A DNA stretch of 41,426 nt, from IMG/VR virus record IMGVR_UViG_2711768022_000004. One strand, given 5' to 3'. The stretch comes from a virus. Its lineage: Duplodnaviria > Heunggongvirae > Uroviricota > Caudoviricetes. The notes below the pieces were generated by a model, which was not told the DNA's origin, made no database searches, and worked only from the letters and a program-made list of their open reading frames with translations. Shown here piece after piece: positions 1 to 41,426 of the stretch. How positions within the stretch are numbered: position 1 is the first letter of the stretch; each line of letters begins with the position of its first letter. Position numbers and translations under genes: made by a program.

Positions 1-412
1 GTTTCACCTGCTGATTATCGGCATCACCCCACGCCATATGCGTTTGTGCTGTGACAGATTTTGCCAGCATGACTACCGGGGACAGGCGGCCCAGTGAGTC
101 GGGGCCAGCATTCCAGATACGACCATTCCATTCAAACGTGAACGGCTTCGCCTCCTGTTCTGTGCGCCATGCTTCAATTTCCTGACGTCTGGCCTCTCTG
201 GCCGCTTCCAGCATTTCTGGTGTCACAGTGAATGGGGCTATCTCACCCCATTTGCCACTTTGCAGTTCCTGCCAGATTCGCTGACCCGTCGGTGCGACAT
301 CATCAGCGGTGGCTGTGTAGGGGACTGCCTGGTCCCTGTCGTCAAAAAAAACGTCACAGTCTACTGCGCCACTTTCGGTATAACGGGGATTAATGATTTT
401 TTTAATTTCCAC
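1..412 (-). CDS. phage protein, partial (3' end lies beyond window start); directly downstream of a tail-fibre gene, possibly a tail-fibre assembly/chaperone protein
   Basis: Minus-strand open frame starting GTG 410-412 with GAGGA Shine-Dalgarno 7 nt upstream, 10 nt after the stop of the 423-1595 ORF; translation begins MEIKKIINPRYTESGAVDCDVFFDD; no confident family match. Confidence 0.4.
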   Translation of the reverse strand, partial: MEIKKIINPRYTESGAVDCDVFFDDRDQAVPYTATADDVAPTGQRIWQELQSGKWGEIAPFTVTPEMLEAAREARRQEIEAWRTEQEAKPFTFEWNGRIWNAGPDSLGRLSPVVMLAKSVTAQTHMAWGDADNQQVK

Positions 413-422
413 GGTGCATTCC

Positions 423-1595
423 TCACGATGTGCGAATAAAAAGCCCGGGCATTGCGCCAGAGACATGAGCATCCGGCACCCCGGACAGGGCGCTATATGA
501 CCCCGGTAATGAATGCTCTGAACATCCCGTAATGAAAAATTGTGGGGATGCTATATACGTTCCGGTGGGAGTACTGGGCACTGAAATCCCCACCGGTCCC
601 AGTCGTGAGCCTCTGTATGACTGCCCCCTGACAAGTCTGATGACTTTATCACCGTCAGCTTCTCCCTGGTACGCAGCAATAATCAGCCCGCCAATGTCAG
701 GGTCTCCCCATCTGTTGCAGACAGAGCTCGCCACGATTCTGTAAATAATATCTTCTGTGGTTATATTTATTTTCACCCAGCCAGTCAGTCTGGATATGGG
801 CCAGTAGCAGTAGCGGGTGTGATAAATGGGGCCGTTAATGCCGTAAAAAGTAAGGGATTTGGCTCTGTACCTCGGTTCTGTTGTCTCAGGGCGTGCATCA
901 GTCCACCGGATGCTGAGCACCCCTTCAAACCGTGTGTCGGGTATGATGATGTCGTAGGGGCCAGCAACGGAATATTCACCTGGCAGCGCATTCCTTACCC
1001 AGGCCAGGAAATCACTCTTAGTGTCAAAACGGATAACATCTTCAGGCAGAAAAGCACACCCAAAGCCGAATGCGCCGGGTATCGCCAGACGGCCTTTTGT
1101 CCGGTCGTAAATGTCGCTCTGTGCTTCCATCGTGGCCGCACTTTTCAGCCCCAGATTATCCCGGGACTTCTGTTGTGCCTTTTCGCCTGCTGCTGCGATT
1201 TCAGACAGATGGTTAGCCGTTTTCAGAGTGCCGGTCAGCGCAGCATCAATGTCATTTTTGGCCTGCTCTGCTGCGCGGGCATAACCTGCGGCTGCCGCCA
1301 CATCCTGCGCCGTCTGCTGTGCGTTTCCGGCTGCGGCCCCGGCGCTCTGCTGCGCCTGCGCCACCATTTCCTCAAAGCGTTTGACGACATCCGGTTTCAG
1401 GTCGCCCTCATCAGGAGCAATCAGAAAGTCATTCAGCGTGCCGGGCTTTGAGTCGTCGTATACAGCAATGTCGCCAACGTTGTACTCGTTGTGCCAGCCC
1501 GGTTTCAGATACACACCATATTTTCCAGTCCGCGCATGGAAACAGTATTCACCATCGTTTCCTGTCATCACATCAGCAACAGTGTGCATCACCAC
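423..1595 (-). CDS. phage tail fibre protein fragment, 5' end apparently truncated by the adjacent IS66 end
   Basis: 390-aa ORF with Ala/Gln-rich coiled-coil segment (AQAQQSAGAAAGNAQQTAQDVAAAAGYARAAEQAKNDIDAAL) typical of fibre shafts; listed start is GTG and the frame stays open upstream across the IS terminus at 1612. Confidence 0.5.
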   Translation of the reverse strand: MVMHTVADVMTGNDGEYCFHARTGKYGVYLKPGWHNEYNVGDIAVYDDSKPGTLNDFLIAPDEGDLKPDVVKRFEEMVAQAQQSAGAAAGNAQQTAQDVAAAAGYARAAEQAKNDIDAALTGTLKTANHLSEIAAAGEKAQQKSRDNLGLKSAATMEAQSDIYDRTKGRLAIPGAFGFGCAFLPEDVIRFDTKSDFLAWVRNALPGEYSVAGPYDIIIPDTRFEGVLSIRWTDARPETTEPRYRAKSLTFYGINGPIYHTRYCYWPISRLTGWVKINITTEDIIYRIVASSVCNRWGDPDIGGLIIAAYQGEADGDKVIRLVRGQSYRGSRLGPVGISVPSTPTGTYIASPQFFITGCSEHSLPGSYSALSGVPDAHVSGAMPGLFIRTS

Positions 1596-1611
1596 TTCCG
1601 GGGTGTTTACC

Positions 1612-2207
1612 GTAAGCGTGCAGCAAGAACCGTATTGACGGGAATGTGTTATTCAGTCGGCAGTGCTACGCGCCAGGGGAGCAGTTCGCCGACCCGGTTT
1701 ATCGGCCAGTCGGCTATGACGTCAAGGACATAGCGGAGGTAGCTTTCTGGCTCCACTCCGTTCAGTTTGCACGTCCCGATCAGGCTGTACAGCAGCGCTC
1801 CCCGCTCTCCTCCATGATCCGAACCGAAGAACAGGTAGTTTTTGCGGCCCAGACTGACCATCCGCAACGCATTTTCAGCGATGTTATTGTCCGCCTCAGC
1901 CCAGCCATCATCTGCATAGTACGTCAGCGCCGGCCACTGGTTCAGGGCATATGCGAACGCTTTCGCCAGTTCTGAGTGTCGCGACAGGGTTTTCATCTTT
2001 TCACGCAGCCAGCTTTCCAGGGATTTCAGCAGCGGTTTCGTTTTCAACTGACGTTCGGCAAGGCGCTGTTTCAGCAGGAAGATGTCGTCAGAAGAGATGT
2101 CGTTCATAAGCCCGTATTTTACCGGGCTTATTCTGTGACAACCAGGATAAAGAGATTTACAGCATGGTCAGGGAGGTCAGCAGCCGCTTAGGCTGTCTAT
2201 AGCGCGG
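1612..2207 (-). mobile_element. IS66-family insertion sequence, right-hand portion (terminal repeat plus 3' end of transposase gene)
   Basis: GTAAGCG at 1612-1618 resembles IS66-family terminal repeats (from memory); transposase C-terminal fragment 1649-2107; frame open upstream to about 2167. Confidence 0.55.
1649..2107 (-). pseudogene. IS66-family transposase (TnpC/orf3) C-terminal fragment; about 1 kb of 5' coding sequence absent
   Basis: 152-aa translation contains IAENALRMVSLGRKNYLFFGSDHGGERGALLYSLIGTCKLNGVEPESYLRYVLDVIADWPINRVGELLPW, matching the conserved C-terminus of IS66 transposases; no N-terminal part in the window. Confidence 0.75.
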
Positions 2208-2213
2208 CGATTT

Positions 2214-2280
2214 TTTTGATACCGATTTGCATTTCATTTGATACCGCTGAAAAACGCCGATACGCAACTTATTTGATACT
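2214..2280. repeat. prophage right-end transposase-binding repeats (attR-like)
   Basis: Three direct copies of the core TTTTGATACC / ATTTGATACC / ATTTGATACT at 2214-2223, 2236-2245, 2271-2280, in inverted orientation relative to the copies at the other end. Confidence 0.55.
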
Positions 2281-2325
2281 AAATCGGCGCTTTTCTTTTG
2301 AGTTTTAGAATGAGTTTTTAAGCGT

Positions 2326-3063
2326 TCATTCACTCTCTTTCAAACCAGTTTTAACTGTTTGTGGTTTTGGGTAAGGCTGGACTTTGAATAGCTTTGTGTT
2401 AAGGCGTTTTCTGGCTCTCTTGTCCAGAAACCGGATGTAACGAAACTGACGGAATTTATGAACACTGGCTCTGTCGATATTAGCCCGCAGATGTTCACCT
2501 CGCTGTCCTCCTCGTTTGATTGCATTCTTGCAAATCTCGTGATACCACTCGCCATCAAGTTCATAGAATGTTGTTTCATGACTGCCTACATAATCAAAAT
2601 TGCTTGCCTGGTACACGACACCAAGACAGCCACAACGCTCATCTGCAAACGACTGAACCCACTGCACCTGCGGATAAAGTTGTCTGATTAGTTTGAGCGC
2701 GTAACTGATTGCCCTTGATTCGGAGTTTCTCGGCATACAGTCATGCAGCCATAACCGGTTAAGCTCCATATATTCGCGGTTCTGCGTGCCAGTTACGACG
2801 CGTGCACCATTGTTTGGATTAAGGGCATAACCCCATTGCATTACGCCAACCAGCTCCCGTTCTGAAAATATGCCCAGATGAAGGTAGGAATTATTTACGA
2901 AACGATGGCTGTAATGTTTATTGACGACGACCAGCCGGGCCAGCCAGCAACTTATTGTCTCAACCCGTAACTCACGGGAGCCATAACCGACGATATTGTC
3001 GTTATAGTGAATAAGTTCAGGCGTGCTGATGATACGGGATGTAACTTGCTTTCTGTTCCCCAC
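2326..3063 (-). CDS. mom: Mom-like DNA modification protein (start uncertain; GTG at 3063 assumed, frame open to 3258)
   Basis: Immediately downstream of and overlapping a Com-like zinc-finger ORF at the prophage right end, as in Mu; about 245 aa if started at GTG 3061-3063. Confidence 0.6.
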
Positions 3064-3217
3064 GACAGGATTTCCTTGTGTATGTGGGGTGCTCTGTGGC
3101 GCTCTGAGATGTGATTTGATTGAGGGTTTTACAGCGCGGACATTTAACTTCCAGATAACTGAAGCTGGCTCGTGCCAGTAGCTTGTTACAATGTCGGCAC
3201 CGTATGTTTCGATACAT
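3017..3217 (-). CDS. com: Com-like zinc-finger translational activator of mom
   Basis: [35 protein letters not shown] has the C-x2-C...C-x2-C pattern and resembles Mu Com (IRCKNCNKLL...RCPRCK); AGGAGG Shine-Dalgarno upstream of ATG 3215-3217. Confidence 0.7.
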
Positions 3218-3260
3218 GGCCGCATAACCTCCTGCTTTGTTGTTGATATCTTTATCACTC

Positions 3261-3350
3261 AATCGATCGACAAAAACGATCGATTTGATTTATTTAATTG
3301 ATACAACAAATAACACGAAATGTCATTAGCGAAAATTTATGAGTTTGATC
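3261..3350 (-). promoter_or_regulatory. candidate mom-operon promoter/regulatory region with GATC cluster
   Basis: Perfect 9-bp inverted repeat AATCGATCG(N7)CGATCGATT at 3261-3285 carrying two GATC sites (3265, 3278), third GATC at 3347; lies 45-130 nt upstream of com start. Confidence 0.35.
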
Positions 3351-3473
3351 ACTAATTTTAAACGGTGCTGTAACGCATAAGTGCTGAATGATTGTACATT
3401 TGAATACCGCAAAGCAAACAAATCAACTAATTTATAGAAGTCAATTGGTTAATTGCCAGCGTAAGAGGCTGCT

Positions 3474-3767
3474 ATGGACAATCATGTAACGACGAGAAAT
3501 CGAAAAATGATTGAAAATGCGGAAATCTATAATGATTATTTTTCCGATTATTCAGATGCCTGCAAATACAGTTCGAGTGCGGGAGAGTTCATATGCTTCA
3601 ACTTTTTTATTAAATCTTATGTTTTTCCTCCACAGCAAGAAGATGGAGGTGTGCCACCTCCTGAAATCACTTTGCACCGTATAGCCTCCGTCTCAATGAT
3701 GGAGCAACAGGCTAATGAGCTGTATAGCATTCTGGGAACGATTCTACAAAAGCGTGAATCGGACTAA
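3474..3767 (+). CDS. hypothetical protein (cargo gene, opposite strand to the operon)
   Basis: 97-aa ORF with AAGAGG Shine-Dalgarno; embedded in AT-rich DNA between com and the esterase-like gene. Confidence 0.45.
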   Translation: MDNHVTTRNRKMIENAEIYNDYFSDYSDACKYSSSAGEFICFNFFIKSYVFPPQQEDGGVPPPEITLHRIASVSMMEQQANELYSILGTILQKRESD

Positions 3768-3934
3768 TGATACCGGTTCATTTGCCTGCCCGGATGGGGA
3801 AGCAGGATTGACTGCTCCATAAGCAGCTATATTTCTGAATACGAAATACTATCCAGCGATTACATATGGCTGGATAGCGGCAAAGATGTTTTCATTAGTG
3901 TCAAACCGGCAGAGGACACCACCGGTTTGTATTG

Positions 3935-4189
3935 TTACATCATGGTACTGTCAGTTCCGGGCTGAGCCGGGTCTGGTTGCTCTGGCTGCGCGTCGGTTTT
4001 CGGCTCATTATCAGCATCACTGGCCGCAACTGCTGGCCCAATAAGTTTTGCCAGCACTTCATCAACGTAAGTGTCGATTTGTGCCTCAAAATCCTTGCGG
4101 ACCTGCGCTTTCAGCAACTTATTTACTTCACCGGAATACAGTGCCTGTTTTACCAGGTCTTCAGTGACGGTGCCTTTAATTTCTGGCAT
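3935..4189 (-). CDS. hypothetical small protein with acidic Pro/Gln-rich C-terminus
   Basis: 84-aa ORF with strong GGAGG Shine-Dalgarno (reverse complement of 4195-4199). Confidence 0.5.
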   Translation of the reverse strand: MPEIKGTVTEDLVKQALYSGEVNKLLKAQVRKDFEAQIDTYVDEVLAKLIGPAVAASDADNEPKTDAQPEQPDPAQPGTDSTMM

Positions 4190-4224
4190 GTATATCCTCC
4201 TTATGCGGGAATAAAGCCCTGCAA

Positions 4225-4407
4225 TCAGGGCTGGGTCGGGTCTTTTGGGAGCGGAGTTACCTGCGCTGTTTTACTGAGTTTTTCAGCTGCTGCGTCCTCA
4301 ATTTTGCGGCGAACATAATTTCTGATGGCCTTATAACCACCACTCACCAGATATAACGCACATACTGCCGTGCAGAAATACAATAAAATAAGCTGTAAAA
4401 ATGTCAT
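4225..4407 (-). CDS. small membrane protein (single predicted transmembrane helix followed by a charged tail)
   Basis: 60 aa from ATG 4405-4407: MTFLQLILLYFCTAVCALYLVSGGYKAIRNYVRRKIEDAAAEKL; GGGAGGG Shine-Dalgarno upstream. Confidence 0.5.
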   Translation of the reverse strand: MTFLQLILLYFCTAVCALYLVSGGYKAIRNYVRRKIEDAAAEKLSKTAQVTPLPKDPTQP

Positions 4408-4422
4408 TATCCCTCCCAATTA

Positions 4423-4449
4423 TTGACATGGTGTTGACACCGGTAATAT
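4423..4449 (+). promoter_or_regulatory. candidate sigma70-like promoter on the plus strand
   Basis: TTGACA at 4423-4428 (second TTGACA at 4434-4439) and TAATAT at 4444-4449; spacing 15 bp, suboptimal. Confidence 0.3.
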
Positions 4450-4503
4450 CTGTTAGGTAAAAAGGTGCACTGCATTTTTTGCTTTGGATATAACGATCTT
4501 TTT

Positions 4504-4544
4504 GCCGCCGGTTTCTTGTTTTCCCTTACCGGCGGCATTTTTTT
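4504..4544 (+). terminator. rho-independent terminator (plus-strand orientation)
   Basis: 9-bp GC-rich stem GCCGCCGGT / ACCGGCGGC around a 15-nt loop, followed by T7 run at 4538-4544. Confidence 0.6.
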
Positions 4545-4551
4545 ATCCTGC

Positions 4552-6606
4552 TTACGCGTTATTCACTTCCACCACGATACTGTCAATCAGTACCGGGTAA
4601 GTCGCATTTTTAGTGATATCGGTCACGCGCAACTTGTCTGCCGTAAACGTGCCGACCGGAGACTGCGACAGCATGAATGGTGTCCCGTCCTTACCATCAA
4701 TGACCGGCGTCACCTCAATACTGTTGTTACCGGCAAAACGGAAGCCCAGCGTATGCCATTCGTTATTAAATGCGCCGAATGACCCCAGCTTCGTGTTCTG
4801 CGCCGTGTTTCCTTTGTGATACATCACGTTAAGGTCTGTGGCATCGCTCTGTACGTAGAACGATGCCAGCAGGTTATGACCGGCATTTCCTTCCAGAGTA
4901 ACCCCTTGCGGCAGGGCAGAAACCGGCCAGTACAGCGCCAGTGCGTACTGATTAGCCGTAAGCGCGCCATCGAGTTTAAAACGACAACTGACAAGACCAC
5001 CTTTACCCAGCAGGTCCGCACCATTACCAGCATCATGCTCAAGGTACCAGGGGGCTCTTCCTGTTTCCTTGGTCAGTTTCATTGCCTTACCCCCGCTGGC
5101 TCCGGCATCATCCACGATTTGAGCCTTGCCACCTCCGGCAGCCCAACCCTGTGGTGTCAACCGTCCTTCAGACTCAGATGCCCGGTAAGCAAATAGCGTA
5201 CTCATCGTCGTGGTGTCTGCGGGTGGCGTGGACGGTTTTGATGGTGTATCAGGTGACGGCTTCTCATCCGGTGGTGTCACGGTCTGCCCACGCATCAGTT
5301 CAGCCGTGCGCCCTGCATGGAGCATAATAGCTGAGGCCAGACGGTCTGAAATGACGCCCCTGCGTGCCCATGAGCTGAAATGGCTGTCACGCTGTGTCGA
5401 AACAAAACTGCCCTGGGTTCGGGATGCTGCACCGTAATACCCGACAGCCACAATATCCGGGTCTTCCGCCGGAGCATTCGTTGGCGTGCTCTGTCCATTC
5501 TCATCCGTCAGGAACGGTACAAAGAAAATTTTCTGTGCTTCCTTGCCTTTGTAGCCACCGTATACTGCCTCATATTTATCGGTGCCAGCGTTTTTCCAGT
5601 AATACGTGGTATCACCGCAAATCCACGGCACCGTGGTGGCATTTCCACTCACGCACTGCGCAGCAAGCGGAGCCAGGTCAGTTCTGAACTGCTGAACCAT
5701 GGCCGTGAATAAACTATTATGCTGCTGGCTTCCTGAGGCAAGGTCTGCCTCTCCCTGCATCCAGACCACAGCCAGAAGTTTGTTTTTCGGGTTTTTCGCC
5801 AGCGCGACTTTGGTGCGGCTTACCAGGTCCTGATACAGAGGTTTACCGGCCCCCCAGCGTGAAGAATCAGCGGAAGCACCGCTGGCCTCACTGAATGAGC
5901 CGTCGGCTCCAGTGGTGAATGCTGACCCGCCACGACAACAGGGCACCAGAAGTATCCCGGCATTCTGTGGGATATAGGGAAGCAGTTTTTTGGCAATATG
6001 CAACCCCTGACCGACAGTCCCGTACTGGCCTTTTGCCAGATCAGCTTTCGGGTGGTTTATCCCGCTCATATCCTGAACATCATGCAGGCAGTGGTCTGCC
6101 GGAATGATGTCGTTGTATGTACACGACGTACCGTTGGGCGTTACCGTACTGCGGCGTGCCAGTTGCTTAATGCGTGGGTCCGGGCGGTCAAACGAATCCG
6201 GTAACGGCAGCCCCTCGCCGTAGGCCATGCCATTTGACTGACCCGCGAGAATGACAACAAAGTAATATTCCGGCTCTGAACTGCTGCCATTCGTGCTACC
6301 GGAAGGCCCGGCGTTATCCGGTGCATTCCAGTCGGAGGGCGTGAGCGTTCCGGCCACGTCAGATGTGATTGGAATGATGCCAGTCACGCCTGAACTGGTG
6401 ATTTCTGCACTGGGATTACCGGATACCGGCATTACCCATAATGGCTCTTTCGTGCTGAAGCGGATCACGCAGTCTGCGAAGGTGATCCCCCCTTTATTAC
6501 CCGAAGGGCGGAAAGGGCTTTCAATAAATGCCACCGTGCCACCGGCAACCTTGACTGAAAACTCTCCGGGCATGGCGGAGAGCATTTTCCACTTGGAGTC
6601 TGACAT
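4552..6606 (-). CDS. SASA/SGNH-type carbohydrate esterase-like protein (sialate O-acetylesterase-like), prophage cargo
   Basis: 684 aa; VVILAGQSNGMAYGEG resembles the GQSNM motif of sialate O-acetylesterase-type domains; no obvious signal peptide; sits between invertase and com-mom. Confidence 0.55.
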   Translation of the reverse strand: MSDSKWKMLSAMPGEFSVKVAGGTVAFIESPFRPSGNKGGITFADCVIRFSTKEPLWVMPVSGNPSAEITSSGVTGIIPITSDVAGTLTPSDWNAPDNAGPSGSTNGSSSEPEYYFVVILAGQSNGMAYGEGLPLPDSFDRPDPRIKQLARRSTVTPNGTSCTYNDIIPADHCLHDVQDMSGINHPKADLAKGQYGTVGQGLHIAKKLLPYIPQNAGILLVPCCRGGSAFTTGADGSFSEASGASADSSRWGAGKPLYQDLVSRTKVALAKNPKNKLLAVVWMQGEADLASGSQQHNSLFTAMVQQFRTDLAPLAAQCVSGNATTVPWICGDTTYYWKNAGTDKYEAVYGGYKGKEAQKIFFVPFLTDENGQSTPTNAPAEDPDIVAVGYYGAASRTQGSFVSTQRDSHFSSWARRGVISDRLASAIMLHAGRTAELMRGQTVTPPDEKPSPDTPSKPSTPPADTTTMSTLFAYRASESEGRLTPQGWAAGGGKAQIVDDAGASGGKAMKLTKETGRAPWYLEHDAGNGADLLGKGGLVSCRFKLDGALTANQYALALYWPVSALPQGVTLEGNAGHNLLASFYVQSDATDLNVMYHKGNTAQNTKLGSFGAFNNEWHTLGFRFAGNNSIEVTPVIDGKDGTPFMLSQSPVGTFTADKLRVTDITKNATYPVLIDSIVVEVNNA

Positions 6607-6682
6607 CGTCTTTTCTGCCTGTTTCTGAATTAAACAGAGTCAGAATAGCGACCGCTGAAAAATATGTGTTTTGCGGAAATTC

Positions 6683-6711
6683 AAAAAAGCGTCACGGTAC
6701 TTTTGGTGACG
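6683..6711 (-). terminator. rho-independent terminator overlapping the invertase stop codon
   Basis: On the minus strand, stem CGTCAC / GTGACG with 10-nt loop followed by CTTTTTT; invertase stop codon lies inside the stem. Confidence 0.5.
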
Positions 6712-7258
6712 GAGCTGGTGAGGCAGGAAAATAACGATAAAGGGTGGAAAGGCCAATATCAAATATCAGTGCGATTTGTTTACGGGACTCGCCATTAGCC
6801 AGCAAACGGGCGATTTGCTCCCGCTCTTTCTCTGTCAGTTTCTGAGGTCTGCCGCCATGACGCCCCTGAGCACGGGCAGCAGCAAGACCCGCGCGTGTAC
6901 GTTCAATAATGAGTTCCCGCTCCATTTCCGCCAGCGCGCCCATTATATGGAAAAAGAAACGTCCCATGGGAGTGGATGTATCAATATTGTCCGTAATGCT
7001 GCGGAAGTTAACGCCGCGTTGCCGGAGTTCTTCTGTTAAAAGGACAAGGTGCTGCATACTGCGTCCAAGGCGATCCAGTTTCCAGACCAGCAGGGTATCC
7101 CCTGGCCGGAGTCGCTTTAATGCGCGTTTAAGTCCGGGACGCTCCCTTGTCTTACCGCTTATTCTGTCTTCGAAAAACAGCTCACATCCTGCACATTCCA
7201 GCGCATTTCTTTGTAGCGCCGTATTCTGGTCATTTGTTGACACCCTGATATACCCAAT
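6692..7258 (-). CDS. gin: serine DNA invertase (Gin/Pin/Cin/Hin family), 5' end runs into the assembly gap
   Basis: Translation IGYIRVSTNDQNTALQRNAL...GDTLLVWKLDRLGRSMQHL...PMGRFFFHIMGALAEMERELIIERT is near-identical in pattern to Gin; frame continues upstream of the listed GTG start into the N-run. Confidence 0.85.
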   Translation of the reverse strand: MGYIRVSTNDQNTALQRNALECAGCELFFEDRISGKTRERPGLKRALKRLRPGDTLLVWKLDRLGRSMQHLVLLTEELRQRGVNFRSITDNIDTSTPMGRFFFHIMGALAEMERELIIERTRAGLAAARAQGRHGGRPQKLTEKEREQIARLLANGESRKQIALIFDIGLSTLYRYFPASPAPSPKVP

Positions 7259-7488
7259 NNNNNNNNNNNNNNNNNNNNNNNNNNNNNNNNNNNNNNNNNN
7301 NNNNNNNNNNNNNNNNNNNNNNNNNNNNNNNNNNNNNNNNNNNNNNNNNNNNNNNNNNNNNNNNNNNNNNNNNNNNNNNNNNNNNNNNNNNNNNNNNNNN
7401 NNNNNNNNNNNNNNNNNNNNNNNNNNNNNNNNNNNNNNNNNNNNNNNNNNNNNNNNNNNNNNNNNNNNNNNNNNNNNNNNNNNNNNNN
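7259..7488. other. assembly gap (run of 230 N); true length unknown
   Basis: Literal N characters in the sequence. Confidence 0.99.
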
Positions 7489-7489
7489 G

Positions 7490-7660
7490 GGAGCAGAGAA
7501 CAGGCAGGTAATGTACGGTGGGGCATATTACTCTGCGTACGGTAATGTTATGGCAGGCCTGCAGATTGACAGTAAAGTTGATGCTTCAAACGATTTTATA
7601 GCATTCAGACCCCTGCAAAAATTAGTCGGAGGTACATGGATTACGGTATCTCAGTTATAA
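7490..7660 (+). CDS. alternative tail-fibre variable C-terminal segment (Sv'-like), 5' part lost in the gap
   Basis: Plus-strand frame ending ...FRPLQKLVGGTWITVSQL at 7660; ending resembles the C-terminus of the minus-strand fibre (...[10 protein letters not shown]); followed by a tfa gene on the same strand. Confidence 0.6.
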   Translation, partial: GAENRQVMYGGAYYSAYGNVMAGLQIDSKVDASNDFIAFRPLQKLVGGTWITVSQL

Positions 7661-7711
7661 ATAGTCAGTAAATAATATATTTTAAAACAGATTTATTTCC
7701 AGGAGGATTTT

Positions 7712-8233
7712 ATGGAACTAAAAAATATAACCCGTTATTATCCTGAAAATATGCCATATGGTAATAATGTTCAGTATTTCCAGAGTGAAGATGGTAAGGA
7801 TTTCTACGAATCCCTGCCATTATTCACCAAAAAATATAAACTTTGCATAACACCTGACAGCGGCGTTATCTGCTCAATATCACAGGACGCCTCGGCGCTG
7901 TATCCTGCGGGGTTTTCTGTGGTTGAGGTCGATGAACTCCCTGAAGGCACGGATATTTCAGGAAACTGGAAGTTTGATAATGGCATAATCTCCCGTATTC
8001 CGGTTAACTACGCAAGAAAACTGGAAGCAATGCGCCAGTCATATCTTAATCAGGCATATGAAAAAATTAATGACTGGAGAACGGAGCTACAACTGGGCAC
8101 CATCAGCGATGAAGACAGAGCAGCACTTACCCAATGGATGGCATACATCAGTCAGGTGAAGAAAATGGAACTACCCGCCATTAAAACAGAAGCTGAATTT
8201 AACGCCATTAAATGGCCTGAGCAGCCACAGTAA
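7712..8233 (+). CDS. tail-fibre assembly protein (P2 G / Mu U-like)
   Basis: 173 aa; DASALYPAGFSVVEVDELPEG and the C-terminal ISDEDRAALTQWMAYISQV region resemble P2 gpG-type chaperones; AGGAGG Shine-Dalgarno. Confidence 0.8.
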   Translation: MELKNITRYYPENMPYGNNVQYFQSEDGKDFYESLPLFTKKYKLCITPDSGVICSISQDASALYPAGFSVVEVDELPEGTDISGNWKFDNGIISRIPVNYARKLEAMRQSYLNQAYEKINDWRTELQLGTISDEDRAALTQWMAYISQVKKMELPAIKTEAEFNAIKWPEQPQ

Positions 8234-8236
8234 TAA

Positions 8237-8256
8237 AGAAGGCCGGAAGGCCTTCT
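8237..8256. terminator. hairpin between convergent tfa and fibre genes (possible bidirectional terminator)
   Basis: AGAAGGCC-GGAA-GGCCTTCT perfect 8-bp stem in the 31-bp gap between the two stop codons; flanking U-runs are weak. Confidence 0.4.
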
Positions 8257-8264
8257 GAATATCA

Positions 8265-9146
8265 TTATATACTTGCAGCCGTCACCCATGCTCCATTTAA
8301 CAGATACTGCAACGGCCGGTAATACACGCCGCCGACGTTATCTGCCGTATTCTTACCGACATCCTGTACTTTAATTCCGGTAAGAACATTGCCGCCCCCC
8401 AGATTCAGATCCCAGCTTTCCCATGTTCCGGGCATATGTGCGGTCACCGACCCCAGTCTTATGGCGGTTACTGTTCCTGATGAGATAGTGATATCCTGCG
8501 TCCCGTCAAAGGGAACACCATTAATTGTGTGGGCATTTGCCAGCCTGTTCGCGGCAACGGCGGTGCCGTCCGATGGCAGGGCATTCGCCGCCCTGTTTAC
8601 CGTTTCCCGTAAACCGACGTTATCGATAAAAGCCCCTTTATCCGGAATGTCTGCGCCGTTCTGCTCCCTGCGCAGGTAACGGTTATCACCTTCGCTTTTG
8701 CTGTAAACATCCAGATTATTACGGGCGGTTCCCTTATTCTCCAGGTCGGCGAGATTCTGATCCTTCGCCAGGGCATTAACGTCAGCGGGACCAAGACTGT
8801 TTTTTGTGGCAAGCGTCCCCAGACCAAGATAACCACGGGCCAGACGCTGGGCCTCCGCACCGGCATCAGCAATTTCTTTCAGGTTATTTTTCCGGGAAAA
8901 GGCATTCGCAGCGATAATGGCTTTAATGGACAGCGTAAGCTGGTTTAACTGCGCCTTATCCGGCTGAATACTGGCTTCAGCCAGAATATTCAGCAGTTCG
9001 GCCTGGAGAATATTCAGCCAGTCCTGACCAATCCAGCTGATACCTTTTTGTCCGTCACCTTCGGTAAACCAGGTGGTGGTATTACTCTGCGCCGGTGCCA
9101 GCGCAGGCATATTCGCCACGCCGGAATTATTATCAACATGAAACAT
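8265..9146 (-). CDS. tail fibre protein (constant N-terminal part plus currently expressed variable C-terminal part)
   Basis: 293 aa; N-terminus [18 protein letters not shown]...[30 protein letters not shown] typical of Mu S / P2 H-type fibres; contains the gix-like site. Confidence 0.8.
8604..8629. other. gix/hix-like crossover site for the serine invertase, inside the fibre gene
   Basis: TTCCCGTAAACC-GA-CGTTATCGATAA: two 12-bp half-sites in inverted orientation around a 2-bp core, resembling gix (TTCCTGTAAACCGAGGTTTTGGATAA, from memory); falls at fibre codon about 173. Confidence 0.55.
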
Positions 9147-9706
9147 TAAATAGTCTCCTCTTCATGGCTGTTTGCATAAACGTAAATAAACGTCTGCCAT
9201 GCAGGCTTATAACGGTTCAGAATACATTCCAGCGCACCGCCTTCATAAATACGCAGCGGCGTGAGAATATCATCCAGCACATTCATATTCCGGTAGCCGG
9301 TTTCACTGTTAATCGTGACAATACTGACCCACTGCGAATCCGGTGAGGGCTGAATGTCAATCTGATAACCAAACTCCGCCGCAAACCGGATATAAAATTC
9401 ACGGTTCAGCGAGGGCTTCATCCGGTATTTATTTCCGGCATAACGCTGTCGCTCCGTGAGGGTGGCTCCGGCCATATCACACTCGGGAAGCCCGAGATAA
9501 CGCTCCCAGTCTTCCAGCAGCAGGCGCGACGTGTCAGGGAAACGCTCGGCAAGCAGCTGTTTACCCGTCCAGGATACACGCGCTGTCGAATGACTGAGGC
9601 CCAGACATAATGATGCCAGTACGGATGACGGACGCTTGTCCCATGCCAGCCCGTCAGGCAGTAACTGCAACAGGGCGCGCTGATGCGGGGTCAGGGTTAC
9701 AGCCAT
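9146..9706 (-). CDS. tail/baseplate protein (Mu gp48-like)
   Basis: 186 aa; position between baseplate J-like gene and tail fibre. Confidence 0.55.
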
Positions 9707-10779
9707 GTGATTTCTCCTACCGTCAGCAGCTCACTGTCTCCCGCCTGAACTGACGTCAGCGGACTGCGCACTTCAAAATCCTCCAGATTTTTCACCCCTG
9801 CCACCGCCCGCCAGAAAGACGACGGCAGAACCAGACCGCCGGGCCGGGATTCGTTATACAACAGGTCGGTCAGCGCCTGTTTTACGGCCGCCTGATTCTC
9901 CGGTGTTTTCGGGATGATCCTGATGCTGAAGGGCACCGGCTTATTGGTCAGTTTAAACACGGTCACCGTCGGCCCCAGAGGCTGTCCGACAGGCTGGCCG
10001 GTCGCCGGATCATCATGACTGCGGATATAATCCGCCACCCGCTGAACATCACCGTCACCGGGGAAAATATCCGGGTTATTATCCTGAACAAACGTTACCC
10101 CCACGCTGCCCGCCTGCGGCCATTCCGGGCGGCACCATGCCCGCGTCACGCCCGGCACTTCACGCGCCCAGCGTTCAAAATCATACTGCGTGCCGCCGGA
10201 CGGTGGATTCTGCACCCGGAAAACCAGACGGGAAAGCAGCTCCGGCACGGTTTCCACATCCGCACCACCGGTGATCCCCGTTCCGGTCACCGTGGCCGTC
10301 TGGTTGATCCCCGCCTGCGGTGTGATAAATGTCAGTTTTGTCCCTGCCGGGGCATTCCCCGCACGACCGGCACTTTCGGCTTCCACACTGACATTCAGCG
10401 TACCGGCCTTACCGGTCAGGGAGGTGGTGATACGGTAAACCACGCCATCACTTCGCTGGAGAAGCACACCTTCCTTGATCCCCGCATCCGTGGTCAGCAT
10501 CAGCTGAACCGGCCCGTCCCCCCGAGAGGCAGGCTTACGCATGACGCCCCAGAATGCACAGTGTTTCAGCAGTTCGGCTTCATCGGCTTCGGTCGGGATG
10601 ATCTGACGCGCAATCCAGGCCAGATGCTCATGCTCCTGAGCAGATAACCCTGCCTGAGCGTAAGCAATGGCATTCAGGGTGGTTTCATTCACACCCGGCT
10701 GCGAGCCGGGCAGGCGCTGGCTGATATCCTGCTGTGTCTGCGTGATTAACTGTGCCAGCGGTAAAGGCTGATAAGGCAT
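9697..10779 (-). CDS. baseplate J-like protein (Mu gp47-like)
   Basis: 360 aa; size and position in baseplate cluster. Confidence 0.6.
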   Translation of the reverse strand: MPYQPLPLAQLITQTQQDISQRLPGSQPGVNETTLNAIAYAQAGLSAQEHEHLAWIARQIIPTEADEAELLKHCAFWGVMRKPASRGDGPVQLMLTTDAGIKEGVLLQRSDGVVYRITTSLTGKAGTLNVSVEAESAGRAGNAPAGTKLTFITPQAGINQTATVTGTGITGGADVETVPELLSRLVFRVQNPPSGGTQYDFERWAREVPGVTRAWCRPEWPQAGSVGVTFVQDNNPDIFPGDGDVQRVADYIRSHDDPATGQPVGQPLGPTVTVFKLTNKPVPFSIRIIPKTPENQAAVKQALTDLLYNESRPGGLVLPSSFWRAVAGVKNLEDFEVRSPLTSVQAGDSELLTVGEITWL

Positions 10780-11216
10780 TACTCCCCCTTAAGATCAGCA
10801 TAAAAAATCATGGGCCTCACTGAACCATCAGGCAGGGTTATGCGCACCGAAAGCGCCAGCCGCGCGTGTCCCACACGTTCTGCATGACAGACCACGGATG
10901 ACGCCACGCCATCCTGACTGAGCCAGCCCAGCGCCTCATCCGCGTAAGCACGGGCACGGCTTATCACCGAGGCCAGCGTTTTTTCCCGGCTGAGAAGCCA
11001 CAGACGGGAGCCAATGGGGCGCGGGCGAAAACTGTCTCCCCACCATCCCCGGCGGTCGCGCGTACCGTCAGGGATTTCATCCGATGCCAGCGCCCGGCGG
11101 TCAGTAAACAGCGAAATCAGAACGGCCGTCAGCAGACTGTCATCCGTCAGCAAGTCGGCACCGTTCAGTTGCAGCGAACCGCACCCCTGATCCCATACAA
11201 TTGCAATATCAGCCAT
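10779..11216 (-). CDS. baseplate wedge protein (gp25/W-like); start set at internal ATG 11214-11216
   Basis: MADIAIVWDQGCGSLQL...; ATG overlaps the stop of the upstream gene by 8 nt; listed longer ORF start lies inside the upstream gene. Confidence 0.55.
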   Translation of the reverse strand: MADIAIVWDQGCGSLQLNGADLLTDDSLLTAVLISLFTDRRALASDEIPDGTRDRRGWWGDSFRPRPIGSRLWLLSREKTLASVISRARAYADEALGWLSQDGVASSVVCHAERVGHARLALSVRITLPDGSVRPMIFYADLKGE

Positions 11217-11823
11217 TCTCCGGCGCTCCTGTCTTACTGCCTTTGCCGTTATCCTGATGCACATGGCCGGAATAGGTGATCCCGGCAATAACGGCATCAG
11301 ACATCGTGAACAGCCCGTCTGATTTACCTGTACCATCAAGCACGAAATTACCCTTAACATGCAGGTTTTTATCCACCGTCACATTGCCCGTAAAGGTGGC
11401 CTCCGGCGTATCCACCCGCATCCCCTCATCGGCGTAAATCTCCAGCATTTTGCATGTCACAATAATGCGACCATCCTTTGTTAACCGTATCCGGTGCCCC
11501 TCATGGTGATACACCCCCGTATCTCCGGCTGTGAGTCCGGTCGGGCGGCTGCGCCGGTCTTCCACCACAAGCACCACAGTCTGATCCCGCTGTCCGCCCA
11601 GACAGGCAAAAAAGGTTTCCGCACCCGGCAGGGGAACGCTGATCTGCCCGTACTGCTGGGGACGCTCCACATCATCAAAGGTTTCGCCGTCCATGCCGGT
11701 GAGCTGCACATTCTGCATTTTCAGTTCGTCATGTGTGCCGGTCAGAACGCCCCGGCCAAACAACAGGCGAATACCGCGCGTTACCGGGGCAATCAGGCGG
11801 CTGAACACTTCATCATTCATCAA
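11209..11823 (-). CDS. baseplate spike/hub protein (Mu gp45-like)
   Basis: 204 aa; position in baseplate cluster. Confidence 0.55.
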   Translation of the reverse strand: MMNDEVFSRLIAPVTRGIRLLFGRGVLTGTHDELKMQNVQLTGMDGETFDDVERPQQYGQISVPLPGAETFFACLGGQRDQTVVLVVEDRRSRPTGLTAGDTGVYHHEGHRIRLTKDGRIIVTCKMLEIYADEGMRVDTPEATFTGNVTVDKNLHVKGNFVLDGTGKSDGLFTMSDAVIAGITYSGHVHQDNGKGSKTGAPENG

Positions 11824-12937
11824 AGCTGATCCCCTGTTTTTTCATCTGCTGGCGAATAAAGGCATCAACATCGTCACCGGAACCACCCCGGCCCTTACTG
11901 TCCGGCTCTGCCGGAACGATAAAGCCGTCACGCGGTGCCAGTACCAGCCGGGTGACTTCCCCGTTATGTTCATCAAGTAAAAACTCCACCTGACAGACCA
12001 GCAGTTCAGTCTGTTCTATACCGAAACGCAGGGCTGAAACACCGGTCAGCAGATTGACATCCCATAACCGGCCATCATCCCGGAACCAGCCACGCACGGT
12101 GGCAGAAAACCGTTCTGAACGGGCAATCGCACGGCGCATTTCACGCAGGGCACGCTGCCGTGCACCGGTGGTGTCTGTCTGTTGATCGGCGAGGATGATT
12201 TTCGACCGGTAGCGGCCGATCTGCTCATCACTGATGACGCCCACAGGTGCTGCCAGACGGGCGGCGGATTCGCTGTCTCCCCGTTTGCCACCACCGCGCC
12301 CGTGTCCCCGGACACGGTATTCGCTGTATCGTCCTCGCCAGTCCGTGTTGTAATCGGCATCAAGCAGGTTATCTCCCAGCACCAGTCTGTCCGTCTGCTG
12401 GCTTCCTGCCTGGGTGAACACCAGATCGCCGTCAGCATTACTGGTCACCAGCACCCCGCGATGCCGGGCAGCACGGGTCAGCGCATCCGCCACGGTTTCT
12501 GAGTTTTCCAGCGTAAAAGAGCTGAAGGGGCGTGCAGCCGTGTCGTCGTTAACCTGCCAGCGCACGGCTATCCCGAAGGGCGCACATAAATCTGCGGCAA
12601 TCTGTGCCAGCGTCCGGTTGCGCCACTGGCTGCCGGGATGGATGGCGGCACAGTCCACCAGGTCGCCGGTTTTATCCCGACCGCTGATGCTGATCTGATG
12701 ACGGGTTGCACTGATCCGCTGACTGACCTGATCCAGCCAGCCACTGATGACCGTCTGCCCGTTAATTCTGAGCGTCAGGGACTGACCGGTTCGCAGGGCT
12801 GAGGGGATGCGCTCACCGGGCAGCATCAGCCCCAGTTCAAACGACCCGGCCAGATGCTCCAGCGAGCGACGGACGCTGACCGTCAGCCAGCCGGAAAAAA
12901 TACTGCCACCGATATACAGTTCAATCCTGCTGCTCAC
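11813..12937 (-). CDS. tail protein (Mu P-like)
   Basis: 374 aa; follows the N-like gene. Confidence 0.55.
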   Translation of the reverse strand: MSSRIELYIGGSIFSGWLTVSVRRSLEHLAGSFELGLMLPGERIPSALRTGQSLTLRINGQTVISGWLDQVSQRISATRHQISISGRDKTGDLVDCAAIHPGSQWRNRTLAQIAADLCAPFGIAVRWQVNDDTAARPFSSFTLENSETVADALTRAARHRGVLVTSNADGDLVFTQAGSQQTDRLVLGDNLLDADYNTDWRGRYSEYRVRGHGRGGGKRGDSESAARLAAPVGVISDEQIGRYRSKIILADQQTDTTGARQRALREMRRAIARSERFSATVRGWFRDDGRLWDVNLLTGVSALRFGIEQTELLVCQVEFLLDEHNGEVTRLVLAPRDGFIVPAEPDSKGRGGSGDDVDAFIRQQMKKQGISFDE

Positions 12938-14279
12938 TGATCACCTCCACGCTGCGGCCACCCGGAACAAAAACCGGATCGGGGATATTGTTTCTGCGGA
13001 CAAAATACTGCCAGCGACTGCTGTTGCCGGTGGCACGGTACAGCGTGACCAGTGCCGGTTCGGTGGTGCGAACCATGACCTGAAAAGCACCGGGAAGATG
13101 CACGCTCCGTGTGGTTAAATCTTCTGTCAGCGCAAGCCCTGCATCACGTAATGCAAGGGCAGTCCCGGTATAGCCCTGTGCGGACAGATCCAGCACCTGT
13201 TGTTCCATGGCATCGCTCAAATCCCGGTTGATACGCTGCACATCAGCAGAACTTTCCAGCCAGGCCAGTCCGCCCGAACGGTCAGTATCCTGAACGTGCG
13301 TCGTATTCTGCCGGATGACCTGATCCAGCAGTTTTCCGAGCGTCTGTGCCTGCGACACCAGGGTTGCACTCTGCATCACGCTCCGCAGCAGACGGATATT
13401 TTTCTGTGCCGCAGGCGTCAGGCCAATCAGGCGCTGTGGATCATCCTGTTCGCTGAGGGTGTAACGCAGGGAGGAAAGTGTGCGGTACAGCTGCGGCATG
13501 GCCTGCTCTGCCATGCTGTCACGGTTTGTGGTCAGGCTGCCGGACGGCGTTCCGGCTTTTCCGGTCAGAGACAGGGAAGGATCGCCGGGCAGCCCGGTCA
13601 GCACGGCAAACATTCCGGCCAGCGATTCAGCCATGCGACGGGGCGCATTAATCAGGGCGGCGGCATTGCCTTTCAGGGCAGTAAAACTGGCCGTAAAGGC
13701 ACTGATATCCTGCACAATCCCCATCCCCGAAACGGCATTCTCCAGTGCATCAATCTTATCGCTGATGGTGTCGGTCATGGCCTGTACATCATGCAGACCG
13801 TCTGAAATCACCGTCCAGCCGTCTGAAAGCGTGTTAAACAGCTGATTCATTGCTGAGCCGCTTTTCTGCTCCAGCGCAGCTGCCGTATCTTCTGCCACCG
13901 CAGGGGCGGTATCGTCACTGGCGGGGATCACGTTGATCGTGAACTCAACCGTTCCCTGCTCGCTGGCGTTATAACGGCTTTCAAAGCTGTTTATCAGCAC
14001 GTTTAACGTGCCGTAATCCGGGTGCATCAGTTCACCGGCACCGGGTGCACGCAGCGCATCACGCAGGCGGCTTCGCTGTGTCTGAAGATCGTCTCCGGTC
14101 ACCAGAACCGTGAATGTGAACTCCGGGAGTTTTGGCCCCAGATCATCCGCACCGCCGCTTTCACGCAGTGGGTATTCACGGCGCACAATGTTACGTCCGC
14201 CCCGTTCCCGCTGCTCCTGATAAACCAGGAACGGTACGCCACGAAAGGAGCCACGCCCCGGCGTGTCAGTAGAGGCCAT
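12921..14279 (-). CDS. Mu N-like tail protein (DNA circularisation protein family)
   Basis: 452 aa; immediately downstream of tape measure gene as in Mu. Confidence 0.55.
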   Translation of the reverse strand: MASTDTPGRGSFRGVPFLVYQEQRERGGRNIVRREYPLRESGGADDLGPKLPEFTFTVLVTGDDLQTQRSRLRDALRAPGAGELMHPDYGTLNVLINSFESRYNASEQGTVEFTINVIPASDDTAPAVAEDTAAALEQKSGSAMNQLFNTLSDGWTVISDGLHDVQAMTDTISDKIDALENAVSGMGIVQDISAFTASFTALKGNAAALINAPRRMAESLAGMFAVLTGLPGDPSLSLTGKAGTPSGSLTTNRDSMAEQAMPQLYRTLSSLRYTLSEQDDPQRLIGLTPAAQKNIRLLRSVMQSATLVSQAQTLGKLLDQVIRQNTTHVQDTDRSGGLAWLESSADVQRINRDLSDAMEQQVLDLSAQGYTGTALALRDAGLALTEDLTTRSVHLPGAFQVMVRTTEPALVTLYRATGNSSRWQYFVRRNNIPDPVFVPGGRSVEVISEQQD

Positions 14280-16323
14280 AGTTCCCTCCGTTCCAGACGT
14301 TCACATCCAGGCCATGCTGTGCGGTATCATCCACATCAATACTGCGCGCCCGCCAGCCTTCAGGGGCAACAAGCTCCACCCGTGCGGCGGTTTTCGCGGT
14401 GGCCTGTCCGCCGTTTTCGTCACTGCCGCCACGCAGTTTCTGCCAGGCCTGCGTCAGCCAGCCCCCCAGATAATCACCGAGATAGCTGCCCACCGTGGAA
14501 CCAATGGCAACCCCGACCGGACCGGCAGCCGCCCCCAGCGCGCCACCGGCGATACTTCCGGCAAGGGAACCCACGGCACCGGCTTTATCGGCTGCACTGG
14601 CGCTGCTGTCCAGCAGTACAGGAGCCGCCATGGCACCGGCCCACAGGGCACCACCACCCAGCCGACCGGCACCACGGAACAGCCCGGCAAAACGCCCCAG
14701 CCCCATGCGGTTTCCGGCCGCCGTTAGCAGACCACCGGCACGGCTCATCATACGACCGAAGAAGCCCTGTTTACCGGCACTCTCCGCCAGTTGCTCACCG
14801 GCAGTCACGACGGTCGTGACACCCCGTCCACGTCCGGGGCCGCGTTTTTTACGGCCGCGCACGGTTTTGCCGTCACCGCTGACCACCACATCCCCGCCAC
14901 CTGAGGCCAGGCCACCCGCAGGCCAATTGGTGACCAGCACGGGCTGAACGGCAGCCGGATTTACCCCGGTAAGGAAATTCAGGAACCGGCCAGCGCGTCC
15001 GGGCTGCGTTCCCGGTACAGTGGTCTGCGGTTTGCGGAAGGGCGACGTCAGCACGGAGGTCATCGCCATGCCATAGCGTAAGGGGGTTGCGCCGAGACGT
15101 AATGCCCCCGTCCCCGCAAACCTGAGCACCTTCAGCGCACGGGAGGCGAGATACATATACATCAGGTACTTTGCGGCGGTCTGCGCACCCTGACCAATGC
15201 GATCCAGCGCATCGCCATAACCGGCGTCGCGCAGTGCCTGAAGCGTTTCCCTGACTTTCTGAATGACCCGGTAAAAGCCGGTCGCAGCGTCTCTGGCATA
15301 CTCAAATCCCTGATTCAGGGCTGAGGCCGTCTGTGTGGCCAGCTTATCCTGTAAGCCGCTTTTCTGTGCCGCATCAGCATAATCCAGAAAGCCTTTCAGG
15401 CTCTTTTTCAGGCTGTCAAACGGTCCCTTTGCCATCACCTCGCGGGCAAATCCGTCCCAGACATCGCCCATCATGGACGTCATTCCCGTCCAGGAATTCA
15501 TGGCGTTTTTCTGGGCACCTTTTGCCTGTTCGGCCATCACCTGAAATAACAGGCGAATGCTGTCCGGTCCCAGTTTTCCTTTCTCGCCTTTCTCACGGAT
15601 GATCTTCTGGTTTACACCCAGCTTATCGGCCAGCAACTGGTAAACGTTAATCCCGTATCCGGTCAGAATATTGGCGTCCGCTGCCTGGATACTCTGGCGG
15701 GCAAACATCTGTTTGAGTTGCAGGGACGCACCCTGTGCATCTGACAGTGACCAGCCGTGATAGCCGCCCTGATCCTGAAGCATGGTAATAAAGCGACGGG
15801 CTTCCCTGTCACTCATACCGAACCCGCGACTGGAGGCGTATTCCTGCATAACCCCCGCCAGCCCCCAGGTGGTGTCTTTGGCGTTCTGTACCGCCCAGGC
15901 TTTCACTGCTTCCGTTTTTGCCGTATCGCCATGATTAATGGCGTTGAGACGCAGAATATAGTTCTCCATCTCTGCGGCCGGGCGGATAAAGGCTTTATTA
16001 AACCCGTAGACCGCAGCCCCTCCCGCCAGCATCCCGTAAAGGTTGCTTATCCGCCCGATGGTGCCGGTAATGCTGCCCTGAAGGCGGTCAAAATCTGACG
16101 TCACCGTGCGGATACTGCCACGAACACCGGCAAGCGTTCGCTGCATACGGGAGCCGACAAGTTCTGTCTCCTGACCGGCACGACGTGCTGCATTTCCAAG
16201 ACCACCCAGCCCCGTCCTGCCGGAACGGGAGAATGCCCCCAGCTCCTGTGACCACTGGCGGGATTTGGCAGAAATATTGCCGAGTAAATCGACAATCAGG
16301 GAGGCTTTCAGGTTTTTTGCCAT
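14266..16323 (-). CDS. tail tape measure protein
   Basis: 685 aa, Gly/Ala-rich C-terminal part; located after tail tube and chaperone genes. Confidence 0.75.
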   Translation of the reverse strand: MAKNLKASLIVDLLGNISAKSRQWSQELGAFSRSGRTGLGGLGNAARRAGQETELVGSRMQRTLAGVRGSIRTVTSDFDRLQGSITGTIGRISNLYGMLAGGAAVYGFNKAFIRPAAEMENYILRLNAINHGDTAKTEAVKAWAVQNAKDTTWGLAGVMQEYASSRGFGMSDREARRFITMLQDQGGYHGWSLSDAQGASLQLKQMFARQSIQAADANILTGYGINVYQLLADKLGVNQKIIREKGEKGKLGPDSIRLLFQVMAEQAKGAQKNAMNSWTGMTSMMGDVWDGFAREVMAKGPFDSLKKSLKGFLDYADAAQKSGLQDKLATQTASALNQGFEYARDAATGFYRVIQKVRETLQALRDAGYGDALDRIGQGAQTAAKYLMYMYLASRALKVLRFAGTGALRLGATPLRYGMAMTSVLTSPFRKPQTTVPGTQPGRAGRFLNFLTGVNPAAVQPVLVTNWPAGGLASGGGDVVVSGDGKTVRGRKKRGPGRGRGVTTVVTAGEQLAESAGKQGFFGRMMSRAGGLLTAAGNRMGLGRFAGLFRGAGRLGGGALWAGAMAAPVLLDSSASAADKAGAVGSLAGSIAGGALGAAAGPVGVAIGSTVGSYLGDYLGGWLTQAWQKLRGGSDENGGQATAKTAARVELVAPEGWRARSIDVDDTAQHGLDVNVWNGGNYGLY

Positions 16324-16326
16324 GGG

Positions 16327-16521
16327 TTACTGCTTCGTTCTGAGAATTTTTTCGGTCTGTCGGCAGTGCCGGTAAAGCTGCGATAAGGGGAGGTTAAGCG
16401 CCCACTCCGGGCCGCTTTTTGTCACCATCCCCAGCACAATTGCGGCTTCTTCAATCTGATCCCGGCACTGCATCTGGTCGCCCCCGTTCAGCGACCAGCT
16501 TTCCGGCCATCGCGGAATCAA
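16327..16521 (-). CDS. possible frameshift extension of the tail assembly chaperone
   Basis: 64-codon open frame in the +1 frame relative to the chaperone, overlapping its last 70 nt and ending 4 nt before the tape-measure start; listed start is a non-ATG codon. Confidence 0.35.
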   Translation of the reverse strand: MIPRWPESWSLNGGDQMQCRDQIEEAAIVLGMVTKSGPEWALNLPLSQLYRHCRQTEKILRTKQ

Positions 16522-16927
16522 GCAGGCTTACTGCCGCCATCAGTCGGGAGAGATCGCGCTCGCTGAGCTGTCCTATCTGACGCGGAGACAATGGCCCCTC
16601 AATCTGGCCGACAGCGGCAATCTGACGGCGCAGCAGCGCAATGCCGCGCAGTGCCGGTGAGGCCACAAGAACCGGACCGTTTCGGGTTTCCATAAGACGC
16701 TCGGCCTCGCTCTCCGCATCAATGCTGTCTTTTGCCGTCAGTTCGCGGAAGGTGACGCGGTATTCACGGGATTCCCCGAACGGCAGACCGTCGAGCAGAT
16801 CCACATAGCCGTTCGCCAGTTGTTCAGCCAGCCCGGCGGTGCGGGGATCGCCGTCTTCAAGTGCATCCCGGATAGCCTCCATCACGGCCTCGTCAGAAAC
16901 CGCCGTTTTTTTCTTACGTGTGCTCAT
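16451..16927 (-). CDS. tail assembly chaperone
   Basis: 158-aa acidic protein between tail tube and tape measure genes. Confidence 0.6.
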   Translation of the reverse strand: MSTRKKKTAVSDEAVMEAIRDALEDGDPRTAGLAEQLANGYVDLLDGLPFGESREYRVTFRELTAKDSIDAESEAERLMETRNGPVLVASPALRGIALLRRQIAAVGQIEGPLSPRQIGQLSERDLSRLMAAVSLLDSAMAGKLVAERGRPDAVPGSD

Positions 16928-16941
16928 TACATTTTTCCTGA

Positions 16942-17307
16942 TTACTGGACACGGGTACTGGTGGCGCTGGCGAACTTCGCGGAGATATCACCACCACCGT
17001 CAAGCGAGGCCGGTTCACTGCTCCAGGCCTTCGTCATCATGTGGACTTCACCGGTATCGGCCACGAACTCAATCGTGACCGCAGTCCAGGTGTTGATTTC
17101 ATCGGCAGCCGGTGAACCTTCTCCGCCCGCCGGGAATTTACAGTCCAGCGTCGCCTCACGGGGTTTCTCGCGATAGCCGTAAACTTTCGCGCCTTTCACC
17201 ACTTCACGCTCAAAGCCGGACGGGGAGAACGTGGCCCCCTCAAGGGTGTCGTACTCCTGCCCGTTCACACGGATGGTGGCCGTGCCCTGATACTGTTTTC
17301 CGCTCAT
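16942..17307 (-). CDS. tail tube protein
   Basis: 121 aa, directly downstream of sheath gene. Confidence 0.65.
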   Translation of the reverse strand: MSGKQYQGTATIRVNGQEYDTLEGATFSPSGFEREVVKGAKVYGYREKPREATLDCKFPAGGEGSPAADEINTWTAVTIEFVADTGEVHMMTKAWSSEPASLDGGGDISAKFASATSTRVQ

Positions 17308-17315
17308 GCCTTACC

Positions 17316-18818
17316 TCACAAAATGAAACGGATCTGCGCGGCCATGAAGCGGAACTGGTTAACCAGATCCGGTGTACACATCACATCCAGACGGTTACGG
17401 TCTTTTGTGTTGCGCTCCACGAGCAGATTCTTTTTAAAGGTGTCCAGATTTTCGACCAGTCCCAGATCCACCCATTCTTCCCCCAGCGAAATTAACTGAA
17501 GTTTCATGATCTCCGGTGTCACGATATTCTGACCGGCACGAACGGGCGTCCCGTCATCAGCCAGTTTATGGCGCGGAAAACGCTGCGTGATAAAGGTGCG
17601 CAGGGAATAACGCAGATATGACAGGGTGTAGATGGTTTCCACATCCAGATAGCTGGGATCGATTTCGCCGTATGCATTCTGACGGTACATCGTCACCTGA
17701 CGTTCAATCTGCACCACATCCGCGGCCGCGACGGTCACCGTGGACATGCCGGTATAAAGCAGGCTGTTTCGCTCTTCCCGCGTCAGACGATCCGGTGCTT
17801 CAGGTGCCATACGGGCAGGCAGCGCCAGTGTCTGTAATGGTCGGGCCGGATCCGTTGACAGGGAGGGCGCACAGACCGCACAAATGGAGGCAGCCCAGAC
17901 ATAATCCGGCTCTGGTGCTTTAGGAATAGAAGTGCAGGTAAACAGGAAGTCATTACGGGATTCACCAAAACTGGTTGCCGTACCGAAGGTGCCGGTATGC
18001 GCCATCCAGACCATACCGTCCGACATTTTTACCGGTCCCCAGCGTTTCAGCAGTTCATCCGCCAGAATTTTGAGATTTGCCGCATCCTTATAGGGCATGA
18101 CGATGTAGTTGTACTGACGATTCCCCATCCCTGAGACGCTACGGGTGATATCGGGGTTTGTTGCCTTCTGTGTTGGCGCGACGAGCTCCAGCGTAAGACC
18201 GGCCGGTGTAGTTTCACCGTCATAATAGTTCACCCGTAAATCATGAGCTGAGCATTCACCGATAAAGCGGGCGTTAACCCCCATGCTGCCTTTAAGTCCT
18301 TCAGCATTATCACCACTGACTTCAGCTGCGATAGCAGTGAATGGCGCATCAGTGTCAGCGTTAATGACCTTAGCCAGCTCTTCCACAAGCTCTTTACCTT
18401 TTTTCCCCTTACTGACGGGCAGGAGGTAACGGCGACCGCCGATGTAAACACTTAACACCCCGTCTGCCAATGCTGTTCCAATGATATTCATCACGCATGC
18501 CCTGGACTGACCTGTTCCAGCCCCCTGTGCAATGGCATATAACTCTGTGTCAGGGTTAATGGCGATAAATTCCTCTACCATCAGTGCAATCATGGAACCT
18601 CGCCCCCAGAGTTCTCTTGCTTGTGAAGCTCGGGTAATACGTACTGGTACATCAAGCTGACCGCGCCCCTGAATGGTAGTGTCTTTCATTGCAGCCTGAC
18701 CAAACAACAGTACCGCCTGACGCTGTGGTGGAGTGCCGGTCACGGCCATTGAATTATTGATTTCAATCTGTACCAGCGGAATGCGATTGTTATCGCCGAT
18801 ATAATCAAAGTTAATCAT
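17316..18818 (-). CDS. contractile tail sheath protein
   Basis: 500 aa; position ahead of tube gene. Confidence 0.75.
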   Translation of the reverse strand: MINFDYIGDNNRIPLVQIEINNSMAVTGTPPQRQAVLLFGQAAMKDTTIQGRGQLDVPVRITRASQARELWGRGSMIALMVEEFIAINPDTELYAIAQGAGTGQSRACVMNIIGTALADGVLSVYIGGRRYLLPVSKGKKGKELVEELAKVINADTDAPFTAIAAEVSGDNAEGLKGSMGVNARFIGECSAHDLRVNYYDGETTPAGLTLELVAPTQKATNPDITRSVSGMGNRQYNYIVMPYKDAANLKILADELLKRWGPVKMSDGMVWMAHTGTFGTATSFGESRNDFLFTCTSIPKAPEPDYVWAASICAVCAPSLSTDPARPLQTLALPARMAPEAPDRLTREERNSLLYTGMSTVTVAAADVVQIERQVTMYRQNAYGEIDPSYLDVETIYTLSYLRYSLRTFITQRFPRHKLADDGTPVRAGQNIVTPEIMKLQLISLGEEWVDLGLVENLDTFKKNLLVERNTKDRNRLDVMCTPDLVNQFRFMAAQIRFIL

Positions 18819-19096
18819 CAGGACGTCCCCTTATCTGATGCTGCGGTTTTTTCAGCCACCGCCGCAGTTTTTTCTGCTACCGCTCCCGCTGGTTTTGCCG
18901 CCGCGCCGGTATTAGCAGTTGTGGCAGCCGGGGCAGGCTCCGCCGTTTTATCCACCACAATGACGTCGCCATCATTAAGACGGCGGCACCAGAACGGAGT
19001 GAAGGGTTTCTCTTCCCCGTCCTGAGAGAGCGGAGTCATCGTGTCGGGATCGCGGATCAGGCATCCCGGCGCAGGTTTAATAAAAATGGTTGTCAT
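18818..19096 (-). CDS. hypothetical phage protein (Mu gp38-like), Ala-rich repetitive C-terminus
   Basis: 92 aa; AAKPAGAVAEKTAAVAEKTAAS repeats. Confidence 0.5.
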   Translation of the reverse strand: MTTIFIKPAPGCLIRDPDTMTPLSQDGEEKPFTPFWCRRLNDGDVIVVDKTAEPAPAATTANTGAAAKPAGAVAEKTAAVAEKTAASDKGTS

Positions 19097-19099
19097 CTG

Positions 19100-19663
19100 T
19101 TATTCCTCTGACAGTCCGGCGTTTTCACCGGCGGCAGTTGCACCAGGCAGACGGATGTGTGCCTTAAATTCCGGCGTGCCTTCCGGTTCGGTAAAGGTTT
19201 CGTAATGGCGCAGGAAATCATCCAGCGAGCTGATATCCGTCAGCGGGTCGATCATTTCCTCGCATGAGAAATACAGGGCGTACATCACGGCACCGCTGCC
19301 TGCCTGCGTTTCGGTGTAACCGTTGACCGCCTTTTCAAAGTAAAGCGGTGAGGTTTTTTCTGCTCTGAAGCCGTCCAGCACGGTAATCAGGCGGGCCACA
19401 ATCTGATAAAGCCCGGGACGGCTGACCTCACGGCCATTGAGCATGTCGCCGATGACGTAGAACACCCAGTGACTGACCAGACGCCCACGGGTACGCCCTT
19501 CACCGGCACCCAGCCAGGCAACATAGATAGCCGGGGCGTTAATCAGCATGGTGCGCAGTACGCTGTCGCTCCAGTCGCCGGGATGTGTGTCAACAGACAC
19601 CAGTTCATTCCCGAAATACTCACGGATACGGGCGATGTACGCCTGCTCGGTTTCCGTAATCAT
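19100..19663 (-). CDS. phage head-tail region protein (Mu gp37-like)
   Basis: 187 aa; synteny. Confidence 0.5.
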   Translation of the reverse strand: MITETEQAYIARIREYFGNELVSVDTHPGDWSDSVLRTMLINAPAIYVAWLGAGEGRTRGRLVSHWVFYVIGDMLNGREVSRPGLYQIVARLITVLDGFRAEKTSPLYFEKAVNGYTETQAGSGAVMYALYFSCEEMIDPLTDISSLDDFLRHYETFTEPEGTPEFKAHIRLPGATAAGENAGLSEE

Positions 19664-20079
19664 ATAAAGCCCTTCTGGTTGCGCCCGAACACCGCCGCAT
19701 CAGACTGCACCTGCGGTAAATCCCCGGATTCAGGGGCCGCACCGTCTGTATCCACGCCGACCGGCACGTTACCGTTCATGACATCTTTCAGCCAGGCCAG
19801 CGCCTCACGGTAACGGTCACGCGCCTGATCGGATGCCCGCTGATCGCACAGGTAATAAAAGGCAATCGTGCAGCAATGCTGAACAAGGACCGCCGGAACC
19901 ACCGCCAGCGGCAGCGTGTAACGGGAAGACAGATAGCTGTCGATAAGGGCAGACGCGTCCGTCAGTGCCCGGTTCAGCTTGCGCGTGTCCGGTTCATCCG
20001 AACGGGGCACGGCCAGTAATGGCCTGAGCAAATCCTCGCGGTAACGTGCCCGCATATCGGTTTCGGTGGCGTAATTCAT
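19660..20079 (-). CDS. phage protein (Mu gp36-like)
   Basis: 139 aa; synteny after major head gene. Confidence 0.5.
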   Translation of the reverse strand: MNYATETDMRARYREDLLRPLLAVPRSDEPDTRKLNRALTDASALIDSYLSSRYTLPLAVVPAVLVQHCCTIAFYYLCDQRASDQARDRYREALAWLKDVMNGNVPVGVDTDGAAPESGDLPQVQSDAAVFGRNQKGFI

Positions 20080-20435
20080 GCGCGCGCCTTTTTCGCCTGT
20101 CTGGCGTTATTGCCGGTCTTTTTCCGGGGAGCATCCTGTACGGTTTCGGCTTCGGCTAAATCTGCACCGGTCTCTGCATGAACCACACCCGCCACGGCTC
20201 CCGCATCATCACCAGGCGTCTGTAGTATTCGTACAGTGAGGCATGGCTCCGCTTCCAGTCGGGCAAGCTGCTCCGGGGTGACGTCAACCTGCTGGCGTCC
20301 CCGCATGAACAGGAACCCCGCACGACGAAAATGCGTACGACTGCAACGCACTTCTGCCAGTACCGTGACAGGACTGTCACCACTGACCTGAAGGCCTGAA
20401 TCATCTGTTGCTGCCACAGTGTGATGTTCATTCAT
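20076..20435 (-). CDS. hypothetical phage head-region protein
   Basis: 119 aa; basic C-terminus; synteny. Confidence 0.45.
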   Translation of the reverse strand: MNEHHTVAATDDSGLQVSGDSPVTVLAEVRCSRTHFRRAGFLFMRGRQQVDVTPEQLARLEAEPCLTVRILQTPGDDAGAVAGVVHAETGADLAEAETVQDAPRKKTGNNARQAKKARA

Positions 20436-20478
20436 ATTTGCCCTCCGCAGGGGCCGGGCCGTAAGCCCGGCTCACCGT

Positions 20479-21426
20479 TTACAGATAATCCGCGACAACC
20501 AGCTCCAGCTTGCCCTTCATCTCGTTAGAGACTGTGGCGTTACCGTCTGCGAACAGCTCGCGCTCCAGCAGCTGCACCGCCTGTTTTTCCAGCGAGGTGG
20601 GGACAACAATATGGGTGGGTTTGATGCCGAGTTTGCGGCCACCGTCAGCCTTAAAGTCACGCATGGCTGACCAGCCGTGCCACAGCGCATCCAGCGTCAG
20701 CGGTGACTGCATCATGTAGGCCATCTGCCAGAAGCCGTAGCCCACATTGCGACGGGCGGAAGCACCGAACACAAACTCGTTATCAGTAAACGCACGGCCT
20801 TCATCGACTTTTGTCTGGGCAACCAGTTCGGCTTTGCGGCGATCCTGATAAATCAGCGGTTTTACCGCGCGGGAGCAGTCAAGCAGATACCAGGCCGGGC
20901 CGCTGTAATCCGCCTGTGCACCGACAGAGCCGGTTTTTGCCACAAACATATTGCTGACCATCTGTGCATCACCGGAGCCATCCACTTTGGGGTAAACAGG
21001 GTGTTCGGTATCAAAGAAGTTCTGGCCGTCATAGCAGGCCGCATTCAGACCATCACGCAGTGCAGCAAAGACCAGTTCATCCGGTTGTGCCGCAGCGGCA
21101 CGACCCATTTCCTGGAATAACGGGGAGTAGATGCCGAGATTGTCGTCTTCAAAGTCATCGCGGCTAATGGCAACGGTGCCTTCAAAGGTTTTGTTCACGA
21201 TGGCGTAGCCATAGGCTTTCATCTTCTCGATGACGCGGGAGCCGATCCACTCACGGAACTGCGGGAACTGCCCCAGCCAGCCGTAGGTGTTGGATTTCGA
21301 GGTGGACGGCACGGTCATCGCAATTTTCTGGTACTGCGACGGAGCCATGGACATCCCGGCCTGAAAATCAGAACGGTAGCCCGTCATCAGGGCGGTGATC
21401 ATCGCCGGTGTAATCGGGGTAGGCAT
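20479..21426 (-). CDS. major capsid protein (Mu T-like)
   Basis: 315 aa; follows protease/scaffold gene. Confidence 0.75.
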   Translation of the reverse strand: MPTPITPAMITALMTGYRSDFQAGMSMAPSQYQKIAMTVPSTSKSNTYGWLGQFPQFREWIGSRVIEKMKAYGYAIVNKTFEGTVAISRDDFEDDNLGIYSPLFQEMGRAAAAQPDELVFAALRDGLNAACYDGQNFFDTEHPVYPKVDGSGDAQMVSNMFVAKTGSVGAQADYSGPAWYLLDCSRAVKPLIYQDRRKAELVAQTKVDEGRAFTDNEFVFGASARRNVGYGFWQMAYMMQSPLTLDALWHGWSAMRDFKADGGRKLGIKPTHIVVPTSLEKQAVQLLERELFADGNATVSNEMKGKLELVVADYL

Positions 21427-22559
21427 TATTGCATTTCCTCTTTCATTTTCAGGAACTCGGCTTCGGTTTTACCCAACAGACGTGCGGCGGCGATATCTTC
21501 AGCCGACAGCACAGCGGTGGCGGTCTTTTTATCCGGCACGGTTACGGTGTCGGTCTGAAGAGTGGTCAGAGCCGCAACCGGCTGGCGGGCGTCAAGCTGT
21601 GCAGAAAGTGCCGCGACGCCAATCTGTTGTCCGAGTCCTTCCATGTATCCGCGTTCGCTTTTGAAAATGCGTCCTTCGGACTCGGCCTTATCCAGCAACT
21701 GCTCCAGCGTGGTGCTGCCGTGTTGTGCCGACAGCGCGGCATATTCGGTACGCAGGGCGTTATACGTCTCAACGGGCACATATTTCGTCAGATCAATAGT
21801 GCCGCCAGTTGGTGTGCCTTTTGCGGTTTCCAGTTCTGCCGACAGGCTGGCAACCTGCGTTTTCAGGGTGTCGTGCGCATCCGCACGGGTTTTGATCCCG
21901 GTAAGGGCAGACAGCGCCGCCGTGCCCAGTTCCGGTGTAAATTCGTCACCGTCAGCCACGGTCAGACCGAGCGCCGTCAGCAACTGGCGTAATTGCTCAT
22001 TCATGGGGGATTGCTCCTGAGAAGGGGAAACGACATAGAGATCATCAGCACTGAGTGCCGCGACAGGGTTCATACCCGTAATACCCGGATCATTCGTCAG
22101 GGAAGCCATGCGCAACAGGTAGGGTTCCCCGGTGTCAGCGAAATAATGCATATATGCAGACAGATAGGCATATTCACGGTCATCAATATGTTTTTGTGCC
22201 TGTGGTGTCCATTCAGGTTTAATGAAAATCCCCTGACCCTCACGCCATTCGATGTTTTCCGGCTTAACCCATCCTGCAGCAATAGCCTTGAATCCGTTTT
22301 TCTGCGCATTCACGGAGTGATGGTCATAATCAATCAGTAACGGCTGATGCAGGGCGGAAAGCCCGGCTTTCATCCGGTTACAGGCGGATTCGTTAATCAG
22401 CCAGCCTTCAGTCGGTTTTTCCGGGCGACCGTCACGGGCCTTTACCCGACCGGCTGGCAGTAACTGACACCATCCGTCGCCGGATGCAGTCAGCGAAGCT
22501 GAAAGCACGGCTAAACCGGAGGGGCGATTTGCGTCTTTTGGGTGATTTTCTGTCTTCAT
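21426..22559 (-). CDS. head maturation protease/scaffold protein (Mu I-like)
   Basis: 377 aa; Ala/Leu-rich coiled-coil C-terminal half typical of scaffold domains. Confidence 0.65.
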   Translation of the reverse strand: MKTENHPKDANRPSGLAVLSASLTASGDGWCQLLPAGRVKARDGRPEKPTEGWLINESACNRMKAGLSALHQPLLIDYDHHSVNAQKNGFKAIAAGWVKPENIEWREGQGIFIKPEWTPQAQKHIDDREYAYLSAYMHYFADTGEPYLLRMASLTNDPGITGMNPVAALSADDLYVVSPSQEQSPMNEQLRQLLTALGLTVADGDEFTPELGTAALSALTGIKTRADAHDTLKTQVASLSAELETAKGTPTGGTIDLTKYVPVETYNALRTEYAALSAQHGSTTLEQLLDKAESEGRIFKSERGYMEGLGQQIGVAALSAQLDARQPVAALTTLQTDTVTVPDKKTATAVLSAEDIAAARLLGKTEAEFLKMKEEMQ

Positions 22560-22736
22560 ACCGGCAGCATAAGCCGGGTATTTTTGGGGCTGGTTTTGCG
22601 GGACTTCAGAAAGTGCTGACAGGGGGGGAATGAGAAAGGCGCTTCACGCAGATTTTAAAGCCCGTTAAATACAGGTTAGAAAATCACGACACGCGCCTGA
22701 AGGGGGTAAGGTAATACGTTTGCATACCTTAAACCA

Positions 22737-23210
22737 TTACGGCGTTTCTGTGGCCTTTTTAAAGCGTTTTCTGATTTCGTCCATGATCTCCTGTTCTGCC
22801 ACCTGATCAAAGCCCATATACGGACGTGCGCCAATGGCCGCCGGTCCCGGTGGCATACCAGGCAGGCCACCCCACTGATGAATGGCTGCATAAGGTTCAT
22901 TTGATCCAATCAGCGCCCAGGTATCGCCATAATCCGTGGTCAGGCGGCGGGCCAGATCGCCGTTCAGCGTCAGGATTTTGCCGGGCGTGTATCCCTTACG
23001 GGTACGCCACTCACGGTAAGGATCTGACCAGTCATGCCAGCGTTCACCATCCGGCTCTTTTTCCTGCTCAAACGCCATTTCTGACGATGACAGAAGACTC
23101 GCCGCCACACTGCGGGCCAGGTCTTTTCCGCCGCCCACAAACTGAAGCCGGGCAAACACTCGCTGGAGACGCGTAACGTCAACAACGACAGCTGCATCAA
23201 TGGATGACAT
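22737..23210 (-). CDS. virion morphogenesis protein (Mu G-like)
   Basis: 157 aa; between F-like and I-like genes. Confidence 0.6.
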   Translation of the reverse strand: MSSIDAAVVVDVTRLQRVFARLQFVGGGKDLARSVAASLLSSSEMAFEQEKEPDGERWHDWSDPYREWRTRKGYTPGKILTLNGDLARRLTTDYGDTWALIGSNEPYAAIHQWGGLPGMPPGPAAIGARPYMGFDQVAEQEIMDEIRKRFKKATETP

Positions 23211-23331
23211 ATTGCCTCCGCATAAAGGATGAATATAAAATAAACAGGCGGTCAGTGTACGCTTAACTGGTAAAGTCGGTGCCTGCCTCCGGGTGGATCA
23301 TGTATGCGGGTTCGACCCCCGCCACTGACCG

Positions 23332-24663
23332 TTAATCAATTTGTCCTTCCAGCACCTCAAGCATTCCGCCCCGGATATCCGATTTCAGCTTATCCATATT
23401 GATAACCCGGTAAGCATTCACAATCACATCCAGTTTGTCGGGCTGACGTTTCAGACTGTACGGTGCATTAACGGCAATCTGCACACTGCCATCCTGATTT
23501 TCCACGATATACATCAGATTGTTGTGCCGTTTGTCCCACAGTACCGCTTTTGGCCTTGCCAGCATTGCCGGTAAGCGCCCGAAGTCCTCCGGCGTCAGAG
23601 CGATGCCGTCATTCTGATGTTTCACACTGTCCGCATGGAGCACATTTTTACCGCTCATCGCCAGCAGGCGGGCCGGTGGCGTTCCCGTCCGGCTTTCCAC
23701 TGCCTGCGCAATGCTTTCAGTCATAAAGCCCAGCGTGCGGATATCGTTACCACCTCGCCGGGTCTGCATGATGTTTTTTGCCCAGATGCGGAACGCCAGC
23801 TGCCGCTCCGGGCTGTTGTTCATCTCCTGAACCACCATTTCCCGTAACGCCGGGCTTTTCACCTCGATCAGTTTGCGGATCAGCGCCTGGTCTGTGCCGA
23901 ACGCTGCCGAGCCGGGGTTATATGACCAGCCCACATCCGGTGTCATGGTTCTGGCGCCATCTGAATATGTGGTCACCGGCATTTCTCTGACTTCTCCGGT
24001 CTGTTTATCCACGCCAGCCTCAACATTGCGGGTGGAGAGATGATCCTCACCGGATGAAACGGATAACCCCATTGCATCCAGACGGGCCTGAGACAATGGC
24101 CGCACACGGCAGCGGCAGTTCCAGCCATTGGGCGGGTAGTGTGTTTTCCAGAACGGATCGTCATAGCGGAATACCAGACCGTTAAGGGCGGAATGCGACG
24201 GGCGGGTACGGCTGTCCATGACCGCCACATACTGCCAGAACGGATGCGTGTCCGTGTTGTTCATCATCTGCGTGTAACGCCCGGCATTGTAAGCCACACG
24301 GGTGTTCACGTTGTAAATCAGCGCCAGACGACGGGGACTGCCCTGCTGCACTTCTTCCGCGTTACCGTCGCTGTCCACCACAATCTGCTTTCCCCACCAT
24401 CCCAGCTTTTGCAGGCGTGGCGTCAGTGTGCGGATAAATTCTTTCTGTGAAATCCCCTCATCAATGGCCCGCTGCACTTCGGCCTGTAATGTGGTTACCA
24501 CATCCAGCCGTGCCGTTTTTGCTGCCGTGAATGAGCGGGCATGAACATCCGCGTCTGTTTCGAACCAGTTCCAGCTGATATGCGCCCCTTTGGCGCGGAA
24601 GTATGCCACCGTCTCTTTTGAGGGAAGCGTGGCGGCATAACCTAAATCAATCCCCTGAGCCAT
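23332..24663 (-). CDS. minor head protein (Mu F-like)
   Basis: 443 aa; immediately downstream of portal gene. Confidence 0.65.
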   Translation of the reverse strand: MAQGIDLGYAATLPSKETVAYFRAKGAHISWNWFETDADVHARSFTAAKTARLDVVTTLQAEVQRAIDEGISQKEFIRTLTPRLQKLGWWGKQIVVDSDGNAEEVQQGSPRRLALIYNVNTRVAYNAGRYTQMMNNTDTHPFWQYVAVMDSRTRPSHSALNGLVFRYDDPFWKTHYPPNGWNCRCRVRPLSQARLDAMGLSVSSGEDHLSTRNVEAGVDKQTGEVREMPVTTYSDGARTMTPDVGWSYNPGSAAFGTDQALIRKLIEVKSPALREMVVQEMNNSPERQLAFRIWAKNIMQTRRGGNDIRTLGFMTESIAQAVESRTGTPPARLLAMSGKNVLHADSVKHQNDGIALTPEDFGRLPAMLARPKAVLWDKRHNNLMYIVENQDGSVQIAVNAPYSLKRQPDKLDVIVNAYRVINMDKLKSDIRGGMLEVLEGQID

Positions 24664-26236
24664 CCAGCATCCCCTTCATTTCCGCAGCAAACATGGCATC
24701 ACTGAGCAGCGTCATCAGGCGGGAATCATCCATTTCACGGTAAAGGGCAGGCAGGTCTGCCAGTGCCTCCGCCAGCCCCCGCGTTCTGATGACATCAATG
24801 ACCGGCTCCAGCACCGGATCGATGGCCTCCTGTAAGCGGCGGGCAGGCACCGCGTCCCCCATGTCGTCCAGTTCATCACGCGGCGTGTTTTTCGCTTCCG
24901 GCAGTCGGGCTGAAAGCGCCGTCTGTTCTGTCTTTTCCTGTTTTTCCGGTAGCGTTTCCCTGTCAGGCATGGCCGGTTCATTACTGCTCTGACGGACACG
25001 GAATATGGCTTCACCGGGCGTGGGCTGTGGAATACCGGTCTGATCCCGTACCCAGGGATCAGGAATATCCATCCCCGCACTGAGTTGCATCACCGCACTG
25101 GCTATTTTGGTGATATCCCCCGGTTCTTTGGTCTGGAAACAGATACGCGGCAGGCGACGGATATCAATGGCGTGGGCGGTGTTCAGGGCATACAGCGGAT
25201 ACACCAGATCGCGGTTCAGGGTTGCAGCCAGCTGGCGTAAATCAGAATCCCTGATTTCCCGGCGCACCTCGTTATGCACCTCACCCAGCGAGCGCGCGCC
25301 TTTGTCTCCGGCTTCTGTGGTCAGCGTGCCGCCGAGTATTGCTTTGGAGATGGAACGCTCACCCCACGAAATCATGGTTTCAAACGGATCGGCCTGACCG
25401 TTCGCTGCCGCCTGAAACTCCAGCGACATCCCGGCCGGGATGATCCCGCCTGTACGTCGCCCGATATCCATCACCGCCCGCATCAGGGCACTTTTCTGCT
25501 CCGGTGTTGCCCCGGACGGGTATTTCCCGACCTTCATTGGCAGGCCGTACACCTCCAGAAATTCCGCCAGATCGCGCACGGAATAGTTTTTGAAAATGAA
25601 CGGCCAGATAAGCGTTCTGACAAGCCCCGTCGCACCACCGTAGCCGGTGCGTGAACGCGACTGATGCACTATCCAGCCAAAGGGCTGAAACGCCACCCCG
25701 GCATGGCTGCCGTCACGCAGCCGCAGTTCGCTCAAATCATCCGGGTTAAGGCAGAAATGCCCGCTGTCACGCCAGCGGATGGCGCGGATGATGTGCATTT
25801 TACCGAGCATCCCGTGCTCAATTTCCATGCAGGAATAGCCCTTCAGGATGGCATCCGTGGCGTCAAACAGCATGGCATCAAACCAGTCTGCGGAATGCAG
25901 ATATTCGTCGAGCATTTCCGCGTCCTTTTTCTCATTCGCGCTGGCGTTCGGTGGCGGCTCAATACTCCATGGCACCCCCTGAATGGCAAGACGTCGCTTG
26001 CCCAGCTCCGCAAAAAGGTGGGTGTCCTTTTCTTCAATATCAGCGGCCAGATCGGACTGGGCAATCAGATCGCCACGTTCAGCCCCGCGAAGGCACTGCG
26101 CCGCCCGGTTCGGGGTGATACCCGAAGCCGGATGTTCAATATAACGGCTGGCAATCTGCGGAATATCCAGCGCGGCACTCTGCATCTCCGGGTCAAAGGA
26201 GAAAGGTTTTCCGTCAGTATCAATGATGCGTCCCAC
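24647..26236 (-). CDS. portal protein (Mu gp29-like)
   Basis: 529 aa; follows terminase large subunit gene. Confidence 0.75.
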   Translation of the reverse strand: MGRIIDTDGKPFSFDPEMQSAALDIPQIASRYIEHPASGITPNRAAQCLRGAERGDLIAQSDLAADIEEKDTHLFAELGKRRLAIQGVPWSIEPPPNASANEKKDAEMLDEYLHSADWFDAMLFDATDAILKGYSCMEIEHGMLGKMHIIRAIRWRDSGHFCLNPDDLSELRLRDGSHAGVAFQPFGWIVHQSRSRTGYGGATGLVRTLIWPFIFKNYSVRDLAEFLEVYGLPMKVGKYPSGATPEQKSALMRAVMDIGRRTGGIIPAGMSLEFQAAANGQADPFETMISWGERSISKAILGGTLTTEAGDKGARSLGEVHNEVRREIRDSDLRQLAATLNRDLVYPLYALNTAHAIDIRRLPRICFQTKEPGDITKIASAVMQLSAGMDIPDPWVRDQTGIPQPTPGEAIFRVRQSSNEPAMPDRETLPEKQEKTEQTALSARLPEAKNTPRDELDDMGDAVPARRLQEAIDPVLEPVIDVIRTRGLAEALADLPALYREMDDSRLMTLLSDAMFAAEMKGMLDGSGD

Positions 26237-27903
26237 TACCAGCCCCCCCGATCAAATTCATGATATGCCTCATCGTCATCACGATAACCGCCCTCCATTG
26301 CCCGCGACCGCTCCTGTAGCGCCTGACAGGCTGATTCATCCAGGATGAAGCCCTCCATGTATGACGCCCGGTTTGCCATACAGAGCGCCACGGCAAAATC
26401 ACCATGGCGGCGGGCGTTCGCAGCCGTTGCGTTCTGGTCCTTCGTGCGCCCCTTGTCGATTTGCGGGATACCATTCACTACCTTCACATGGCGCAAATCA
26501 TCAAGCGTGGTCTGATGGCGGGCGACGAGGATATTCTGATCTTCAAACTCGGCTTTCAGTTTTGGCATCCACTCGCCGTACCACTTCGGCGACAACATCA
26601 CGCAGTCGATGATGTCCGGGCCAAAGGCCAGCAGTGCGGCCTCTGCCAGATAGCCGCCGTTACCGGTGGCGTCGAACGCCGCACCGACCAGCGCCGGAAC
26701 GCGGGTCAGGATGTACATCATCACCTGTTCCTGCTGGGCATACGGCAGGTTGCGCAGCTCCACGCGAAACACCTCGCGCTTTGCCAGGGATTCGGTGATT
26801 TCCAGCAGCACAAAGCAGGACAGGTCACCGGTGCGGGCAAAGTCTTCCCCGAAGCTGAAGCGGGAACGGGGATTTAATTTCTCTAAAAGCGGTTTTAAAT
26901 GTTCTTCACACCAGGTTAAAACTTCCGATTCACGCAGCCATGCGGCACGGCTGATGAAGTTGTCCGGGGCTTCAAACGTCAGAATCGGGATGTCGCGGAT
27001 CATCGCCATTTCAATAAGCGCGTGGGGGATATAGGCACCGCCGGATTTTTTCGGGATACAGCCGTATTCCTCGTCGGCATCCTCACGGGTCGGGGCGTTT
27101 TTGTAGAGATCATCACGCCATTTCTGCTCGCTTTCCGGTGACCATTCCTGATCGGTGACGTAACAGATACGACGGTACAGCCCGTCCGCAATGGCATCAT
27201 CCAGGGTTATGCGGTGGACGCTGTAATCCTTGCGCCCCTCGCGGGCTTCCTGAATGTACTGATTAAACAGATTATCGACGCCGTTATGCGTGGAGATAAT
27301 ACGCACGCGCGCGCCCCACATAGTGAGCGCCATTGCCGCCTTGAGAAGCTCATCCAGTGACTCGTGGAACGCGGCTTCATCAATCACCACATCCCCCTGA
27401 AGGCCGCGCAGGTTTGACGGACGGGAAGACAATGCCTGAATTTTGAATCCACTGTTCGGAAAGCGGATCATGTAGGTCAAAATTTCTTCTTTTTTATCCC
27501 GATCCCAGAATGTCTGCTCATACACATCAGCATCTGCCAGCTGGTTAAAGGCACGGGAGAACAGCGCGCAGGCAGAAATATATTCCAGCGCCATCTCCTG
27601 CTTTGATCCCACATAAAACACATTGCGGCCACCACGACGCTTCGGTTTTGCAGCAGTAATGACGTTACGCCCGGCTTCCGCCCAGGTAAGACCGGTGCGG
27701 CGGGATTTCTCCGCGATGCAGACCTGACTTTCATCTGCAAACCAGCGGGCCTGATAATCCAGAAACACCGGCATATCACCGGGCAAATCAAGGCTGTCCG
27801 GCACATCCACGCCCAGCAGGGCTTTTTCACCTGACAGATCAATTTTGCGGGGAGGCGTCATTTGCATCAGTGAAGGCGACGTTTCTCTGGCTTTGTTCAT
27901 CAT
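26236..27903 (-). CDS. terminase large subunit
   Basis: 555 aa; position between small-terminase-like gene and portal. Confidence 0.75.
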   Translation of the reverse strand: MMNKARETSPSLMQMTPPRKIDLSGEKALLGVDVPDSLDLPGDMPVFLDYQARWFADESQVCIAEKSRRTGLTWAEAGRNVITAAKPKRRGGRNVFYVGSKQEMALEYISACALFSRAFNQLADADVYEQTFWDRDKKEEILTYMIRFPNSGFKIQALSSRPSNLRGLQGDVVIDEAAFHESLDELLKAAMALTMWGARVRIISTHNGVDNLFNQYIQEAREGRKDYSVHRITLDDAIADGLYRRICYVTDQEWSPESEQKWRDDLYKNAPTREDADEEYGCIPKKSGGAYIPHALIEMAMIRDIPILTFEAPDNFISRAAWLRESEVLTWCEEHLKPLLEKLNPRSRFSFGEDFARTGDLSCFVLLEITESLAKREVFRVELRNLPYAQQEQVMMYILTRVPALVGAAFDATGNGGYLAEAALLAFGPDIIDCVMLSPKWYGEWMPKLKAEFEDQNILVARHQTTLDDLRHVKVVNGIPQIDKGRTKDQNATAANARRHGDFAVALCMANRASYMEGFILDESACQALQERSRAMEGGYRDDDEAYHEFDRGGW

Positions 27904-28148
27904 GCTTTACCTGTCAGAATGCTTTTGATTCGGGACTCAAGCTCTTCAGTCATCACGTCCACGCCGCTCAACTCATCAGTGGCAGCCTCTGCCAGCAGCG
28001 AATGCAGTTGTTCCAGGGATATTTCCCCGGCAATGCTGAGTTCAGTCAACTCACGACATACCTTTATGGTTTCAGGAGGTAACTGTGTTGCAAGACTGAA
28101 TGCTTTCTGATGGGCACTGCTCATCAGTGAGCGGTTATCTGTTGCCAT
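27900..28148 (-). CDS. small protein sharing its C-terminal 26 residues with the upstream gp27-like protein
   Basis: 82 aa ending TDELSGVDVMTEELESRIKSILTGKA, against ...TDELRGVDGMSEQIEFRIRQMLLGKA at the end of the 28159-28740 product. Confidence 0.5.
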   Translation of the reverse strand: MATDNRSLMSSAHQKAFSLATQLPPETIKVCRELTELSIAGEISLEQLHSLLAEAATDELSGVDVMTEELESRIKSILTGKA

Positions 28149-28158
28149 GATTCACCTC

Positions 28159-28740
28159 CTACGCCTTACCCAGCAGCATCTGCCTGATACGGAATTCGAT
28201 CTGCTCGCTCATGCCATCCACGCCGCGCAACTCATCGGTGACCGCATTCGCCATCTCTTCAGCAAATGCGGCCCGGATTTCTTTTTCACGCTTAATGCTG
28301 CGCTCGGCGGCACTTTCTGCACGCTGTGCCGACAGGAGGATGTCCTTAATAAGGCGCATATCCACATCGCTGTCGCTGTTCAGGGATTCGGTGGCGGCAC
28401 GCAGACGGCGGTACATCAGGGCACGGGACATCTCCAGAATCAGTGCCGTGGTTTCACCGGTCGGCTTATCCCCCAGTTCGGCCATCATGGCTTTTGTCTG
28501 CTCGCGTAAATCACGCAGATTACGGGCAATCAGCTCATTACGGGAGGCTTCCCGGCTGATGGCCGCCGGTGAGAGCTGCTGCTCTTCCGGCAGACCTGCT
28601 TCACGGATCAGACGGTTGATTTCCTCGCGGATCTGGACCTGCGTCAGACGTTTTTCACGCAGCATTTCCAGCAGCGGCTTACGGATGCTGTCGGGGAGCA
28701 AATCCACCTTGCGTACACGGCCACGCGCTGGCTTATCCAT
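28159..28740 (-). CDS. putative terminase small subunit / DNA-binding protein (Mu gp27-like)
   Basis: 193 aa, basic N-terminus, coiled-coil; directly upstream of large terminase. Confidence 0.5.
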   Translation of the reverse strand: MDKPARGRVRKVDLLPDSIRKPLLEMLREKRLTQVQIREEINRLIREAGLPEEQQLSPAAISREASRNELIARNLRDLREQTKAMMAELGDKPTGETTALILEMSRALMYRRLRAATESLNSDSDVDMRLIKDILLSAQRAESAAERSIKREKEIRAAFAEEMANAVTDELRGVDGMSEQIEFRIRQMLLGKA

Positions 28741-28742
28741 CG

Positions 28743-29033
28743 TTACCCCCTTGCGCGTGGTTTCTTCACACCCGGAACGGTGGCGCGGCCTTCCGCCACA
28801 TCCTGACCCCGGCCGGTCAGTTCAGCGATGAAATAACCGTTAACAAGCGTGCGCTTACGCACCAGTCCCTGCTCGGCAAGCCAGGCAATGTGGGTATGAA
28901 CGGTGTCGCGGGACACGCGGTGACCGTAATCATCCAGGCAGTCCTGAAGCACGGATTCGCCCAGTTCGCCGTTGTAATCCGCCAGCGACCGCAGAATGAC
29001 AAGACGCTGATCTTCAGTAATGAAATCACTCAT
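28743..29033 (-). CDS. hypothetical phage protein, possible winged-helix fold
   Basis: 96 aa; synteny. Confidence 0.4.
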   Translation of the reverse strand: MSDFITEDQRLVILRSLADYNGELGESVLQDCLDDYGHRVSRDTVHTHIAWLAEQGLVRKRTLVNGYFIAELTGRGQDVAEGRATVPGVKKPRARG

Positions 29034-29337
29034 TGTGTTTTTTCCTTACAGCCTGCTCCAGCAGCAGTTCGTTCTGATGGGAGACGGATTTCAGGGTGGC
29101 ATTGGTGGCCTTAAGCTCACCGCGCAGGGTGGTGATTTCGATATTGAGTCTGTTCACCTCCTGCTGCGTGGGCAGGCCGGAAATCCGGCTCTCCACCCGC
29201 TCAACCCGGTCGGAGAGTTTTTCAAAGGCCTCGCGGGGGACAAAGGTTTTGCGCATCAGCGCCATGAAGATCCCCCCGGCTGTGGCCGTTGCCGACAGGA
29301 TCGGCACGACATAATCTTTAACGATGCTGACCCACAT
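29026..29337 (-). CDS. membrane protein with N-terminal transmembrane helix and coiled-coil (holin- or releasin-like candidate)
   Basis: 103 aa; hydrophobic segment VVPILSATATAGGIFMALM near N-terminus; located in lysis cluster. Confidence 0.4.
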   Translation of the reverse strand: MWVSIVKDYVVPILSATATAGGIFMALMRKTFVPREAFEKLSDRVERVESRISGLPTQQEVNRLNIEITTLRGELKATNATLKSVSHQNELLLEQAVRKKHNE

Positions 29338-29545
29338 GACCGGCCTCCATGATGTTCTGGCAGTTCACACAACGGATGGCATCCGGCACGGCAACCAGAC
29401 GGGCAGCCGGAATGTCACCCCCGCAGTCCGCGCATACACGCCTGCCCGGTGTCTCCGCCACCCGGCGCTTACGTGTCAGCCGGTCACAAAGGGCGCGTTC
29501 TGTTGCACGCTCCATGACTGCCTGAGCACAATCTGAATCATCCAT
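29318..29545 (-). CDS. TraR/DksA-family C4 zinc-finger protein
   Basis: From ATG 29543-29545: MDDSDCAQAVMERA...CADCGGDIPAARLVAVPDAIRCVNCQ, four Cys in C-x2-C...C-x2-C spacing; AAGGA Shine-Dalgarno. Confidence 0.6.
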   Translation of the reverse strand: MDDSDCAQAVMERATERALCDRLTRKRRVAETPGRRVCADCGGDIPAARLVAVPDAIRCVNCQNIMEAGHVGQHR

Positions 29546-29555
29546 ACCTTTTTCC

Positions 29556-29927
29556 TTACTTCGTCTTTCCTGCCGGAACAGCAGTCGTTCCGGCCATATC
29601 AGTAAATTCATGCTGTCGCTGTGTCTCCAGACGGCGGATGCTGGCCTTGTCCACGTTGCAGTTTTTAATCACCGCCAGCAGTTGCAGGTTGTAAGTGACC
29701 GATGCACCAAACGTGAACGGCTGCGGCGCGGGAGGGACCAGGCAGTCAGCCAGCCATTCAGCGGGGATCGGCACCGGCTTCACCGGCACGTATTTCACAG
29801 ACGGCCCGCCGCACCCGGTCAGCCACATCATCAGGCACAGGCACAGCGGCAGCAGGCACCGTTGCCAGTGACCGGCGGACAATGCTCTGCTGTTCCTCGC
29901 TGTGCTGCATGTTCTGCTGTTTTTCAT
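29556..29927 (-). CDS. o-spanin-like outer-membrane lipoprotein (start uncertain)
   Basis: Lipobox L-T-G-C (LMMWLTGCGG) followed by Pro-rich region; overlaps the 3' part of the i-spanin candidate in another frame. Confidence 0.5.
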   Translation of the reverse strand: MKNSRTCSTARNSRALSAGHWQRCLLPLCLCLMMWLTGCGGPSVKYVPVKPVPIPAEWLADCLVPPAPQPFTFGASVTYNLQLLAVIKNCNVDKASIRRLETQRQHEFTDMAGTTAVPAGKTK

Positions 29928-30258
29928 TCGTGGCCGCCTTGCTGATTTGTGAAATGAGTTGCAGGGTGCGTTGCTGGTTTGCCAGCACCAGACGGGCTTC
30001 GTCCCGTTCACGCACAAGCACATGATTATTGTCCTCAAGGCGCTGCGTCTTCTGGTGCATTCCCCATACCACGGCAGCCAGCACGCTCATCACCCCCAGC
30101 GCCGCCATACAGCCTCCGGCAATCAGGGCCGGTAAGGGATTGTTCACCGCAGACACAGCACACCCCGCAGCAGCACAACGGCACACAGCAGCGCAATCAT
30201 GAGCGGTCGCCAGAAGCGGTTCAGACTTTCGGCAAATCGTAACGACATAACCATTCAT
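29758..30258 (-). CDS. i-spanin-like inner-membrane protein (start uncertain)
   Basis: N-terminal hydrophobic helix (LIAGGCMAALGVMSVLAAVVWG) followed by Gln/Arg-rich coiled-coil; overlaps endolysin 3' end. Confidence 0.5.
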   Translation of the reverse strand: MNGYVVTICRKSEPLLATAHDCAAVCRCAAAGCAVSAVNNPLPALIAGGCMAALGVMSVLAAVVWGMHQKTQRLEDNNHVLVRERDEARLVLANQQRTLQLISQISKAATNEKQQNMQHSEEQQSIVRRSLATVPAAAVPVPDDVADRVRRAVCEIRAGEAGADPR

Positions 30259-30721
30259 CCGCCGAACGGCGGGCCTCAAGACCGGGGAGTTTTACCCCCT
30301 TTGAATAAATCCAGCGGATATACTGCTTACAGGACGCGGGCATCTGCCCGGCATTGATAAGGCGCAGGAGCGTGGAGTTGCGAAAGTTCGTTTCACCGGC
30401 CCAGAAAATCCAGGAGGCCAGCGCCACCGTCTGACCACGGGTAAGCGGCACCTGAACATGACGATCGATAGCCGCAAAGGCCCATTTCATGTCCTTTTCC
30501 AGCAGCTCCAGACACTCTTCATCAGTTTTTGTCATCCCCGGTTTCACATCCGGGCCGGTATGGCCGTAACAGATGGTGGGGGTGCCGGTGGGATCAATGT
30601 ACGTGGTGTTTTCTTTCCCTTCCCAGTAGCCGGTGTAGTGCGTGGCAATGGTGAACGTCCCGGCTCCGGCCAGAACAAGGGCAATCAGCTTTTTACGCAG
30701 GGGTGCGGGGAGTTTTGGCAT
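30221..30721 (-). CDS. endolysin, T4-lysozyme type with N-terminal signal-anchor-release (SAR)-like segment
   Basis: Catalytic spacing E-8-D-5-T in YWEGKENTTYIDPTGTPT; Gly/Ala-rich hydrophobic N-terminus LIALVLAGAGTFTIATHY. Confidence 0.75.
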   Translation of the reverse strand: MPKLPAPLRKKLIALVLAGAGTFTIATHYTGYWEGKENTTYIDPTGTPTICYGHTGPDVKPGMTKTDEECLELLEKDMKWAFAAIDRHVQVPLTRGQTVALASWIFWAGETNFRNSTLLRLINAGQMPASCKQYIRWIYSKGVKLPGLEARRSADEWLCRYDLPKV

Positions 30722-30722
30722 T

Positions 30723-30760
30723 GTTACGCTGTCTCATGGTGTTCTCTGAGTCAGCGTAAC
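30723..30760. promoter_or_regulatory. 9-bp inverted repeat immediately upstream of endolysin start
   Basis: GTTACGCTG (30723-30731) ... CAGCGTAAC (30752-30760), 20-bp spacer; ends 2 nt before the lys ATG. Confidence 0.3.
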
Positions 30761-30792
30761 CGTGAGGAAAAGGGGGCAGGATTTGCGGAATA

Positions 30793-31215
30793 TCAGAAAA
30801 GCCGTGGCTGCGTGCGTTCCTGATGCAGGCGACGCTGGTTGCGGATAACGGAGTAAATCTGCGTCTCTGACATCTGGTAGTGGCGGCGCAGGGTTTCAAT
30901 TTTTTCGCCCTGGCTCCAGCGGGAAAAAATTTCATTATTGCGCAGTTCGGTGAAAAGGGATTCACCGACCGGGAGATAATAACCACGCCCGCCCATGTAC
31001 CCGGCCTGTGCGGCTGCAACCTTACGGGCAAGCATTCCCGCCTGAGCAGGTTCAATCCCCTGACGGTGCAGTTCAGCACTGATCACATCAACCAGGTCCC
31101 GCAGCGTGCCGGGCCAGTTCTTTTTCAGCTCATCATCAGGAATATCATCCAGACGGTCAATCAGCGCGTGCAGCTGTTCGCTGTCACCAAACATGCTCAT
31201 CTGTGTTTCAGCCAT
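30793..31215 (-). CDS. mor: Mor/C-family transcriptional activator
   Basis: 140 aa; N-terminus MAETQMSMFGDSEQLHALIDRL resembles Mu Mor (MTEDLFGD...); directly after gemA-like gene. Confidence 0.65.
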   Translation of the reverse strand: MAETQMSMFGDSEQLHALIDRLDDIPDDELKKNWPGTLRDLVDVISAELHRQGIEPAQAGMLARKVAAAQAGYMGGRGYYLPVGESLFTELRNNEIFSRWSQGEKIETLRRHYQMSETQIYSVIRNQRRLHQERTQPRLF

Positions 31216-31285
31216 ACCCGCCTCCGGTCATCATTACACAGGGCAAGTTTAAAATAAAAATCCCGCGCTGTGGCGGGATTTGGGG

Positions 31286-31798
31286 TTAACGGGGGAATGA
31301 TTTTTCATACAGCCTGCAAACACGCTCATAACTCATCACTGCACGTTCCGACATATCCAGGGCTGCCAGCATTTTGCGGCGGTGCCAGCGTTTGAGACGC
31401 TCCAGCACATCAGAGGCCAGCGCGGGTTGTTGCTCCAGCCACTGCCAGTTAGCCACACCTTCGCCGTCGTTCTGCGCGGCCGTCTGCGATTTCACCCAGC
31501 GGTTAAGGGCCGTTTCCCCGCCATCAGAGATAAATCCCTGCCGGTGCATCACTTTCCAGATGGCGCGAATTTTGGCGGTCACCGTACCCGGTTTTAAGGC
31601 CCGGTTAACCGGCTTCTGACGCACTTTAAAACCGCGTTTTTTGAAAACATCCAGCACGCGGGATAACTCACCGGGTGACATATCACGGCAACTGGATTTG
31701 CCGGTGGCTGCCAGCAGCGCGGATGTATAGGTATCATGGTCAAGCTGTAGATCGCGTTTTGCGACATGTATTAAGGTAATCAGGGAAGCGCGATTCAT
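31286..31798 (-). CDS. gemA: GemA-like regulatory protein (Mu gp16 family)
   Basis: 170 aa; MNRASLITLIHVAKRDLQLDHDTY... resembles Mu gp16/GemA; precedes mor. Confidence 0.6.
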   Translation of the reverse strand: MNRASLITLIHVAKRDLQLDHDTYTSALLAATGKSSCRDMSPGELSRVLDVFKKRGFKVRQKPVNRALKPGTVTAKIRAIWKVMHRQGFISDGGETALNRWVKSQTAAQNDGEGVANWQWLEQQPALASDVLERLKRWHRRKMLAALDMSERAVMSYERVCRLYEKSFPR

Positions 31799-31810
31799 TA
31801 TCGTGGCTCC

Positions 31811-31840
31811 ATAAAAAATGGGCGGTGTTACCGCACCGCC
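31811..31840 (-). terminator. candidate rho-independent terminator/attenuator just upstream of gemA
   Basis: On minus strand GGCGGTG-CGGTAA-CACCGCC followed by CATTTTTTAT; 12 nt later GGAG and the gemA start. Confidence 0.45.
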
Positions 31841-31868
31841 ATGTCAATTAACATAAAAGGAAAAATCT

Positions 31869-32108
31869 ATGTCAGATATAAAAAATGCACTTGATGTTGC
31901 CGCATTCACAATGGCTGGAAATCTTATGGTAACCCTGTTCGATAAGGGGCTGATTTCCCGTGAGGAGGCAATACATATTATCAATCTCGCTCAAAAAAAC
32001 TCTACCCCGGAAAATGCAGAAGATATCCAGGATGGCTCATATATTAATACCGACTGGCATTTCGACAATCTCCGGGCCTGTATGGGGATTACCGCTGAAA
32101 AAGATTAA
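31869..32108 (+). CDS. hypothetical protein encoded opposite to the early operon
   Basis: 79 aa; AAGGA Shine-Dalgarno 7 nt before ATG; AT-rich; 3' end overlaps convergent minus-strand gene by 20 nt. Confidence 0.4.
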   Translation: MSDIKNALDVAAFTMAGNLMVTLFDKGLISREEAIHIINLAQKNSTPENAEDIQDGSYINTDWHFDNLRACMGITAEKD

Positions 32109-32376
32109 AAATTTTTGCATAATGTTCAGATGTAAGAATTGCTGAACCATCAACACCGAGCCTACGGCGAACGTATTCCTCGCGGGCTATTTTATTATCC
32201 AGAGATACAGCATCCTTAATCAGGTTAATCTCCCGCTCCATTATCAAAAGGGCTTCTCTGGCTGCAAGATTTTCTTTTATCGCATATTCGATAATGTCCC
32301 GCATACGTTCAAGCATGCCGATTTTAGCCAGTTCTTCGTCGATAGATTTAGGCGCAAATTTGATTTCTTTTTCCAT
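32089..32376 (-). CDS. hypothetical coiled-coil protein (start set at ATG 32374-32376)
   Basis: MEKEIKFAPKSIDEELAKIGMLER...; GAGGA Shine-Dalgarno; listed longer ORF starts at GTG. Confidence 0.5.
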   Translation of the reverse strand: MEKEIKFAPKSIDEELAKIGMLERMRDIIEYAIKENLAAREALLIMEREINLIKDAVSLDNKIAREEYVRRRLGVDGSAILTSEHYAKIFNLFQR

Positions 32377-32377
32377 A

Positions 32378-32521
32378 TTATTCATCCTCACAATTTATAC
32401 ATGCAGTGTCGTCGCCCATATCGCAGTGGTTACATTTTATCTCACCACAATGTGGGCACTCTTTCAGATACTCCGGGTCCTCATTTCCACAGGTGGGACA
32501 TTCAACAATTTGCTCATCCAT
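32378..32521 (-). CDS. small Cys-rich zinc-ribbon protein (47 aa), not in the supplied ORF track
   Basis: MDEQIVECPTCGNEDPEYLKECPHCGEIKCNHCDMGDDTACINCEDE; ATG overlaps upstream stop and its stop abuts the next ATG. Confidence 0.5.
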   Translation of the reverse strand: MDEQIVECPTCGNEDPEYLKECPHCGEIKCNHCDMGDDTACINCEDE

Positions 32522-32846
32522 TATGTATCCCCTGTAATTCCGGCAAGGCCGAAAGATGGCACCAGTGCGTCACCTGTCCGTCCTCATCTTCAAGGCAGGC
32601 TCCGGTTTCTTCATCAATAAAAAAGCCTTCATACCCCATATGGCCGATGCGCAGTTCCTGTTGGTCACCATACTGAACAATCAGCACGACAGCCTCCATA
32701 TCAGGCGGAAATGCGTCATCCAGTGAATGCCAGGGATAACCGCGCAAATCCCCGAAATAAACGCCGGTCAGCGTTCCGCCACAGAGCGGCATTCCGGCGG
32801 CACACACAAGAGGTTCATCTGATTCAACAAATAAGGTCGTTATCAT
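32514..32846 (-). CDS. hypothetical early-region protein
   Basis: 110-aa ORF, acidic. Confidence 0.45.
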   Translation of the reverse strand: MITTLFVESDEPLVCAAGMPLCGGTLTGVYFGDLRGYPWHSLDDAFPPDMEAVVLIVQYGDQQELRIGHMGYEGFFIDEETGACLEDEDGQVTHWCHLSALPELQGIHNG

Positions 32847-33394
32847 GGCGTTAACTCCCGTAATACAGCGTCCTCGGCAGTCCGGCGACGGTAATAAACT
32901 GCGTGAGCAGAATGTTCAGATATTCCAAACTTTTCGCCAATTTCCCGGAATGACAGACGGCGTGGGTAATCGGAATCACGCAGCTCACGTATAAGACGTA
33001 CATCATCATCAGATATGCGCGTGCCGGGGCGTAACTCTCCGCACTTTGTTAATCCAGCACCAATCATTCCTGCCCGACATCTGACAGAATCTTTATTACG
33101 TCCGAGATATTCTCCCATTTGCTGGCAGGTCATTGTTCTGGCATTTTTTCGAATAAACTTATCTTCATCAGGTGTAAATCTTGGGTGTTTATATTTCAGT
33201 AACTCCGGGTATGAACTGCGCAATACACCAGTCCGGTTATATACAGCCCAGACAGTTCTTTTTATTCTGGCAGCAATATCCTTAACCGGGGTGGATGAAT
33301 AAAGCGCAATCAGCAGCGCATCTTCTTCAGGTGTCCACGGACGGACATGAGCGGGGGCGCGACCTTTTAGTCCCATGGGTTGTAATTTCATCAT
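32843..33394 (-). CDS. DNA-binding protein with three tandem GcrA/SANT-like helix-turn-helix repeats
   Basis: Repeats WTPEEDALLIALY...IAARIKRTVWAVYNR; FTPDEDKFIRKN...MGEYLGRNKDSVRCRAGMIG; DDDVRLIREL...IGEKFGISEHSAHAVYYRR. Confidence 0.45.
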   Translation of the reverse strand: MMKLQPMGLKGRAPAHVRPWTPEEDALLIALYSSTPVKDIAARIKRTVWAVYNRTGVLRSSYPELLKYKHPRFTPDEDKFIRKNARTMTCQQMGEYLGRNKDSVRCRAGMIGAGLTKCGELRPGTRISDDDVRLIRELRDSDYPRRLSFREIGEKFGISEHSAHAVYYRRRTAEDAVLRELTP

Positions 33395-33397
33395 GCA

Positions 33398-33913
33398 TCA
33401 CCCCCTGACTCGCTTTTCAGCAGCATAAAACTCATCAGACAGTATTTCGGTCATTTTCTGTTTTGCGGGTTTTACGCCGCACTGAAGGTAAATCACATCG
33501 TCAACGCAGAACCACTTCACAGGGCCAAACAGGATTGCCGAGAAATCAATACCCAACCAGAACAACAGCGCATCGGTTCTGGCATACGTGACGGGCGAAT
33601 ATTCACGCCACAGACTGTTCAGTTCATCAGAGGCAACACGCAGGGTTTTAGGGATACGTGATGTGCGCGGTGTGCAGCTCCAGCCATTCGACGCAGTCGG
33701 TTTTCGCCATAAGTCGCGATGAAAAGGATATTTGTCCTCCGTAAAACGCAGTCCCTTAAAGTAAAATCCACTGATACCGGATACAAATACCGACCGGCAC
33801 GCAACATTCAGCACGGCCTCAAGGCGTTTTGCCTCATCCTTAACTTTCTGGCAGTCCTGCTGGTATTTTTGCCACGCAGCCAGCGCGGAAGGGTTTGATG
33901 TTTTAAAGAACAT
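33398..33913 (-). CDS. hypothetical early-region protein
   Basis: 171-aa ORF, tightly packed in operon. Confidence 0.45.
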   Translation of the reverse strand: MFFKTSNPSALAAWQKYQQDCQKVKDEAKRLEAVLNVACRSVFVSGISGFYFKGLRFTEDKYPFHRDLWRKPTASNGWSCTPRTSRIPKTLRVASDELNSLWREYSPVTYARTDALLFWLGIDFSAILFGPVKWFCVDDVIYLQCGVKPAKQKMTEILSDEFYAAEKRVRG

Positions 33914-34446
33914 TACGCCACCTCCGCAGATATCCCGGCAGGCGCTGCTGTCCGGTCAACAATCAGGTAGCGCAGAACATGTTCAGTGATATTCCAGCCG
34001 CTTAAACCGCAGATAATGACGCCCAGGCGTATGTCGATATACGCCATCACAAACTGGGGCACGCCTTCTTTCATGGCCTGCTCATCAACTTCAGCCACCA
34101 CATAAACGGTTTCACAGGTCAGAACGCCCTGAGCAAATTCCCACGCCATCGACGGAATATCATGCCCCTCAATCCATGGCAGGGATTTTCTGAAGCCGCA
34201 CCACTGAACATCATCAGCCGCAGATTCCTGGCTGCATTTGCGACGAACCGGCTGCACCGGGCGGGGACGCGGAATATCATAAAAACCGTTACATTCCGTC
34301 AGCACGCCTGCATCAACCGCATCACGCAGAAAATAAACCATGGAGGATGGCGGCATATTCATTTTTTCAGCCAGTACACCGCAGGTCAGGCGGCCATAAA
34401 TACACAGCCAGTTTTTAACCCCTTCAAGCACTTTTGCATCAATCAT
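33913..34446 (-). CDS. hypothetical early-region protein
   Basis: 177-aa ORF. Confidence 0.45.
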   Translation of the reverse strand: MIDAKVLEGVKNWLCIYGRLTCGVLAEKMNMPPSSMVYFLRDAVDAGVLTECNGFYDIPRPRPVQPVRRKCSQESAADDVQWCGFRKSLPWIEGHDIPSMAWEFAQGVLTCETVYVVAEVDEQAMKEGVPQFVMAYIDIRLGVIICGLSGWNITEHVLRYLIVDRTAAPAGISAEVA

Positions 34447-34591
34447 GATTTATTTCCCCACCACATTATTAATGACGATATAAACGTATTTCATATTTCT
34501 TAACCCTTATTTTCTGTTTTCAGGCGCAAGCAGTCCCCTGACGCGAGCGCCATAATTAAAATGAAGTGATATTTAATTGATTAATGCGGTG

Positions 34592-35122
34592 TTATTTATT
34601 CAGTCCGGCGTCCTGTTCAAAAGGCTCGACATAAAAACTTTCAGCGCCTTTATTCACCTTGATACCGGCAATGCCTTTCACAGCATCCGGCTCCGCCAGG
34701 ACGGCTTCCTTGTTCACTTCCTCTTTCGTGCGGATGAAACGCTCAAGCCCCATACGGCGCAGCATTTCAATCACACCTTCCACATCACGGCTGACGCTGC
34801 ATGATGGCGTTCCCAGCCGCCATGACACCGTTCCGGTGGTCAGATTGGCTGTTTTGGTTTTGCCGCCGTTCGTCAGCTCATCACGGTTGGTTTTGCACCA
34901 GTCCTGAATCCCTTTAAAAAGCACTTTGATTTGCTTTTTAAGATTTTCAATCTGCGGCGTATAACGGGCGGTGATTTCTGCCACTTCGTCATTCATCGCC
35001 GTTTCCAGGCGCAGCGCCTCTCGCTGAATATCTCCCAGGGTGCGGATATCACGGCTGACTTCTTCCCGGGTCTGCGGTGCCGCCTCGGCTGCGGCCTTTA
35101 ATTTTGTAACGCGTTTAGCCAT
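34592..35122 (-). CDS. gam: Gam-like host-nuclease inhibitor (DNA end-binding protein)
   Basis: 176 aa; LRLETAMNDEVAEITARY...NRDELTNGGKTKTANLTTGTVSWR...RFIRTKEEVNKEA...FEQDAG closely resembles Mu Gam. Confidence 0.8.
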   Translation of the reverse strand: MAKRVTKLKAAAEAAPQTREEVSRDIRTLGDIQREALRLETAMNDEVAEITARYTPQIENLKKQIKVLFKGIQDWCKTNRDELTNGGKTKTANLTTGTVSWRLGTPSCSVSRDVEGVIEMLRRMGLERFIRTKEEVNKEAVLAEPDAVKGIAGIKVNKGAESFYVEPFEQDAGLNK

Positions 35123-35133
35123 TTTGTTTTTCC

Positions 35134-35427
35134 TTATTGCAGTGTGCCTGATGCTTTATGCACGCGGTGGCGTTTAATGATGGCATCCGCTCCAAAAGAC
35201 TGTGCAGATGCCTGAAATTCCGCTGAGAGAAACTGAATAATTGCAGGACTGTGATACTGGAGAATACTTGCATAAACGTCACAGAGTGACGTCGGCCTGT
35301 TATCCGTATCACGTTCTGTTTTCACATCCACTCCAATCTTTTCATGCACTTCAACACAGTCATTGCCTGCCAACTTTTCGTCATGCGAAACATGATTAAA
35401 TTCAAAAATAACGCGTACTTTGCTCAT
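35134..35427 (-). CDS. hypothetical small protein, paralogue B of a tandem pair
   Basis: From ATG 35425-35427: MSKVRVIFEFNHVSHDEK...; shares MSKV-R-IFE N-terminus with upstream gene. Confidence 0.45.
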   Translation of the reverse strand: MSKVRVIFEFNHVSHDEKLAGNDCVEVHEKIGVDVKTERDTDNRPTSLCDVYASILQYHSPAIIQFLSAEFQASAQSFGADAIIKRHRVHKASGTLQ

Positions 35428-35431
35428 GGAA

Positions 35432-35704
35432 TTACCCCTGTTGATTAAATTCATTACCGTTAATAACCCCGGAAGCCATGCCTCTGTCTTTCATGAATGC
35501 ACTGGCTTTCATTGCCACAAACTCTGCGAAGTTTCTGCTTTCTGCCAGCATAACCACCCCAAAAATCATGGCGGGTCCATTATCTTTCTTCTTTATTCCG
35601 GTTGAACGTATATCCAGACTTACCCCTCTGTGCGTGCTGCCATCAGAGTTTTTGCAGATAACATCTTCCTTGTATTCGAAAATAATGCGTACGACTTTAC
35701 TCAT
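35432..35704 (-). CDS. hypothetical small protein, paralogue A of a tandem pair
   Basis: MSKVVRIIFEYKEDVICKNSDGSTHRG...; AT-rich. Confidence 0.45.
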   Translation of the reverse strand: MSKVVRIIFEYKEDVICKNSDGSTHRGVSLDIRSTGIKKKDNGPAMIFGVVMLAESRNFAEFVAMKASAFMKDRGMASGVINGNEFNQQG

Positions 35705-35982
35705 CCTCTGGTCCTCGTTCTGTTTGGATAACTGACCCGGCGTCTAACCTCACGGCAGAACCGAATCATGGCATTAAAGGCTTCTTCCTCCGTCACCGCT
35801 TCCGGTATCCCCGGAACCAGTAACTGCTCCTGTTCATCACGTCCATGACGCGCCATAACCTCAATCACATGCCGTACCGTGGCAGGCTTTCCGGCAACTA
35901 TCGGCAATGCACCTTCCGGCAGGACGTAACCAAACTCAATAAGACCACTCGACCACGCCCATGCAATGAGATTTTTTTTCAC
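35701..35982 (-). CDS. hypothetical early-region protein
   Basis: 93-aa ORF. Confidence 0.4.
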   Translation of the reverse strand: MKKNLIAWAWSSGLIEFGYVLPEGALPIVAGKPATVRHVIEVMARHGRDEQEQLLVPGIPEAVTEEEAFNAMIRFCREVRRRVSYPNRTRTRG

Positions 35983-35983
35983 C

Positions 35984-36250
35984 TCACACCTCCCAGTAAA
36001 CCGTGCAGCCGCTGATGCGGGTGGCCTTCACACGGCGGCGCAGGCCGTTGGTCTGTATGGTGATTTCAATTTCACCGGTTCCCTGCACGTTGCCTACCGG
36101 CGGCGTGGTTTTCAGTGCAAAACGTTGCGGATAGCGCTTACTGCGTTCCAGTACCGCACCGGCAAGTTCGGTCAGACGGCGCGCGCTGTTCAGGGAGTCG
36201 AATAAATTCATTTTGTTACCGCAGGATTGCATATTCATATAACACCTCAT
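35984..36250 (-). CDS. hypothetical early-region protein
   Basis: 88-aa ORF; start uncertain. Confidence 0.4.
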   Translation of the reverse strand: MRCYMNMQSCGNKMNLFDSLNSARRLTELAGAVLERSKRYPQRFALKTTPPVGNVQGTGEIEITIQTNGLRRRVKATRISGCTVYWEV

Positions 36251-36478
36251 TTAGCTGACTTGTTTCGCACCAACAGAACGGCATATTCCGCTGTAAACTT
36301 CTGTCGCACCTTCGCGATCAAGTCCGGCAGATATCACCATTCGTGTGCGGTCATTAAATTCAAAAAGTAAATCGCCACATTCTTTATTTTCGGCCAGTGA
36401 AATCACCTTCACGTTATCGAAATTAACCAGGTAAAAGCGTCCGTAAATATCAGGAATATTAAATACCGCCATAATCAC
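36251..36478 (-). CDS. hypothetical early-region protein
   Basis: 75-aa ORF overlapping the B-like gene end by 4 nt. Confidence 0.4.
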   Translation of the reverse strand: MIMAVFNIPDIYGRFYLVNFDNVKVISLAENKECGDLLFEFNDRTRMVISAGLDREGATEVYSGICRSVGAKQVS

Positions 36479-37416
36479 ACCTGTGAGAGTAATTCAGGGT
36501 TGGTATAAACCTCTTTAAAGGCCGCATTAATATGTTTTTCTGTCAGCGCCGCGCCTTCACCGCTGGCGGTGAGCCACGCCTGGTTAAGCGTATGTGTCAG
36601 AACGCGTAACGCTCCCGGCTTTTCAGCGATAGCCTGCATGACGGCCAGCTCGGCCTCACCACTGATCCCCCACGCCATGGCAATGGCCAGCACATCCGCC
36701 TTTTTGGCCTTGCGAAGTTGTTTTGTACGGGCAAGACGGCTGAACAGGCGCGATAAATCATCAAAGGCGCGGCGTCCACCTTTAAACAATCCGCGCGGGT
36801 TACCAATAAGCACCATCCCGATCCCCGTGGCGTCCTGAATTGCCCGGAGTTGCTCCAGACCGTCAATACCAAGATGATCCGCCTCATCCACAATCACCAG
36901 TCCACGCGTTCCCATCAGGCGACGGCGGATGGCGCGGGATAATGCCCCTTTGTTCGCGCGGGTGTAATCAATCCCCAGCGCATCGGCCAGCTCCAGCAGA
37001 CACTCCGTGACGCTGGAGTGCGCGGGTGACAGGGTGATCATCCAGGTGTTTGGTTGCTCCTGGCAGTAATTACGGGCAGTGGCCGTTTTACCCACACCCG
37101 GTACGCCCACAATAACGTTAATACAGCCCATCAGGCGAACCGCCTGAAACAGTGCGCGCAGCTCCTGGACTGTCTGAGTTTCCACAAACTGCGGCGGTTC
37201 CGGCAGTGCGCTTTGTTTATTCCAGTTCTCATACCAGGAGCGCAGGGAAGCAGCCACAGCAGCGTTATCGCCTTTATATTTTCCCTTACGGAAAGCCGAT
37301 AATGTGCCGTCGGAAATTCCCGCCTCTCTGGCGATGGCATACTGCGTCAGTACGCCGCCATCAATAAGTTCATCAATGGTCTTGATTACATCGTTAATAT
37401 CGGTCATATTATTCAC
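36475..37416 (-). CDS. MuB-like AAA+ ATPase (transposition target-DNA activator)
   Basis: 313 aa; Walker A GVPGVGKT; N-terminal HTH-like region; directly downstream of transposase. Confidence 0.8.
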   Translation of the reverse strand: MNNMTDINDVIKTIDELIDGGVLTQYAIAREAGISDGTLSAFRKGKYKGDNAAVAASLRSWYENWNKQSALPEPPQFVETQTVQELRALFQAVRLMGCINVIVGVPGVGKTATARNYCQEQPNTWMITLSPAHSSVTECLLELADALGIDYTRANKGALSRAIRRRLMGTRGLVIVDEADHLGIDGLEQLRAIQDATGIGMVLIGNPRGLFKGGRRAFDDLSRLFSRLARTKQLRKAKKADVLAIAMAWGISGEAELAVMQAIAEKPGALRVLTHTLNQAWLTASGEGAALTEKHINAAFKEVYTNPELLSQV

Positions 37417-37489
37417 CTCGCTTGAGACAGCATTCTCCGAGACTGAAACCTCAAATAACCTGAGTCACCCCTCGGGTTATTTTTTTATT

Positions 37490-39577
37490 TCAGGCCAGCG
37501 GATCACTTTCTTTTAATTTCGCTTCGAGCAGTTGCAATCCCCGCTGGAAATTACGCTCGTATTCTTCATCAGGTTCATCGTCAGCGACCGGTTGCTGAAC
37601 GGTCACCGTATTACCCACAGGGCGGTATATGTTTTCCAGCCAGGGCTCCTGCGGCTTGTGCTCCAGCACGTTGACAACCTCATCCTCGGCATCACGGATT
37701 TTTTCCTCTGCGCGTTTACGCATGCCTTTAAGGCGCTGCTGCTGTTTGTAGTATTCCGCGCTGACAGGGAAGGCTTCGCGTTTATTGCCGTCCCATACCG
37801 CCTCGCAAATCACGCTGCCATCCGGGCGGCGCACGGTAATTCGTTCGGCATCATGAATGTCATAGCTGATAAGTACCTTACGGCCATGCTCGTCACGCAG
37901 CTCGGGCGCGTAGTAAATATTATTCAGCCAGCGTATTTCACAGCGTCTTACAGGGCGCTCCACCATCGGCCGGAACATATCCCGCAGTTCAACATCGGAC
38001 AGCCATTCAATTTCCGTGTCCTCTTCCGCCAGGCGTTTTTTTCTGAACTCCGCCGGGCTGTAATGTTTACCGTTCGGCTTCATGGGTAATTCATCGTGCG
38101 GCCGGTTGTTGTACCACTCAACACCGTCACGAATGGCATCAATCAGTTCAGACCAGGACGGTAAATCACGCATCGCTGACTGCTGCCGGGCGTTCAGCCG
38201 TTTGCCCTGTTGCAGGGCACTGAATGCCGAGCGTAAATCGCGGTTGGTTTTACGTAACGTCTCGCGATCTGCTCCTTTCCCGAAATAGGTGCGGTATTTA
38301 CGGGCTATGCGCATCGGTAATGTGCGGTTAAGCCGTTCGATAATGCCCCGTCCCTGCGGATTACCGGCAATCCCTGTCGGGTGATTAATCCCCAGTCGTG
38401 GCAGTATCCCCACAATCTCCTTATCCAGGACGTCGGCGGTTTCCCCGGAGCCATTATCCGAGTAATACAGAAACGGTTTGCCATGATGGCGAATACCGTG
38501 CTGTATGGCACCGGCTACGGCGAAAACATTTTCAGCCAGGTCAAGGCTCCAGCCCACCACAAAGCGCGTGCCACCGTCGATAACAAAGGTCACTTCCGGT
38601 GCGAATGGCCGCCCGTGAACCGGGTGCGCGCATTTCAGCTTCATGCCGTGACCGTCACCAATCCAGACATAATTCACCGGCATTCTGGACCAGTCGCGGC
38701 GCGTGAATCCCTCAAGCTGACGGTATTCACTGCCAGTTACCCGGCCTTTTTGTTTCACCACTTCCGGCAGTTTCTTCATTGCGCGGCGAATGGTGTCATA
38801 AGAGGGCATGATATCGAGCATATAAGGCTCATCAGCGTGCCGGTGCTGCCATTCAGCAACAAAATCCTCGTAAGCCTCGGTCATTGGTCGGCCGTTTGAC
38901 TGGCGATACTGCGCCAGAAATTCGGGCAGCCAGTTAATATCTTCGGCTTTTATTTCCTGGCGTTTACCCGGTGCCAGTAAAAGCAGGCGTTCAGCGGCGT
39001 TCTGTGCCTTGTTAAAGGCCGCAATCCAGCGTTTCAGCGTGATTTCACTCAACGCGCGGCTGTTTCCCTTTTTGGCGTTCGCCGTCTCAACCATTGCCAC
39101 AATGCGCTCGTCCAGTTGTGATCGTGCCAGGCTGTTAACGAGGAACCGGATAGCTTTAGCGCAGCTGAAACCGGGTTGTTGCGTGAATTTCAGCACCTCA
39201 CTGACGATCGCAATGCGTGCGTCTGCCACCTGGCGCTGGTTTTCAGTCAGGGCATTGAGGCGTTCGACCATCAGTTGTGGTGATCCGCGATATGCCTCCA
39301 CCGCATCAACCACGGCAGACGAGCGTCTGGCCTTTGTCACCACCGGAGCCGGTGATTCATCGGCTTTTTGCGTCATCAGTTGCAGGGCATAACGTTCGCG
39401 TAATGCCTGCTGTGTCACTTCAGGTAAACAGTCAATGCTGTATTCAAAACCTTTAGCGCCTTTCTTGCGGCGTCTGCTGGTTTCGCTGGTTGCATACTTC
39501 CTGATTGAATAGCGAACGCCTTGCTCCGTTCCCGGCATCCCCGGTAATCCAACCAGTTCTTTAACTGAAGCAAACAT
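37490..39577 (-). CDS. MuA-like DDE transposase
   Basis: 695 aa; between ner-like and B-like genes; N-terminus MFASVKELVGLPGMPGTEQGVRYSIRKYA parallels MuA N-terminal DNA-binding domain. Confidence 0.8.
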   Translation of the reverse strand: MFASVKELVGLPGMPGTEQGVRYSIRKYATSETSRRRKKGAKGFEYSIDCLPEVTQQALRERYALQLMTQKADESPAPVVTKARRSSAVVDAVEAYRGSPQLMVERLNALTENQRQVADARIAIVSEVLKFTQQPGFSCAKAIRFLVNSLARSQLDERIVAMVETANAKKGNSRALSEITLKRWIAAFNKAQNAAERLLLLAPGKRQEIKAEDINWLPEFLAQYRQSNGRPMTEAYEDFVAEWQHRHADEPYMLDIMPSYDTIRRAMKKLPEVVKQKGRVTGSEYRQLEGFTRRDWSRMPVNYVWIGDGHGMKLKCAHPVHGRPFAPEVTFVIDGGTRFVVGWSLDLAENVFAVAGAIQHGIRHHGKPFLYYSDNGSGETADVLDKEIVGILPRLGINHPTGIAGNPQGRGIIERLNRTLPMRIARKYRTYFGKGADRETLRKTNRDLRSAFSALQQGKRLNARQQSAMRDLPSWSELIDAIRDGVEWYNNRPHDELPMKPNGKHYSPAEFRKKRLAEEDTEIEWLSDVELRDMFRPMVERPVRRCEIRWLNNIYYAPELRDEHGRKVLISYDIHDAERITVRRPDGSVICEAVWDGNKREAFPVSAEYYKQQQRLKGMRKRAEEKIRDAEDEVVNVLEHKPQEPWLENIYRPVGNTVTVQQPVADDEPDEEYERNFQRGLQLLEAKLKESDPLA

Positions 39578-39579
39578 AA

Positions 39580-39810
39580 TTACGCGACCTTACGAATGTA
39601 GCGGCTGGGCCAAATCTCCTCGGGCGGCACCCCCAGGCATTCCGCGATAATCCCCTCATACTTGGGAACATGGCGGTATACCGCGTTGTACAGATTGTTC
39701 TGACCCACGCCAGCTTTACGGGCCAGCGCCCTCATGCTTCCTTCTCTGGCTCTGACTTCCCCCAAAATTCTTTGAGGATGCCAATCAGGCTTAACTTCAT
39801 TTCTCGCCAT
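39580..39810 (-). CDS. ner: Ner-like DNA-binding regulator
   Basis: 76 aa; DWHPQRILGEVRAREGSMRALARKAG...EEIWPSRY resembles Mu Ner (DWHRADVIAGLKKRKLSLSAL...EVIWPSRY). Confidence 0.8.
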   Translation of the reverse strand: MARNEVKPDWHPQRILGEVRAREGSMRALARKAGVGQNNLYNAVYRHVPKYEGIIAECLGVPPEEIWPSRYIRKVA

Positions 39811-39995
39811 GATTCATCTATCCTAAAAAGTTACGAAATTTGATAACTAAACTTAGTTATCAAGTTTGATATAAGTATTGATCCACTTCTGCTTCATGTA
39901 AAGCAAAAAAAACATCTTTCTTTTGTCTATTGTGGATCAATGGTTGCTGACAACACTAAAAGTTAATAATTTCAAATTGATAGGAAGAAAAGAAA
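39811..39995. promoter_or_regulatory. divergent early promoter/operator region between ner and repressor genes
   Basis: Palindrome TTGATAACTAA-AC-TTAGTTATCAA (39840-39863); inverted pair ATTGATCCAC (39877-39886) / GTGGATCAAT (39932-39941); repeated TTGATA half-sites. Confidence 0.55.
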
Positions 39996-40541
39996 ATGAA
40001 CAAGCAAACAACAACATCTCTTTCTTTTCCTGGTGGTAGAAAAGAAAGCATTGCTGAGCGTCTGAAAAGGCTGATTGGCTCCCGCAGCGTCAGAGCTGCA
40101 GCAAGAGATTGGGGGCTTTCATTTTCAACACTAAACAATTATCTGTCTCGTGGCACTGAGCCATCCTTAAGTGTCGCCCTTCAGATTGCGTCTATCGAAG
40201 GAGTAAGTGTTGAGTGGCTATGTGGATTCAGTGATGCATCACAAGTGAATCGGTGTGAGATCAAGGAAAATCAAGATGAAAGCAAGAAGATAATTATGAC
40301 GATTATCAGCGCACTTGATGAAAAAGACTTAGAGCAGCTATCGAAAAATTTGGTTCTGAATGGAGCCAAGTACTTAGCTCGGTTGTTAGAGCCTGAAAAT
40401 CAAGATCTAATCCGCTTAGAAGGAAGGAAAAGAATAGCTGCATTACAGCTTGAAGGTATGTCTGACGAACGCGTCAGAGAGATTTTGGAAGAAACTGAGA
40501 GAAGTCGCAAATCTAACGCGGTAGAACCAAAAGCGGGTTAA
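39996..40541 (+). CDS. prophage repressor (CI/Mu c-type, N-terminal helix-turn-helix)
   Basis: 181 aa; LKRLIGSRSVRAAARDWGLSFSTLNNYLSRG is a helix-turn-helix; transcribed toward the prophage end, divergent from ner-A-B, as in Mu. Confidence 0.7.
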   Translation: MNKQTTTSLSFPGGRKESIAERLKRLIGSRSVRAAARDWGLSFSTLNNYLSRGTEPSLSVALQIASIEGVSVEWLCGFSDASQVNRCEIKENQDESKKIIMTIISALDEKDLEQLSKNLVLNGAKYLARLLEPENQDLIRLEGRKRIAALQLEGMSDERVREILEETERSRKSNAVEPKAG

Positions 40542-40610
40542 TAGCATTAGCCCGCATTTTGCACTATATCGAGTATTTCGCATTGTTTGGAACGCCTTAA
40601 AAGACTAAAA

Positions 40611-40777
40611 CCACAGTATCAAATGAGTTGCCGATTTTATAATAAATGACTAATTATTGCACAATCGGTATCAAATAGACCTTATCCGCACATCTAGCCA
40701 TCACCTGTTTTATTTCAGTATCTTACAGGTGATTTCACCTCCTTTCACTAAACCCCTTGTCGGTATCAAATGATTCA
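40611..40777. repeat. prophage left-end transposase-binding repeats (attL-like)
   Basis: Reverse complements of ATTTGATAC(C/T) at 40615-40624, 40667-40676, 40762-40771; terminus reads TGAATCATTTGATACC inward from 40777. Confidence 0.55.
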
Positions 40778-41098
40778 CCTGGTTATATGTCGCCAGTCGA
40801 TACCTTCCAGCAGCATCGCCAGCTGCGCCTGTGTAAGGAACACTTTGCCATCACGGGCTGACGGCCAGGCGAAGCGCCCACGCTCCAGCCGTTTGGTCAG
40901 GAGGCACAGTCCGTCACTGGTGGACCACAGCAGTTTAACCTGACTGCCGCTGCGGCCCCGGAAAATGAAAACATGGCCGGACATGGGATCGTCTTTCAGC
41001 GCCGTCTGTACTTTCGCAGCCAGGCCGTTGAAGCCATTTCTCATATCGGTGATACCGGCAACCAGCCAAATTTTGATCCCGGAAGGTAACGGGATCAT
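40775..41098 (-). CDS. IS66-family accessory protein TnpB (orf2)
   Basis: MIPLPSGIKIWLVAGITDMRNGFNGLAAKVQ...GSQVKLLWSTSDGLCLLTKRLERGRFAWP matches the conserved IS66 orf2 product. Confidence 0.85.
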   Translation of the reverse strand: MIPLPSGIKIWLVAGITDMRNGFNGLAAKVQTALKDDPMSGHVFIFRGRSGSQVKLLWSTSDGLCLLTKRLERGRFAWPSARDGKVFLTQAQLAMLLEGIDWRHITR

Positions 41099-41426
41099 CG
41101 CTTCAGTTCCTGTATCAGCAGAGTCAGGAGCTTTTCGCTGACATTGCCATTGAAGCGGAGCGTCCCGTGCCGGAACGTTACCTCACAGCTGATACTGAGG
41201 GTTTTCGGGTCCTCTGCGAGCGATTCTGGCTGTTCGGCAGCTGCATCGAGAGTCACAGGAAGTAGCTGGGGGCTCTCTGAAGAAGGTAATAGCTGAGGTG
41301 TACTGGCAATAGCGGACACTACCATTTGTTCTTTTTTTAAGCAGCCATCTGATGATATTTTTCCCTGAAGGCTGCCGGGGAGATATTCCCCAGACGAGAG
41401 TGACGACGCTGACGATTGTAGAAAAT
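41095..41426 (-). CDS. IS66-family accessory protein (orf1), 5' end beyond window
   Basis: Frame open to window edge; overlaps orf2 start by 4 nt as typical for IS66. Confidence 0.6.
   Translation of the reverse strand, partial: FLQSSASSLSSGEYLPGSLQGKISSDGCLKKEQMVVSAIASTPQLLPSSESPQLLPVTLDAAAEQPESLAEDPKTLSISCEVTFRHGTLRFNGNVSEKLLTLLIQELKR

Follow-up and report, generated by a model that had tools for sequence, protein, structure and literature searches.

An Sp18-type Mu-like prophage nested in a decayed IS66-family element of Shigella sonnei, with a transposase deletion older than the prophage

Phages Mu, D108 and SfMu share a lifestyle and a gene order (c, ner, A, B, late genes, invertible segment, com, mom), carry three repeated sites at each end and integrate almost at random with a short target duplication, and the prophage described here resembles them in all these respects. 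Mu duplicates 5 bp of its target and has CA termini, and a Mu-mediated adjacent deletion begins exactly at a Mu end and loses one copy of the duplication. Elements of the IS66 family have terminal inverted repeats that start GTAAGCG and an 8-bp duplication. The closest described relative of our prophage is Sp18 of Escherichia coli O157:H7 Sakai (38.76 kb, compared with 38.59 kb here), for which an invertible host-specificity region has been reported (PMC2669165), and prophages of the Sp18 group differ from strain to strain in insertion site (PMC7430833). Phage B3, by comparison, duplicates 6 bp (PMC8705779).

The window analyzed here, a stretch of 41,426 bp, contains an Sp18-type Mu-like prophage of 38,590 bp on the minus strand (2198-40787) nested in an IS66-family remnant. 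The locus is very probably a pile of independent mobile-element events within a Shigella sonnei prophage remnant, and this reading as a whole explains the data best. The features that surround the prophage are as follows.

1-1611, minus strand: lambdoid prophage remnant, comprising a DUF4376 gene (3' part only) and a tail-fibre gene
423-1595, minus strand: tail-fibre ORF, its 5' end lost to the IS66 insertion at 1611/1612
1612-2197, minus strand: right-hand part of the IS66 remnant, running from the terminal inverted repeat GTAAGCGTGCAG... (1612) through tnpC-delta and the tnpB-tnpC spacer to the final 41 nt of tnpB (2157-2197)
1649-2107, minus strand: tnpC-delta, the native start and codons 1-18 joined in frame to codons 379-512 of a 512-codon tnpC
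2053-2068, no strand: junction of the 1080-bp deletion, the single remaining copy of a 16-nt imperfect direct repeat
2194-2197, no strand: target-site duplication, copy 1, TGTC
40788-40791, no strand: target-site duplication, copy 2, TGTC
40788-41293, minus strand: left-hand part of the IS66 remnant, holding codons 1-103 of tnpB and 199 nt from the 3' end of tnpA
41294-41426, minus strand: terminal part of IS600 (IS3 family), starting TGAGGTGTACTGGC; it cuts IS66 tnpA short and has taken the place of the IS66 left end

The outermost layer is the tail-fibre gene, whose ORF matches the Pfam profile phage_tail_N only from profile position 34 on. Up to position 1611 the window shares 99.1% identity with an E. 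coli tail-fibre gene that has no interruption, and beyond it the two diverge. From there the sequence is that of an IS66-family element of E. coli and Shigella (ISEc8-like by its PGAP label), 98.6-99.6% identical to intact copies, with which it has in common the tnpA-tnpB-tnpC order and the GTAAGCG terminal repeat. Only the right-hand repeat survives, at 1612, since IS600 removed the left end. Unlike intact copies, the remnant lacks tnpC codons 19-378, has its left end and half of tnpA replaced by IS600, and has its tnpB split by the prophage. Most of the DDE catalytic domain is gone (Pfam DDE_Tnp_IS66 covers profile positions 195-283 of 284), and this IS66 copy is a dead remnant. The IS600 assignment follows the annotation of the matched region as an "IS3-like element IS600 family transposase," and IS3-family ORFs likewise adjoin the IS66 remnant in loci L011-L021 of the comparison set.

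Alignment to an intact IS66 copy (L001) shows that both flanks belong to one collinear IS copy with 1080 bp missing. By BLAST, window positions 1606-2068 correspond to L001 2501-2963 (99.6%) and 2053-2197 to L001 4028-4172 (98.6%), whereas 40788-41293, across the prophage, correspond to L001 4169-4674 (98.6%), so that the two flanks abut at L001 4169-4172 with TGTC on both sides. A first-pass annotation of this DNA had rightly placed a Mu-like prophage between IS66 ORFs of the same strand: the ORF at 1649-2107 matches Pfam DDE_Tnp_IS66 and DDE_Tnp_IS66_C and that at 40775-41098 matches TnpB_IS66, both on the minus strand. Several of its boundaries shift, however. About 1 kb of the transposase gene is indeed missing, but the loss is internal to tnpC; the start codon (2105-2107) and codons 1-18 persist, and the ORF at 1649-2107 is thus a fusion rather than the last 152 codons of the gene. 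On that side IS66 sequence does not stop at 2107 but continues to 2197. The prophage does not begin at the stop codon of the second IS66 ORF; it interrupts tnpB 41 nt before its native end (native stop at 2157-2159), and the chimeric tnpB ORF (40775-41098) ends HITR* from prophage sequence, with a new stop at 40775-40777, 11-13 nt inside the prophage left end. Finally, of the 40775-41426 interval assigned to IS66, tnpB and tnpA sequence occupies 40788-41293, and the remainder up to 41426 is IS600.

The position of the tnpC deletion can be read directly. The two BLAST segments on the tnpC side share a 16-nt overlap at the junction, and the deleted stretch, L001 2964-4043, lies inside tnpC and is in frame. 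Intact IS66 carries both copies of the repeat, GTTCGGCAAGGCGCTG and GTTCGGCCAGGCGCTG, which match at 15 of 16 positions and each encode QRLAE. Between the junction and the prophage end at 2198 lie 129-144 bp of intact, collinear IS66 sequence, which take in the start codon of tnpC, the spacer that separates it from tnpB, and the final 41 nt of tnpB.

These observations bear on the mechanism first proposed for the locus, in which the phage transposed into an intact IS66 element and the neighbouring ~1 kb of tnpC was afterwards lost through intramolecular replicative transposition of the Mu type. The loss of that much tnpC close to the prophage right end, and the absence of a 5-bp duplication, fit such a model. 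The flanks do not come from different IS copies, nor does an intact 5' transposase region occur elsewhere; the mechanism fails for other reasons. Nearness to a Mu-type end is the only likeness to Mu-mediated adjacent deletions: the endpoint lies away from the phage end, between direct repeats, and a 4-bp TGTC duplication is intact on the two sides of the prophage. Moreover, the same junction and the exact deleted TnpC protein are found in prophage-free loci (L011-L020) with an uninterrupted tnpB. These empty-site genomes refute the adjacent-deletion model, to which we leave practically no chance.

The empty site itself is directly observed. An exact-protein look-up places the 152-residue TnpC-delta in 457 blocks of the collection, and in each of the ten such places listed an intact 115-residue TnpB lies directly upstream (10/10), with the prophage between them in none (0/10). 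When 2198-40787 and one TGTC are removed from the window, the remaining sequence aligns without gaps to six loci (L011, L014, L015, L016, L019 and L020) over 2832 of 2832 nt at 99.7-99.8% identity. The empty sites read ...TTAGGC TGTC GCCAGT..., with one TGTC and the same deletion junction, as seen for example in L011 and L013. Prophage-free loci, including that of S. sonnei 53G (HE616528.1, L013), share this remnant with its deletion and its truncation by IS600, and their tnpB is uninterrupted; the empty remnant is the state of most S. sonnei genomes examined. Since many prophage-free genomes with intact tnpB share this deletion, it is older than the insertion: the ~1 kb absent from tnpC was lost earlier and independently of the prophage, and the locus is a case of ordinary mobile-element decay. 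As a single-piece match, the deletion junction was absent from 5426 complete E. coli genomes, and an exact scan found none in GTDB species representatives; only the exact-protein look-up revealed it.

The order of events could be reversed only if the prophage were ancestral and had since been removed from the empty genomes by precise excision, leaving one TGTC. Nothing speaks for this directly beyond the coexistence of filled (110 blocks) and empty (457 blocks) states, and we regard it as very improbable. Precise excision of Mu-type prophages is very rare, and empty sites are the majority, 53G included. Sp18 forms no excised circles (PMC2669165), and 53G, an empty-site strain, is tabulated under phylogenetic group II, apart from the group III strains listed there (PMC5447701). 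Even if excision had occurred, IS66 sequence would still separate the tnpC deletion from the prophage.

The nesting of the prophage in the IS66 element is likewise real. Draft contigs do differ beyond 41293, where 18 of the 24 with the insertion junction lead into an intact tnpA followed by IS1 instead of IS600, which indicates that assemblers struggle here and could suggest repeats (IS66, IS600) misjoined into an artefactual nest. Both prophage junctions, however, join unique sequence to the IS66 remnant, and the flanks rebuild the known empty site exactly. The chimeric 107-residue TnpB, specific to the insertion junction, occurs in 110 blocks, including the complete 4.93-Mb chromosome CP176614.1, so the junction is not a one-off assembly artefact; we give misassembly even less credence than excision. 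The tnpA-IS1 continuation could instead reflect a history beyond simple insertion, such as recombination between two IS66 copies.

The prophage is apparently complete. Its ends and the genes that define its type are listed below.

2198-2281, plus strand: right end, terminus TATAGCGCGGCG, then three TTTGATAC(C/T) repeats at 2215, 2237 and 2272
2326-3063, minus strand: mom (Pfam Mom; annotated as 245 aa in E. coli copies)
3017-3262, minus strand: com (Pfam Zn_ribbon_Com)
6692-7243, minus strand: Gin-like serine invertase (Pfam Resolvase with HTH_7)
7712-8233, plus strand: tail-fibre assembly gene of the adjacent segment (Pfam Caudo_TAP)
36475-37416, minus strand: MuB-type ATPase, 313 aa (Pfam Phage-MuB_C, AAA_22)
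37490-39577, minus strand: MuA-type transposase, 695 aa (Pfam Mu-transpos_C, HTH_Tnp_Mu_1)
39580-39810, minus strand: ner-like gene (phrog_769, transcriptional repressor)
39996-40541, plus strand: repressor (c-like, HTH), divergent from the early genes; annotated "transcriptional regulator" in E. coli copies
40614-40787, minus strand: left end, inward terminus TATAACCAGGTGAATCA, with three TTTGATAC repeats at 40761, 40666 and 40614

The Mu-like character of the prophage is evident from a MuA-type DDE transposase and a MuB-type ATPase located at one end beside the repressor and the ner-like regulator. The repressor ORF has a weak match to Pfam HTH_3 (21.8 bits, under the 23-bit cutoff) and occupies the same position as Mu c. 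A Mu-type morphogenesis module is present as well, with large terminase, portal, MuF-like protein, protease, major head, sheath, tape measure, baseplate, Gp48, DNA circulation protein and Gp11, and the segment from 6692 to 8233 is probably an invertible host-range segment. MuA, MuB, ner, com, mom, the invertase with its host-range segment and the Mu-type head and tail module are all held in common with the Sp18 group. Among Sp18 and its relatives (e.g. the FRIK804 Mu-like prophage), copies in 226 complete E. coli genomes match our right end and mom region at 95-100% identity, and the exact Mom protein is listed in 2424 blocks of the collection, where it sits at many different sites. Unlike these matching regions, the immunity region and the left end share only ~79% identity with O157-type copies, and the left terminus, TATAACC here, reads TGTAACC in the O157 and 53G types. 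The phage collection yielded no similarity to Mu-group phages at the DNA level, nor any isolated phage close to the prophage; the only near matches there were Mu-like Sp18-type inserts in two Stx phages, which align at about 90% identity across 45% of the query. Mu-like phages of the Sp18 type are widespread in E. coli and Shigella. In S. sonnei 53G a heteroimmune sibling prophage lies only 1.2 kb off, in the same orientation and beside a 10-nt match to the phage left end; an example of such end-like sequence is CCAGGTGAAT.

We defined the prophage ends from eight copies read at both junctions and from ten more right-end junctions. All eight copies are bounded by 4-bp direct repeats (TGTC, CGTC, TGTT, TCTA, CGTA, CGTC, TGAC and CGAA), and 18 different flanks are seen among the related copies, which shows that these phages insert at many unrelated positions and duplicate a short stretch of target. 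The right terminus is ...CTATA in all copies, and the left is TATAACC or TGTAACC. The TTTGATAC(C/T) motif occurs 7 times in the window against 0.22 expected, and six of the seven lie at the two ends, three at each and in inverted orientation; we presume that these repeats are putative transposase-binding sites. The first-pass annotation was correct that there is no 5-bp duplication, although it missed the 4-bp one. Placing the left end at ...GATTCA (40778), with its canonical CA, would leave 10 bases unexplained, and both the other copies and the empty site put the end at 40787. A 5-bp duplication with one mismatch (CTGTC/ATGTC) was also rejected, since the A, unchanged in every copy, is part of the phage. 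The slightly unusual features of this locus are only the 4-bp duplication and the TA termini: where Mu has a 5-bp duplication and 5'-TG...CA-3' termini, this prophage has a duplication of 4 bp (as in 8/8 copies of the group read at both ends) and 5'-TA...TA-3' termini. These differences count against identity with Mu proper but not against a Mu-like lifestyle. In the literature searched, we found no duplication length for Sp18-type or SfMu phages. Tentatively, Sp18-type phages may use a 4-bp target stagger and a TA rather than CA reactive 3' terminus, at least at the right end, a suggestion that we hold as possible but somewhat doubtful. A weaker hint, given by the nearby sibling prophage of 53G, is that their target choice may also be biased.

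Ordered by parsimony, the history of the locus very probably began when an IS66-family element entered the 5' part of a lambdoid tail-fibre gene. The element then decayed, with tnpC losing 1080 bp in frame between the 16-nt imperfect direct repeats, a configuration that points to slipped mispairing or short-homology recombination as the molecular route, and with IS600 taking away half of tnpA together with the left end of IS66. Finally, within one sub-lineage, a Mu-like phage of the Sp18 type, presumably integrating after infection, transposed into codon 104 of tnpB, duplicating TGTC by ordinary transposition with no loss of target sequence.

Beyond annotation the significance of the locus is small. 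It does offer a general lesson: before a transposable prophage is blamed for a nearby deletion, the flanks should be aligned to an intact copy and an empty site sought. In the present case the two checks reveal plain stepwise decay of IS and prophage, as is typical of Shigella genomes. The chimeric 107-residue TnpB marks one S. sonnei sub-lineage, and the consistent 4-bp duplication provides correct boundaries for annotating Sp18-type prophages. If the 4-bp stagger and TA terminus are indeed used, the Sp18-type phages would offer a natural variant of the Mu transpososome for comparing end recognition and target spacing with MuA.

The gene inventory from PHROGs and Pfam shows a complete Mu-like prophage on the minus strand of the window, with IS66 sequences on the same strand at both sides. 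The nesting described in the first-pass annotation is therefore borne out, as genes of the MuA and MuB type are enclosed by IS66 ORFs at 1649-2107(-) and 40775-41098(-).

Features of the window
423-1595, lambdoid tail-fibre gene (ORF)
1649-2107, minus strand, IS66 transposase, C-terminal third (Pfam)
6692-7243, Gin-like invertase (PHROGs and Pfam)
7712-8233, tail-fibre assembly gene, on the strand opposite to the tail-fibre gene (PHROGs and Pfam)
8265-9146, tail-fibre gene of the prophage
36475-37416, MuB-type ATPase, between the IS66 ORFs (Pfam)
37490-39577, MuA-type transposase, between the IS66 ORFs (Pfam)
between the IS66 ORFs, Mom and a divergent HTH repressor (Pfam)
40775-41098, minus strand, IS66 TnpB (Pfam)
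ner-like regulator (PHROGs and Pfam)
full structural module: large terminase, portal, MuF-like protein, protease, major head, sheath, tape measure, baseplate (PHROGs and Pfam)
Gp48, DNA circulation protein, Gp11 and Com (PHROGs and Pfam)

The opposite strands of 7712-8233 and 8265-9146 suggest an invertible host-range segment fixed in one orientation. Between the Gin-like invertase and com/mom (region 4552-8265) lies a 684-aa protein with a SASA-type carbohydrate esterase domain and DUF6645.

Both flanks were aligned by BLAST to an intact IS66 copy from E. coli Ecol_AZ146 (L001; tnpC 2544-4082, tnpB 4132-4479, tnpA 4476-4856), the check proposed with the nesting, and matched it in three collinear segments.

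Alignment of the window to intact IS66
window 1606-2068, L001 2501-2963, 99.6% identity
window 2053-2197, L001 4028-4172, 98.6% identity
window 40788-41293, L001 4169-4674, 98.6% identity

The absent DNA amounts to 1080 bp inside tnpC, close to the 1 kb first estimated; the loss is internal, and N-terminal residues 1-18 are still present. The deletion is in frame, and the ORF at 1649-2107, previously read as the last 152 codons, encodes a 152-aa product (TnpC-delta) in which TnpC residues 1-18 are joined to residues 379-512. The first two segments share 16 nt of the window, as intact IS66 carries the repeats GTTCGGCAAGGCGCTG and GTTCGGCCAGGCGCTG, 1080 bp apart, of which the window keeps a single copy; both copies encode QRLAE. 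The deletion probably arose by slippage or a short-homology route. The first-pass annotation had instead proposed an adjacent deletion through Mu-type intramolecular transposition, which predicts an endpoint at the phage end. Between the deletion and the prophage, the window retains the native start of tnpC (2105-2107), the tnpB-tnpC spacer and the native stop of tnpB (2157-2159). Nor does the prophage begin at the orf2 stop codon: tnpB itself is split, with the flanks abutting at L001 4169-4172.

To define the prophage, we used both of its ends to search 5426 complete E. coli genomes, 226 of which contain the right end. Matches begin at window 2198 (right end) and cease at 40787 (left end); together with the junction reads, they set the prophage at 2198-40787 (38,590 bp). 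TGTC, from L001 4169-4172, stands on both sides (2194-2197 and 40788-40791), whereas an adjacent deletion predicts loss of the duplication. The first-pass annotation was correct that no 5-bp copy exists, but it missed this 4-bp one, the usual length for the phage group. We read the window copy and seven others at both junctions, and all 8 Sp18-type Mu-like prophages carry a 4-bp, not 5-bp, duplication (window 2194-2201 and 40784-40791; related loci L003-L010 and L025-L040), the other seven being CGTC, TGTT, TCTA, CGTA, CGTC, TGAC and CGAA. The fifth flanking base is not repeated in six copies and is ambiguous in two. Every copy read at both junctions ends on the right in ...TATAGCGCGG (...CTATA), and all copies read start on the left with CCTGGTTATA (window type, TATAACC) or CCTGGTTACA (O157 type, TGTAACC, also in S. 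sonnei 53G). Ten further right-end junctions have the identical terminus and unrelated flanks. The ends are inverted (TATA, 13 nt, TTTGATACCGA), and each bears three TTTGATAC repeats (7 matches in the window versus 0.22 expected). We found no paper that gives the duplication length or these terminus forms for Sp18-type phages. In E. coli JE86-ST05 (NZ_AP022815.1), the best right-end (685996-686598) and left-end (846036-846623) matches lie 160 kb apart, with several places per record, suggesting multiple prophage copies or phage-associated rearrangement.

By exact protein look-up, the assembly collection lists TnpC-delta in 457 blocks. At all ten places listed of these, one being HE616528.1 of S. 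sonnei 53G (PMC5447701), the order is IS600, truncated tnpA (76 aa), intact tnpB (115 aa), tnpC-delta, tail fibre, DUF4376 and IpaH, and no prophage separates tnpB from tnpC-delta. With 2198-40787 and one TGTC taken out, the window becomes a 2832-nt empty site that aligns over its full length, gapless, to six of the ten loci at 99.7-99.8% identity. A single TGTC occurs at every locus checked (L011, L013, L014, L016 and L019), and the deletion junction in L011 and L013 is the same as the window's. The tnpC deletion and IS600 truncation thus predate integration, and nothing was lost on integration. An adjacent deletion should be absent without the phage; with this, all three of its predictions fail, and the model is wrong. 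The deletion junction has no match in the 5426 complete E. coli genomes searched or in GTDB species representatives, which fits an origin within the S. sonnei lineage. The filled site, marked by a chimeric 107-aa TnpB, occurs in 110 blocks, one a complete 4.93-Mb chromosome; over 3.4 kb the window agrees with one such contig at 100% identity, and with the locus on the chromosome at 99.97%.

The IS66 right inverted repeat begins at 1612 (GTAAGCGTGCAG), and the window follows an uninterrupted E. coli tail-fibre gene through 1611 and diverges from it beyond. The last IS66 base is 41293, directly followed by an IS600 end (TGAGGTGTACTGGC...); the IS66 left end is therefore lost. In 18 of 24 draft contigs with the same chimeric TnpB junction, what lies past 41293 is not IS600 but a complete tnpA of 126 aa, the IS66 left end and one end of an IS1 (L022 1-552 and L023 1-458 versus window 41294-41426). 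This continuation could be the assembler's path through the 506-bp IS66 repeat or a genuine IS66 x IS66 recombinant. The host of the IS66 remnant is itself a lambdoid prophage remnant (window 1-1611; L011 6519-11154), which in S. sonnei bears, just past the window's left edge, a resolvase and an ipaH-type effector gene (LRR_TTSS and NEL domains). S. sonnei 53G has a sibling prophage in the tail-fibre gene (L013 7100-12459; point equivalent to window 983/984), which shares the orientation of the window's prophage and lies 1.2 kb from where that one is inserted. Across the A and B genes the sibling matches window 35467-39446 at 99.4% identity, but in the immunity region and left end the identity is only ~78%, so the two are probably heteroimmune. 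The target just beyond the sibling's junction, CCAGGTGAAT, is the same as the phage left end at nt 6-15.

The best account of the observed positions, collinearity, duplication and empty site is a four-step stacking of independent events. IS66 would have entered a tail-fibre gene within a prophage remnant that bears ipaH, and then decayed through the in-frame tnpC deletion via short repeats and truncation by IS600; the dead remnant would have become the common state in S. sonnei, and a sub-lineage would have gained an Sp18-type transposable phage by simple insertion in tnpB with a 4-bp duplication. Precise excision of Mu-type prophages is rare. Because of this, and because Sp18 is reported to form no excised circles (PMC2669165), we infer insertion, not precise loss, as the direction of change.

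The prophage falls into one group with O157 Sakai's Sp18 and the many relatives of Sp18 in E. coli (PMC2669165; PMC7430833), and it shows no close similarity in DNA sequence to Mu, D108 or SfMu. Its way of working is like that of Mu, whereas its duplication is 4 bp rather than 5 bp and its termini are TA rather than CA. Transposable phages are already known to vary in duplication length; that of phage B3 is 6 bp (PMC8705779). Overall, the nesting is real, the locus is ordinary and the deletion mechanism first proposed for it is wrong. Three points remain curious: this phage group has a 4-bp duplication and TA termini, 53G carries the sibling prophage 1.2 kb away, and draft assemblies conflict on the continuation past 41293.

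Follow-up and report, generated by a model that had tools for sequence, protein, structure and literature searches.

DNA modified by the phage Mu protein Mom withstands many restriction systems, and restriction evasion by com-mom is textbook Mu biology. In Mu, the Com recognition element is 5'-CC(N)2-3GAG-3' in a hairpin loop beside a translation-inhibition hairpin, with the GUG start codon inside the stem of the latter (PMC6483171). Residues H48, Y49, R101, S114, D139, and Y149 of Mu Mom are essential for acetyl-CoA binding, iron binding, or activity (PMC7261163). Phages of the Sp18 type encode Mom together with its regulator in the same position as the locus described here (PMC3299994). A related form of methylation-sensitive control is known from the gtr operon of P22, where pairs of GATC sites 13 bp apart lie inside one OxyR half-site; methylation abolishes OxyR binding, and a 13-bp pair within one half-site is sufficient for methylation-sensitive binding (PMC2909390). 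Whether mom expression is bistable was raised as an open question in the same work (PMC2909390).

The com-mom operon and its prophage

The window, meaning the whole 41,426-nucleotide stretch of viral DNA analysed here, contains an ordinary, previously annotated copy of the phage Mu com-mom operon on its minus strand at 2326-3217 (Table 1). Com-mom is a known system, and the exact proteins are already named in RefSeq: Mom is identical to WP_000528246.1 and Com to WP_014334043.1, both PGAP annotations in locus L002. The com and mom CDS boundaries also agree with those assigned by PGAP in an E. coli genome with 99.9% identity over this region. NCBIfam returned no models matching Mom or Com. Gene order, the com-mom overlap, and the right-end position are shared with Mu (Mup54/Mup55, NC_000929), and judged from the sequence both Mu's translational lock and a shortened Dam-methylation-sensitive control site appear to be kept. 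We consider it very probable that the operon belongs to a complete Mu-like (Sp18-type) prophage and functions as its Mu counterpart does.

The complete prophage extends from about 40787 to 2198 and is inserted in ISEc8. Its ends are defined by three independent insertions, which at the right end have common sequence up to ...CGCTATA and then diverge; inverted TTTGATACCG repeats mark the left end at 40770 and 40675. The earlier note had placed com-mom at the right end of a prophage, and this was borne out, as the operon stops 128 nt inside the mapped end, beside the terminal transposase-binding repeats, and ISEc8 resumes at 2197. Domain searches identified Mu-transposase, MuB, Mor, GemA, and resolvase (gin invertase) domains typical of a Mu-like transposable prophage, and the Mu-like gene set is full, with repressor, A, B, C, lysozyme, structural genes, and gin. 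Unlike in Mu, gin is not adjacent to com; a block of ~3.4 kb (SASA-esterase/DUF6645, DUF1378, DUF826, and a reverse ORF) lies between them. The surroundings of the prophage consist of mobile-element debris, and the IS element is disrupted.

Similarity to the Mom family, on which the earlier note had staked its reading of the long ORF, is present over the full length of the Pfam Mom profile (PF25680, positions 1-202 of 202, E 7.8e-78, 261.2 bits against a cut-off of 27.1). Residues 5-233 also match residues 4-232 of the solved Mu Mom structure (PDB 8bv8_A, "Methylcarbamoylase mom") with an E of 2.4e-123. Aligned to Mu Mom, the protein is 78% identical and has a 12-residue C-terminal extension. 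All six of the residues essential in Mu are kept, as H50, Y51, R103, S116, D141, and Y151, and each is an invariant column in an alignment of 25 sequences. Given this identity and the intact essential residues, Mom (GNAT fold, with bound iron and acetyl-CoA) would turn adenine in phage DNA into N6-methylcarbamoyl-adenine, which would protect the DNA from many restriction enzymes.

The shorter ORF, described previously as a Com-like zinc finger overlapping the start of mom, matches Pfam Zn_ribbon_Com (PF10122, E 7.5e-13, 48.2 bits, cut-off 22.9) and is 45% identical to Mu Com. It carries a CxxC...CxxC arrangement (C7, C10, C26, C29), lies directly upstream of its target gene, and overlaps mom by 47 nt. 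The GTG at 3061-3063, proposed earlier as the mom start inside com, is the one used by PGAP. It is also the sole candidate start at the expected N-terminal position in the related loci L003, L005, and L009, and a GTG 54-56 codons ahead of an NNSY motif is kept in enteric and related gammaproteobacterial loci. The mom frame is open further through com, giving a 310-aa ORF (3258-2326). This longer form was ruled out by a stop in the 95%-identical L003 that leaves GTG 3063 alone, and it is also contradicted by PGAP, which starts mom at the GTG.

With the prophage sitting inside a disrupted IS element amid mobile-element debris, com-mom could be in decay, with its expression or activity already lost. 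We regard this as highly implausible, since both ORFs are intact, all essential Mom residues and the four Com cysteines are kept, and the prophage retains its full Mu-like gene set. In addition, the best database match to Mom (P0001, 96% identical) represents a 90%-identity cluster of 1318 member sequences.

Table 1 Coordinates of com-mom features in the window
Feature	Coordinates	Strand	Details
Prophage right terminus	2198		...GCGCTATA; ISEc8 sequence from 2197
Prophage right end (attR side)	2198..2325	-	Two CGGTATCAAA repeats at 2246-2237 and 2224-2215
mom	2326..3063	-	GTG start 3063-3061; 245 aa; Mom methylcarbamoylase (GNAT fold)
com	3017..3217	-	ATG 3217-3215, stop 3019-3017; 66 aa; Com zinc-ribbon translational activator
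Translation-inhibition hairpin	3058..3089	-	CCCCAC (3089-3084) pairs with GUGGGG (3063-3058, contains mom GUG)
Predicted Com target	3089..3102	-	Small hairpin GCGC-CACAGA-GCAC; carries CC(N)3GAG at 3099-3092
com Shine-Dalgarno, AGGAGG	3228..3233	-	10 nt ahead of ATG; kept in all window-type variants; read from sequence
Perfect 9+9 inverted repeat	3261..3285	.	AATCGATCG (3261-3269) and CGATCGATT (3277-3285); 7-nt spacer
Best 37-bp match to OxyR tetramer consensus	3266..3302	.	Predicted; repeat half-site and GATC-free half-site ATCAATTAAATAAAT
Third GATC	3347..3350	.	66 nt upstream of repeat; only in window subtype; probably outside switch
Late activator, Mu C homologue (in trans)	30793..31215	-	Pfam Mor, E 6.7e-31

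The start-codon hairpin and the predicted Com target

Like Mu, the window has a mom GTG start in a stem-loop, and a predicted Com target, CC(N)3GAG, immediately precedes this structure on the 5' side. The target motif CCACAGAG aligns with Mu CCUGCGAG, and the small hairpin that carries it aligns with Mu AUGC-CUGCGA-GCAU. Its stem is weaker than that of Mu, with one C-A mismatch, and the stem pairs co-vary among relatives (GCAC/GUGC in L005, GUGC/GCAC in L110).

Folding of the mRNA, which the earlier note had suggested as a way to look for a hairpin sequestering the start, placed the GUG in the 3' arm of a stem homologous to that of Mu. The CCCCAC/GUGGGG stem is present in the minimum-free-energy fold, with the mom start codon base-paired and a Shine-Dalgarno-like AAGGA (3077-3073) in the loop; in the fold of Mu, the homologous stem is CCCAC/GUGGG. 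The loop here is 20 nt, longer than that of Mu. All six stem pairs form in 7/7 enteric loci, among which the outer pair is the only one that co-varies (C-G, U-A, U-G). Beyond these, the start codon, whether GUG, AUG, or UUG, is paired in most of the 26 loci folded, and the partner changes to match it (CAC, CAU, or CAA). This cross-clade covariation runs through a different 5' arm, and 75% of start codons are paired, compared with 20-47% when the partner is slid. RNAalifold run on 24 com-mom junctions across all clades gave no single consensus structure; pairs were thus counted per clade, because the clades use different 5' arms. Other measures discriminate less. The 96 nt folded around the hairpin are not more stable than shuffled sequence (z = -0.23), and helices of at least 7 bp, found for 62% of start codons and 28% of all NTG triplets, are weakly discriminating. 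An Rfam search of the whole window matched no family.

The anatomy of the Com target and the hairpin is directly visible, and its agreement with Mu suggests how Com would act. After translation of com from its ATG at 3217, Com would bind the CC(N)3GAG hairpin (3102-3089) on its own mRNA, directly 5' of the stem-loop at 3089-3058. Binding would open the stem that pairs the mom GUG with CCCCAC, leading to translation of Mom.

The GATC sites and the promoter region

Three GATC sites start upstream of com on the plus strand at 3265, 3278, and 3347, and the first two (3265-3268 and 3278-3281) lie within the perfect inverted repeat, just as described from the sequence earlier. On its own the repeat is not beyond chance: by our estimate, 41 kb of sequence should contain about one perfect inverted repeat of 9 nt with a short loop (41426 x 8 loop sizes / 4^9 = 1.3), and GATC pairs no more than 13 nt apart occur four times in the whole window. 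The significance of the repeat comes instead from the conservation of GATC clusters across loci. Clusters with fixed 18/13-nt spacing are found upstream of com in 10/10 Enterobacterales and Neptunomonas loci but in only ~1/26 other loci, a distribution that appears confined to hosts expected to have Dam. Within this region the block ATCGATCG-N7-CGATCGAT is nearly invariant while the flanks diverge. In alphaproteobacterial loci, CcrM (GANTC) sites, a possible analogue of Dam control, were not enriched upstream of com. Viral contigs with the same repeat and no com also exist (for example L131), where the neighbouring ORFs are uninformative. The repeat additionally scores as a terminator-like hairpin on the plus strand, where it has no obvious role.

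The likeness to Dam-dependent control of mom in Mu that the earlier note saw in these sites holds for the repeat and not for the third GATC. Mu has three GATCs at 18/13-nt spacing upstream of the activator site, and the GATC pair here aligns with Mu GATC II/III at the identical 13-nt spacing; GATC I is absent, its position reading TATC/AATT. The third GATC was ruled out as GATC I by its spacing and by its absence from 95%-identical relatives. It is missing from both L003 and L097-type relatives, whose sequence diverges upstream of about 3322. The L003 relative (WP_000528251.1/WP_001310452.1), which is Sp18-type though not necessarily Sp18, represents the Sp18-type Mu-like prophages of E. coli O157 and relatives. 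Over com-mom and the repeat its DNA is ~95% identical to that of the window, and it shares the short promoter region; upstream of about 3322, a part that includes a divergent gene and the third GATC, it is unrelated.

Outside mom, the repeat most resembles the switch of E. coli agn43 (flu). It is 21/23 identical to the agn43 OxyR/Dam core ATCGATCGTTTATATCGATCGAT, with the shared arrangement ATCGATCGTTT-N3-TCGATCGAT and two GATCs 13 nt apart. In agn43 there is a third GATC 19 nt upstream, the sites lie downstream of the transcription start, and the gene controlled is a host autotransporter. The repeat is predicted, from sequence likeness, to be a methylation-sensitive OxyR half-site. In absolute terms its OxyR consensus score, 13/20, is a weak one; it is also the top score in the window, reached at three sites. 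The Mu site, for which OxyR binding is known from experiment, likewise scores 13, and the score of agn43 is 14. As in P22/Salmonella gtr, the 13-bp GATC pair falls inside a single predicted OxyR half-site partnered by a GATC-free half-site, but gtr has two GATC pairs and three half-sites, giving alternative activating and repressing occupancy (PMC2909390), and one pair is seen here. Based on this homology, we infer that OxyR could not bind when the GATC pair is methylated, and would bind and repress when it is unmethylated.

The modest OxyR score, the presence of only two GATCs, and the chance frequency of such repeats would also suit a repeat that is not an OxyR/Dam switch, being either bound by some phage protein (the late activator, for example) or an inherited relic with no regulatory role after loss of GATC I and the C-box. 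If transcription starts near 3236, the repeat would span -49 to -25, roughly where Mor/C-type activators bind in Mu. However, it has no resemblance to the box common to the three late promoters of this phage, and the same GATC block is kept in phages with Mu-type C-boxes and different flanks. The block is also limited to enteric-type hosts and is nearly identical to the proven agn43 OxyR/Dam site. We therefore think it improbable that the repeat is something other than an OxyR/Dam site.

Taking the repeat as a predicted OxyR/Dam site, its setting differs from that of Mu, for which promoter coordinates were read from the Mu sequence and from statements in PMC3378877. The GATC pair lies 51/64 nt from the com ATG compared with 78/91 nt in Mu (27 nt nearer), leaving an interval between the proximal GATC and the ATG of 47 nt rather than 74 nt. 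Mu has a TTAT-N6-ATAA C-box between the GATCs and the -10, along with a T6 run; the window has neither, and a search upstream of com found no such dyad. The shift of the GATC pair and the missing C-box together indicate that the promoter layout differs from Mu, and without a Mu C-box the predicted OxyR site must fall either on the core promoter or within the leader.

A weak promoter within 3218-3312 would transcribe com-mom late in lytic growth, although a sigma-70 promoter scan had no match on the com strand. The presumed activator is the Mu C homologue, which is 40% identical to Mu C and 28% identical to Mu Mor and, as in Mu, has the lysozyme gene directly downstream. The late-promoter box of the prophage, TGAWNTYCCGCAAAW, is exact at three late promoters. 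Upstream of com it occurs only as a 3-mismatch copy at 3339-3325 (~0.08 expected by chance in this interval), which we judge to be within chance and which is not conserved in relatives. On this basis C is a candidate activator of com-mom, and the transcription start is a predicted one.

One possible though rather unlikely arrangement keeps the same operon and Dam/OxyR logic but moves the promoter upstream of the repeat, so that the OxyR-bound repeat would act as a leader roadblock (+6 to +30), as in agn43 and unlike Mu. Transcription could then begin near 3291 from a -10-like TATCAA at 3303-3298, or arrive by read-through from a C-dependent promoter just after gin (box 6683-6669). The TATCAA is kept in all window-type variants and lies 22 nt after the 3-mismatch late box, the spacing found in the three exact late promoters, but that box has not been kept in L003 or the L097-type relatives. 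Consistent with such a geometry, the three GATCs of agn43 begin at the 5' end annotated for the IsrC transcript and hence downstream of where transcription starts. Read-through would meet no strong minus-strand terminator from 3935 to 3218, but the path contains a convergent plus-strand ORF (3474-3767) and a terminator-like hairpin at 3661-3645. Against a promoter upstream of the repeat, L088, L139, and L005 have good -10 hexamers (TATACT, TATCAT, and TAGATT) 11-18 nt downstream of the proximal GATC. Such hexamers favour a promoter located after the repeat, which would put the GATCs near -24/-37 to -33/-46, like those of gtr. In the window, a start near 3236 would give the pair positions of about -32/-45, which are close to those of GATC4/GATC3 in gtr (-33/-46).

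Two layouts of enteric mom operons

Tentatively, and with more doubt than confidence, we propose that in this Sp18-type lineage the Dam/OxyR site has been reduced to a GATC-pair half-site and a GATC-free half-site and has shifted, so that it now covers the core promoter (GATCs at ~-32/-45) or falls in the leader, a geometry of the gtr/agn43 kind rather than that of Mu Pmom. If this is true, OxyR would be in direct competition with RNA polymerase or with the late activator. Expression of mom, and hence the restriction resistance of progeny phage, could then show bistability or phase variation from one lysogen lineage to the next. No mom is known to be phase-variable.

What is modestly new here is comparative, in that two enteric mom layouts can be described. 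The Mu-type layout has three GATCs, then the C-box, then the promoter. The short layout has a GATC pair abutting the promoter and no Mu C-box, and resembles the phase-variable gtr and agn43 switches, which would make it a useful natural variant in which to examine bistability of mom expression. Since Mom-modified DNA resists restriction, an intact com-mom would give this transposable prophage a wider host range among E. coli populations.

Identity and setting of com and mom

A Mu-like prophage lies complete within the window, on its minus strand. The earlier note had proposed a com-mom module with a GATC-bearing inverted repeat at 2326-3350, and both ORFs, the repeat and the three GATC sites are all present at the positions it gave, the two frames sharing 47 nt. 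The long ORF is a Mom family member: it covers the Pfam Mom profile from end to end (E 7.8e-78), hits the solved structure 8bv8 ('Methylcarbamoylase mom') at E 2.4e-123, and shows 78% identity to Mu Mom when 25 sequences are aligned. The short ORF matches Pfam Zn_ribbon_Com (E 7.5e-13), is 45% identical to Mu Com, and contains two CxxC pairs in its translation, including the sequence KCPRCK. In Mu Mom, alanine at H48, Y49, R101, S114, D139 or Y149 impairs modification or the binding of acetyl-CoA or iron (PMC7261163). The corresponding residues H50, Y51, R103, S116, D141 and Y151 are present here and invariant in the 25 sequences. The catalytic residues and zinc ligands of Mom and Com are intact.

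Features of the prophage and its com-mom region
Feature	Position	Strand	Remarks
HTH repressor	39996-40541	plus	
MuA-like transposase	39577-37490	minus	
MuB	37416-36475	minus	
GemA			between MuB and Mor/C-family activator in gene order
Mor/C-family activator	31215-30793	minus	40% identical to Mu C, 28% to Mor; followed by lysozyme gene, then structural genes
TGAWNTYCCGCAAAW box	30781-30795	minus	before lysozyme gene
TGAWNTYCCGCAAAW box	22594-22608	minus	before protease-like gene
Tail-fibre assembly gene	7712-8233	reverse orientation	
Gin-type invertase	7243-6692	minus	
TGAWNTYCCGCAAAW box	6669-6683	minus	before DUF6645 gene just after gin
SASA-esterase/DUF6645 protein	6606-4552	minus	gin-com block
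DUF1378	4419-4225	minus	gin-com block
DUF826	4189-3935	minus	gin-com block
97-aa ORF without family	3474-3767	reverse	gin-com block
GATC sites	3265, 3278, 3347 (starts)		
Candidate -10 TATCAA	3303-3298		
Inverted repeat, AATCGATCG + CGATCGATT	3261-3269 + 3277-3285		perfect 9+9, 7-nt spacer; holds first two GATCs
Candidate -10 TATCAA	3248-3243		TATCAT or CATCAA in relatives
com	ATG 3217 to stop 3017	minus	66 aa
mom	GTG 3063-3061, end 2326	minus	245-aa frame

The DNA is about 71-72% similar to Mu, D108, SfMu and Yersinia Mu-like phages over 650 nt. The 1.4-kb query is covered to at least 80% in 29 RefSeq E. coli genomes. In the closest (99.9% identity), the PGAP CDS boundaries are exactly those of com and mom here, the names are 'Com family...' and 'Mom family adenine methylcarbamoylation protein', and neither protein differs from its counterpart in the window. 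The best database match to Mom (96% identical) represents a 90%-identity cluster of 1318 member sequences. Sp18-type Mu-like phages carry Mom and its regulator at the same position (PMC3299994). This com-mom is a known system, and its exact proteins are already annotated; on the whole, the reading given in the earlier note is supported.

The prophage right terminus, ...GCGCTATA, is at 2198, as set by three independent insertions diverging beyond it, and mom therefore ends 128 nt inside it (115 nt in Mu), in agreement with the right-end placement made earlier. ISEc8 restarts at 2197, and the left junction is 40788/40787. The termini are TATA...TATA, unlike TG...CA, and TTTGATACCG repeats (40770, 40675) mirror CGGTATCAAA (2246, 2224); these repeats are probably transposase-binding sites. 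Insertion was near the 3' end of ISEc8 tnpB (40787-40861, 2053-2197). At the junctions just 4 nt of ISEc8 (GACA) are shared between the two sides, whereas Mu typically duplicates 5 bp. Downstream of the prophage, the ISEc8 transposase gene (1607-2107) has an internal deletion, with the reference jumping from 2645 to 3710; its 3' part is only 86% identical, and a 152-aa fusion ORF remains (1649-2107). Past the IS remnant, a 390-aa ORF (423-1595, minus) with a prophage tail-fibre N-terminal domain (Pfam E 7.3e-49) probably belongs to another prophage.

Gin abuts com in Mu, whereas here a block of about 3.4 kb (3474-6683) separates them. Its esterase-DUF1378-DUF826 trio may be akin to the nanS-p cassette found in Stx lambdoid phages. 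The invertase and reversed tail-fibre assembly gene form a G-segment-like invertible region (6692-8268) with an imperfect palindrome at 8233-8268. A 15-nt inverted repeat, AAATTTGATAACTAA/TTAGTTATCAAGTTT (39836-39867; 93% complementary, 2-nt gap), probably an operator, sits in the early control region, with the repressor on one side and the transposase operon on the other.

The GATC repeat and its relatives

The inverted repeat alone is not beyond chance: about one is expected per 41 kb, and the window has four GATC pairs at most 13 nt apart. In the multiple alignment, the block ATCGATCG-N7-(C/A)GATC(G/A)AT is almost invariant amid diverged flanks, and on this basis the repeat corresponds to Mu GATC II and III. 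At least two GATCs lie upstream of com in all 10 Enterobacterales and Neptunomonas loci (0.3-1.1 expected), and in roughly 1 of 26 loci from Desulfovibrio, alphaproteobacteria and Pseudomonas. Counted from the com ATG, they are at -109, -91 and -78 in Mu, -98, -67 and -54 in Edwardsiella, and -133, -64 and -51 in the window; four other Enterobacterales (L006, L007, L019, L048) have triads with 18/13 or 19/13 spacing, and two loci (L009, L011) have two GATCs 18 nt apart. The likeness to Dam control in Mu that was suggested earlier extends, by homology, to the repeat's pair, and the third site is probably no part of such a switch: the window has no GATC at the Mu GATC I position, and GATC 3347, 66 nt upstream of the repeat, is missing in 95%-identical relatives, which diverge upstream of about 3322.

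The core ATCGATCGTTTTTGTCGATCGAT and GATC II-III of the OxyR/Dam switch of E. coli agn43 agree at 21 of 23 positions. When scored on the OxyR tetramer consensus, site 3266-3302 reaches 13/20, the top score in the window (shared by three sites in all), compared with 13 for the experimentally bound Mu site and 14 for agn43. In the gtr switch of P22, a GATC pair with 13-bp spacing falls inside a single OxyR half-site, the partner half-site is GATC-free, and Dam methylation abolishes OxyR binding (PMC2909390); two GATCs per half-site are thus a known sufficient arrangement. The GATC-pair block is conserved and is homologous to proven OxyR/Dam sites.

Twenty-nine viral contigs among L089-L144 have a palindromic GATC pair, ATCGATCG-N7-CGATCGAT, without a recognisable com downstream, and in several (e.g. 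L093, L098, L111, L112, L128) a third GATC lies at a distance of 18-20 nt. Such sites may serve other phage genes as OxyR/Dam-type switches; in the high-GC contigs the match is likely due to chance. Read on the plus strand, 3261-3295 (the repeat, then TGATTTATTT) scores as intrinsic-terminator-like, antisense to com, with no obvious role.

Candidate promoter layouts upstream of com

The proximal GATC is 47 nt from the com ATG, compared with 74 nt in Mu, and the interval lacks both the TTAT-N6-ATAA C-box and the T-run. Three clear late promoters of the prophage share TGAWNTYCCGCAAAW, followed 22-23 nt on by a TAnnCT hexamer. Unlike the Mu C-box in sequence, TGAWNTYCCGCAAAW probably serves this phage as its late-activator box; it recurs with one mismatch inside the terminase gene (26459-26473). 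Upstream of com it occurs only as a 3-mismatch copy (3339-3325), which is within chance expectation and unconserved in relatives, and a promoter scan found no sigma-70-like promoter on the com strand. com-mom might also be transcribed by read-through from the late promoter that follows gin.

Across 15 distinct window-type and related variants from viral contigs, TTGTTGTATCAATTAAA..., the repeat and ATCA(A/T)CAACAAAGCAGGAGG are conserved, and the 5-6 nt directly past the repeat vary. Two candidate -10 hexamers can be placed. That at 3248-3243 would put the start near 3236 and the GATCs near -32/-45, as in gtr; that at 3303-3298 would put the start near 3291 and the repeat at +6 to +30, as in agn43. 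The start near 3236 is favoured because distant short-type relatives (L088, L139 and the Edwardsiella locus) have good -10 hexamers 11-18 nt past the proximal GATC.

Predicted translational control of mom and the proposed mechanism

Mu, the window and five further loci (enteric or related) have a GTG 54-56 codons ahead of the conserved NNSY motif. The earlier note's GTG start inside com is borne out by this placement, by the PGAP boundaries, and by L009, the Edwardsiella locus and a 95%-identical relative, where GTG is the sole candidate start at the expected N-terminal position. In the predicted RNA fold, CCCCAC (3089-3084) pairs with GUGGGG (3063-3058), including the mom GUG, and a Shine-Dalgarno-like AAGGA falls in the loop; the homologous Mu stem is CCCAC/GUGGG. 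In an alignment of 24 junctions, all six pairs form in 7/7 enteric sequences, with the outermost C-G changing to U-A or U-G. The fold is no more stable than shuffled sequence, so support for the start-sequestering hairpin, which the note had also anticipated, is comparative rather than thermodynamic.

In non-enteric loci the start codon is again sequestered, by a segment upstream of a conserved GAGC. The partner tracks the start codon (CAC/GUG, CAU/AUG, CAA/UUG), and 75% of start/partner cells are paired, compared with 20-47% with the partner slid. In L021-L071 (Desulfovibrio, alphaproteobacteria), the AUG, GUG or UUG start pairs with GCCAY upstream of GAGC, not with a downstream CCCAC. This would be an alternative translation-inhibition hairpin architecture, in which start codon and partner co-vary.

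Com recognises CC(N)2-3GAG in a hairpin loop beside the translation-inhibition structure, whose stem holds the GUG start (PMC6483171). Directly 5' of the window stem, CCACAGAG (3099-3092) fits this motif and aligns with Mu CCUGCGAG. The small motif hairpin is weaker here than in Mu and has one C-A mismatch. The mom start codon lies inside a positionally conserved stem, with the Com motif in place. No com-like zinc-ribbon ORF turned up in a pattern search of the DNA upstream of the Mom homologues in nine loci from Symbiopectobacterium, Sphingomonas, Yersinia and Serratia (L004, L008, L010, L014-L018, L054); there, either com is divergent or mom is under different regulation.

PMC3378877 summarises how Dam, OxyR, C and Com control com-mom in Mu. 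By analogy with Mu, agn43 and gtr, OxyR would bind the unmethylated repeat and repress com-mom, Dam methylation would relieve this repression, and the late activator would be needed. Com would then open the stem holding the mom start, and Mom would make N6-methylcarbamoyl-adenine. Only the regulatory region offers a new angle: in this lineage it is shortened to a two-GATC form, whose geometry is more like that of gtr or agn43 than that of Mu Pmom.

Follow-up and report, generated by a model that had tools for sequence, protein, structure and literature searches.

NanS-p esterases are carried by Stx phages and other lambdoid prophages, and their function as a family has been described (PMC10462455; bioRxiv 10.64898/2026.04.10.717836). 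They are thought to aid pathogenic E. coli in using the O-acetylated sialic acids of gut mucus, and NanS-p is seen as a growth-advantage factor (PMC10462455). According to a 2026 preprint, one NanS-p is a capsid decoration: the DUF1737 domain of phi24B gp84, which folds as a helix plus three strands, forms a capsid-decorating hexamer (bioRxiv 10.64898/2026.04.10.717836). Our search of the literature for Mu-like phages with nanS or a sialate O-acetylesterase returned nothing relevant.

The window analysed here (41,426 nucleotides of a tailed phage, IMG/VR record IMGVR_UViG_2711768022_000004) has in common with Mu and D108 a Gin-type invertase, Com, Mom, a GATC cluster 5' of com and an overall Mu-like genome organisation. 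In Mu, only 94 bp lie between the end of gin (35673) and the start of com (35768), which makes these two genes neighbours, whereas in the Mu-like lineage represented here com-mom and the invertase are separated by ~3.4 kb with four genes (3261-6690). A sequence-only reading had described this region as extra relative to Mu, with an esterase-like gene, two small minus-strand ORFs and a plus-strand ORF in AT-rich DNA. We found all the elements that it listed where it had placed them, and the Mu/D108-type prophages are the sole lineage that lacks the region.

The right flank is formed by the gene of a Gin-type serine invertase (6692-7264, minus strand; Pfam Resolvase, E 1.5e-46, plus HTH_7), whose first few codons lie within a run of N at 7259-7488 and whose RefSeq label in locus L001 is “recombinase family protein”. 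On the left, com-mom spans 2326-3217 (mom 2326-3063, com 3017-3217) and is bordered by its regulatory region on the minus strand (3218-3326). This boundary contains a GATC pair at 3265-3281 and can be aligned to the GATC cluster at Pmom in Mu.

The esterase and its domains

The minus-strand ORF at 4552-6606 (stop codon 4552-4554, GC ~55%) encodes a protein of 684 aa with a GQSN motif, which is predicted to be a NanS-p-type sialate O-acetylesterase of the SASA/SGNH class. The earlier esterase assignment is thereby borne out, and among characterised proteins this one is nearest to the NanS-p sialate 9-O-acetylesterases of prophages. Along the minus strand, the protein is divided into an all-beta N-terminal domain of ~95 aa (residues 1-95, 6322-6606), a flexible linker rich in Ser, Gly and Pro (residues 96-111, 6274-6321), the SASA/SGNH catalytic domain (residues 112-430, 5317-6273) and a lectin-like jelly-roll C-terminal domain, DUF6645 (residues 469-684, 4555-5202). 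The AF2 model falls below pLDDT 50 at residues 83-110.

The assignment is based on matches to Pfam SASA (PF03629; E 1.5e-13, 51.3 bits, cutoff 24.8) and DUF6645 (PF20350; E 7e-68), on a phmmer alignment of residues 110-428 with E. coli NanS (PDB 3pt5; E 1.8e-117) and on a match to the NanS-p C-domain (PDB 6yp6; E 7e-98). The catalytic Ser/His arrangement is conserved: the nucleophile Ser124 in GQSN and His409 in RDSH align with Ser19/His301 of NanS and Ser87/His373 of 933W, and both are invariant across types A and B (defined below) and strain CI5. Four aromatic residues of the sialic-acid site, which are named for the NanS-p C-domain in PMC10462455, are also kept (Y554, Y559, Y584 and F654, corresponding to Y510, Y515, Y540 and F611).

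Identity amounts to 65% with 933W L0105 over residues 94-683 and to 87-91% with the DUF1737-type NanS-p of E. coli, while the nearest biochemically tested enzymes are only ~65-70% identical. Judging by the identity of 65-90% to family members, we infer that the substrate would be the 9-O-acetyl group of Neu5,9Ac2. One practical consequence is that proteins annotated as “DUF6645 domain-containing” may be named NanS-p-like esterases.

One can also suggest that the protein de-O-acetylates a receptor on the bacterium, such as O-antigen or K1 capsule, serving adsorption or a block to superinfection. SGNH esterases do occur in some phage tail proteins, and the protein gives a match to PHROG 25867, “tail protein” (E 1.2e-6), and has 29% identity to an Arthrobacter minor tail protein; moreover, its gene adjoins the tail-fibre/invertase region. 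However, its catalytic and lectin domains have 88-92% identity with lambdoid copies of NanS-p and preserve both the NanS-type blocks and the aromatics of the sialic-acid site; PADLOC gives no match, and the features of a trimeric tailspike are not seen. We consider such a function very improbable, and the receptor modification proposed in the sequence-only reading has found no specific support.

The same reading had proposed a search of this protein with SASA/SGNH and DUF1737 profiles. The SASA part held, but DUF1737 (PF08410) is absent: the N-terminal domain gave no match in Pfam up to E 10, and it could not be aligned with the N-termini of the DUF1737 type. Its AF2 model has six strands (pLDDT 70-85), and fold searches with the domain gave nothing informative. 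A tblastn search against phages gave two records only, and both are labelled as Mu-like phage insertions. A word-indexed homologue search returned only fragments, while an exhaustive HMMER search returned fragments and one real distant relative (P0126, 30% identity), which in a divergent Mu-like prophage from outside E. coli is likewise joined to a GQSN esterase. No paralogue of the domain was found elsewhere in the window. The domain is a previously undescribed and unrelated replacement of the NanS-p DUF1737, specific to Mu-like prophages. Purifying selection on it is strong: in the comparison with strain CI5, its dN/dS is 0.04, and the values are 0.09 in the catalytic domain, 0.12 in the C-terminal domain and 0.81 in the linker.

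We tentatively suppose that, like DUF1737 in phi24B, the N-terminal domain could fix the esterase to the virion of the Mu-like phage, on capsid hexons or on the tail; as a structural decoration, the enzyme would help the phage to bind or process mucus. This idea is consistent with the exchange of the capsid-decorating domain of gp84 at the same position before the flexible linker, with the confinement of the replacement to Mu-like prophages, including the divergent one, with the finding that no other part of the protein is as constrained, and with the apparent late promoter, which the gene would share with structural genes. On the other hand, DUF1737-type copies are also present in a P2-like myovirus, so that an anchor need not be morphotype-specific, and the retention of the N-terminal domain in recombination is expected from non-homology alone. 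On balance, a virion anchor functionally equivalent to DUF1737 but of unrelated fold is a doubtful, though real, possibility. If true, the particles of Mu-like E. coli myoviruses would carry a sialic-acid esterase on their surface, and NanS-p would represent a modular system of anchor and mucin-deacetylase payload, with payloads exchanged between unrelated morphotypes and the anchor kept per morphotype. The domain swap in Mu-like phages offers a direct test case for the N-terminal domain as an exchangeable virion anchor.

Gene order, distribution and mosaicism

Two small minus-strand genes follow the esterase, as the earlier reading had noticed. The first (4225-4407) encodes a DUF1378 membrane protein of 60 aa with one N-terminal hydrophobic helix (Pfam E 1.2e-31, PHROG 494), and the second (3935-4189) an acidic DUF826 protein of 84 aa (Pfam E 6.4e-16, PHROG 311). 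In Stx and other lambdoid phages, DUF1378 occupies the same place after nanS-p, and DUF826 precedes holin S. In Stx2_95, the order is stx, nanS-p, DUF1378, DUF826 and holin, and a matching synteny is present in a non-Stx lambdoid prophage. By gene order and family membership, the esterase, DUF1378 and DUF826 genes are a copy of the NanS-p gene trio known from Stx phages. DUF1378 and DUF826 are kept here far from any holin, which suggests that they act with the esterase and not in lysis. A defence role was also considered for the region and rejected, because the four proteins had no meaningful match in PADLOC (the best was DUF826, E 0.0076, 12.9 bits).

The com-mom type of this prophage was found in ~226 complete E. 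coli genomes. N-terminal domains of the esterase fall into types A and B, present in 28 and 205 genomes, respectively, as compared with these 226. The invertase is next to com in none of the 238 genomes that match a probe of com-mom plus invertase. Types A and B have only ~68% DNA identity across the esterase, yet their gene order is identical, so the arrangement must be old. These data contradict, also by that reading's own standard of occurrence throughout the close relatives, the proposal of the sequence-only reading that the region is a sporadic cargo island, that is, a recent insertion in this prophage that varies among close relatives. The absence of the region from Mu and the Mu/D108-type prophages and the variability of an AT-rich slot within it might speak for such an insertion, but the genome counts and the age of the arrangement largely refute it, and we give it very little credence. 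The module is fixed in a single lineage of Mu-like prophages of E. coli and Shigella (Sp18-like).

The AT-rich slot (3327-3905) is the only truly variable part of the region. It has no DNA homology between types A and B, although both flanks align, and leftwards from position 3326 the identity between the types is 91.6%. The plus-strand ORF that the earlier reading had seen here is present (3474 or 3507 to 3767, encoding 97 or 86 aa) in DNA of 35-40% GC. It is an orphan known from E. coli and Shigella only, with no match in Pfam, PHROG, PADLOC or NCBIfam, and its position is occupied in type B by a different, frameshifted ORF. The pLDDT of its AF2 model (50.7) makes the model too poor for a fold search, and a suspected likeness to DUF3467 was not confirmed.

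Mosaicism is also evident in the esterase gene. In the catalytic and C-terminal domains, its identity is 88-92% with the copy of a lambdoid prophage locus (L010; catalytic domain 88%), as compared with 70-73% with the Mu-like type B (catalytic domain 70%), and the blastn match to the lambdoid locus starts at window position 6276, the end of the linker. By these alignments, recombination that begins at the linker has exchanged the catalytic and lectin domains with those of lambdoid copies. The 88%-identical block common to the same lambdoid locus includes a GC-rich hairpin with a 10 bp stem just past the esterase stop codon (4504-4544; ~-25 kcal/mol and z = -4 on both strands), which is followed by a T7 run on the plus (antisense) strand only. 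A further hairpin (3902-3929) lies between the convergent DUF826 gene and plus-strand ORF (-18.7 kcal/mol, z = -2.7 on the minus strand; -16.9 kcal/mol, z = -1.8 on the plus strand).

Putative late expression and the role of the module

The spacer between the invertase and esterase genes (6607-6691, minus strand) contains a putative C-type late promoter, in which the 17-nt motif TTTTGAATTTCCGCAAA (6670-6686) is followed, after 22 nt, by TATTCT (6642-6647). The motif combined with a spaced -10 (TAYNCT after 22-23 nt) occurs in the window exactly three times, always on the minus strand, upstream of the lysozyme gene (lys), the homologue of the Mu I protease gene and the esterase gene; the statistics of this motif are partly circular, because the pattern was adjusted once these three copies were known. 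An independent type B prophage (L016) has the motif at the same three places; its esterase copy, with 3 mismatches, is not above chance when taken alone. The promoter block is kept between types A and B, in surrounding DNA that is ~68% identical, and its CCCGCA core is common to Mu Plys and PI. No copy of the motif was found at PP or Pmom, and a scan for sigma-70 promoters gave 4 sites against 3.0 expected, which is not above background. A Mu C-box (TTAT-N6-ATAA) was sought as well; its single match (4201-4214, between the DUF1378 and DUF826 genes) was rejected as not above chance and too near the start codon. Mu-type C-dependent late promoters stand ahead of late operons and have a conserved activator site upstream of the -10 and no -35, and the spacer element is likened to them from its sequence alone. 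The esterase appears to have its own Mor/C-type late promoter, which we regard as putative.

The terminator that the sequence-only reading had assigned to the end of the invertase gene is represented by a hairpin with T6 (~6683-6712; 6-bp stem, 10-nt loop), but this structure is weak (-7.4 kcal/mol, z = -0.64), being no better than shuffled sequence. It reaches into the 3' end of the invertase gene and was not listed in a terminator scan, and the spacer has the late-promoter-like element instead.

Since this hairpin is weak, read-through from the invertase gene may occur, and constitutive expression of the invertase in the prophage state could thus supply the esterase to the direct benefit of the lysogen. 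The location of both genes on one strand, 85 nt apart, and the published growth advantage of NanS-p (PMC10462455) agree with this explanation. Nevertheless, no signal peptide is apparent in the esterase sequence, so an enzyme confined to the cytoplasm could meet its substrate only through lysis or export; the spacer carries the late-promoter-like element; and strain CI5 has lost the invertase but kept the spacer and esterase. A fitness factor expressed in the lysogen is in our opinion unlikely.

We consider it probable that the region is a late NanS-p-like module of three genes which also occurs in the late operons of lambdoid (including Stx) phages, is fixed in this lineage and provides an esterase released at lysis. 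Most likely, the gene would be transcribed from its own promoter alongside the morphogenesis and lysis genes, in dependence on a late activator, the C/Mor-family protein encoded at 30793-31215. With such a promoter, the esterase would appear only in induced cells and would enter the gut mucus at lysis, free or bound to virions; both late C-dependent transcription and this release are what we infer rather than observe. In the mucus, Ser124 and His409 of the SGNH/SASA fold may strip Neu5,9Ac2 on mucin-type glycans of its 9-O-acetyl group, with help from the lectin-like carbohydrate-binding domain.

Comparison with described NanS systems

The chromosomal NanS of E. coli (YjhS) is alignable with the catalytic domain over 319 residues, but it is a single-domain protein of ~326 aa belonging to the nan regulon, without the N-terminal and C-terminal lectin domains. 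Closer likeness is found in the NanS-p of 933W (L0105) and phi24B (gp84/vb_24B_21), which have the same Ser/His pair, block variants and DUF6645 aromatic site. In Stx and other lambdoid prophages, as here, NanS-p is encoded by a late-expressed gene without a signal peptide, lateness being predicted in our case, and the same DUF1378 and DUF826 ORFs are next downstream.

The differences concern the N-terminus, the location, the expression and the carrier. The lambdoid proteins start with the capsid-binding DUF1737, which is replaced here by an unrelated all-beta domain. Their genes lie between stx/Q and holin S, whereas the gene studied is placed between a Gin-type invertase and com-mom, with the lysis genes ~24 kb off. 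Transcription from pR' with Q antitermination in lambdoid phages is apparently substituted by a Mor/C-type late promoter. Finally, the host of the gene is not a lambdoid phage but a transposable Mu-like myovirus. The same payload is fixed in more than 200 complete genomes of the Mu-like lineage, which extends the NanS-p family beyond the lambdoid phages.

The esterase and its N-terminal domain

The 684-aa protein encoded at 4552-6606 (minus strand) is best described as a variant of NanS-p, the phage-borne sialate O-acetylesterase, with a new N-terminal module and a new genomic and regulatory context. Its Pfam matches are SASA (PF03629) and DUF6645 (PF20350). Residues 110-428 resemble E. coli NanS/YjhS, the 9-O-acetyl-N-acetylneuraminic acid esterase (solved structure 3pt5, E 1.8e-117), and residues 469-683 resemble the NanS-p C-terminal domain (solved structure 6yp6, E 7e-98). 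The nucleophile Ser124 (GQSN) aligns with NanS Ser19 and 933W Ser87, and His409 (RDSH, block IV) with NanS His301 and 933W His373. The esterase-like protein with a GQSN motif proposed by the sequence-only reading is thus confirmed by the SASA/SGNH family match and the conserved Ser/His pair, while the DUF1737 domain suggested along with it finds no Pfam match in the protein. For phi24B NanS-p, a role in carbohydrate binding has been proposed for four aromatics (Y510, Y515, Y540 and F611; PMC10462455), and these are kept here as Y554, Y559, Y584 and F654. Over residues 94-683 the identity is 65% with 933W L0105 and 87-91% with E. coli DUF1737-type NanS-p proteins. Sequence inspection of the protein revealed no N-terminal hydrophobic signal sequence. 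Two traits of the NanS-p family, the catalytic and C-terminal domains, are present, and two, DUF1737 and the lambdoid location, are absent. The enzyme family is already known; RefSeq names the protein only “DUF6645 domain-containing protein” or “sialate O-acetylesterase”, and a literature search found no published description of Mu-like NanS-p copies.

The N-terminal domain, residues 1-95, is new. It has no Pfam match up to E 10, and PHROG 143 aligns to the protein from residue 71 onwards. A tblastn search of 50,697 phage records with these residues matched only two Stx-phage records, in both cases within a feature labelled “inserted Bacteriophage Mu-like phage”. When 1.84 billion representatives were scanned exhaustively with HMMER, only fragments of the same protein came up, plus one distant relative, P0126. 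This relative is 30% identical to the N-domain, continues into an APEYYFV..AGQSN esterase and belongs to a divergent Mu-like prophage from outside E. coli, where its gene follows those for baseplate, tail fibre and invertase. At this locus (L014, 7426-7910), whose contig ends within the esterase and shows only part of the module, the invertase is separated from the N-domain esterase by two small ORFs, one of 58 aa with a hydrophobic helix at its C-terminus and one of 87 aa. For the window's protein, the AlphaFold2 prediction is an all-beta domain of six strands at residues 5-80 (pLDDT 70-85) followed by a disordered linker; the DUF1737 fold consists of a helix and three strands and forms in phi24B a capsid-bound hexamer of gp84 (bioRxiv 10.64898/2026.04.10.717836).

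Position and distribution of the module

The window contains a complete Mu-like prophage coded on the minus strand: transposases A (37490-39577) and B (36475-37416), a GemA homolog, a Mor/C-family activator (30793-31215), lysozyme (30221-30721), the Mu I protease (21426-22559), the gpT major head protein (20479-21426), late-region baseplate and tail genes followed by an invertible tail-fibre segment, a Gin-type invertase (6692-7264), com (3017-3217) and mom (2326-3063). A run of 230 N bases (7259-7488) at the border of the invertible segment masks the invertase start codon and part of the neighbouring tail-fibre reading frame. Alignments to other E. coli genomes begin at 2191-2198, and the host genes past this point differ, which places the right, transposon-like end of the prophage here. 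On its left side (423-2191) the DNA is not core chromosome: it encodes a C-terminal portion of an IS66-family transposase (1649-2107, minus) together with a “prophage tail fibre N-terminal” protein (423-1595, minus), which suggests that the Mu-like element inserted by transposition into a copy of IS66 within another, lambdoid prophage.

The invertase and com enclose the interval 3261-6690. In Mu, gin extends to 35673, Pmom occupies 35693-35759 and com begins at 35768; therefore, 3.4 kb of the window is additional relative to Mu. It contains four ORFs: the esterase, DUF1378 (4225-4407, minus), DUF826 (3935-4189, minus) and a plus-strand ORF (3474/3507-3767) in DNA of 35-40% GC. All elements listed for this island from the sequence alone were recovered except a terminator after the invertase, since the candidate hairpin (6-bp stem, 10-nt loop, T6 run) folds no better than shuffled sequence (z = -0.64).

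The island had been read as cargo, and the genome counts speak against its being sporadic. A probe with com-mom fused directly to the invertase matched 238 E. coli genomes, and its halves were adjacent in none of them. At a coverage of at least 80%, com-mom of the window's type occurs in 226 genomes; the N-terminal coding segment of the window's type (type A) was found in 28-32 genomes and that of the O157-type (type B, 59% amino-acid identity to type A) in 205. The sum of both types agrees with the com-mom count, and, judging by these matching totals rather than a per-genome list, the module is a core component present in essentially every prophage of the E. coli/Shigella Sp18-like lineage. 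Gene order is unchanged between types A and B despite a DNA identity of ~68% across the invertase and esterase, which marks the arrangement as an old one. Mu/D108-lineage prophages (mom ~72% identical) have invertase or tail-fibre genes immediately adjoining com.

True variability is confined to 3327-3905, in which the two types have no homology and carry different plus-strand ORFs. This stretch, bordered by DUF826 and com, has the look of a moron slot; the window's orphan ORF (3474-3767) occurs in E. coli and Shigella only, and O157-type prophages have a different, frameshifted ORF there (L003, a type B locus, 4138-4595). In the E. coli CI5 relative (L004, 7433-7740), the invertase is reduced to a 3' remnant of its last ~60 bases, with the spacer and esterase module kept. 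In some genomes the N-terminal segment of the Mu-type esterase occurs up to 3-4 times, and two of the copies found are on plasmids, which is consistent with active transposition of the prophages.

Expression signals

The block CTGAATTnnCGCAAAA upstream of the esterase is kept in types A and B, and searching the window with it turned up two near-identical copies, one 36 nt before the I protease gene and one immediately before the lysozyme gene. The pattern TTYTGANNTYCCGCAAA, refined after its sites were seen, matches without mismatch at three minus-strand sites, 6670-6686, 22595-22611 and 30782-30798; these are also the only sites in the window where CCGCAAA is followed after 21-24 nt by TAYNCT. 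The latter two are positional equivalents of the C-dependent PI and Plys promoters of Mu, whose sequences have a CCCGCA core in common with the motif. An independent type B prophage has no mismatch to the motif at the Plys position, one at PI and three upstream of the esterase. No PP or Pmom copy of the motif was found. We infer that the module has its own putative late promoter dependent on the prophage's Mor/C-family activator. Read-through from the invertase gene is another possible source of esterase transcripts, and the hairpin behind that gene is the weakly folding one; the motif at 6670-6686 favours a dedicated late promoter.

A very stable hairpin (4504-4544, z = -4), common to the lambdoid cassette, lies immediately 3' of the esterase stop with a U-tract on the antisense strand only, and would stop plus-strand transcription entering the esterase gene, not sense transcription. 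The com-mom control region (3218-3300) has a CGATCG (GATC) site pair, as in Mu Pmom, ~35 nt closer to the com start than in Mu, and the Mu C-site TTATGCCCCAATAA is missing from it, so mom may be under a different kind of control in this lineage. The sole TTAT-N6-ATAA palindrome in the window, TTATGCGGGAATAA at 4201-4214, is placed between DUF1378 and DUF826, with 12 nt separating it from the start codon of the latter; it is similar to the C-binding site in Mu Pmom and is not above chance.

Exchange with lambdoid phages and possible function

Types A and B are 60% identical in the N-terminal, 70% in the catalytic and 73% in the C-terminal domain. Type A and L010, a lambdoid locus with a DUF1737-type nanS-p copy, share 88% and 92.5% in the latter two, and type B shares 80-82% and 79% with the 933W-type; in both pairs the N-terminal domains are not alignable, the lambdoid copies having DUF1737. 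The DNA block common to the window and L010 (88.4% identical, 6276 to 4349) starts at the linker/catalytic boundary and ends within DUF1378. The payload was therefore swapped between Mu-like and lambdoid phages, and the N-domain stayed with the Mu-like backbone. Such retention is by itself no proof of selection, since a segment without a homolog is out of reach of homologous recombination. Selection on the N-domain is shown, apart from the recombination pattern, by comparison with CI5: 21 synonymous and 3 non-synonymous differences (dN/dS 0.04), with dN/dS of 0.09 in the catalytic domain, 0.12 in the C-domain and 0.81 in the linker.

We suppose that upon induction the late activator would switch on the esterase along with head, tail and lysis genes, and that lysis would free the cytoplasmic enzyme, which, guided by its lectin domain, could strip 9-O-acetyl groups off mucin sialic acids; the surviving lysogen population might then use the de-O-acetylated sugars via the nan pathway. 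By analogy with DUF1737 on phi24B, the N-domain might also tether the enzyme to Mu-like virions, which would fit its phage-type specificity, the strong constraint on it and late expression; however, a DUF1737-type copy is also present in a P2-like myovirus, and we regard tethering as rather doubtful. Through the putative anchor swap, the virion display recently reported for NanS-p enzymes becomes accessible to testing.

The cassette derives from a lambdoid late operon. The order in Stx phage Stx2_95 is stx2AB, nanS-p, a 60-aa ORF, a 90-aa ORF and holin, and in the non-Stx lambdoid prophage with the closest DUF1737-type homolog it is Q-like, methylase, DUF1737-SASA-DUF6645, DUF1378, DUF826, holin and lysozyme; DUF826 and DUF1378 ORFs have also been placed between nanS-p and S (PMC10462455). 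In the Mu-like prophage this trio recurs with the holin missing, and its esterase, if expressed late, would match lambdoid nanS-p, which is driven by pR' (PMC10462455).

Follow-up and report, generated by a model that had tools for sequence, protein, structure and literature searches.

The stretch of DNA analysed here, hereafter the window, comprises 41,426 nt of viral sequence (IMGVR_UViG_2711768022_000004) and is a segment of the Escherichia coli chromosome adjoining kdp, rhsC and ybfB that bears a Mu-like prophage. Prophage genes seen in it include mom, com, a Gin-like recombinase, tail fibre, baseplate and tape measure genes. The prophage end was set at approximately position 2198 by comparison with a second Mu-like phage, which is inserted in an Stx2c phage; 2198-3262 is the right end of the prophage, with host rhsC and ybfB to its left, and its first part (2198-2298) matches the terminus of another Mu-like phage at 93% identity. 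This end carries mom (2327-3034, minus strand) and com (about 3017-3262, minus strand), the latter annotated by RefSeq as frameshifted in an identical genome. At the other side, the recombinase gene (6692-7264) is neighboured by partial tail-protein and tail-fibre assembly genes (7329-8276) on the strand opposite to the other tail genes, a layout like that of the invertible G segment of Mu.

Between the recombinase gene and com/mom lies a cassette of three minus-strand genes, encoding in the order of transcription an esterase, a DUF1378 protein and a DUF826 protein. The second Mu-like phage has the same three-gene cassette. The 144-bp gap between the first two genes (4408-4551) contains promoter and terminator features that are directed the opposite way. 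The features considered in this work are as follows.

6606 to 4552, minus strand: SASA/DUF6645 carbohydrate esterase gene (NanS-p-like), 684 aa; PF03629 and PF20350.
4407 to 4225, minus strand: DUF1378 small membrane-protein gene, neighbour of the sRNA; PF07125 (E = 9e-32), PHROG 494.
4189 to 3935, minus strand: DUF826 gene, 84 aa, located 3' of DUF1378; PF05696 (E = 6e-16), PHROG 311.
4423-4449, plus strand: hexamers TTGACA (4423-4428) and TAATAT (4444-4449) of the first-pass annotation, 15-nt spacer, not conserved.
4434-4439, plus strand: -35 hexamer TTGACA of the sRNA promoter, invariant in family members.
4458-4463, plus strand: -10 hexamer TAAAAA, 18-nt spacer, invariant in family members.
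4469-4544, plus strand: predicted sRNA of about 76 nt, homologue of EcOnc33, placed by homology, the 5' limit of CLASH reads and the terminator.
4470-4489, plus strand: conserved single-stranded, seed-like 5' region CUGCAUUUUUUGCUUUGGAU, the most conserved unpaired stretch of alignment A2.
4503-4544, plus strand: Rho-independent terminator with a 10-bp stem, a 15-nt pyrimidine-rich loop and U7, identified by hairpin scan, folding and family conservation.

The DUF1378 open reading frame encodes 60 aa (MTFLQLILLYFCTAVCALYLVSGGYKAIRNYVRRKIEDAAAEKLSKTAQVTPLPKDPTQP) and is preceded by a Shine-Dalgarno sequence, GGGAGGG, located 4 nt 5' of the ATG. The protein has a single hydrophobic segment, a helix at its N-terminus, so the first-pass description of a single-helix protein gene with a strong ribosome-binding site is accurate. 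The PHROGs category of all three cassette proteins is 'unknown function'. In lambdoid prophages, the late-region order is Q, stx or another moron, esterase, DUF1378, DUF826, holin and lysozyme. Nucleotide homology between the window and the cassette of an O157 lambdoid prophage extends over 4274-6276 and includes the intergenic region. At the nucleotide level, the lambdoid NanS-p-like genes are 69-85% identical to 4552-6276 of the esterase gene but show no homology to its first approximately 110 codons (6277-6606). In addition, the cassette, next to the recombinase gene, has no clear promoter of its own. Downstream of it, between DUF826 and com, a 97-aa open reading frame (3474-3767, annotated by RefSeq as hypothetical from 3507) lies on the plus strand; it has no Pfam or PHROG match. 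A hairpin at 3903-3928 (AAACCGG, 12 nt, CCGGTTT, then GTATTGTT on the plus strand) separates this frame from the DUF826 stop codon and may be its terminator.

The terminator in the esterase-DUF1378 gap had been proposed at 4504-4544. It is confirmed with bounds of 4503-4544: the arms TGCCGCCGGT (4503-4512) and ACCGGCGGCA (4528-4537) pair with each other, and T7 follows at 4538-4544, 8 nt from the esterase stop codon. When both strands of the window were scanned for hairpins of at least eight perfect pairs followed by at least six T residues, this was the only site, and shuffled versions of the window (approximately dinucleotide-preserving, by neighbour-matched swaps) contained on average 0.03 such sites. 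A standard terminator scan did not report it because that scan allows loops only up to 8 nt. The RNA from 4457 to 4544 has a folding energy of -27.4 kcal/mol (z = -3.9). What follows the hairpin on the minus strand is AAAAAG; the terminator therefore acts on plus-strand transcription only and cannot end the esterase transcript. Nor does it merely end a longer plus-strand gene, since no plus-strand gene enters it: between the nearest one, the 97-aa frame, and the terminator lie the antisense strands of two genes and the hairpin at 3903-3928.

Two sets of promoter-like hexamers precede this terminator. Those named in the first-pass annotation do exist, but they are not conserved: in eight relatives about 85% identical to the window, TTGACA at 4423-4428 is replaced by TTAATA, TTGATA or TCGACA, and TAATAT at 4444-4449 by TAATAC. 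In the same eight sequences, TTGACA at 4434-4439 and TAAAAA at 4458-4463 are unchanged. Hence, judging from this conservation, the hexamers at 4423-4449 are probably not the working promoter; the conserved one lies about 11 nt to the right. Its -10 hexamer does not have the canonical final T and was not picked up by the consensus promoter scan, and any strength ascribed to a promoter of this kind is presumptive. The 5' end of the transcript was set near 4469 because this position aligns with the 5' limit of the EcOnc33 halves of CLASH reads (described below), which is the first C of CCUGCAUG.

The first-pass annotation saw no convincing coding frame on the plus strand, and relatives of the sequence bear this out. 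Two mechanical open reading frames exist, 4465-4782 (GTG start) and 4484-4600 (TTG start); neither has a ribosome-binding site, and both cross the terminator into the esterase gene in antisense. Alignment A2, which comprises 11 distinct family members, contains indels of 1, 2, 5, 6 and 15 nt, and these exclude a coding role for the sRNA region. In view of the missing ribosome-binding sites, the course of both frames through the terminator and the 1-, 2- and 5-nt indels, a short protein-coding gene between promoter and terminator can practically be dismissed.

What the unit is becomes clear from its homologues. With the 119-nt unit as query, 355 of 5426 complete E. coli genomes yielded a copy at a coverage of 80% or more, with at least 99% identity in 21 and 80-90% identity in 327, including many of O157:H7. 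The match to O157:H7 genomes (80% identity over 115 nt, E = 9e-21) falls, in a lambdoid prophage, into the gap that separates the esterase and DUF1378 genes. For prophage Sp6 of strain Sakai, the alignment extends from the DUF1378 ribosome-binding site to the esterase stop codon, with 86.5% identity over the 5' 89 nt (E = 5e-20) and both terminator arms aligned. The supplementary oligonucleotide list of Tree (2014) gives AAATGTCGTTATATCCAAAGCAAAACATGCAGGAC as the Northern probe for EcOnc33. The O157 locus and Sakai Sp6 each contain the reverse complement of this probe at a single, exactly matching site, which lies between the esterase gene ECs_1527 and the DUF1378 gene ECs_1528, on the strand opposite to both. 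From this exact probe location and the 86.5% identity, we conclude that the window element is an allele of EcOnc33. Table S2 of the same study places EcOnc33 in Sp6 on the minus strand with a Rho-independent terminator flag, and records an Hfq-CRAC pass in 5 of 5 datasets and a Northern band of about 71 nt; the hfq-mutant phenotype column is blank (Tree 2014). The plus-strand non-coding transcript of about 60-90 nt that had been suggested for the window is thus supported by homology to an Hfq-crosslinked RNA, and for the window itself is a prediction. We found no functional characterisation of EcOnc33, and no main-text discussion of it, in the searchable literature.

The two alleles share the slot between esterase and DUF1378, the antisense orientation, the promoter layout, the terminator stem, the loop core and the 5' stretch CUGCAU-UUUUGCUUUGGAU. 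They differ at seed position 7 (window 4476), which is U in the window and G in EcOnc33. In addition, the loop of the window allele is 6 nt shorter and its U-run before the terminator 2 nt longer. Because of the shorter loop, the predicted RNA of 76 nt is 6 nt shorter than the Sakai RNA; the Northern estimate of about 71 nt agrees within gel accuracy, and 76 nt lies within the 71-82 nt expected of an EcOnc33 RNA. The contexts also differ: the window copy lies in a Mu-like prophage, between gin and com/mom, and beside an esterase whose N-terminal approximately 110 aa are unlike those of the O157 lambdoid esterase, whereas EcOnc33 lies in a lambdoid late operon.

Rfam contains no model for this RNA. 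At gathering thresholds no match was obtained in the window, nor did any Rfam 15 model match the equivalent gap in Sakai, E2348/69, POCJ13 or the second Mu-like phage. Permissive thresholds yielded only sub-threshold matches (Esr41 at 22 bits; STnc480, Spot 42 and others at 18 bits or less), which we took as generic similarity of a terminator preceded by a U-rich part. A search of the phage collection with the window intergenic region alone gave no match.

In alignment A2, the family shows a conserved unpaired 5' part, a variable middle and a nearly invariant terminator, whose stem and loop core (CUUGUUUUCCC) vary little or not at all within the family. The conserved 5' stretch reads C(C)UGCAU(G/U)UUUUGCUUUGGAU, and the column corresponding to window 4476 is polymorphic (G, U or gap). 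RNAalifold, when applied to the 11 members, predicted essentially the terminator alone; with so little variation in the stem, it detected no compensatory pairs. A variant form, A' (contigs L178 and L224; minus strand, 3' of the esterase), is one in which a 15-nt insertion has doubled the UUUUUGCU-type seed segment (CCUGCAUUUUUUGCUCAGCAUAUUUUUGCUAAGGAU), and a G-C pair of its terminator stem is changed to G-U.

Enterobacterial sRNAs usually bind Hfq through a module made of a U-run before the terminator and a U7 tail. In the window RNA, the UCUUUUU directly upstream of the terminator and the U7 tail fit such a module.

Evidence on targets comes from RNase E-CLASH in EHEC, for which Table EV7 of Waters (2017) contains about 40 rows of EcOnc33 hybrids. 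The best-scoring hybrid joins CCUGCAUGUUUUGCUUUGGAU to AUUUAGGUAGCAAACAUGCAGACCC of ECs5359 and is represented by five reads, in both replicates and both orientations, with overlap of an Hfq site and an FDR of 2.7e-4; a second hybrid joins the same 5' stretch to ECs0890 (Waters 2017). ECs_5359 is arcA, and AUUUAGGUAGCAAACAUGCAGACCC spans its start codon. Since the same 5' stretch is ligated to arcA and to ECs0890, it behaves as a seed. Repression of arcA translation by EcOnc33 is a reasonable hypothesis in view of the predicted pairing and the five CLASH reads. The predicted duplex with the arcA start region has an energy of -20.2 kcal/mol for EcOnc33 and -16.9 kcal/mol for the window allele, in which the U-for-G mismatch at 4476 falls in the middle of the pairing. 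As the seed column is polymorphic, alleles may differ in their targets. Long-range duplexfold calculations of the RNA against start regions were dominated by long interior loops and gave no useful information; among four such comparisons, the esterase start had a marginal value (-28.2 against -20.1 +/- 3.5 kcal/mol, p about 0.02).

Taken together, the interpretation that we prefer, with a probability of roughly three in four, is that 4434-4544 on the plus strand is a free-standing gene for an Hfq-dependent, trans-acting sRNA, an approximately 85%-identical allele of EcOnc33 located in the esterase/DUF1378 slot. According to this model, a sigma-70-type promoter (TTGACA at 4434-4439, TAAAAA at 4458-4463) would start transcription near 4469, and the intrinsic terminator at 4503-4544 would stop it after about 76 nt. 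Hfq would bind the RNA through its unstructured, U-rich 5' part together with the U7-tailed terminator, and the 5' part CUGCAUUUUUUGCUUUGGAU would pair with translation-initiation regions of host mRNAs and thereby repress them. Among the candidate targets, arcA is the best linked by experiment, for the O157 allele; for the window allele, we infer expression, Hfq dependence, repression and the target set.

Three alternative explanations were also considered. One is the type I toxin-antitoxin-like pair suggested by the first-pass annotation, in which DUF1378 would be a membrane toxin and the divergent RNA its antitoxin. The DUF1378 gene has a strong ribosome-binding site, and its 60-aa product with a single hydrophobic helix shares the small hydrophobic character of such toxins, although this character is non-specific; the RNA gene begins 27 nt from the DUF1378 start codon on the other strand, and the slot adjoins all phage DUF1378 copies examined. 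In these respects, the locus resembles tisB/istR-1, shoB/ohsC and zor/orz, where a small hydrophobic protein gene is likewise accompanied by a divergent short RNA. It differs from them in having no specific complementarity to the DUF1378 start region: the RNA overlaps neither the coding region nor the ribosome-binding site, its predicted duplex with the start region is weaker than the shuffle mean (-10.5 versus -15.1 kcal/mol), and its complementarity is confined to a read-through transcript, at 60-135 nt before the start codon. It also differs in that a scan of the intergenic region found no minus-strand promoter for DUF1378, and in that the two parts occur independently: prophages PP2 and PP5 of E2348/69 (PasA, PasC) have the slot without DUF1378, and in one case, Cedecea neteri, DUF1378 has no slot upstream. 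That locus was the only one obtained when genome contigs were searched with a DUF1378 alignment; a single DUF1378 protein gave no match. Furthermore, DUF1378 matches PHROG 494, of unknown function, no toxic phenotype of it is reported in the searchable literature, and EcOnc33 is captured in trans on core-genome mRNAs by CLASH. The toxin-antitoxin reading is therefore unsupported, and we regard it as very improbable.

The main rival is a cis-antisense role, in which the RNA would act chiefly by pairing with the complementary part of the esterase-DUF1378-DUF826(-holin) transcript and tune the genes 3' of the esterase through RNase III cleavage or interference by convergent transcription. Since both neighbours are transcribed from the other strand, any read-through transcript from esterase to DUF1378 would contain the full complement of the RNA. 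This reading draws further on the missing DUF1378 promoter, on the constant position of the slot at the esterase junction in lambdoid and Mu-like phages alike, and on the RIL-seq targets of PasA, which include esterase mRNA 3' ends. However, the RNA body changes entirely from type to type whereas the genes downstream do not change in kind, the conserved features are those of Hfq-dependent trans-acting sRNAs, and EcOnc33, PasA and PasC are recovered on core-genome mRNAs. We consider a mainly cis-antisense role unlikely, though it could coexist with a trans-acting one. More doubtful still is the possibility that the hairpin is only an insulator that blocks stray antisense transcription into the esterase, with a functionless RNA and incidental hexamers. 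The imperfect -10 hexamer, TAAAAA, would suit it; yet the -35 hexamer, spacing and -10 hexamer are conserved across at least eight otherwise unrelated intergenic types, no other unpaired stretch in the family is as well conserved as the 5' part of the RNA, and EcOnc33 accumulates, binds Hfq and forms mRNA hybrids.

The intergenic types just mentioned come from a set assembled from 33 viral contigs found via DUF1378, 80 found via the esterase C-terminus, and reference phages. For this purpose, a protein-guided search was used instead of a 14-mer of the esterase 3' end, whose matches on viral contigs were mostly due to chance. An antisense -35/-10 pair and a GC-rich hairpin with a T-run near the esterase stop codon are present in 27 of the 29 distinct intergenic sequences. 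These 27 are all the cases in which the esterase C-terminus is at least 50% identical to that of the window; the two exceptions accompany distant esterases (43-44% identity). The shared promoter is TTGAC-N17/18-TAAAAA, in antisense orientation. Each of the other intergenic types has a single TTGAC[A/T], at the position aligned with window 4434-4439, and TAAAAA follows the -35 hexamer by 17-18 nt in types A, A', B, C, POCJ13/VT2-Sakai, L037 and L238; in type L227 the -10 hexamer is TAGAAA. These types, of which A and A' are EcOnc33-like, make at least eight kinds of RNA body, to which PasA/PasC are added. The terminator stems differ from one another yet remain paired: GCCGCCGG/CCGGCGGC, CCGCCAGT/ACTGGCGG, CCGCCAGCG/CGCTGGCGG, CTCCCGTCAGG/CCTGCCGGGAG, GCCAGCAC/GTGCTGGC and GCCAGCG/CGCTGGC. 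Types other than EcOnc33, EcOnc51/52, PasA and PasC are predictions from sequence, and none of the types is represented by a model in Rfam 15. The candidate RNA of type C, which is found in the second Mu-like phage, is about 115 nt long and has an internal hairpin, ACUCC-UUCG-GGAGU; in some copies (L025 versus L026/L231/L242) a two-position change to ACUAC...GUAGU looks like compensatory re-pairing.

PasA (85 nt) and PasC (79 nt) are 'pathogenicity-associated' sRNAs of EPEC E2348/69 (Pearl Mizrahi et al. 2021; Zhu, Shabalina and Storz 2026 preprint) that have been validated by Northern analysis and lose stability when Hfq is missing. Zhu, Shabalina and Storz described the arrangement esterase-pasA/pasC-holin, and the EHEC homologues are EcOnc51 and EcOnc52. 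Like the window RNA, PasA and PasC are encoded just 3' of a SASA esterase gene and antisense to it, are of similar size (79-85 nt), and have a terminator U-run that abuts the esterase stop codon; their association with Hfq is known by experiment. In sequence they are unrelated to the window RNA: short-word blastn gave only 8-nt T-run matches and did not find the PasA/PasC seed GCCAGCACC in it. The stems also differ (GCCAGCAC or GCCAGCG in PasA/PasC, GCCGCCGG in the window), the PasA seed overlaps its own terminator stem whereas the conserved stretch of the window RNA is at the 5' end, and the E2348/69 loci have neither DUF1378 nor DUF826 alongside. The interval from PasA to the esterase stop codon in PP2 of E2348/69 contains a second, PasC-like promoter-terminator unit in tandem (L003 2267-2415, minus strand), which matches the end of the 236-nt 'minor' form of PasA; the slot can thus hold two sRNA units.

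Other sRNAs of prophage moron regions, the anti-sRNAs AsxR/AgvB (RF02703, RF02702; 51-60 nt) and PasD/STnc100, resemble the window family in combining a conserved 3' part with a variable 5' part. They sit upstream of the esterase, between stx or another moron and the esterase, and neither AsxR, AgvB nor STnc100/PasD has an Rfam match in the window. In particular, STnc100, which precedes the esterase in Sakai Sp6 and in POCJ13, has no match in the window. The covariance model of Esr41 (RF02676) gives a weak full-length match at 4464-4546 on the plus strand, with 22.2 bits against a gathering score of 102. The two RNAs share a U-rich 5' part, a GC-rich stem and the tail UUUUUUUAU, whereas Esr41 is encoded in the EHEC island SpLE1 near iha, outside the esterase slot. 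Zhu et al. reported Esr41 covariance-model matches near PasD loci; these might be sRNAs of the slot downstream of the esterase rather than true Esr41.

The slot and its esterase cassette are thus present in both lambdoid and Mu-like prophages. A broader proposal is that the esterase-DUF1378/holin junction is a general, hypervariable sRNA slot, in which RNA bodies have been swapped or rewritten many times while the cassette moves between prophages, so that each prophage would bring its own Hfq-dependent regulator of host genes; the G-to-U change in the seed would then shift the target set of the window allele away from that of EcOnc33, for example by weakening the pairing with arcA. For this proposal, we see the arguments as evenly balanced. 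Evidence that the slot is a conserved scaffold of promoter and terminator for interchangeable RNA bodies is, with the link between EcOnc33 and the slot of PasA/PasC, the most useful outcome beyond the window itself.

Taken alone, the window contains an ordinary prophage sRNA gene. EcOnc33 was known before as an uncharacterised prophage sRNA; what is new is this allele and its prophage context, by which an unannotated 110-bp unit without an Rfam 15 model gains a concrete identity and a candidate function. In addition, three separately reported sets of sRNAs, namely EcOnc33, EcOnc51/52 and PasA/PasC, are linked to one conserved genomic slot, and Mu-like prophages of E. coli other than EHEC carry this slot as well. 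BLAST surveys with PasA-D may therefore underestimate how widespread prophage sRNAs acting on global regulators such as ArcA are.

Follow-up and report, generated by a model that had tools for sequence, protein, structure and literature searches.

A probable Mu G-type host-range switch with a single Tfa chaperone gene in a Mu-like prophage lineage of Escherichia coli

The locus described herein, which lies in a window (the whole stretch of DNA that was analysed) of 41,426 nt from the virus record IMGVR_UViG_2711768022_000004, is very probably a host-range switch of the Mu G type belonging to a Mu-like prophage of E. coli, in which only one of the two alternative tail-fibre tips is accompanied by a tfa chaperone gene. 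In the proposed mechanism, Gin would invert a 1.32-kb segment at the 2-bp cores of two gix sites, and the inversion joins Sc (aa 1-176 of the fibre) either to the tip N1 (117 aa), as in the current state, or to the tip T1 (120 aa). T1 alone has tfa behind it, and in the N orientation the late transcript would stop at a hairpin after the N1 stop codon, with tfa facing the opposite way.

Tail-fibre tips and Tfa chaperones are the parts swapped when phages and tailocins are retargeted, and the working rule is that each tip of the Mu/P2 type needs its own adjacent chaperone. Here, a whole prophage lineage appears to keep a functional, selected tip without a chaperone, and this chaperone-less tip is in the expressed orientation in the genomes of most lysogens.

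Gene organization of the fibre locus

The tail-fibre gene (8265-9146, minus strand) encodes a protein of 293 aa consisting of Sc and the N1 tip. The protein was assigned to the tail-fibre family phrog_1833 (E = 7e-141), and its residues 1-191 matched residues 1-184 of Mu S (E of approximately 1e-46); a PDB match to the short tail fibre of phiTE was also obtained and was uninformative on the chaperone question. The variable N1 tip, a member of the chaperone-less class, occupies 8265-8615 on the minus strand and carries the motif GI.VQD.G..(S/T)ADN.GGVYYRP.Q. Directly upstream of the fibre gene lies a gene for a Mu gp48-type baseplate wedge protein of the YmfQ family (9146-9706, minus strand), and the gene order of the prophage, gp46-gp47-gp48-fibre...gin...com-mom, is that of Mu.

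The gene layout proposed in the first-pass annotation was found as described. The fibre gene, which ends at 8265, converges on tfa (7712-8233, plus strand; 173 aa), the sole Tfa gene of the segment, and the two stop codons are separated by a spacer of 31 nt (8234-8264) holding the hairpin AGAAGGCC-(4-nt loop)-GGCCTTCT at 8237-8256. With its G+C-rich stem of 8 bp, this hairpin looks like a terminator of the fibre transcript. The Tfa protein belongs to Caudo_TAP (PF02413; E = 5e-19, 69 bits, the cut-off being 22) and is homologous to Mu U (5yvq_B, E = 4e-16; also phrog_136). Within tfa, a 60-aa ORF on the opposite strand (7804-7986) received no support as a second chaperone gene. The tfa gene runs in the same direction as the silent T1 tip (S'v), the visible 3' part of which extends over 7489-7660 on the plus strand, and between them lies an AT-rich spacer of 51 nt (7661-7711, plus strand) containing AGGAGG.

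The gene of the invertase, a serine DNA invertase of the gin type with 190 aa, is located at 6692-7258 on the minus strand, its first two codons falling in a run of N. The protein contains the domains Resolvase (PF00239; E = 2e-51) and HTH_7 (PF02796; E = 5e-15) and shares 74% identity with Mu Gin, including the active-site stretch MLIGY.RVSTNDQ, in good agreement with its earlier placement in the Gin family. Mu carries a Fis-dependent recombinational enhancer in cis, situated in the 5' portion of its gin gene. The 5' part of the present gin aligned to Mu gin without large gaps, with a mean column identity of 74% over four sequences.

Gix sites and closure of the assembly gap

The first-pass annotation had placed a gix-like site of 26 bp with dyad symmetry at 8604-8629, at about codon 173 of the fibre gene. 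This site, TTCCCGTAAACCGACGTTATCGATAA, is identical to each of the two Mu gix sites at 22 of the 26 positions and occupies the corresponding position in Mu S (...FIDN|VGLRETVN here and ...FIQN|LGLQETVN in Mu). Its core GA (8616-8617), which separates the inner half-site (8604-8615) from the outer half-site (8618-8629), falls within codon Val177, close to the codon given earlier. The symmetry held just in part, at 7 of the 12 half-site positions, and only partial dyad symmetry is usual for gix sites. The site is present as a single copy in the window, where 0 matches would be expected by chance with up to 3 mismatches allowed; a scan with a loose gix consensus alone gave 2 matches versus 1.6 expected, which was not significant.

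The run of N at 7259-7488 comprises 230 N and represents 273 bp (4660-4932 of the locus L001). Its sequence was taken from seven complete E. coli genomes that aligned to the window with 100% identity on the flanks, and in these identical genomes it contains codons 1-2 of gin, a spacer of 65 bp, a second gix site, the other arm of an inverted repeat and 188 nt from the start of T1. The second site, TTCCTGAAAACCTCGGTTTACGGGAA (L001 4731-4756), which we infer from the identical genomes since it lies within the N run of the window, stands in inverted orientation 65 bp upstream of gin with the core TC. An inverted site in the gap had been anticipated in the earlier annotation; the two sites share the GA/TC core and have identical inner half-sites. 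The fibre-side arm of the inverted repeat, located by a repeat search on L001 (coordinates converted as L001 + 2556), spans 8476-8624 and is made up of 86 nt at 93% and 50 nt at 84% identity; it codes for the common beginning of both tips. The structure of the switch may explain the assembly gap in the window.

Inversion of the segment

The two gix sites bound a segment of 1.32 kb, with gin just outside. Flipping the segment in silico produced an in-frame fibre of 296 aa followed by tfa. The sequence of FORC_029 flipped in silico at the gix cores was that of NCCP 13983, with 0 mismatches over 8,644 bp. Comparison of these two genomes limited the exchange point, within the 26-bp site, to the 2-bp core and no more than 17 further nt, so that the crossover maps to 8604-8629, and in O157 a half-site polymorphism that moves with the segment bounded the exchange within 11 nt. 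Both orientations suggested by the first-pass annotation occur in complete genomes, with the exchange at the gix core, and both fibre forms, namely Sc with either tip, are present. The switch is thus active in nature. Inversion by general homologous recombination between the inverted repeats of approximately 150 bp, rather than by the invertase, is highly improbable despite the length of the repeat arms, considering the confinement of the exchange to the core and its immediate surroundings, the intact Gin homologue and the matching cores.

In the group of genomes to which the window belongs, the N orientation was found in 18 and the T orientation in 6, and the corresponding numbers in the Sp18 group were 182 and 25. 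These ratios were discarded as evidence of function, because clonal sampling and the asymmetry of the sites can account for them.

Conservation of the single-chaperone layout

In the Mu-type arrangement each tip has its own tfa behind it (S-U, S'-U'), whereas here 7712-8233 alone encodes a Tfa protein. Searches of the window by tblastn with four Tfa proteins and by HMM over its six-frame ORFs detected no second tfa inside the prophage, and the 273-bp gap sequence of the seven genomes with identical flanks held no chaperone gene, as expected from the single gene reported earlier. A neighbouring prophage remnant at 2-1595, beyond mom, comprises a side-tail-fibre gene and a DUF4376 tfa-like ORF (2-412, minus strand); the latter, the sole other match in these searches, was rejected as a second chaperone of the segment, being part of this remnant.

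One tfa per segment was found in all of the 11 annotated E. coli loci and the 14 IMG/VR loci, and likewise in Citrobacter braakii, which provided the one informative locus among the eight obtained by a contig search with the fibre protein. At the E. coli loci the tip class is strictly bound to the slot, and the chaperone-less slot always holds one class. In the segment of Citrobacter braakii ATCC 51113 (L005), a fibre gene (6001-7419; 472 aa) and a converging tfa (7480-8169; 229 aa) are followed by a silent tip and gin, and the N-like tip occupies the slot linked to tfa, the reverse of E. coli. The one-chaperone layout is old and has been kept across the lineage. The switch of the window is not unique but represents the standard layout of a widespread lineage of Mu-like prophages of E. 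coli and Citrobacter that includes Sp18 and is carried by approximately 4% of complete E. coli genomes, O157:H7 among them. The layout explains a recurring annotation artefact, namely 'partial' tail proteins or a missed fibre gene at these loci.

The N tips showed dN/dS ratios of 0.08-0.16 at dS of 0.45-1.2, the T tips gave the same values, and N1 compared with its diverged copies gave 0.08-0.11, where some of the divergence could stem from other phages and have been imported via recombination. No frameshifts occurred in the N tips across 25 loci. Judged by these values, the chaperone-less class consists of functional tip genes on which purifying selection acts. The earlier statement that the current fibre has no cognate chaperone in cis is correct as to structure, tfa facing it across 31 nt; it is a structural fact that implies no sign of a defect. 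The tip is under purifying selection and belongs to the commoner orientation.

Tips resembling N1 also occur outside the lineage. The C segment of P1 with Cin, the P segment of e14 with Pin, and the P2-like and P1-like segments in IMG/VR share with the present locus a Gin-family invertase beside alternative tips, and they include tips 47-57% identical to N1, but each tip of those segments has its own tfa, located 4-22 nt downstream in 65 of the 65 evaluable loci. Judged by this association, the N-like type of tip would normally require a chaperone.

Maturation of the chaperone-less fibre

As the leading reading, which we hold tentatively and at somewhat less than an even chance, the N-class tips would mature without Tfa from the segment, having become self-sufficient. 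Taken jointly, self-sufficient N tips and help in trans from the Tfa proteins of other prophages have about an even chance of accounting for the N fibre. Either way, the switch would alternate a Tfa-assisted fibre, possibly capped by Tfa, with a bare fibre. The stricter proposal of a toggle between a Tfa-dependent (perhaps capped) fibre and a bare one whose tip class is independent of any chaperone is conceivable, though rather doubtful. If it is true, N1 and N2 would be natural fibre tips of the Mu/P2 type that fold alone, though the homologous tips found outside the lineage all keep their chaperones, and the Tfa of the lineage, whose fibre-binding half is conserved while the other half evolves fast, would be more an exchangeable adhesin module than a cognate folding factor. 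A self-folding tip would be useful for engineering.

The principal alternative, possible but on the whole unlikely, is that a single generalist Tfa is made in both orientations from expression signals of its own in the long spacer and folds the N and T fibres alike. The N-terminal half of Tfa, which in Mu is the fibre-binding domain (PMC9608196), is 68-100% identical across the three unrelated partners T1, T2 and T3, with the C-terminal domain falling to 45%. Such conservation alongside unrelated T tips suggests a generalist chaperone that could serve the N tips as well, and in one variant Tfa might grip the stretch that immediately precedes the tip and that is kept alike in both fibres by the inverted repeat. 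The free reshuffling of tips and tfa, as seen in a T1 of 99% identity paired with a tfa of just 65% identity, the reversed relation of slot and class in Citrobacter and the constant presence of a cis tfa behind N-like tips elsewhere also favour a generalist. Furthermore, the spacer before tfa measures 51-120 nt in the lineage (51 nt here) as against 2-22 nt elsewhere (2 nt in Mu, 4-22 nt at the 65 other loci), which leaves room for separate expression signals, and a leader of approximately 85 nt, common to tfa genes behind different tips, was retained together with an intact tfa in derivatives that had suffered gin/T-tip deletions.

The search for such signals spoke against a generalist, though short of negative proof. 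The common leader has TATCAT without a -35 element, and consensus scans in three lineages found no sigma-70-like promoter ahead of tfa on its own strand. Comparison by eye with the Plys, PI and Pmom regions of Mu showed no C-box-like motif of the Mu late (C-dependent) promoters for tfa, and no common inward-facing promoter was obvious in the gin-gix spacers of two lineage types. In addition, the T1, T2 and T3 modules have mutually unrelated spacers (51, 82 and 124 nt, respectively), and Mu does not express its silent S'/U' pair. A generalist chaperone expressed independently of the switch would alter the way in which such segments are annotated.

Trans-complementation, by which the N tips would still require Tfa and borrow it from other prophages in the cell, is improbable. 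Tfa proteins of different phages can cross-complement, an E. coli genome carries many tfa genes, and the window itself holds the DUF4376 tfa-like ORF and side-tail-fibre gene of the remnant; however, a phage that passes from host to host could hardly rely on silent genes in unrelated prophages, and long purifying selection in many backgrounds points to a dependable route. A still lower probability attaches to a non-productive N orientation, in which the chaperone gene has been lost and the fibres misfold, the segment being a half-decayed switch or an ON/OFF control of infectivity. Although the 31 nt between the stop codons make the layout resemble a clean deletion of Mu U, and Tfa is present with the homologous tips elsewhere, N tips with dN/dS of about 0.1 over dS of up to about 1.2 and 0 frameshifts in the 25 loci are hardly those of a failed gene, the layout is common to deeply diverged copies and Citrobacter, and the N orientation is the commoner one in both genome groups.

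Relationship to Mu and Sp18

The gene order and directions of the locus are those of the Mu G segment (Sc / Sv-U / U'-S'v / gin), and com and mom lie downstream in both. The two differ in the number of tfa genes (two in Mu and one here), in the length of the segment (approximately 3 kb in Mu and 1.32 kb here) and in the fibre, which has 504 aa in Mu and 293-296 aa here, with the shaft absent. The inverted repeat is 34 bp in Mu (PMC4406740, as cited) and approximately 150 nt here, and a cassette of esterase, DUF1378 and DUF826 genes between gin and com is found here and not in Mu.

Literature searches found no described one-chaperone invertible segment, but a statement of 2009 on Sp18, the Mu-like prophage of E. 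coli O157:H7 Sakai, did turn up. In the portion of that source available to us (PMC2669165), the invertible host-specificity region of Sp18 is described as 'distinct from those of Mu', and DNA packaging and Mu-like particles are recorded for this prophage; no discussion of the chaperone asymmetry was found in the same portion. Sp18 and its relatives (L002, L020) belong to the same lineage as the window and have the one-tfa layout, with the tips N2 and T2 in place of N1 and T1, and their tfa and gin are 61% and 78% identical, respectively, to those of the window. The gin-side gix site of Sp18 is one base short in its outer half.

Gene Organization of the Segment

The gene layout proposed in the first-pass annotation was borne out by reading the region 5800-10200 together with the ORF list. 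A 293-aa fibre ORF (8265-9146, minus strand) lies downstream of a Mu gp48-type baseplate gene (9146-9706, minus strand), and the 173-aa ORF of the tail-fibre assembly gene tfa (7712-8233, plus strand; Caudo_TAP in Pfam) converges on it across a 31-nt spacer, within which an 8-bp hairpin, rich in G+C, received a terminator-like score on the fibre strand. A second fibre-like reading frame ends with a stop at 7660 (plus strand), and a serine recombinase gene (6692-7258, minus strand; Resolvase and HTH_7 in Pfam) enters a run of 230 N (7259-7488) at its third codon. In comparison with solved structures, Mu S aligned over its residues 1-184 with fibre residues 1-191 (E about 1e-46), the Mu S and S' tips were weak matches for the last ~70 fibre residues, and the 173-aa protein matched Mu U (E 4e-16). 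The invertase was 74% identical to Mu Gin, and the 5' part of its gene, where Mu has its Fis enhancer, showed general homology to Mu gin, the comparison reaching the level of homology alone. Other Mu-type late genes (gp45, gp46, gp47, gp48, and N), with com and mom downstream, were recognized from Pfam and from the annotated genes of an identical locus in E. coli.

Closure of the Gap and the Second gix Site

The sequence TTCCCGTAAACCGACGTTATCGATAA at 8604-8629 occurs only once in the window, and no chance match would be expected even with as many as three mismatches allowed; a loose gix consensus was by itself not significant. This site was identical to each of the two Mu gix sites at 22 of 26 positions and occupies the homologous place in the fibre gene (FIDN/VGLRETVN in the window, FIQN/LGLQETVN in Mu), its GA core falling within codon 177.

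The gap was closed by megablast against complete E. coli genomes, 18 of which were at least 99% identical and covered both sides of the N run; the seven whose aligned flanks were 100% identical to the window were used to read it. The stretch is in reality 273 bp long in these genomes and holds codons 1 and 2 of gin, a spacer of 65 bp, the site TTCCTGAAAACCTCGGTTTACGGGAA, and the beginning of the second tip, with no gene and no room for one. As the first-pass annotation had predicted, the second site is inverted relative to that at 8604-8629. The two agree in their core (for the second site, TC on the strand given) and in the whole inner half-site, and the second site is where an inverted repeat starts, 86 nt of it matching at 93% and the next 50 nt at 84%. 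HMM and tblastn searches over the whole window found no second tfa within the prophage, and the claim of a single chaperone gene held for the closed gap and the prophage alike. Inversion of the 1.32-kb segment in silico gave an in-frame 296-aa fibre, followed by tfa after 51 nt.

With its 230 positions, the N run falls short of the true 273 bp. It takes in a single repeat arm and about 75 bp to either side of it, a pattern to be expected from a short-read assembly that broke at the repeat or from a culture containing both orientations; it may also represent deliberate masking.

Inversion in Natural Isolates

The flipped orientation sought on the basis of the earlier reading was found in complete E. 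coli genomes, at full length with 99.7-99.9% identity in four and with lower identity in two more. The Korean stool isolates FORC_029 and NCCP 13983 (chromosomes of 5,189,944 and 5,189,943 bp) carry opposite orientations, and the FORC_029 locus flipped at the two cores reproduced the NCCP 13983 sequence with 0 mismatches over 8,644 bp. Inward of the core, the repeat arms first differ at 18 nt; outward of it, the outer flanks differ at 1 nt. The exchange was therefore limited to the gix site, whereas general recombination would have spread it along the 150-nt repeat; the switch works. In O157 relatives, a polymorphic base at the inner half-site end travels with the segment, and the chaperone-less tip is in the expressed position in 182 genomes and the other tip in 25. 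The segment shares its way of working with the Mu G segment and, the enhancer aside, shows the features by which a Gin-type inversion system is tested.

Three strains, DLI.5a, TOE17, and AST46, appeared on both orientation lists and apparently have one copy in each orientation; these are among the genomes with two copies of the prophage or its tail end whose segments are opposite in orientation. In the flipped copy of DLI.5a, gin is frameshifted and a deletion fuses gp48 to the lysis region. Most copies of the type of Sp18, the Mu-like prophage of E. coli O157:H7 Sakai, have a gin-side gix whose outer half-site is one A short (CCCTGAAACC versus CCTGAAAACC; L002 3100-3125 and L020 2200-2225 in two of these loci, and others), and both orientations are found among O157 genomes despite this.

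Conservation of the One-Chaperone Layout

All 11 annotated E. coli loci (gin identity 77-100%, constant part 71-100%), including a Mu-like insert within a Stx phage record, share this layout and have a single tfa, as do 14 IMG/VR contigs and a Citrobacter braakii prophage; Sp18 is a member of the same lineage. The chaperone asymmetry is a property of the lineage and not of the window's copy, and it departs from one defining feature of the Mu, P1, and e14 arrangement, in which every tip has its own chaperone gene. In the slot that lacks tfa the tip is always N1 (the window's current tip) or N2, related classes with the common motif GI.VQD.G..(S/T)ADN.GGVYYRP.Q, and the tfa-linked slot holds T1 (the window's silent tip), T2, or T3, the last similar to the Mu S tip. 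In the variable parts of N tips, dN/dS was 0.08-0.16 at dS 0.45-1.2, indistinguishable from the 0.09-0.14 of the T tips, and no copy was disrupted; selection is therefore keeping the tips without a chaperone gene functional.

The locus itself is not new, being annotated in hundreds of genomes, and invertibility was already noted for Sp18 in a 2009 paper (PMC2669165); the searchable literature yielded no discussion of the asymmetry in chaperone number, of how it is conserved, or of selection acting on the tip that lacks a chaperone. Deletion derivatives in E. coli M3 (L003 2507-2812), M1, M18, and CI5 have lost the T tip and all of gin bar its last codons, leaving the fibre locked in the chaperone-less orientation with the tfa leader and an intact tfa.

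Folding of the Chaperone-Less Fibre

We tentatively favor the reading that the N tips are self-sufficient in folding and need no Tfa, the chaperone encoded by tfa. The behavior of similar tips elsewhere argues against it: among the loci retrieved from IMG/VR with an alignment of the N tips, N-like tips outside the lineage (47-57% identical) had a same-strand tfa 4-22 nt downstream in all 65 evaluable cases. The surroundings of these loci contain one or two tfa genes similar to Mu U or U', and many of the loci adjoin a gin homologue. The tfa-linked tip of the Citrobacter prophage is, moreover, itself N-like.

The main alternative, which we regard as somewhat less likely, is that one generalist Tfa, expressed in both orientations, serves N and T tips alike. 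Tips and tfa genes have been reshuffled, T1 at 99% identity having beside it a tfa of just 65% identity and T3 occurring with both tfa types, which is consistent with a chaperone of broad range. So is the pattern of identity within Tfa, 68-100% in the N-terminal half whatever the partner but down to 45% in the C-terminal half (synonymous sites were saturated in both halves). This is the reverse of the usual account of Tfa proteins, in which the fibre-binding N domain is variable and the C domain conserved (PMC9608196). Separate expression would also fit the 51-120 nt of non-coding sequence ahead of tfa, as against 2 nt in Mu, and the retention of the leader and tfa by the locked natural derivatives. 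A leader of ~85 nt (...TGAAATATGCGTTATTTCAGACAA..TTGCCTGTATATGGCGATAGTATTATTCCTGTTTTTATCATTGATTTACATGGTGATGTTT) is common to six loci (L004 3500-3599, L016, L017, L019, L021, and L003), where the tip before it varies (T2b, T3, or none) and the tfa after it can be of either type; it has two small hairpins and TATCAT, and lacks a -35 element. Against expression of tfa in the N orientation, scans of three lineages found no promoter-like site ahead of the gene on its own strand, and nothing like the Mu late promoters was seen.

Help in trans from the Tfa of other prophages seems improbable, even though other tfa-like genes occur in the cell, one of them in the prophage remnant at the left end of the window. 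That the N orientation is simply a non-productive state is very improbable.

Neighboring Regions and Annotation

Mu has no genes between gin and com/mom, but in the window a cassette of three occupies this place (3935-6606, minus strand). It encodes a 684-aa protein that combines a sialate O-acetylesterase (SASA) domain with DUF6645, followed by DUF1378 and DUF826. The cassette was present in all relatives examined and is similar to the NanS-p esterase cassette that Stx phages carry downstream of stx. On the far side of mom, past the end of the Mu-like prophage, the remnant of another prophage (2-2107, minus strand) comprises a DUF4376 tfa-like ORF running off the window (2-412), a side-tail-fibre gene (phage_tail_N; 423-1595), and a C-terminal fragment of an IS66 transposase (1649-2107).

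The switch is poorly annotated in RefSeq: silent tips appear as partial pseudogenes or short 'tail fiber proteins' (e.g., 4730-5104 of L001, the E. coli locus identical to the window), and an intact 295-aa T-orientation fibre is left unannotated in O157:H7 ECP19-198 (L002 4127-5014).

Follow-up and report, generated by a model that had tools for sequence, protein, structure and literature searches.

In phage lambda the tail assembly chaperone is made as two products with a common N-terminus, gpG and the frameshifted gpGT, which are kept at a fixed ratio and of which the longer carries an extension ending at the tape measure start (PMC5009743). The gene is flanked by that for the major tail or tube protein and by the tape measure gene, as it is in P2 (E/E+E'), and the lambda shift is of the -1 type at a site of the form X_XXY_YYZ. 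The lambda fusion is essential for tail assembly. The -2 shift of phage Mu is an exception among the tail-chaperone frameshifts (PMC2628397, PMC4378225). It was described as a tandem slippage on GG GGG CGA with tRNA-Arg (ICG) (PMC3458567), and Mu is listed as a natural -2 case whose product has one residue more than a +1 shift would give (PMC5009743, PMC3622925). The Mu GenBank record AF083977.1 has two CDS at this place, Mu_41 'tail assembly chaperone' and the two-piece Mu_56, the latter annotated as 'verified -2 translational frameshift in PMID 15469818; tail assembly chaperone frameshift product'. Outside the tailed phages, the same movement of two nucleotides back into the +1 register, again with one residue more than a +1 shift would yield, is found in arterivirus nsp2TF and in Trichomonas vaginalis virus 1, although the genes, hosts and slip sites (e.g. 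CC CUU UUU in TVV1) are unrelated to those considered here (PMC5009743, PMC3622925).

The DNA analysed, a stretch of 41,426 nucleotides referred to below as the window, is a complete Mu-like prophage of Escherichia coli, in which Pfam recognised the following genes:

37490-39577: MuA transposase
36475-37416: MuB
6692-7243: Gin-type invertase
2326-3258: Mom

Further Mu-like genes recognised in the same way were those for the portal, gpF, protease I and the major head protein gpT, together with those for the DNA-circularisation protein, gpP, gp46, baseplate J and gp48, with the gp43-48 set represented. All genes at the chaperone locus are on the minus strand, a point on which the initial annotation was silent:

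17316..18818, minus strand: tail sheath gene (Mu gpL homologue), 500 aa, Pfam Phage_sheath_1 and Phage_sheath_1C
16942..17307, minus strand: tail tube gene (Mu gpM homologue), directly preceding that of the chaperone, 121 aa, Pfam Tail_tube PF10618, E=3.4e-30
16451..16927, minus strand: tail assembly chaperone ORF (Mu gp41 homologue), the zero frame, 158 aa, 17.0 kDa, Pfam Gp41_Mu PF23746
16327..16521, minus strand: overlapping ORF in the +1 register relative to the chaperone, 64 aa from a TTG at 16521, no Pfam match
16327..16527, minus strand: whole stop-free stretch in the +1 register, 66 codons (16527 to 16330) and a stop
16478..16485, minus strand: putative slippery site GG GGG CGA, with the zero-frame codons C GG/GGG/CGA (Arg-Gly-Arg), 10 codons before the zero-frame stop
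16327..16479, minus strand: predicted extension after a -2 shift (+1 register), 50 codons and TAA, DQMQCRDQIEEAAIVLGMVTKSGPEWALNLPLSQLYRHCRQTEKILRTKQ*
14266..16323, minus strand: tape measure gene (Mu gp42 homologue), 685 aa, Pfam TMP_3 PF20155, E=2e-17

The sheath, tube, chaperone and tape measure genes follow each other on the minus strand in the same order as in Mu, as judged from the ORF list and the Pfam matches set against the Mu GenBank record, and in both elements the extension frame comes between the chaperone and the tape measure gene. The initial annotation had placed a chaperone ORF at 16451-16927 between tube and tape measure genes, overlapped at its 3' end by a 64-codon frame in the +1 register that finished 4 nt before the tape measure gene. 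The chaperone coordinates proved exact and are supported by Pfam; the overlapping frame was recovered as the ORF at 16327..16521, extending to 66 codons from stop to stop, and three-frame translation put its TAA at 16329-16327 and the tape measure ATG at 16323, leaving a spacer of 3 nt in agreement with that figure. The 127 nt between the chaperone stop and the tape measure gene are covered by the extension frame. The stops it had reported in the -1 frame were located by the same translation at 16520, 16490 and 16424, and, as it had also stated, no in-frame heptamer of the canonical X_XXY_YYZ type was present anywhere in the chaperone ORF. Membership in the -1 class of lambda G/GT was rejected on these two grounds, despite the shared position between the tube and tape measure genes. 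Nor is the window chaperone significantly similar in sequence to lambda G.

The affiliation with Mu was clear at the protein level. The chaperone matched the Pfam family Gp41_Mu (PF23746) over the whole profile (positions 1-107 of 107) with E=3.3e-32 and 111 bits against a cut-off of 27, and the PHROGs family phrog_508 'tail assembly chaperone' with E=5e-43, while in tblastn it was 49.6% identical to Mu gp41 over residues 33-155 (E=2e-27). The broader Pfam family Phage_TAC_7, which includes the P2 gpE, Mu gp41 and gp14 chaperones, gave 23.6 bits against a cut-off of 25 (E=5.5e-05), lying beneath the stronger Gp41_Mu match. Searches of PDB sequences and of NCBIfam with the fusion protein returned no match. 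At the homologous place of both genomes the same 12 nucleotides, GAA CGG GGG CGA (GAACGGGGGCGA), stand in the same phase, followed by the zero-frame stop after 8 codons in Mu and 10 in the window. Read side by side, the +1-register peptides are homologous (…GGEWLRCRNDIEKAATAIGVILKSGPEWALSLPLSRFFRHCQQAKTLSQYHR in Mu against …GGDQMQCRDQIEEAAIVLGMVTKSGPEWALNLPLSQLYRHCRQTEKILRTKQ in the window), and the window extension follows the C-terminus of Mu FS-gp41 with the pattern …KSGPEWAL.LPLS..RHC.Q; both extensions have 50 aa and end just before the tape measure gene. The two loci differ in the longer chaperone N-terminus of the window (158 vs 144 aa), in the sequence of the extension, which has diverged but is clearly alignable, in the spacer to the tape measure ATG (3 nt vs 14 nt in Mu) and in an in-frame ATG four codons past the slip site of the window, which is missing in Mu.

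The locus is thus very probably the gp41/FS-gp41 chaperone gene pair of a Mu-like prophage, predicted from its sequence to be expressed via a programmed ribosomal -2 frameshift of the Mu type. The initial annotation had suggested a frameshifted chaperone fusion at the position equivalent to lambda G/GT, entered through the +1 register, and this suggestion is backed by the homology to Mu gp41, by the slip site and by the conservation of the +1 frame. It made no connection with Mu, for which the configuration is already described. Because shifts of -2 and +1 lead into the same register, the open +1 frame is explained without a canonical -1 heptamer.

According to the Mu model, most ribosomes would translate from 16927 to 16451 and release the 158-aa chaperone. 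A minority would slip two nucleotides back with the Gly codon GGG (16483-16481) in the P site and the Arg codon CGA (16480-16478) in the A site. On GG GGG CGA the Gly tRNA would re-pair perfectly with GGG, and the inosine-containing Arg tRNA would re-pair with GGC, better than it could in the -1 frame. The slipped ribosomes would then continue in the +1 register with GAC CAG ATG… until they reach the TAA at 16329-16327. The predicted fusion, complement(join(16327..16479,16478..16927)), would have 200 aa and 22.0 kDa, with the tandem -2 junction …LVAERGR/DQMQCR… and a Lys-C junction peptide LVAERGRDQMQCRDQIEEAAIVLGMVTK, while a -2 slip of the P-site tRNA only would give …ERGG/DQMQ…. The same two variants are met in the database entries of the Mu fusion, whose junction is …ERGR/EWL in GenBank UIW09302.1 and …ERGG/EWL in UniProt P0DJY4; this discrepancy reflects the tandem and the P-site-only models of the -2 slip, respectively. 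By analogy with lambda gpG/gpGT (PMC5009743), both chaperone forms would coat the tape measure protein, the small C-terminal domain of the rare extended form would recruit tail tube subunits, and neither form would be expected in the finished virion. It is the Mu literature and the lambda analogy that point to the occurrence of the shift in this prophage, to its -2 nature and efficiency and to the role of the extension; in particular, we infer production of the fusion by homology with Mu, the only case where it is verified according to the GenBank note and the reviews.

The conservation of the junction was followed in relatives that included the annotated phages Mu, D108, SfMu, Pasteurella Pmp9, Alteromonadaceae B23, Klebsiella Kp4866-3, Shewanella MuM16-2, Vibrio 1.028.O and martha 12B12, four E. 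coli prophages with 83–97% nucleotide identity, one Citrobacter braakii locus and 80 IMG/VR contigs. The Citrobacter locus was the single one obtained by scanning genome contigs with one protein, the alignment-based scan of viral contigs being far more productive. At the codon level, 74 distinct gp41 homologues could be compared, coming from phages and prophages of Escherichia, Citrobacter, Pasteurella, Klebsiella, Shewanella, Vibrio and Alteromonadaceae and from viral contigs without host assignment. The slip-site codons were GGG in 74/74 and CGA in 74/74 of them. Twenty columns of this alignment are at least 90% conserved for an amino acid with degenerate codons (Gly, Arg, Leu, Ser, Ala or Pro), and the 18 other than the slip site use 3–6 synonymous codons each. 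The structural genes of the prophage themselves use GGG for 21% and CGA for 5.6% of their Gly and Arg codons, respectively. The fixation of GGG CGA amid synonymous variation at the other conserved columns indicates that the constraint acts at the nucleotide, not at the amino acid, level, and the same combination is a clean signature for finding Mu-type sites elsewhere.

The nucleotide comparisons gave the same picture. Among the distinct junctions 49 of 50 had GGG CGA in phase, and when 23 diverse relatives were aligned over 111 nucleotide columns, only eight columns were invariant, seven of them belonging to the GGGGCGA block. In about 42 of 50 distinct contexts a G stood two positions upstream of GGG, and the base directly 5' of GGGGCGA was mostly G, with A in the Citrobacter-type relatives and in L044 and C in L077. 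The slip sites with four G's, AAG, CAG or TCG followed by GGG CGA, belong to the Citrobacter braakii locus (L003:2931-2938), to L037-L040, L044 and L077; after a -2 slip their P-site codon would be AGG or CGG, with a mismatch at the first position, and the extension frame of these relatives is still open and conserved. The one exception among the 50 junctions, L070:1546 (IMGVR_UViG_2758568005_000002), lacks one base of the G run and so has the two frames directly fused; with a second frame break downstream, it looks like an indel or an assembly error. The same shortening by one G in the Logan assembly proteins P0003 and P0008 results in a single 187-aa ORF of the Mu type (…ERGEWL…); these could be either homopolymer indels of sequencing or assembly, or genuine mutants making only the fusion.

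The number of copies of the motif GGGGGCGA in the window (2 observed vs 2.25 expected) is uninformative alone; the argument rests on phase and conservation. Its second copy, in the sheath gene (18607-18600, minus strand), has the same phase (TGG GGG CGA, Trp-Gly-Arg), but in the Citrobacter relative the codons for this Gly-Arg are GGT CGT. The motif is thus not conserved in the sheath gene and probably a chance occurrence. A shift of -2 or +1 there would meet a stop after 4 codons (…GGEVP*); at most, this copy would be a minor source of an abortive product.

Taken alone, the open +1 frame is weak evidence, being no more than chance could give. Stops occur in the +1 frames of the long ORFs of the window at 0.038 per codon, so that 51 stop-free codons have P≈0.14, and stop-free +1 runs of at least 66 codons make up 9% of the runs in this G+C-rich window. 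An accidental opening in G+C-rich DNA, with the 127-nt stretch being a non-coding spacer, would fit these figures, but it was ruled out by the conservation data, and its probability is practically nil. The comparison of the junction across related prophages, which the initial annotation had proposed as a check, found the overlapping frame conserved: in every intact relative the +1 frame ran on for 30–47 codons after the zero frame had closed, and it ended between 15 nt before and 16 nt inside the tape measure start (nine loci with an annotated tape measure gene), while the -1 frame closed earlier than the +1 frame in nearly all relatives, usually within a few codons. Over the 40 non-overlapping extension codons, the comparison of the window with five relatives (9–14 nucleotide differences each) gave dN/dS of 0.06–0.09 in the +1 frame against about 0.9–4 in the other two frames of the same nucleotides wherever the ratio was defined (dS > 0). 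Two closer relatives add little, one with 4 differences (dN/dS 0.10) and one with a single difference and no nonsynonymous change. The differences were concentrated at the third positions of the +1-frame codons (e.g. 0/2/8 and 1/2/11 for the three positions). The extension peptide is homologous to that of Mu across about 50% divergence and matched the 54-aa profile phrog_12783, of unknown function, with E=1.4e-37. The invariant slip motif, the frame kept open in the intact relatives and the low dN/dS in the +1 frame thus place the feature far above chance. Such a coding constraint is equally compatible with any mode of translation in the +1 frame, including that of an independent small gene started from its own ATG at 16473, with the G run serving as a Shine-Dalgarno sequence and no fusion made. 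The window does have this ATG (16473-16471) in the +1 frame, 7 nt downstream of the GGGGG run, and the extension is annotated in D108 (NC_013594.1) as gp41.5, a separate 48-aa hypothetical protein, apart from having its own PHROGs family. Yet the ATG is not conserved: its place is taken by Leu in the Mu-type relatives, by Ala in the close E. coli ones and by Lys in the Vibrio and Shewanella ones, Val also being found, and no other conserved start codon was present in the +1-frame peptides of the relatives inspected. Nor does a Shine-Dalgarno role need the synonymous invariance of CGA, and the fusion of Mu is annotated as experimentally verified. An independent gene is accordingly very unlikely, and both D108 gp41.5 and phrog_12783 are most likely mis-annotations of the C-terminal domain of FS-gp41.

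Two further explanations accept the fusion and differ in how the register is changed. A +1 shift shares its register with a -2 shift and is inseparable from it by sequence alone; here the peptidyl-tRNA-Gly would slip from GGG to GGC while the A site awaits the slow and rare CGA, resulting in a fusion of 199 aa with the junction …AERG/DQMQ…. The low usage and invariance of CGA are what would be expected of a 'hungry codon' +1 site, and the four-G relatives, in which P-site re-pairing after a -2 slip is weakened, would leave a +1 slip unaffected. Against this, the identical site of Mu is stated to be verified as -2 both in the literature and in the GenBank record, and the G two positions upstream of GGG, prevalent among the contexts compared, is a base needed only for a backward shift. 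We therefore consider a +1 shift in this prophage improbable. Still less credible is slippage of the RNA polymerase on the run of five G's, deleting one nucleotide or inserting two in a fraction of the transcripts. A homopolymeric G run does lie exactly at the junction, the runs shortened by one G in L070, P0003 and P0008 show some proneness to indels, and a 2-G insertion would yield the UniProt junction …ERGG/…; however, the adjacent CGA is not required for such slippage and is nevertheless synonymously invariant, the arrangement is kept in relatives with only four G's, and the Mu case is ascribed in the literature to -2 frameshifting by the ribosome. Moreover, five G's are short for productive transcriptional slippage, the known cases having about 7 or more A or T.

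For the preferred Mu-type -2 frameshift, a search was made for stimulatory elements. RNAalifold found 0 conserved pairs between -10 and +100 around the site in 23 diverse relatives, and in 12 enterobacterial relatives a structure of -4.6 kcal/mol in which covariation was negligible, being limited to 1 of 11 pairs, while the downstream fold of the window itself, as a single sequence, was unremarkable (z=-0.51). With no downstream structure supported, the efficiency of the shift is not arguable from structure. As a candidate stimulator the sequence shows only the invariant rare CGA codon, which may slow decoding in the A site through its I·A wobble pairing. The arterivirus -2 case depends on a trans-acting protein stimulator, and nothing comparable was indicated in the window. 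It is conceivable, though doubtful, that the site works without any RNA structure, depending purely on the invariant G GGG CGA and stimulated solely by the inosine Arg tRNA at the rare CGA; in that case the four-G lineages (e.g. Citrobacter), and possibly the prophage of the window, would slip by +1 or in the P site only instead of by a tandem -2; if so, one conserved motif would support two slip geometries.

The feature is real and very probably functional, an ordinary case of the Mu -2 tail-chaperone frameshift already described. With the site identical to that of Mu and the mechanism described for Mu in 2004 (Xu, Hendrix & Duda), there is little new in it and the scientific yield is small; the practical value lies in annotation. 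In the five E. coli loci inspected in full, RefSeq/PGAP called only the 158-aa 'phage tail assembly protein' and left the extension unannotated, and the 25 matches listed in the E. coli search all carried this same label. The 127-nt 'gap' in front of the tape measure gene is coding, and the correct feature would be the two-part join given above. Over 751 nt the junction region was 100% identical to E. coli JE86-ST05. A search of 5,426 complete E. coli genomes found it in 73, the identity being at least 82.9%.

Several minor observations concern the rest of the element and its surroundings. Between the Gin invertase and Mom lies a minus-strand ORF of 684 aa (4552-6606) with a SASA domain (sialate O-acetylesterase-like, E=1.5e-13) and a match to DUF6645 (E=7e-68), which may be either a cargo gene or a tail-associated carbohydrate esterase; Mu is not known to have a gene at this place. 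Beyond Mom, whose side is presumably the right end of the prophage, a truncated lambdoid ORF 'Prophage tail fibre N-terminal' (423-1595) and a fragment of an IS66 transposase (1649-2107) were found, and this content suggests an insertion of the Mu-like element within, or next to, another prophage. A parallel is given by the Stx-phage records LC727881 and LC727895, in which a 'region of the inserted Bacteriophage Mu-like phage' with 90% identity is annotated. In the near-identical prophage of JE86-ST05 the tape measure gene (L012:3178-5236, 2,059 nt) is given by RefSeq as a 'frameshifted' pseudogene, while the ORF of the window (14266-16323) is intact with 685 codons, the first difference between the two sequences being at window position 14926.

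Follow-up and report, generated by a model that had tools for sequence, protein, structure and literature searches.

The window analysed here, a stretch of 41,426 nucleotides, is a Mu-like Escherichia coli prophage whose early operon lies on the minus strand; the minus-strand genes comprise those for transposase A and B, gam, gemA, mor, and lysozyme. Identical DNA (100%) occurs in six complete E. coli genomes, and it is present in 14 out of 5426; E. coli JE86-ST05 shows 100% identity in the region of interest. This region is the junction of the accessory part of the Mu-type early operon with the gemA-mor unit, and it holds two separate elements: a gene resembling gene 15 of Mu, and a hairpin on the side of gemA. 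It is flanked by a homologue of Mu E15/gp14 (32089..32391, minus strand; phrog_6075, E = 6.3e-44), which is the last translated early gene ahead of a gap of 290 nt and for which RefSeq gives 32376 as the start, and by gemA itself (31286..31798, minus strand; 170 aa; Pfam GemA, E = 1.8e-28). The gene in the gap occupies positions 31869..32108 of the plus strand, starts with ATG, and encodes 79 amino acids; a Shine-Dalgarno-like AAGGA (31857..31861, plus strand) is located 7 nt before the start codon. The gene lies antisense to the early operon and diverges from gemA, the two start codons being 70 nt apart; its 3' end and the E15/gp14 homologue are convergent and overlap by 20 nt. On the minus strand, the sequence GGAG-CC-ACGAT-A-ATG (31796..31810) forms the start module of gemA. 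A block of 200 nt (31750..31949), which reaches from the 5' end of gemA across the 70-nt intergenic gap into the plus-strand gene as far as its codon 27, is nearly invariant: only one variable column was found among six prophage alleles, compared with approximately 6 per 50 nt elsewhere. This suggests either a dense regulatory constraint or a recent exchange of the block.

The hairpin is encoded on the minus strand, 22 nt upstream of the gemA ATG, and reads GGCGGTG-CGGTAA-CACCGCC (31821..31840). It is followed by the tail CATTTTTTAT (31811..31820, minus strand), whose T6 run at 31813-31818 gives the element the shape of a terminator in the window lineage; in the direction of the minus strand, the order is stem-loop, CATTTTTTAT, GGAG, and gemA ATG. 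The stem consists of 7 pairs, 6 of which are G-C, and the loop of 6 nt, values that lie within the terminator criterion of at least 5 bp and a loop of 3-8 nt. The folding energy is about -12.4 to -13.2 kcal/mol in the window and between -12.4 and -16.6 kcal/mol across all variants. A sequence-only reading of the locus had pointed to a GC-rich minus-strand hairpin with a T-run directly upstream of gemA, and this is what was found, with the stem-loop extending from 31840 to 31821 and T6 following. A scan of 3 kb yielded 4 terminator-like sites, compared with 3.4 ± 2.1 in shuffled sequences, which is no excess, and the local fold at the hairpin is unremarkable (z-score -1.06). Likewise, the length of the antisense ORF alone is not above chance, as longer antisense ORFs are common in the window. 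Because neither the ORF nor the hairpin beats chance alone, the case rests on the comparison with related sequences. A search of positions 31200-32500 against Rfam 15 gave no hit near threshold; the best one in the hairpin region was FopS with 18.4 bits (gathering threshold 56; E = 6.5). A structured leader or riboswitch-like attenuator was considered and dropped because the folds do not exceed shuffled sequences in stability, with z-scores of -1.36 for the 306-nt minus-strand RNA and of 0.13 for the 341-nt plus-strand RNA.

For the comparison, 110 gemA loci obtained from a protein search and further loci carrying the gemA start motif were used. In 33 out of 114 gemA loci, many of which are redundant, the pattern GGCGG-N10-CCGCC ends 19-22 nt before the gemA ATG. 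In these 33 loci, the antisense gene is of the gp15 family 25 times and DUF2513-like 6 times, and in the other 2 there is none; the hairpin is present in each of the 25 loci having a gp15-family gene. It is retained directly after a forward gene in L151 and L157/L268, and it is missing where a forward gene abuts gemA (L003 and L056 types). Wherever the hairpin occurs, it is accompanied by the motif GGAG-NN-ACGAT-N-ATG, which is missing from the hairpin-less gemA loci that stem from the protein search. Since the hairpin occurs in relatives without any antisense gene, it is not part of the ORF module; the idea that it forms a "moron" together with the ORF was rejected, as it persists without the ORF. 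Instead, it belongs to the start module of gemA and is conserved as such across Mu-like phages. Seven stem-loop types could be distinguished. The five pairs GGCGG/CCGCC are invariant and the loops vary (CGGTAA, TTGCAG, CACTTA, and TTGCCA were found among the variants); variation is confined to the two top pairs, in which both partners are exchanged (CG for UA in two cases, UA for GC) or GC becomes GU. Over 7 base-pair positions and 10 sequence variants, the stem cells are paired in 70 out of 70 cases, compared with 95% in shuffles. Read from few independent changes, this pairing pattern looks like the signature of a selected RNA (or single-strand) stem.

The function of the hairpin may be judged from its tail and from its distance to gemA. 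In the window, the stem is followed by a U-rich tract in the sense of the terminator criterion (CAUUUUUUAU; 6 U in the first 8 nt, with "CA" between stem and T-run). The homologous hairpins with such a tract are those of the window, L046, L075, L110, and L044, whereas in Mu, D108, and L096 no more than 3-4 of the 8 nt following the stem are T. The tails read CCCTTTCC in Mu, TCTTTCC in D108, TTTAACC in L096, and TGTTTTTAC in L046; those of L046 and L110 contain T5, and one metagenomic variant of the window lineage has T5 instead of T6. In this comparison, the tail is the least conserved part of the hairpin element. In the Mu record, TransTermHP calls are found within gp14 and after mor, and none at the homologous stem. 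The distance between the hairpin and the Shine-Dalgarno sequence of gemA is only 8-11 nt; consequently, no promoter fits downstream of the stem, and any gemA-mor transcript should have passed through the hairpin unless it was started there. For this reason, the hairpin can be a partial terminator at most. The proposal that it marks an operon boundary had to be given up in its strict form, because transcripts must pass or start there. The accompanying proposal, an attenuation of read-through into gemA-mor, is plausible for the window lineage with its stem and T6, but the T-run is not conserved.

We rank first the reading that the hairpin is a leaky terminator of transcripts from the early promoter, and we give it about an even chance. 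Beyond the E15 homologue, these transcripts would continue for 290 nt without being translated, as the complement of the gp15-like gene, before they reach the stem and U6, where a fraction of them would terminate in the window lineage. Such a termination would lower and delay gemA and, in combination with a second terminator described below, the late activator Mor. From the arrangement of the elements we infer that a partial termination of early-promoter transcripts at the hairpin, serving a regulatory purpose, is most likely. A Rho-utilisation site in the untranslated minus-strand stretch found no support (the C/G ratio is 1.0 and there is no C-rich, G-poor window), and in the literature on Mu-like prophages no transcript data were found for the hairpin region. 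We know of no antitermination factor for the hairpin upstream of gemA, and none was found for the window hairpin.

The reading ranked second is compatible with the first one. Here, the hairpin is the 5'-proximal stem-loop of a gemA-mor mRNA which is initiated internally, at a counterpart of the semi-early or "gem operon" promoter of Mu; we regard this as possible, if on the unlikely side. The promoter would cover the beginning of the gp15-like gene, transcription would start at or just before the stem, and the stem would stabilise the mRNA or mark a processing site, the T-run being incidental in the window lineage. In Mu, a semi-early promoter is annotated at positions 8151-8217 (AF083977.1, citing PMID 9454718), which is the equivalent position upstream of the gemA Shine-Dalgarno sequence, and the homologous stem GGCGGTG...CACCGCC (8193-8212) is located inside it. 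In addition, as far as the reference list of PMC3820752 indicates, the gem operon has been reported to be constitutively expressed in lysogens. However, the window and Mu differ in what follows the stem (T6 and CCCTTTCC, respectively), they are unrelated in sequence on its 5' side, and no promoter was found in the window by scanning: the search for consensus promoters gave no site in the intergenic gap on either strand, including positions 31799-31960 of the minus strand, and none for the plus-strand gene. Almost every variant has AT-rich hexamers resembling a -10 element that end 0-6 nt ahead of the stem, but these are weak, do not satisfy the criteria of the scan, and are expected anyway from the composition opposite the Shine-Dalgarno region. 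By eye, CTGACA and GTTAAT can be recognised in the window, separated by 17 nt and ending 6 nt before the stem, and L096 has CGGACA-17 nt-TGTAAT in the same geometry; yet the candidate -10 element GTTAAT lacks the conserved A at position 2, and the geometry is, again by eye, not common to Mu, D108, or L103. The reading gains from L157/L268, which retain the 15 nt before the stem (TGATGTGTAAATTCA) though the antisense gene is gone, and from the near-invariant 200-nt block, which resembles the divergent control region to be expected. It leaves unexplained the T6 and T5 tracts in the types represented by the window, L046, and L110.

A second, canonical terminator-like hairpin follows gemA. By means of scanning and folding, AAATCCCGC-CACAGC-GCGGGATTT with the tail TTATTTTAAA was identified at 31258..31281 of the minus strand, the tail reaching to about 31248. 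This hairpin has 9 pairs and a folding energy of -12.9 kcal/mol; it starts 5 nt after the gemA stop codon and about 45 nt before mor and its Shine-Dalgarno sequence. Its conservation extends to many Mu-like prophages having non-overlapping gemA and mor genes, where it shows compensatory variants, for example AAATCCCAC...GTGGGATTT in L100 and AAAACCCGCC...GGCGGGTTT in L084. Mu and D108 are without it because their gemA and mor overlap. Compared with the hairpin upstream of gemA, the one following it appears to be the stronger one and is preferable as a candidate operon boundary. Between this second hairpin and mor, no promoter is evident. The mor gene (30793-31215, minus strand) encodes the sole candidate for an activator of the Mor/C type, and the lysozyme gene (30221-30721, minus strand) follows directly. 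Between these two genes (30721-30793), there is no gene for a second activator of the C type, unlike in Mu, where gp18-gp20 and C are located between mor and lysozyme. Due to the direct succession of mor and lysozyme, Mor appears to be the only Mor/C-type activator of the window prophage, and it is presumably the only late activator in this lineage. Mor thus sits behind two terminator-shaped elements; this arrangement offers a testable idea of how Mor could be kept low until full induction.

A further reading, which we consider unlikely, assigns to the stem-loop the role of a promoter-selective gate: early transcripts, which contain the whole stem and the U-tract, would largely be terminated, and transcripts from an internal promoter would escape. 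For this purpose, a weak internal promoter would have to overlap the start codon of the gp15-like gene, and the base of the stem would be where its transcripts begin; the internal promoter would then be occluded by the leftward transcription of the gp15-like gene or by its translation. If this were true, the antisense gene and the hairpin would time gemA and Mor and hence the commitment of a Mu-type prophage to lysis, and the second terminator after gemA would constitute an additional checkpoint. Quite improbable is a role of the inverted repeat as a DNA-level operator controlling the divergent gemA and gp15-like genes. An operator would agree with the central position of the repeat in the 70-nt divergent intergenic region and with the outer five pairs GGCGG/CCGCC being invariant in every variant despite differing flanks. 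The inner pairs, however, change compensatorily and the 6-nt centre varies freely, which fits an RNA stem better and makes a DNA operator less likely; moreover, the repeat is retained where the divergent gene is missing, and no candidate binding protein was identified.

With respect to the plus-strand gene, the 290-nt gap between the E15 homologue and gemA is closed in all three minus-strand frames, so that the plus-strand ORF is the only reading frame there. RefSeq annotates the identical protein on the same strand (WP_001280088.1, hypothetical protein); what is new here is the membership of this already annotated gene in the Mu gp15 family. Among divergent alleles, taken from E. coli genomes and viral contigs, up to 30 of the 237 sites of the gene are different, and dN/dS values between these alleles lie in the range 0.17-0.36. 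In the C-terminal half, dS is 0.95 and dN is 0.15; the first 80 nt show unusually few synonymous changes (dS 0.11). Shine-Dalgarno sequences of a comparable kind were recognised by eye ahead of every gp15-family member in the related loci. These findings show a genuine gene under purifying selection. The claim that a 79-aa plus-strand ORF with a good ribosome-binding site lies within the minus-strand early operon is borne out, as AAGGA, selection, and gp15 homology agree. The scan gave no consensus promoter for the plus-strand gene, and its expression is putative. As the gene faces away from the early promoter, its transcription must use a separate leftward promoter; being transcribed opposite to the early operon, like the repressor gene, it should be uncoupled in its expression from the early promoter, and its product may be made in the lysogen.

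Within the 79-aa gene, a run of seven A (31993..31999, plus strand) has A6 and A8 variants in the databases, which shift the frame of the C-terminal third. Homopolymer variants of the A7 run and of an allelic C-run near 32005-32012 (L275-L278) lead into the same alternative frame, which gives products of 91-92 aa and ends at 32145. Among the frameshifting variants, A6 was found in two Logan assemblies, and C8 in one genome from NCBI and one metagenome from ENA, the C run being shorter in the intact allele; the A8 variant of the A7 run gives a product of 59 aa. The N-terminal 43 residues are unchanged in every homopolymer variant. These variants could be sequencing errors, decay, or real length variation. 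Since 5 out of 10 close protein clusters are frameshifted in the C-terminal third, this part of the protein may be dispensable. Two STEC genomes (L005, NZ_CP027586.1; L006, NZ_CP075632.1) carry an IS1 insertion at positions equivalent to approximately 31831-31860, either in the hairpin region or a short way upstream of the plus-strand gene; one of these insertions is linked to a deletion that fuses the plus-strand gene to baseplate genes.

In the RefSeq entry of Mu (NC_000929.1), Mup15/gp15 (NP_050619.1; 88 aa) is annotated at complement 7896-8162, just upstream of gemA. It occupies the same slot between E15/gp14 and gemA as the window gene, has the same antisense orientation, and its start codon is 70 nt away from the gemA ATG, which is identical to the spacing in the window. 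The PHROGs of Mu gp15 are 8747 and 32893; the 79-aa protein matches phrog_32893 with E = 1.3e-45 and Mu gp15 matches the same PHROG with 7.7e-4. The local alignment of the two proteins scores 45, whereas shuffles reach 23.6 ± 4.4 and a value of 45 in 5 out of 5000 cases. Their sequence identity is only about 20-30% and a pairwise BLASTP comparison is not significant; the homology therefore rests on profiles and synteny. A joint profile was built from antisense ORFs adjoining gemA in several lineages; the shared gp15 core was deduced from the window, Mu, L109/L123, D108, L096, and L103. Searching with the joint profile recovers Mu-, D108-, and window-type proteins at E-values of 1e-27 to 1e-13, and Salmonella-type members of the family are also recovered by the profile search. 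The core of the family reads DVA[AG][FY]x[IM]A[GS]xLxxxLxxKGxI[ST]xxE, and L214, P0026, and P0027 bridge the sub-types. The N-terminal core is common to Mu gp15 with its 88 aa and to the window protein with its 79 aa, whereas the C-terminal third of the latter belongs to a different sub-type (INTDWHFDNL), which it has in common with P0030, P0031, and P0034. The C-terminal motif WH[FL]DNL recurs in several distant members of the family, which confirms the 79-aa frame. In 25 out of 25 loci, the start of the gp15-family gene is 67-73 nt away from the gemA ATG, save for one start called at 93 nt. To judge from position and profiles, the 79-aa protein is a positional and remote sequence homologue of Mu gp15 (Mup15). 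An exhaustive profile search found only 36 cluster representatives, which have lengths of 60-120 aa except for a few spurious long proteins; the family is small and enterobacterial. The gp15 gene is an old resident of the Mu lineage and not a recent insertion.

The AlphaFold model of the 79-aa protein, which was based on an alignment of 15 sequences, has a mean pLDDT of 76 and contains predicted helices at residues 2-25, 31-44, and 62-71. A residue count on the translation shows that the protein is acidic. A PDB fold search with the model gave no match at an E-value below 3; the protein has no match in Pfam, NCBIfam, or PADLOC, the distant family members have none in Pfam, and the literature search yielded neither functional nor expression data on members of the gp15 family. 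The member of the Mu gp15 (Mup15) family encoded by the plus-strand gene is small and acidic, with three helices according to the model.

The two public annotations of Mu (L001/L011) conflict on the coding strand at gene 15: in the updated GenBank record AF083977.1, gp15 has been swapped for a forward ORF of 55 aa, Mu_54 (7960-8127). A comparison of Mu with L109/L123 (66% DNA identity) leaves only the antisense frame open, with dN/dS values of 0.37-0.40, and the other five frames carry 3-7 stops. In the Mu_54 frame, dN/dS is about 0.5-0.6, and neither start nor stop is conserved in L109/L123; Mu_54 looks like a shadow of gp15. The comparison of L109, L123, L214, and the window favours the complement-strand gp15 over Mu_54, as the antisense frame is the only open one and has the lowest dN/dS. 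A forward-strand gene resembling Mu_54 was also considered for the gap and rejected, since the minus-strand frames are closed in the window and show no constraint in the Mu sub-family. That the plus-strand ORF is itself a non-functional shadow of a small minus-strand gene of the Mu_54 kind, or of a non-coding leader RNA, is in our view very improbable: the forward Mu_54 in the updated record, the frameshifts in half of the close protein clusters, and the low dS at the beginning of the ORF would agree with such an explanation, but all three minus-strand frames of the window gap are closed, the low dN/dS is confined to the antisense frame in both sub-families, the Mu_54 frame has higher dN/dS values and lacks conserved start and stop codons in L109/L123, neither an Rfam match nor, at the z-scores given above, a significant RNA structure was obtained, and protein motifs are conserved over 36 cluster representatives.

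In the D108 record NC_013594.1, a gap at approximately 7906-8281 (L012 707-1082) is left unannotated. It contains an antisense ORF of 119 aa, which belongs to the gp15 family, has the core FGITGFMLVGNLMIKLIENGVINMHDA, and possesses an acidic N-terminal extension of 35 aa. More generally, the slot upstream of gemA varies and holds a gp15-family gene, a DUF2513-like gene, or nothing. In other Mu-like phages (L044, L047-L050, and L074; L099, L108, L114, and relatives), a different antisense gene of 134-138 aa, beginning with MKIDYDE, is found in the same slot. Its similarity to DUF2513 is weak (23.6 bits, below the Pfam cut-off of 29.6), and its start is 64 nt from gemA where the hairpin is present and 30 nt where it is not. 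In L046, just the last 13 codons of this gene are left beside the hairpin. In the L003 (LC727881.1) and L056-L065 types, the segment comprising E15, gp15, and the hairpin is replaced by two to three forward genes abutting gemA; these prophages are closely related, with gemA being 85-87% identical. The replacement of the whole segment indicates that mosaic exchange takes place at this slot, and one of the junctions coincides with the 5' edge of the hairpin.

The value of these results lies mostly in annotation, as they independently support gene 15 of Mu, which faces backward, as a real gene: in the window and in relatives such as L214, L096, and L103, the antisense frame is kept under purifying selection, and the forward frames are closed or unconstrained. 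The comparison argues against the replacement of gp15 by Mu_54 in the updated GenBank record of Mu and for annotating the 119-aa homologue of D108. The initial sequence-only reading of the locus was correct in what it observed, and its interpretation was reasonable but only partly supported. Both the ORF and the hairpin are ordinary, known kinds of phage features, and the understanding of such phages is unchanged in principle.

Among known systems, the phage morons, accessory genes that are transcribed independently and have a promoter and a terminator of their own on either side, are comparable in that the window gene is likewise a small accessory gene, set against the surrounding operon in a variable slot. 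In the window, however, the hairpin is on the 5' side of the gene, has the opposite direction, and persists without the gene, for which neither a promoter of its own nor a downstream terminator was found. The hairpin upstream of gemA can be compared with lambda tR1 and with the early terminator after mor in Mu (9179-9200, AF083977.1), which likewise consist of a G+C-rich stem, a short loop, and a U-rich tail. Note that attenuators of the lambda tR1 type are, like the window hairpin, located after an untranslated stretch and ahead of a regulator of later expression. In contrast to these, the window hairpin is predicted only and its U-tract is not conserved in relatives; in addition, it lies 8-11 nt from the Shine-Dalgarno sequence of the next gene and so must be leaky. 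In Mu itself, a homologous hairpin also sits between gp15 and gemA.
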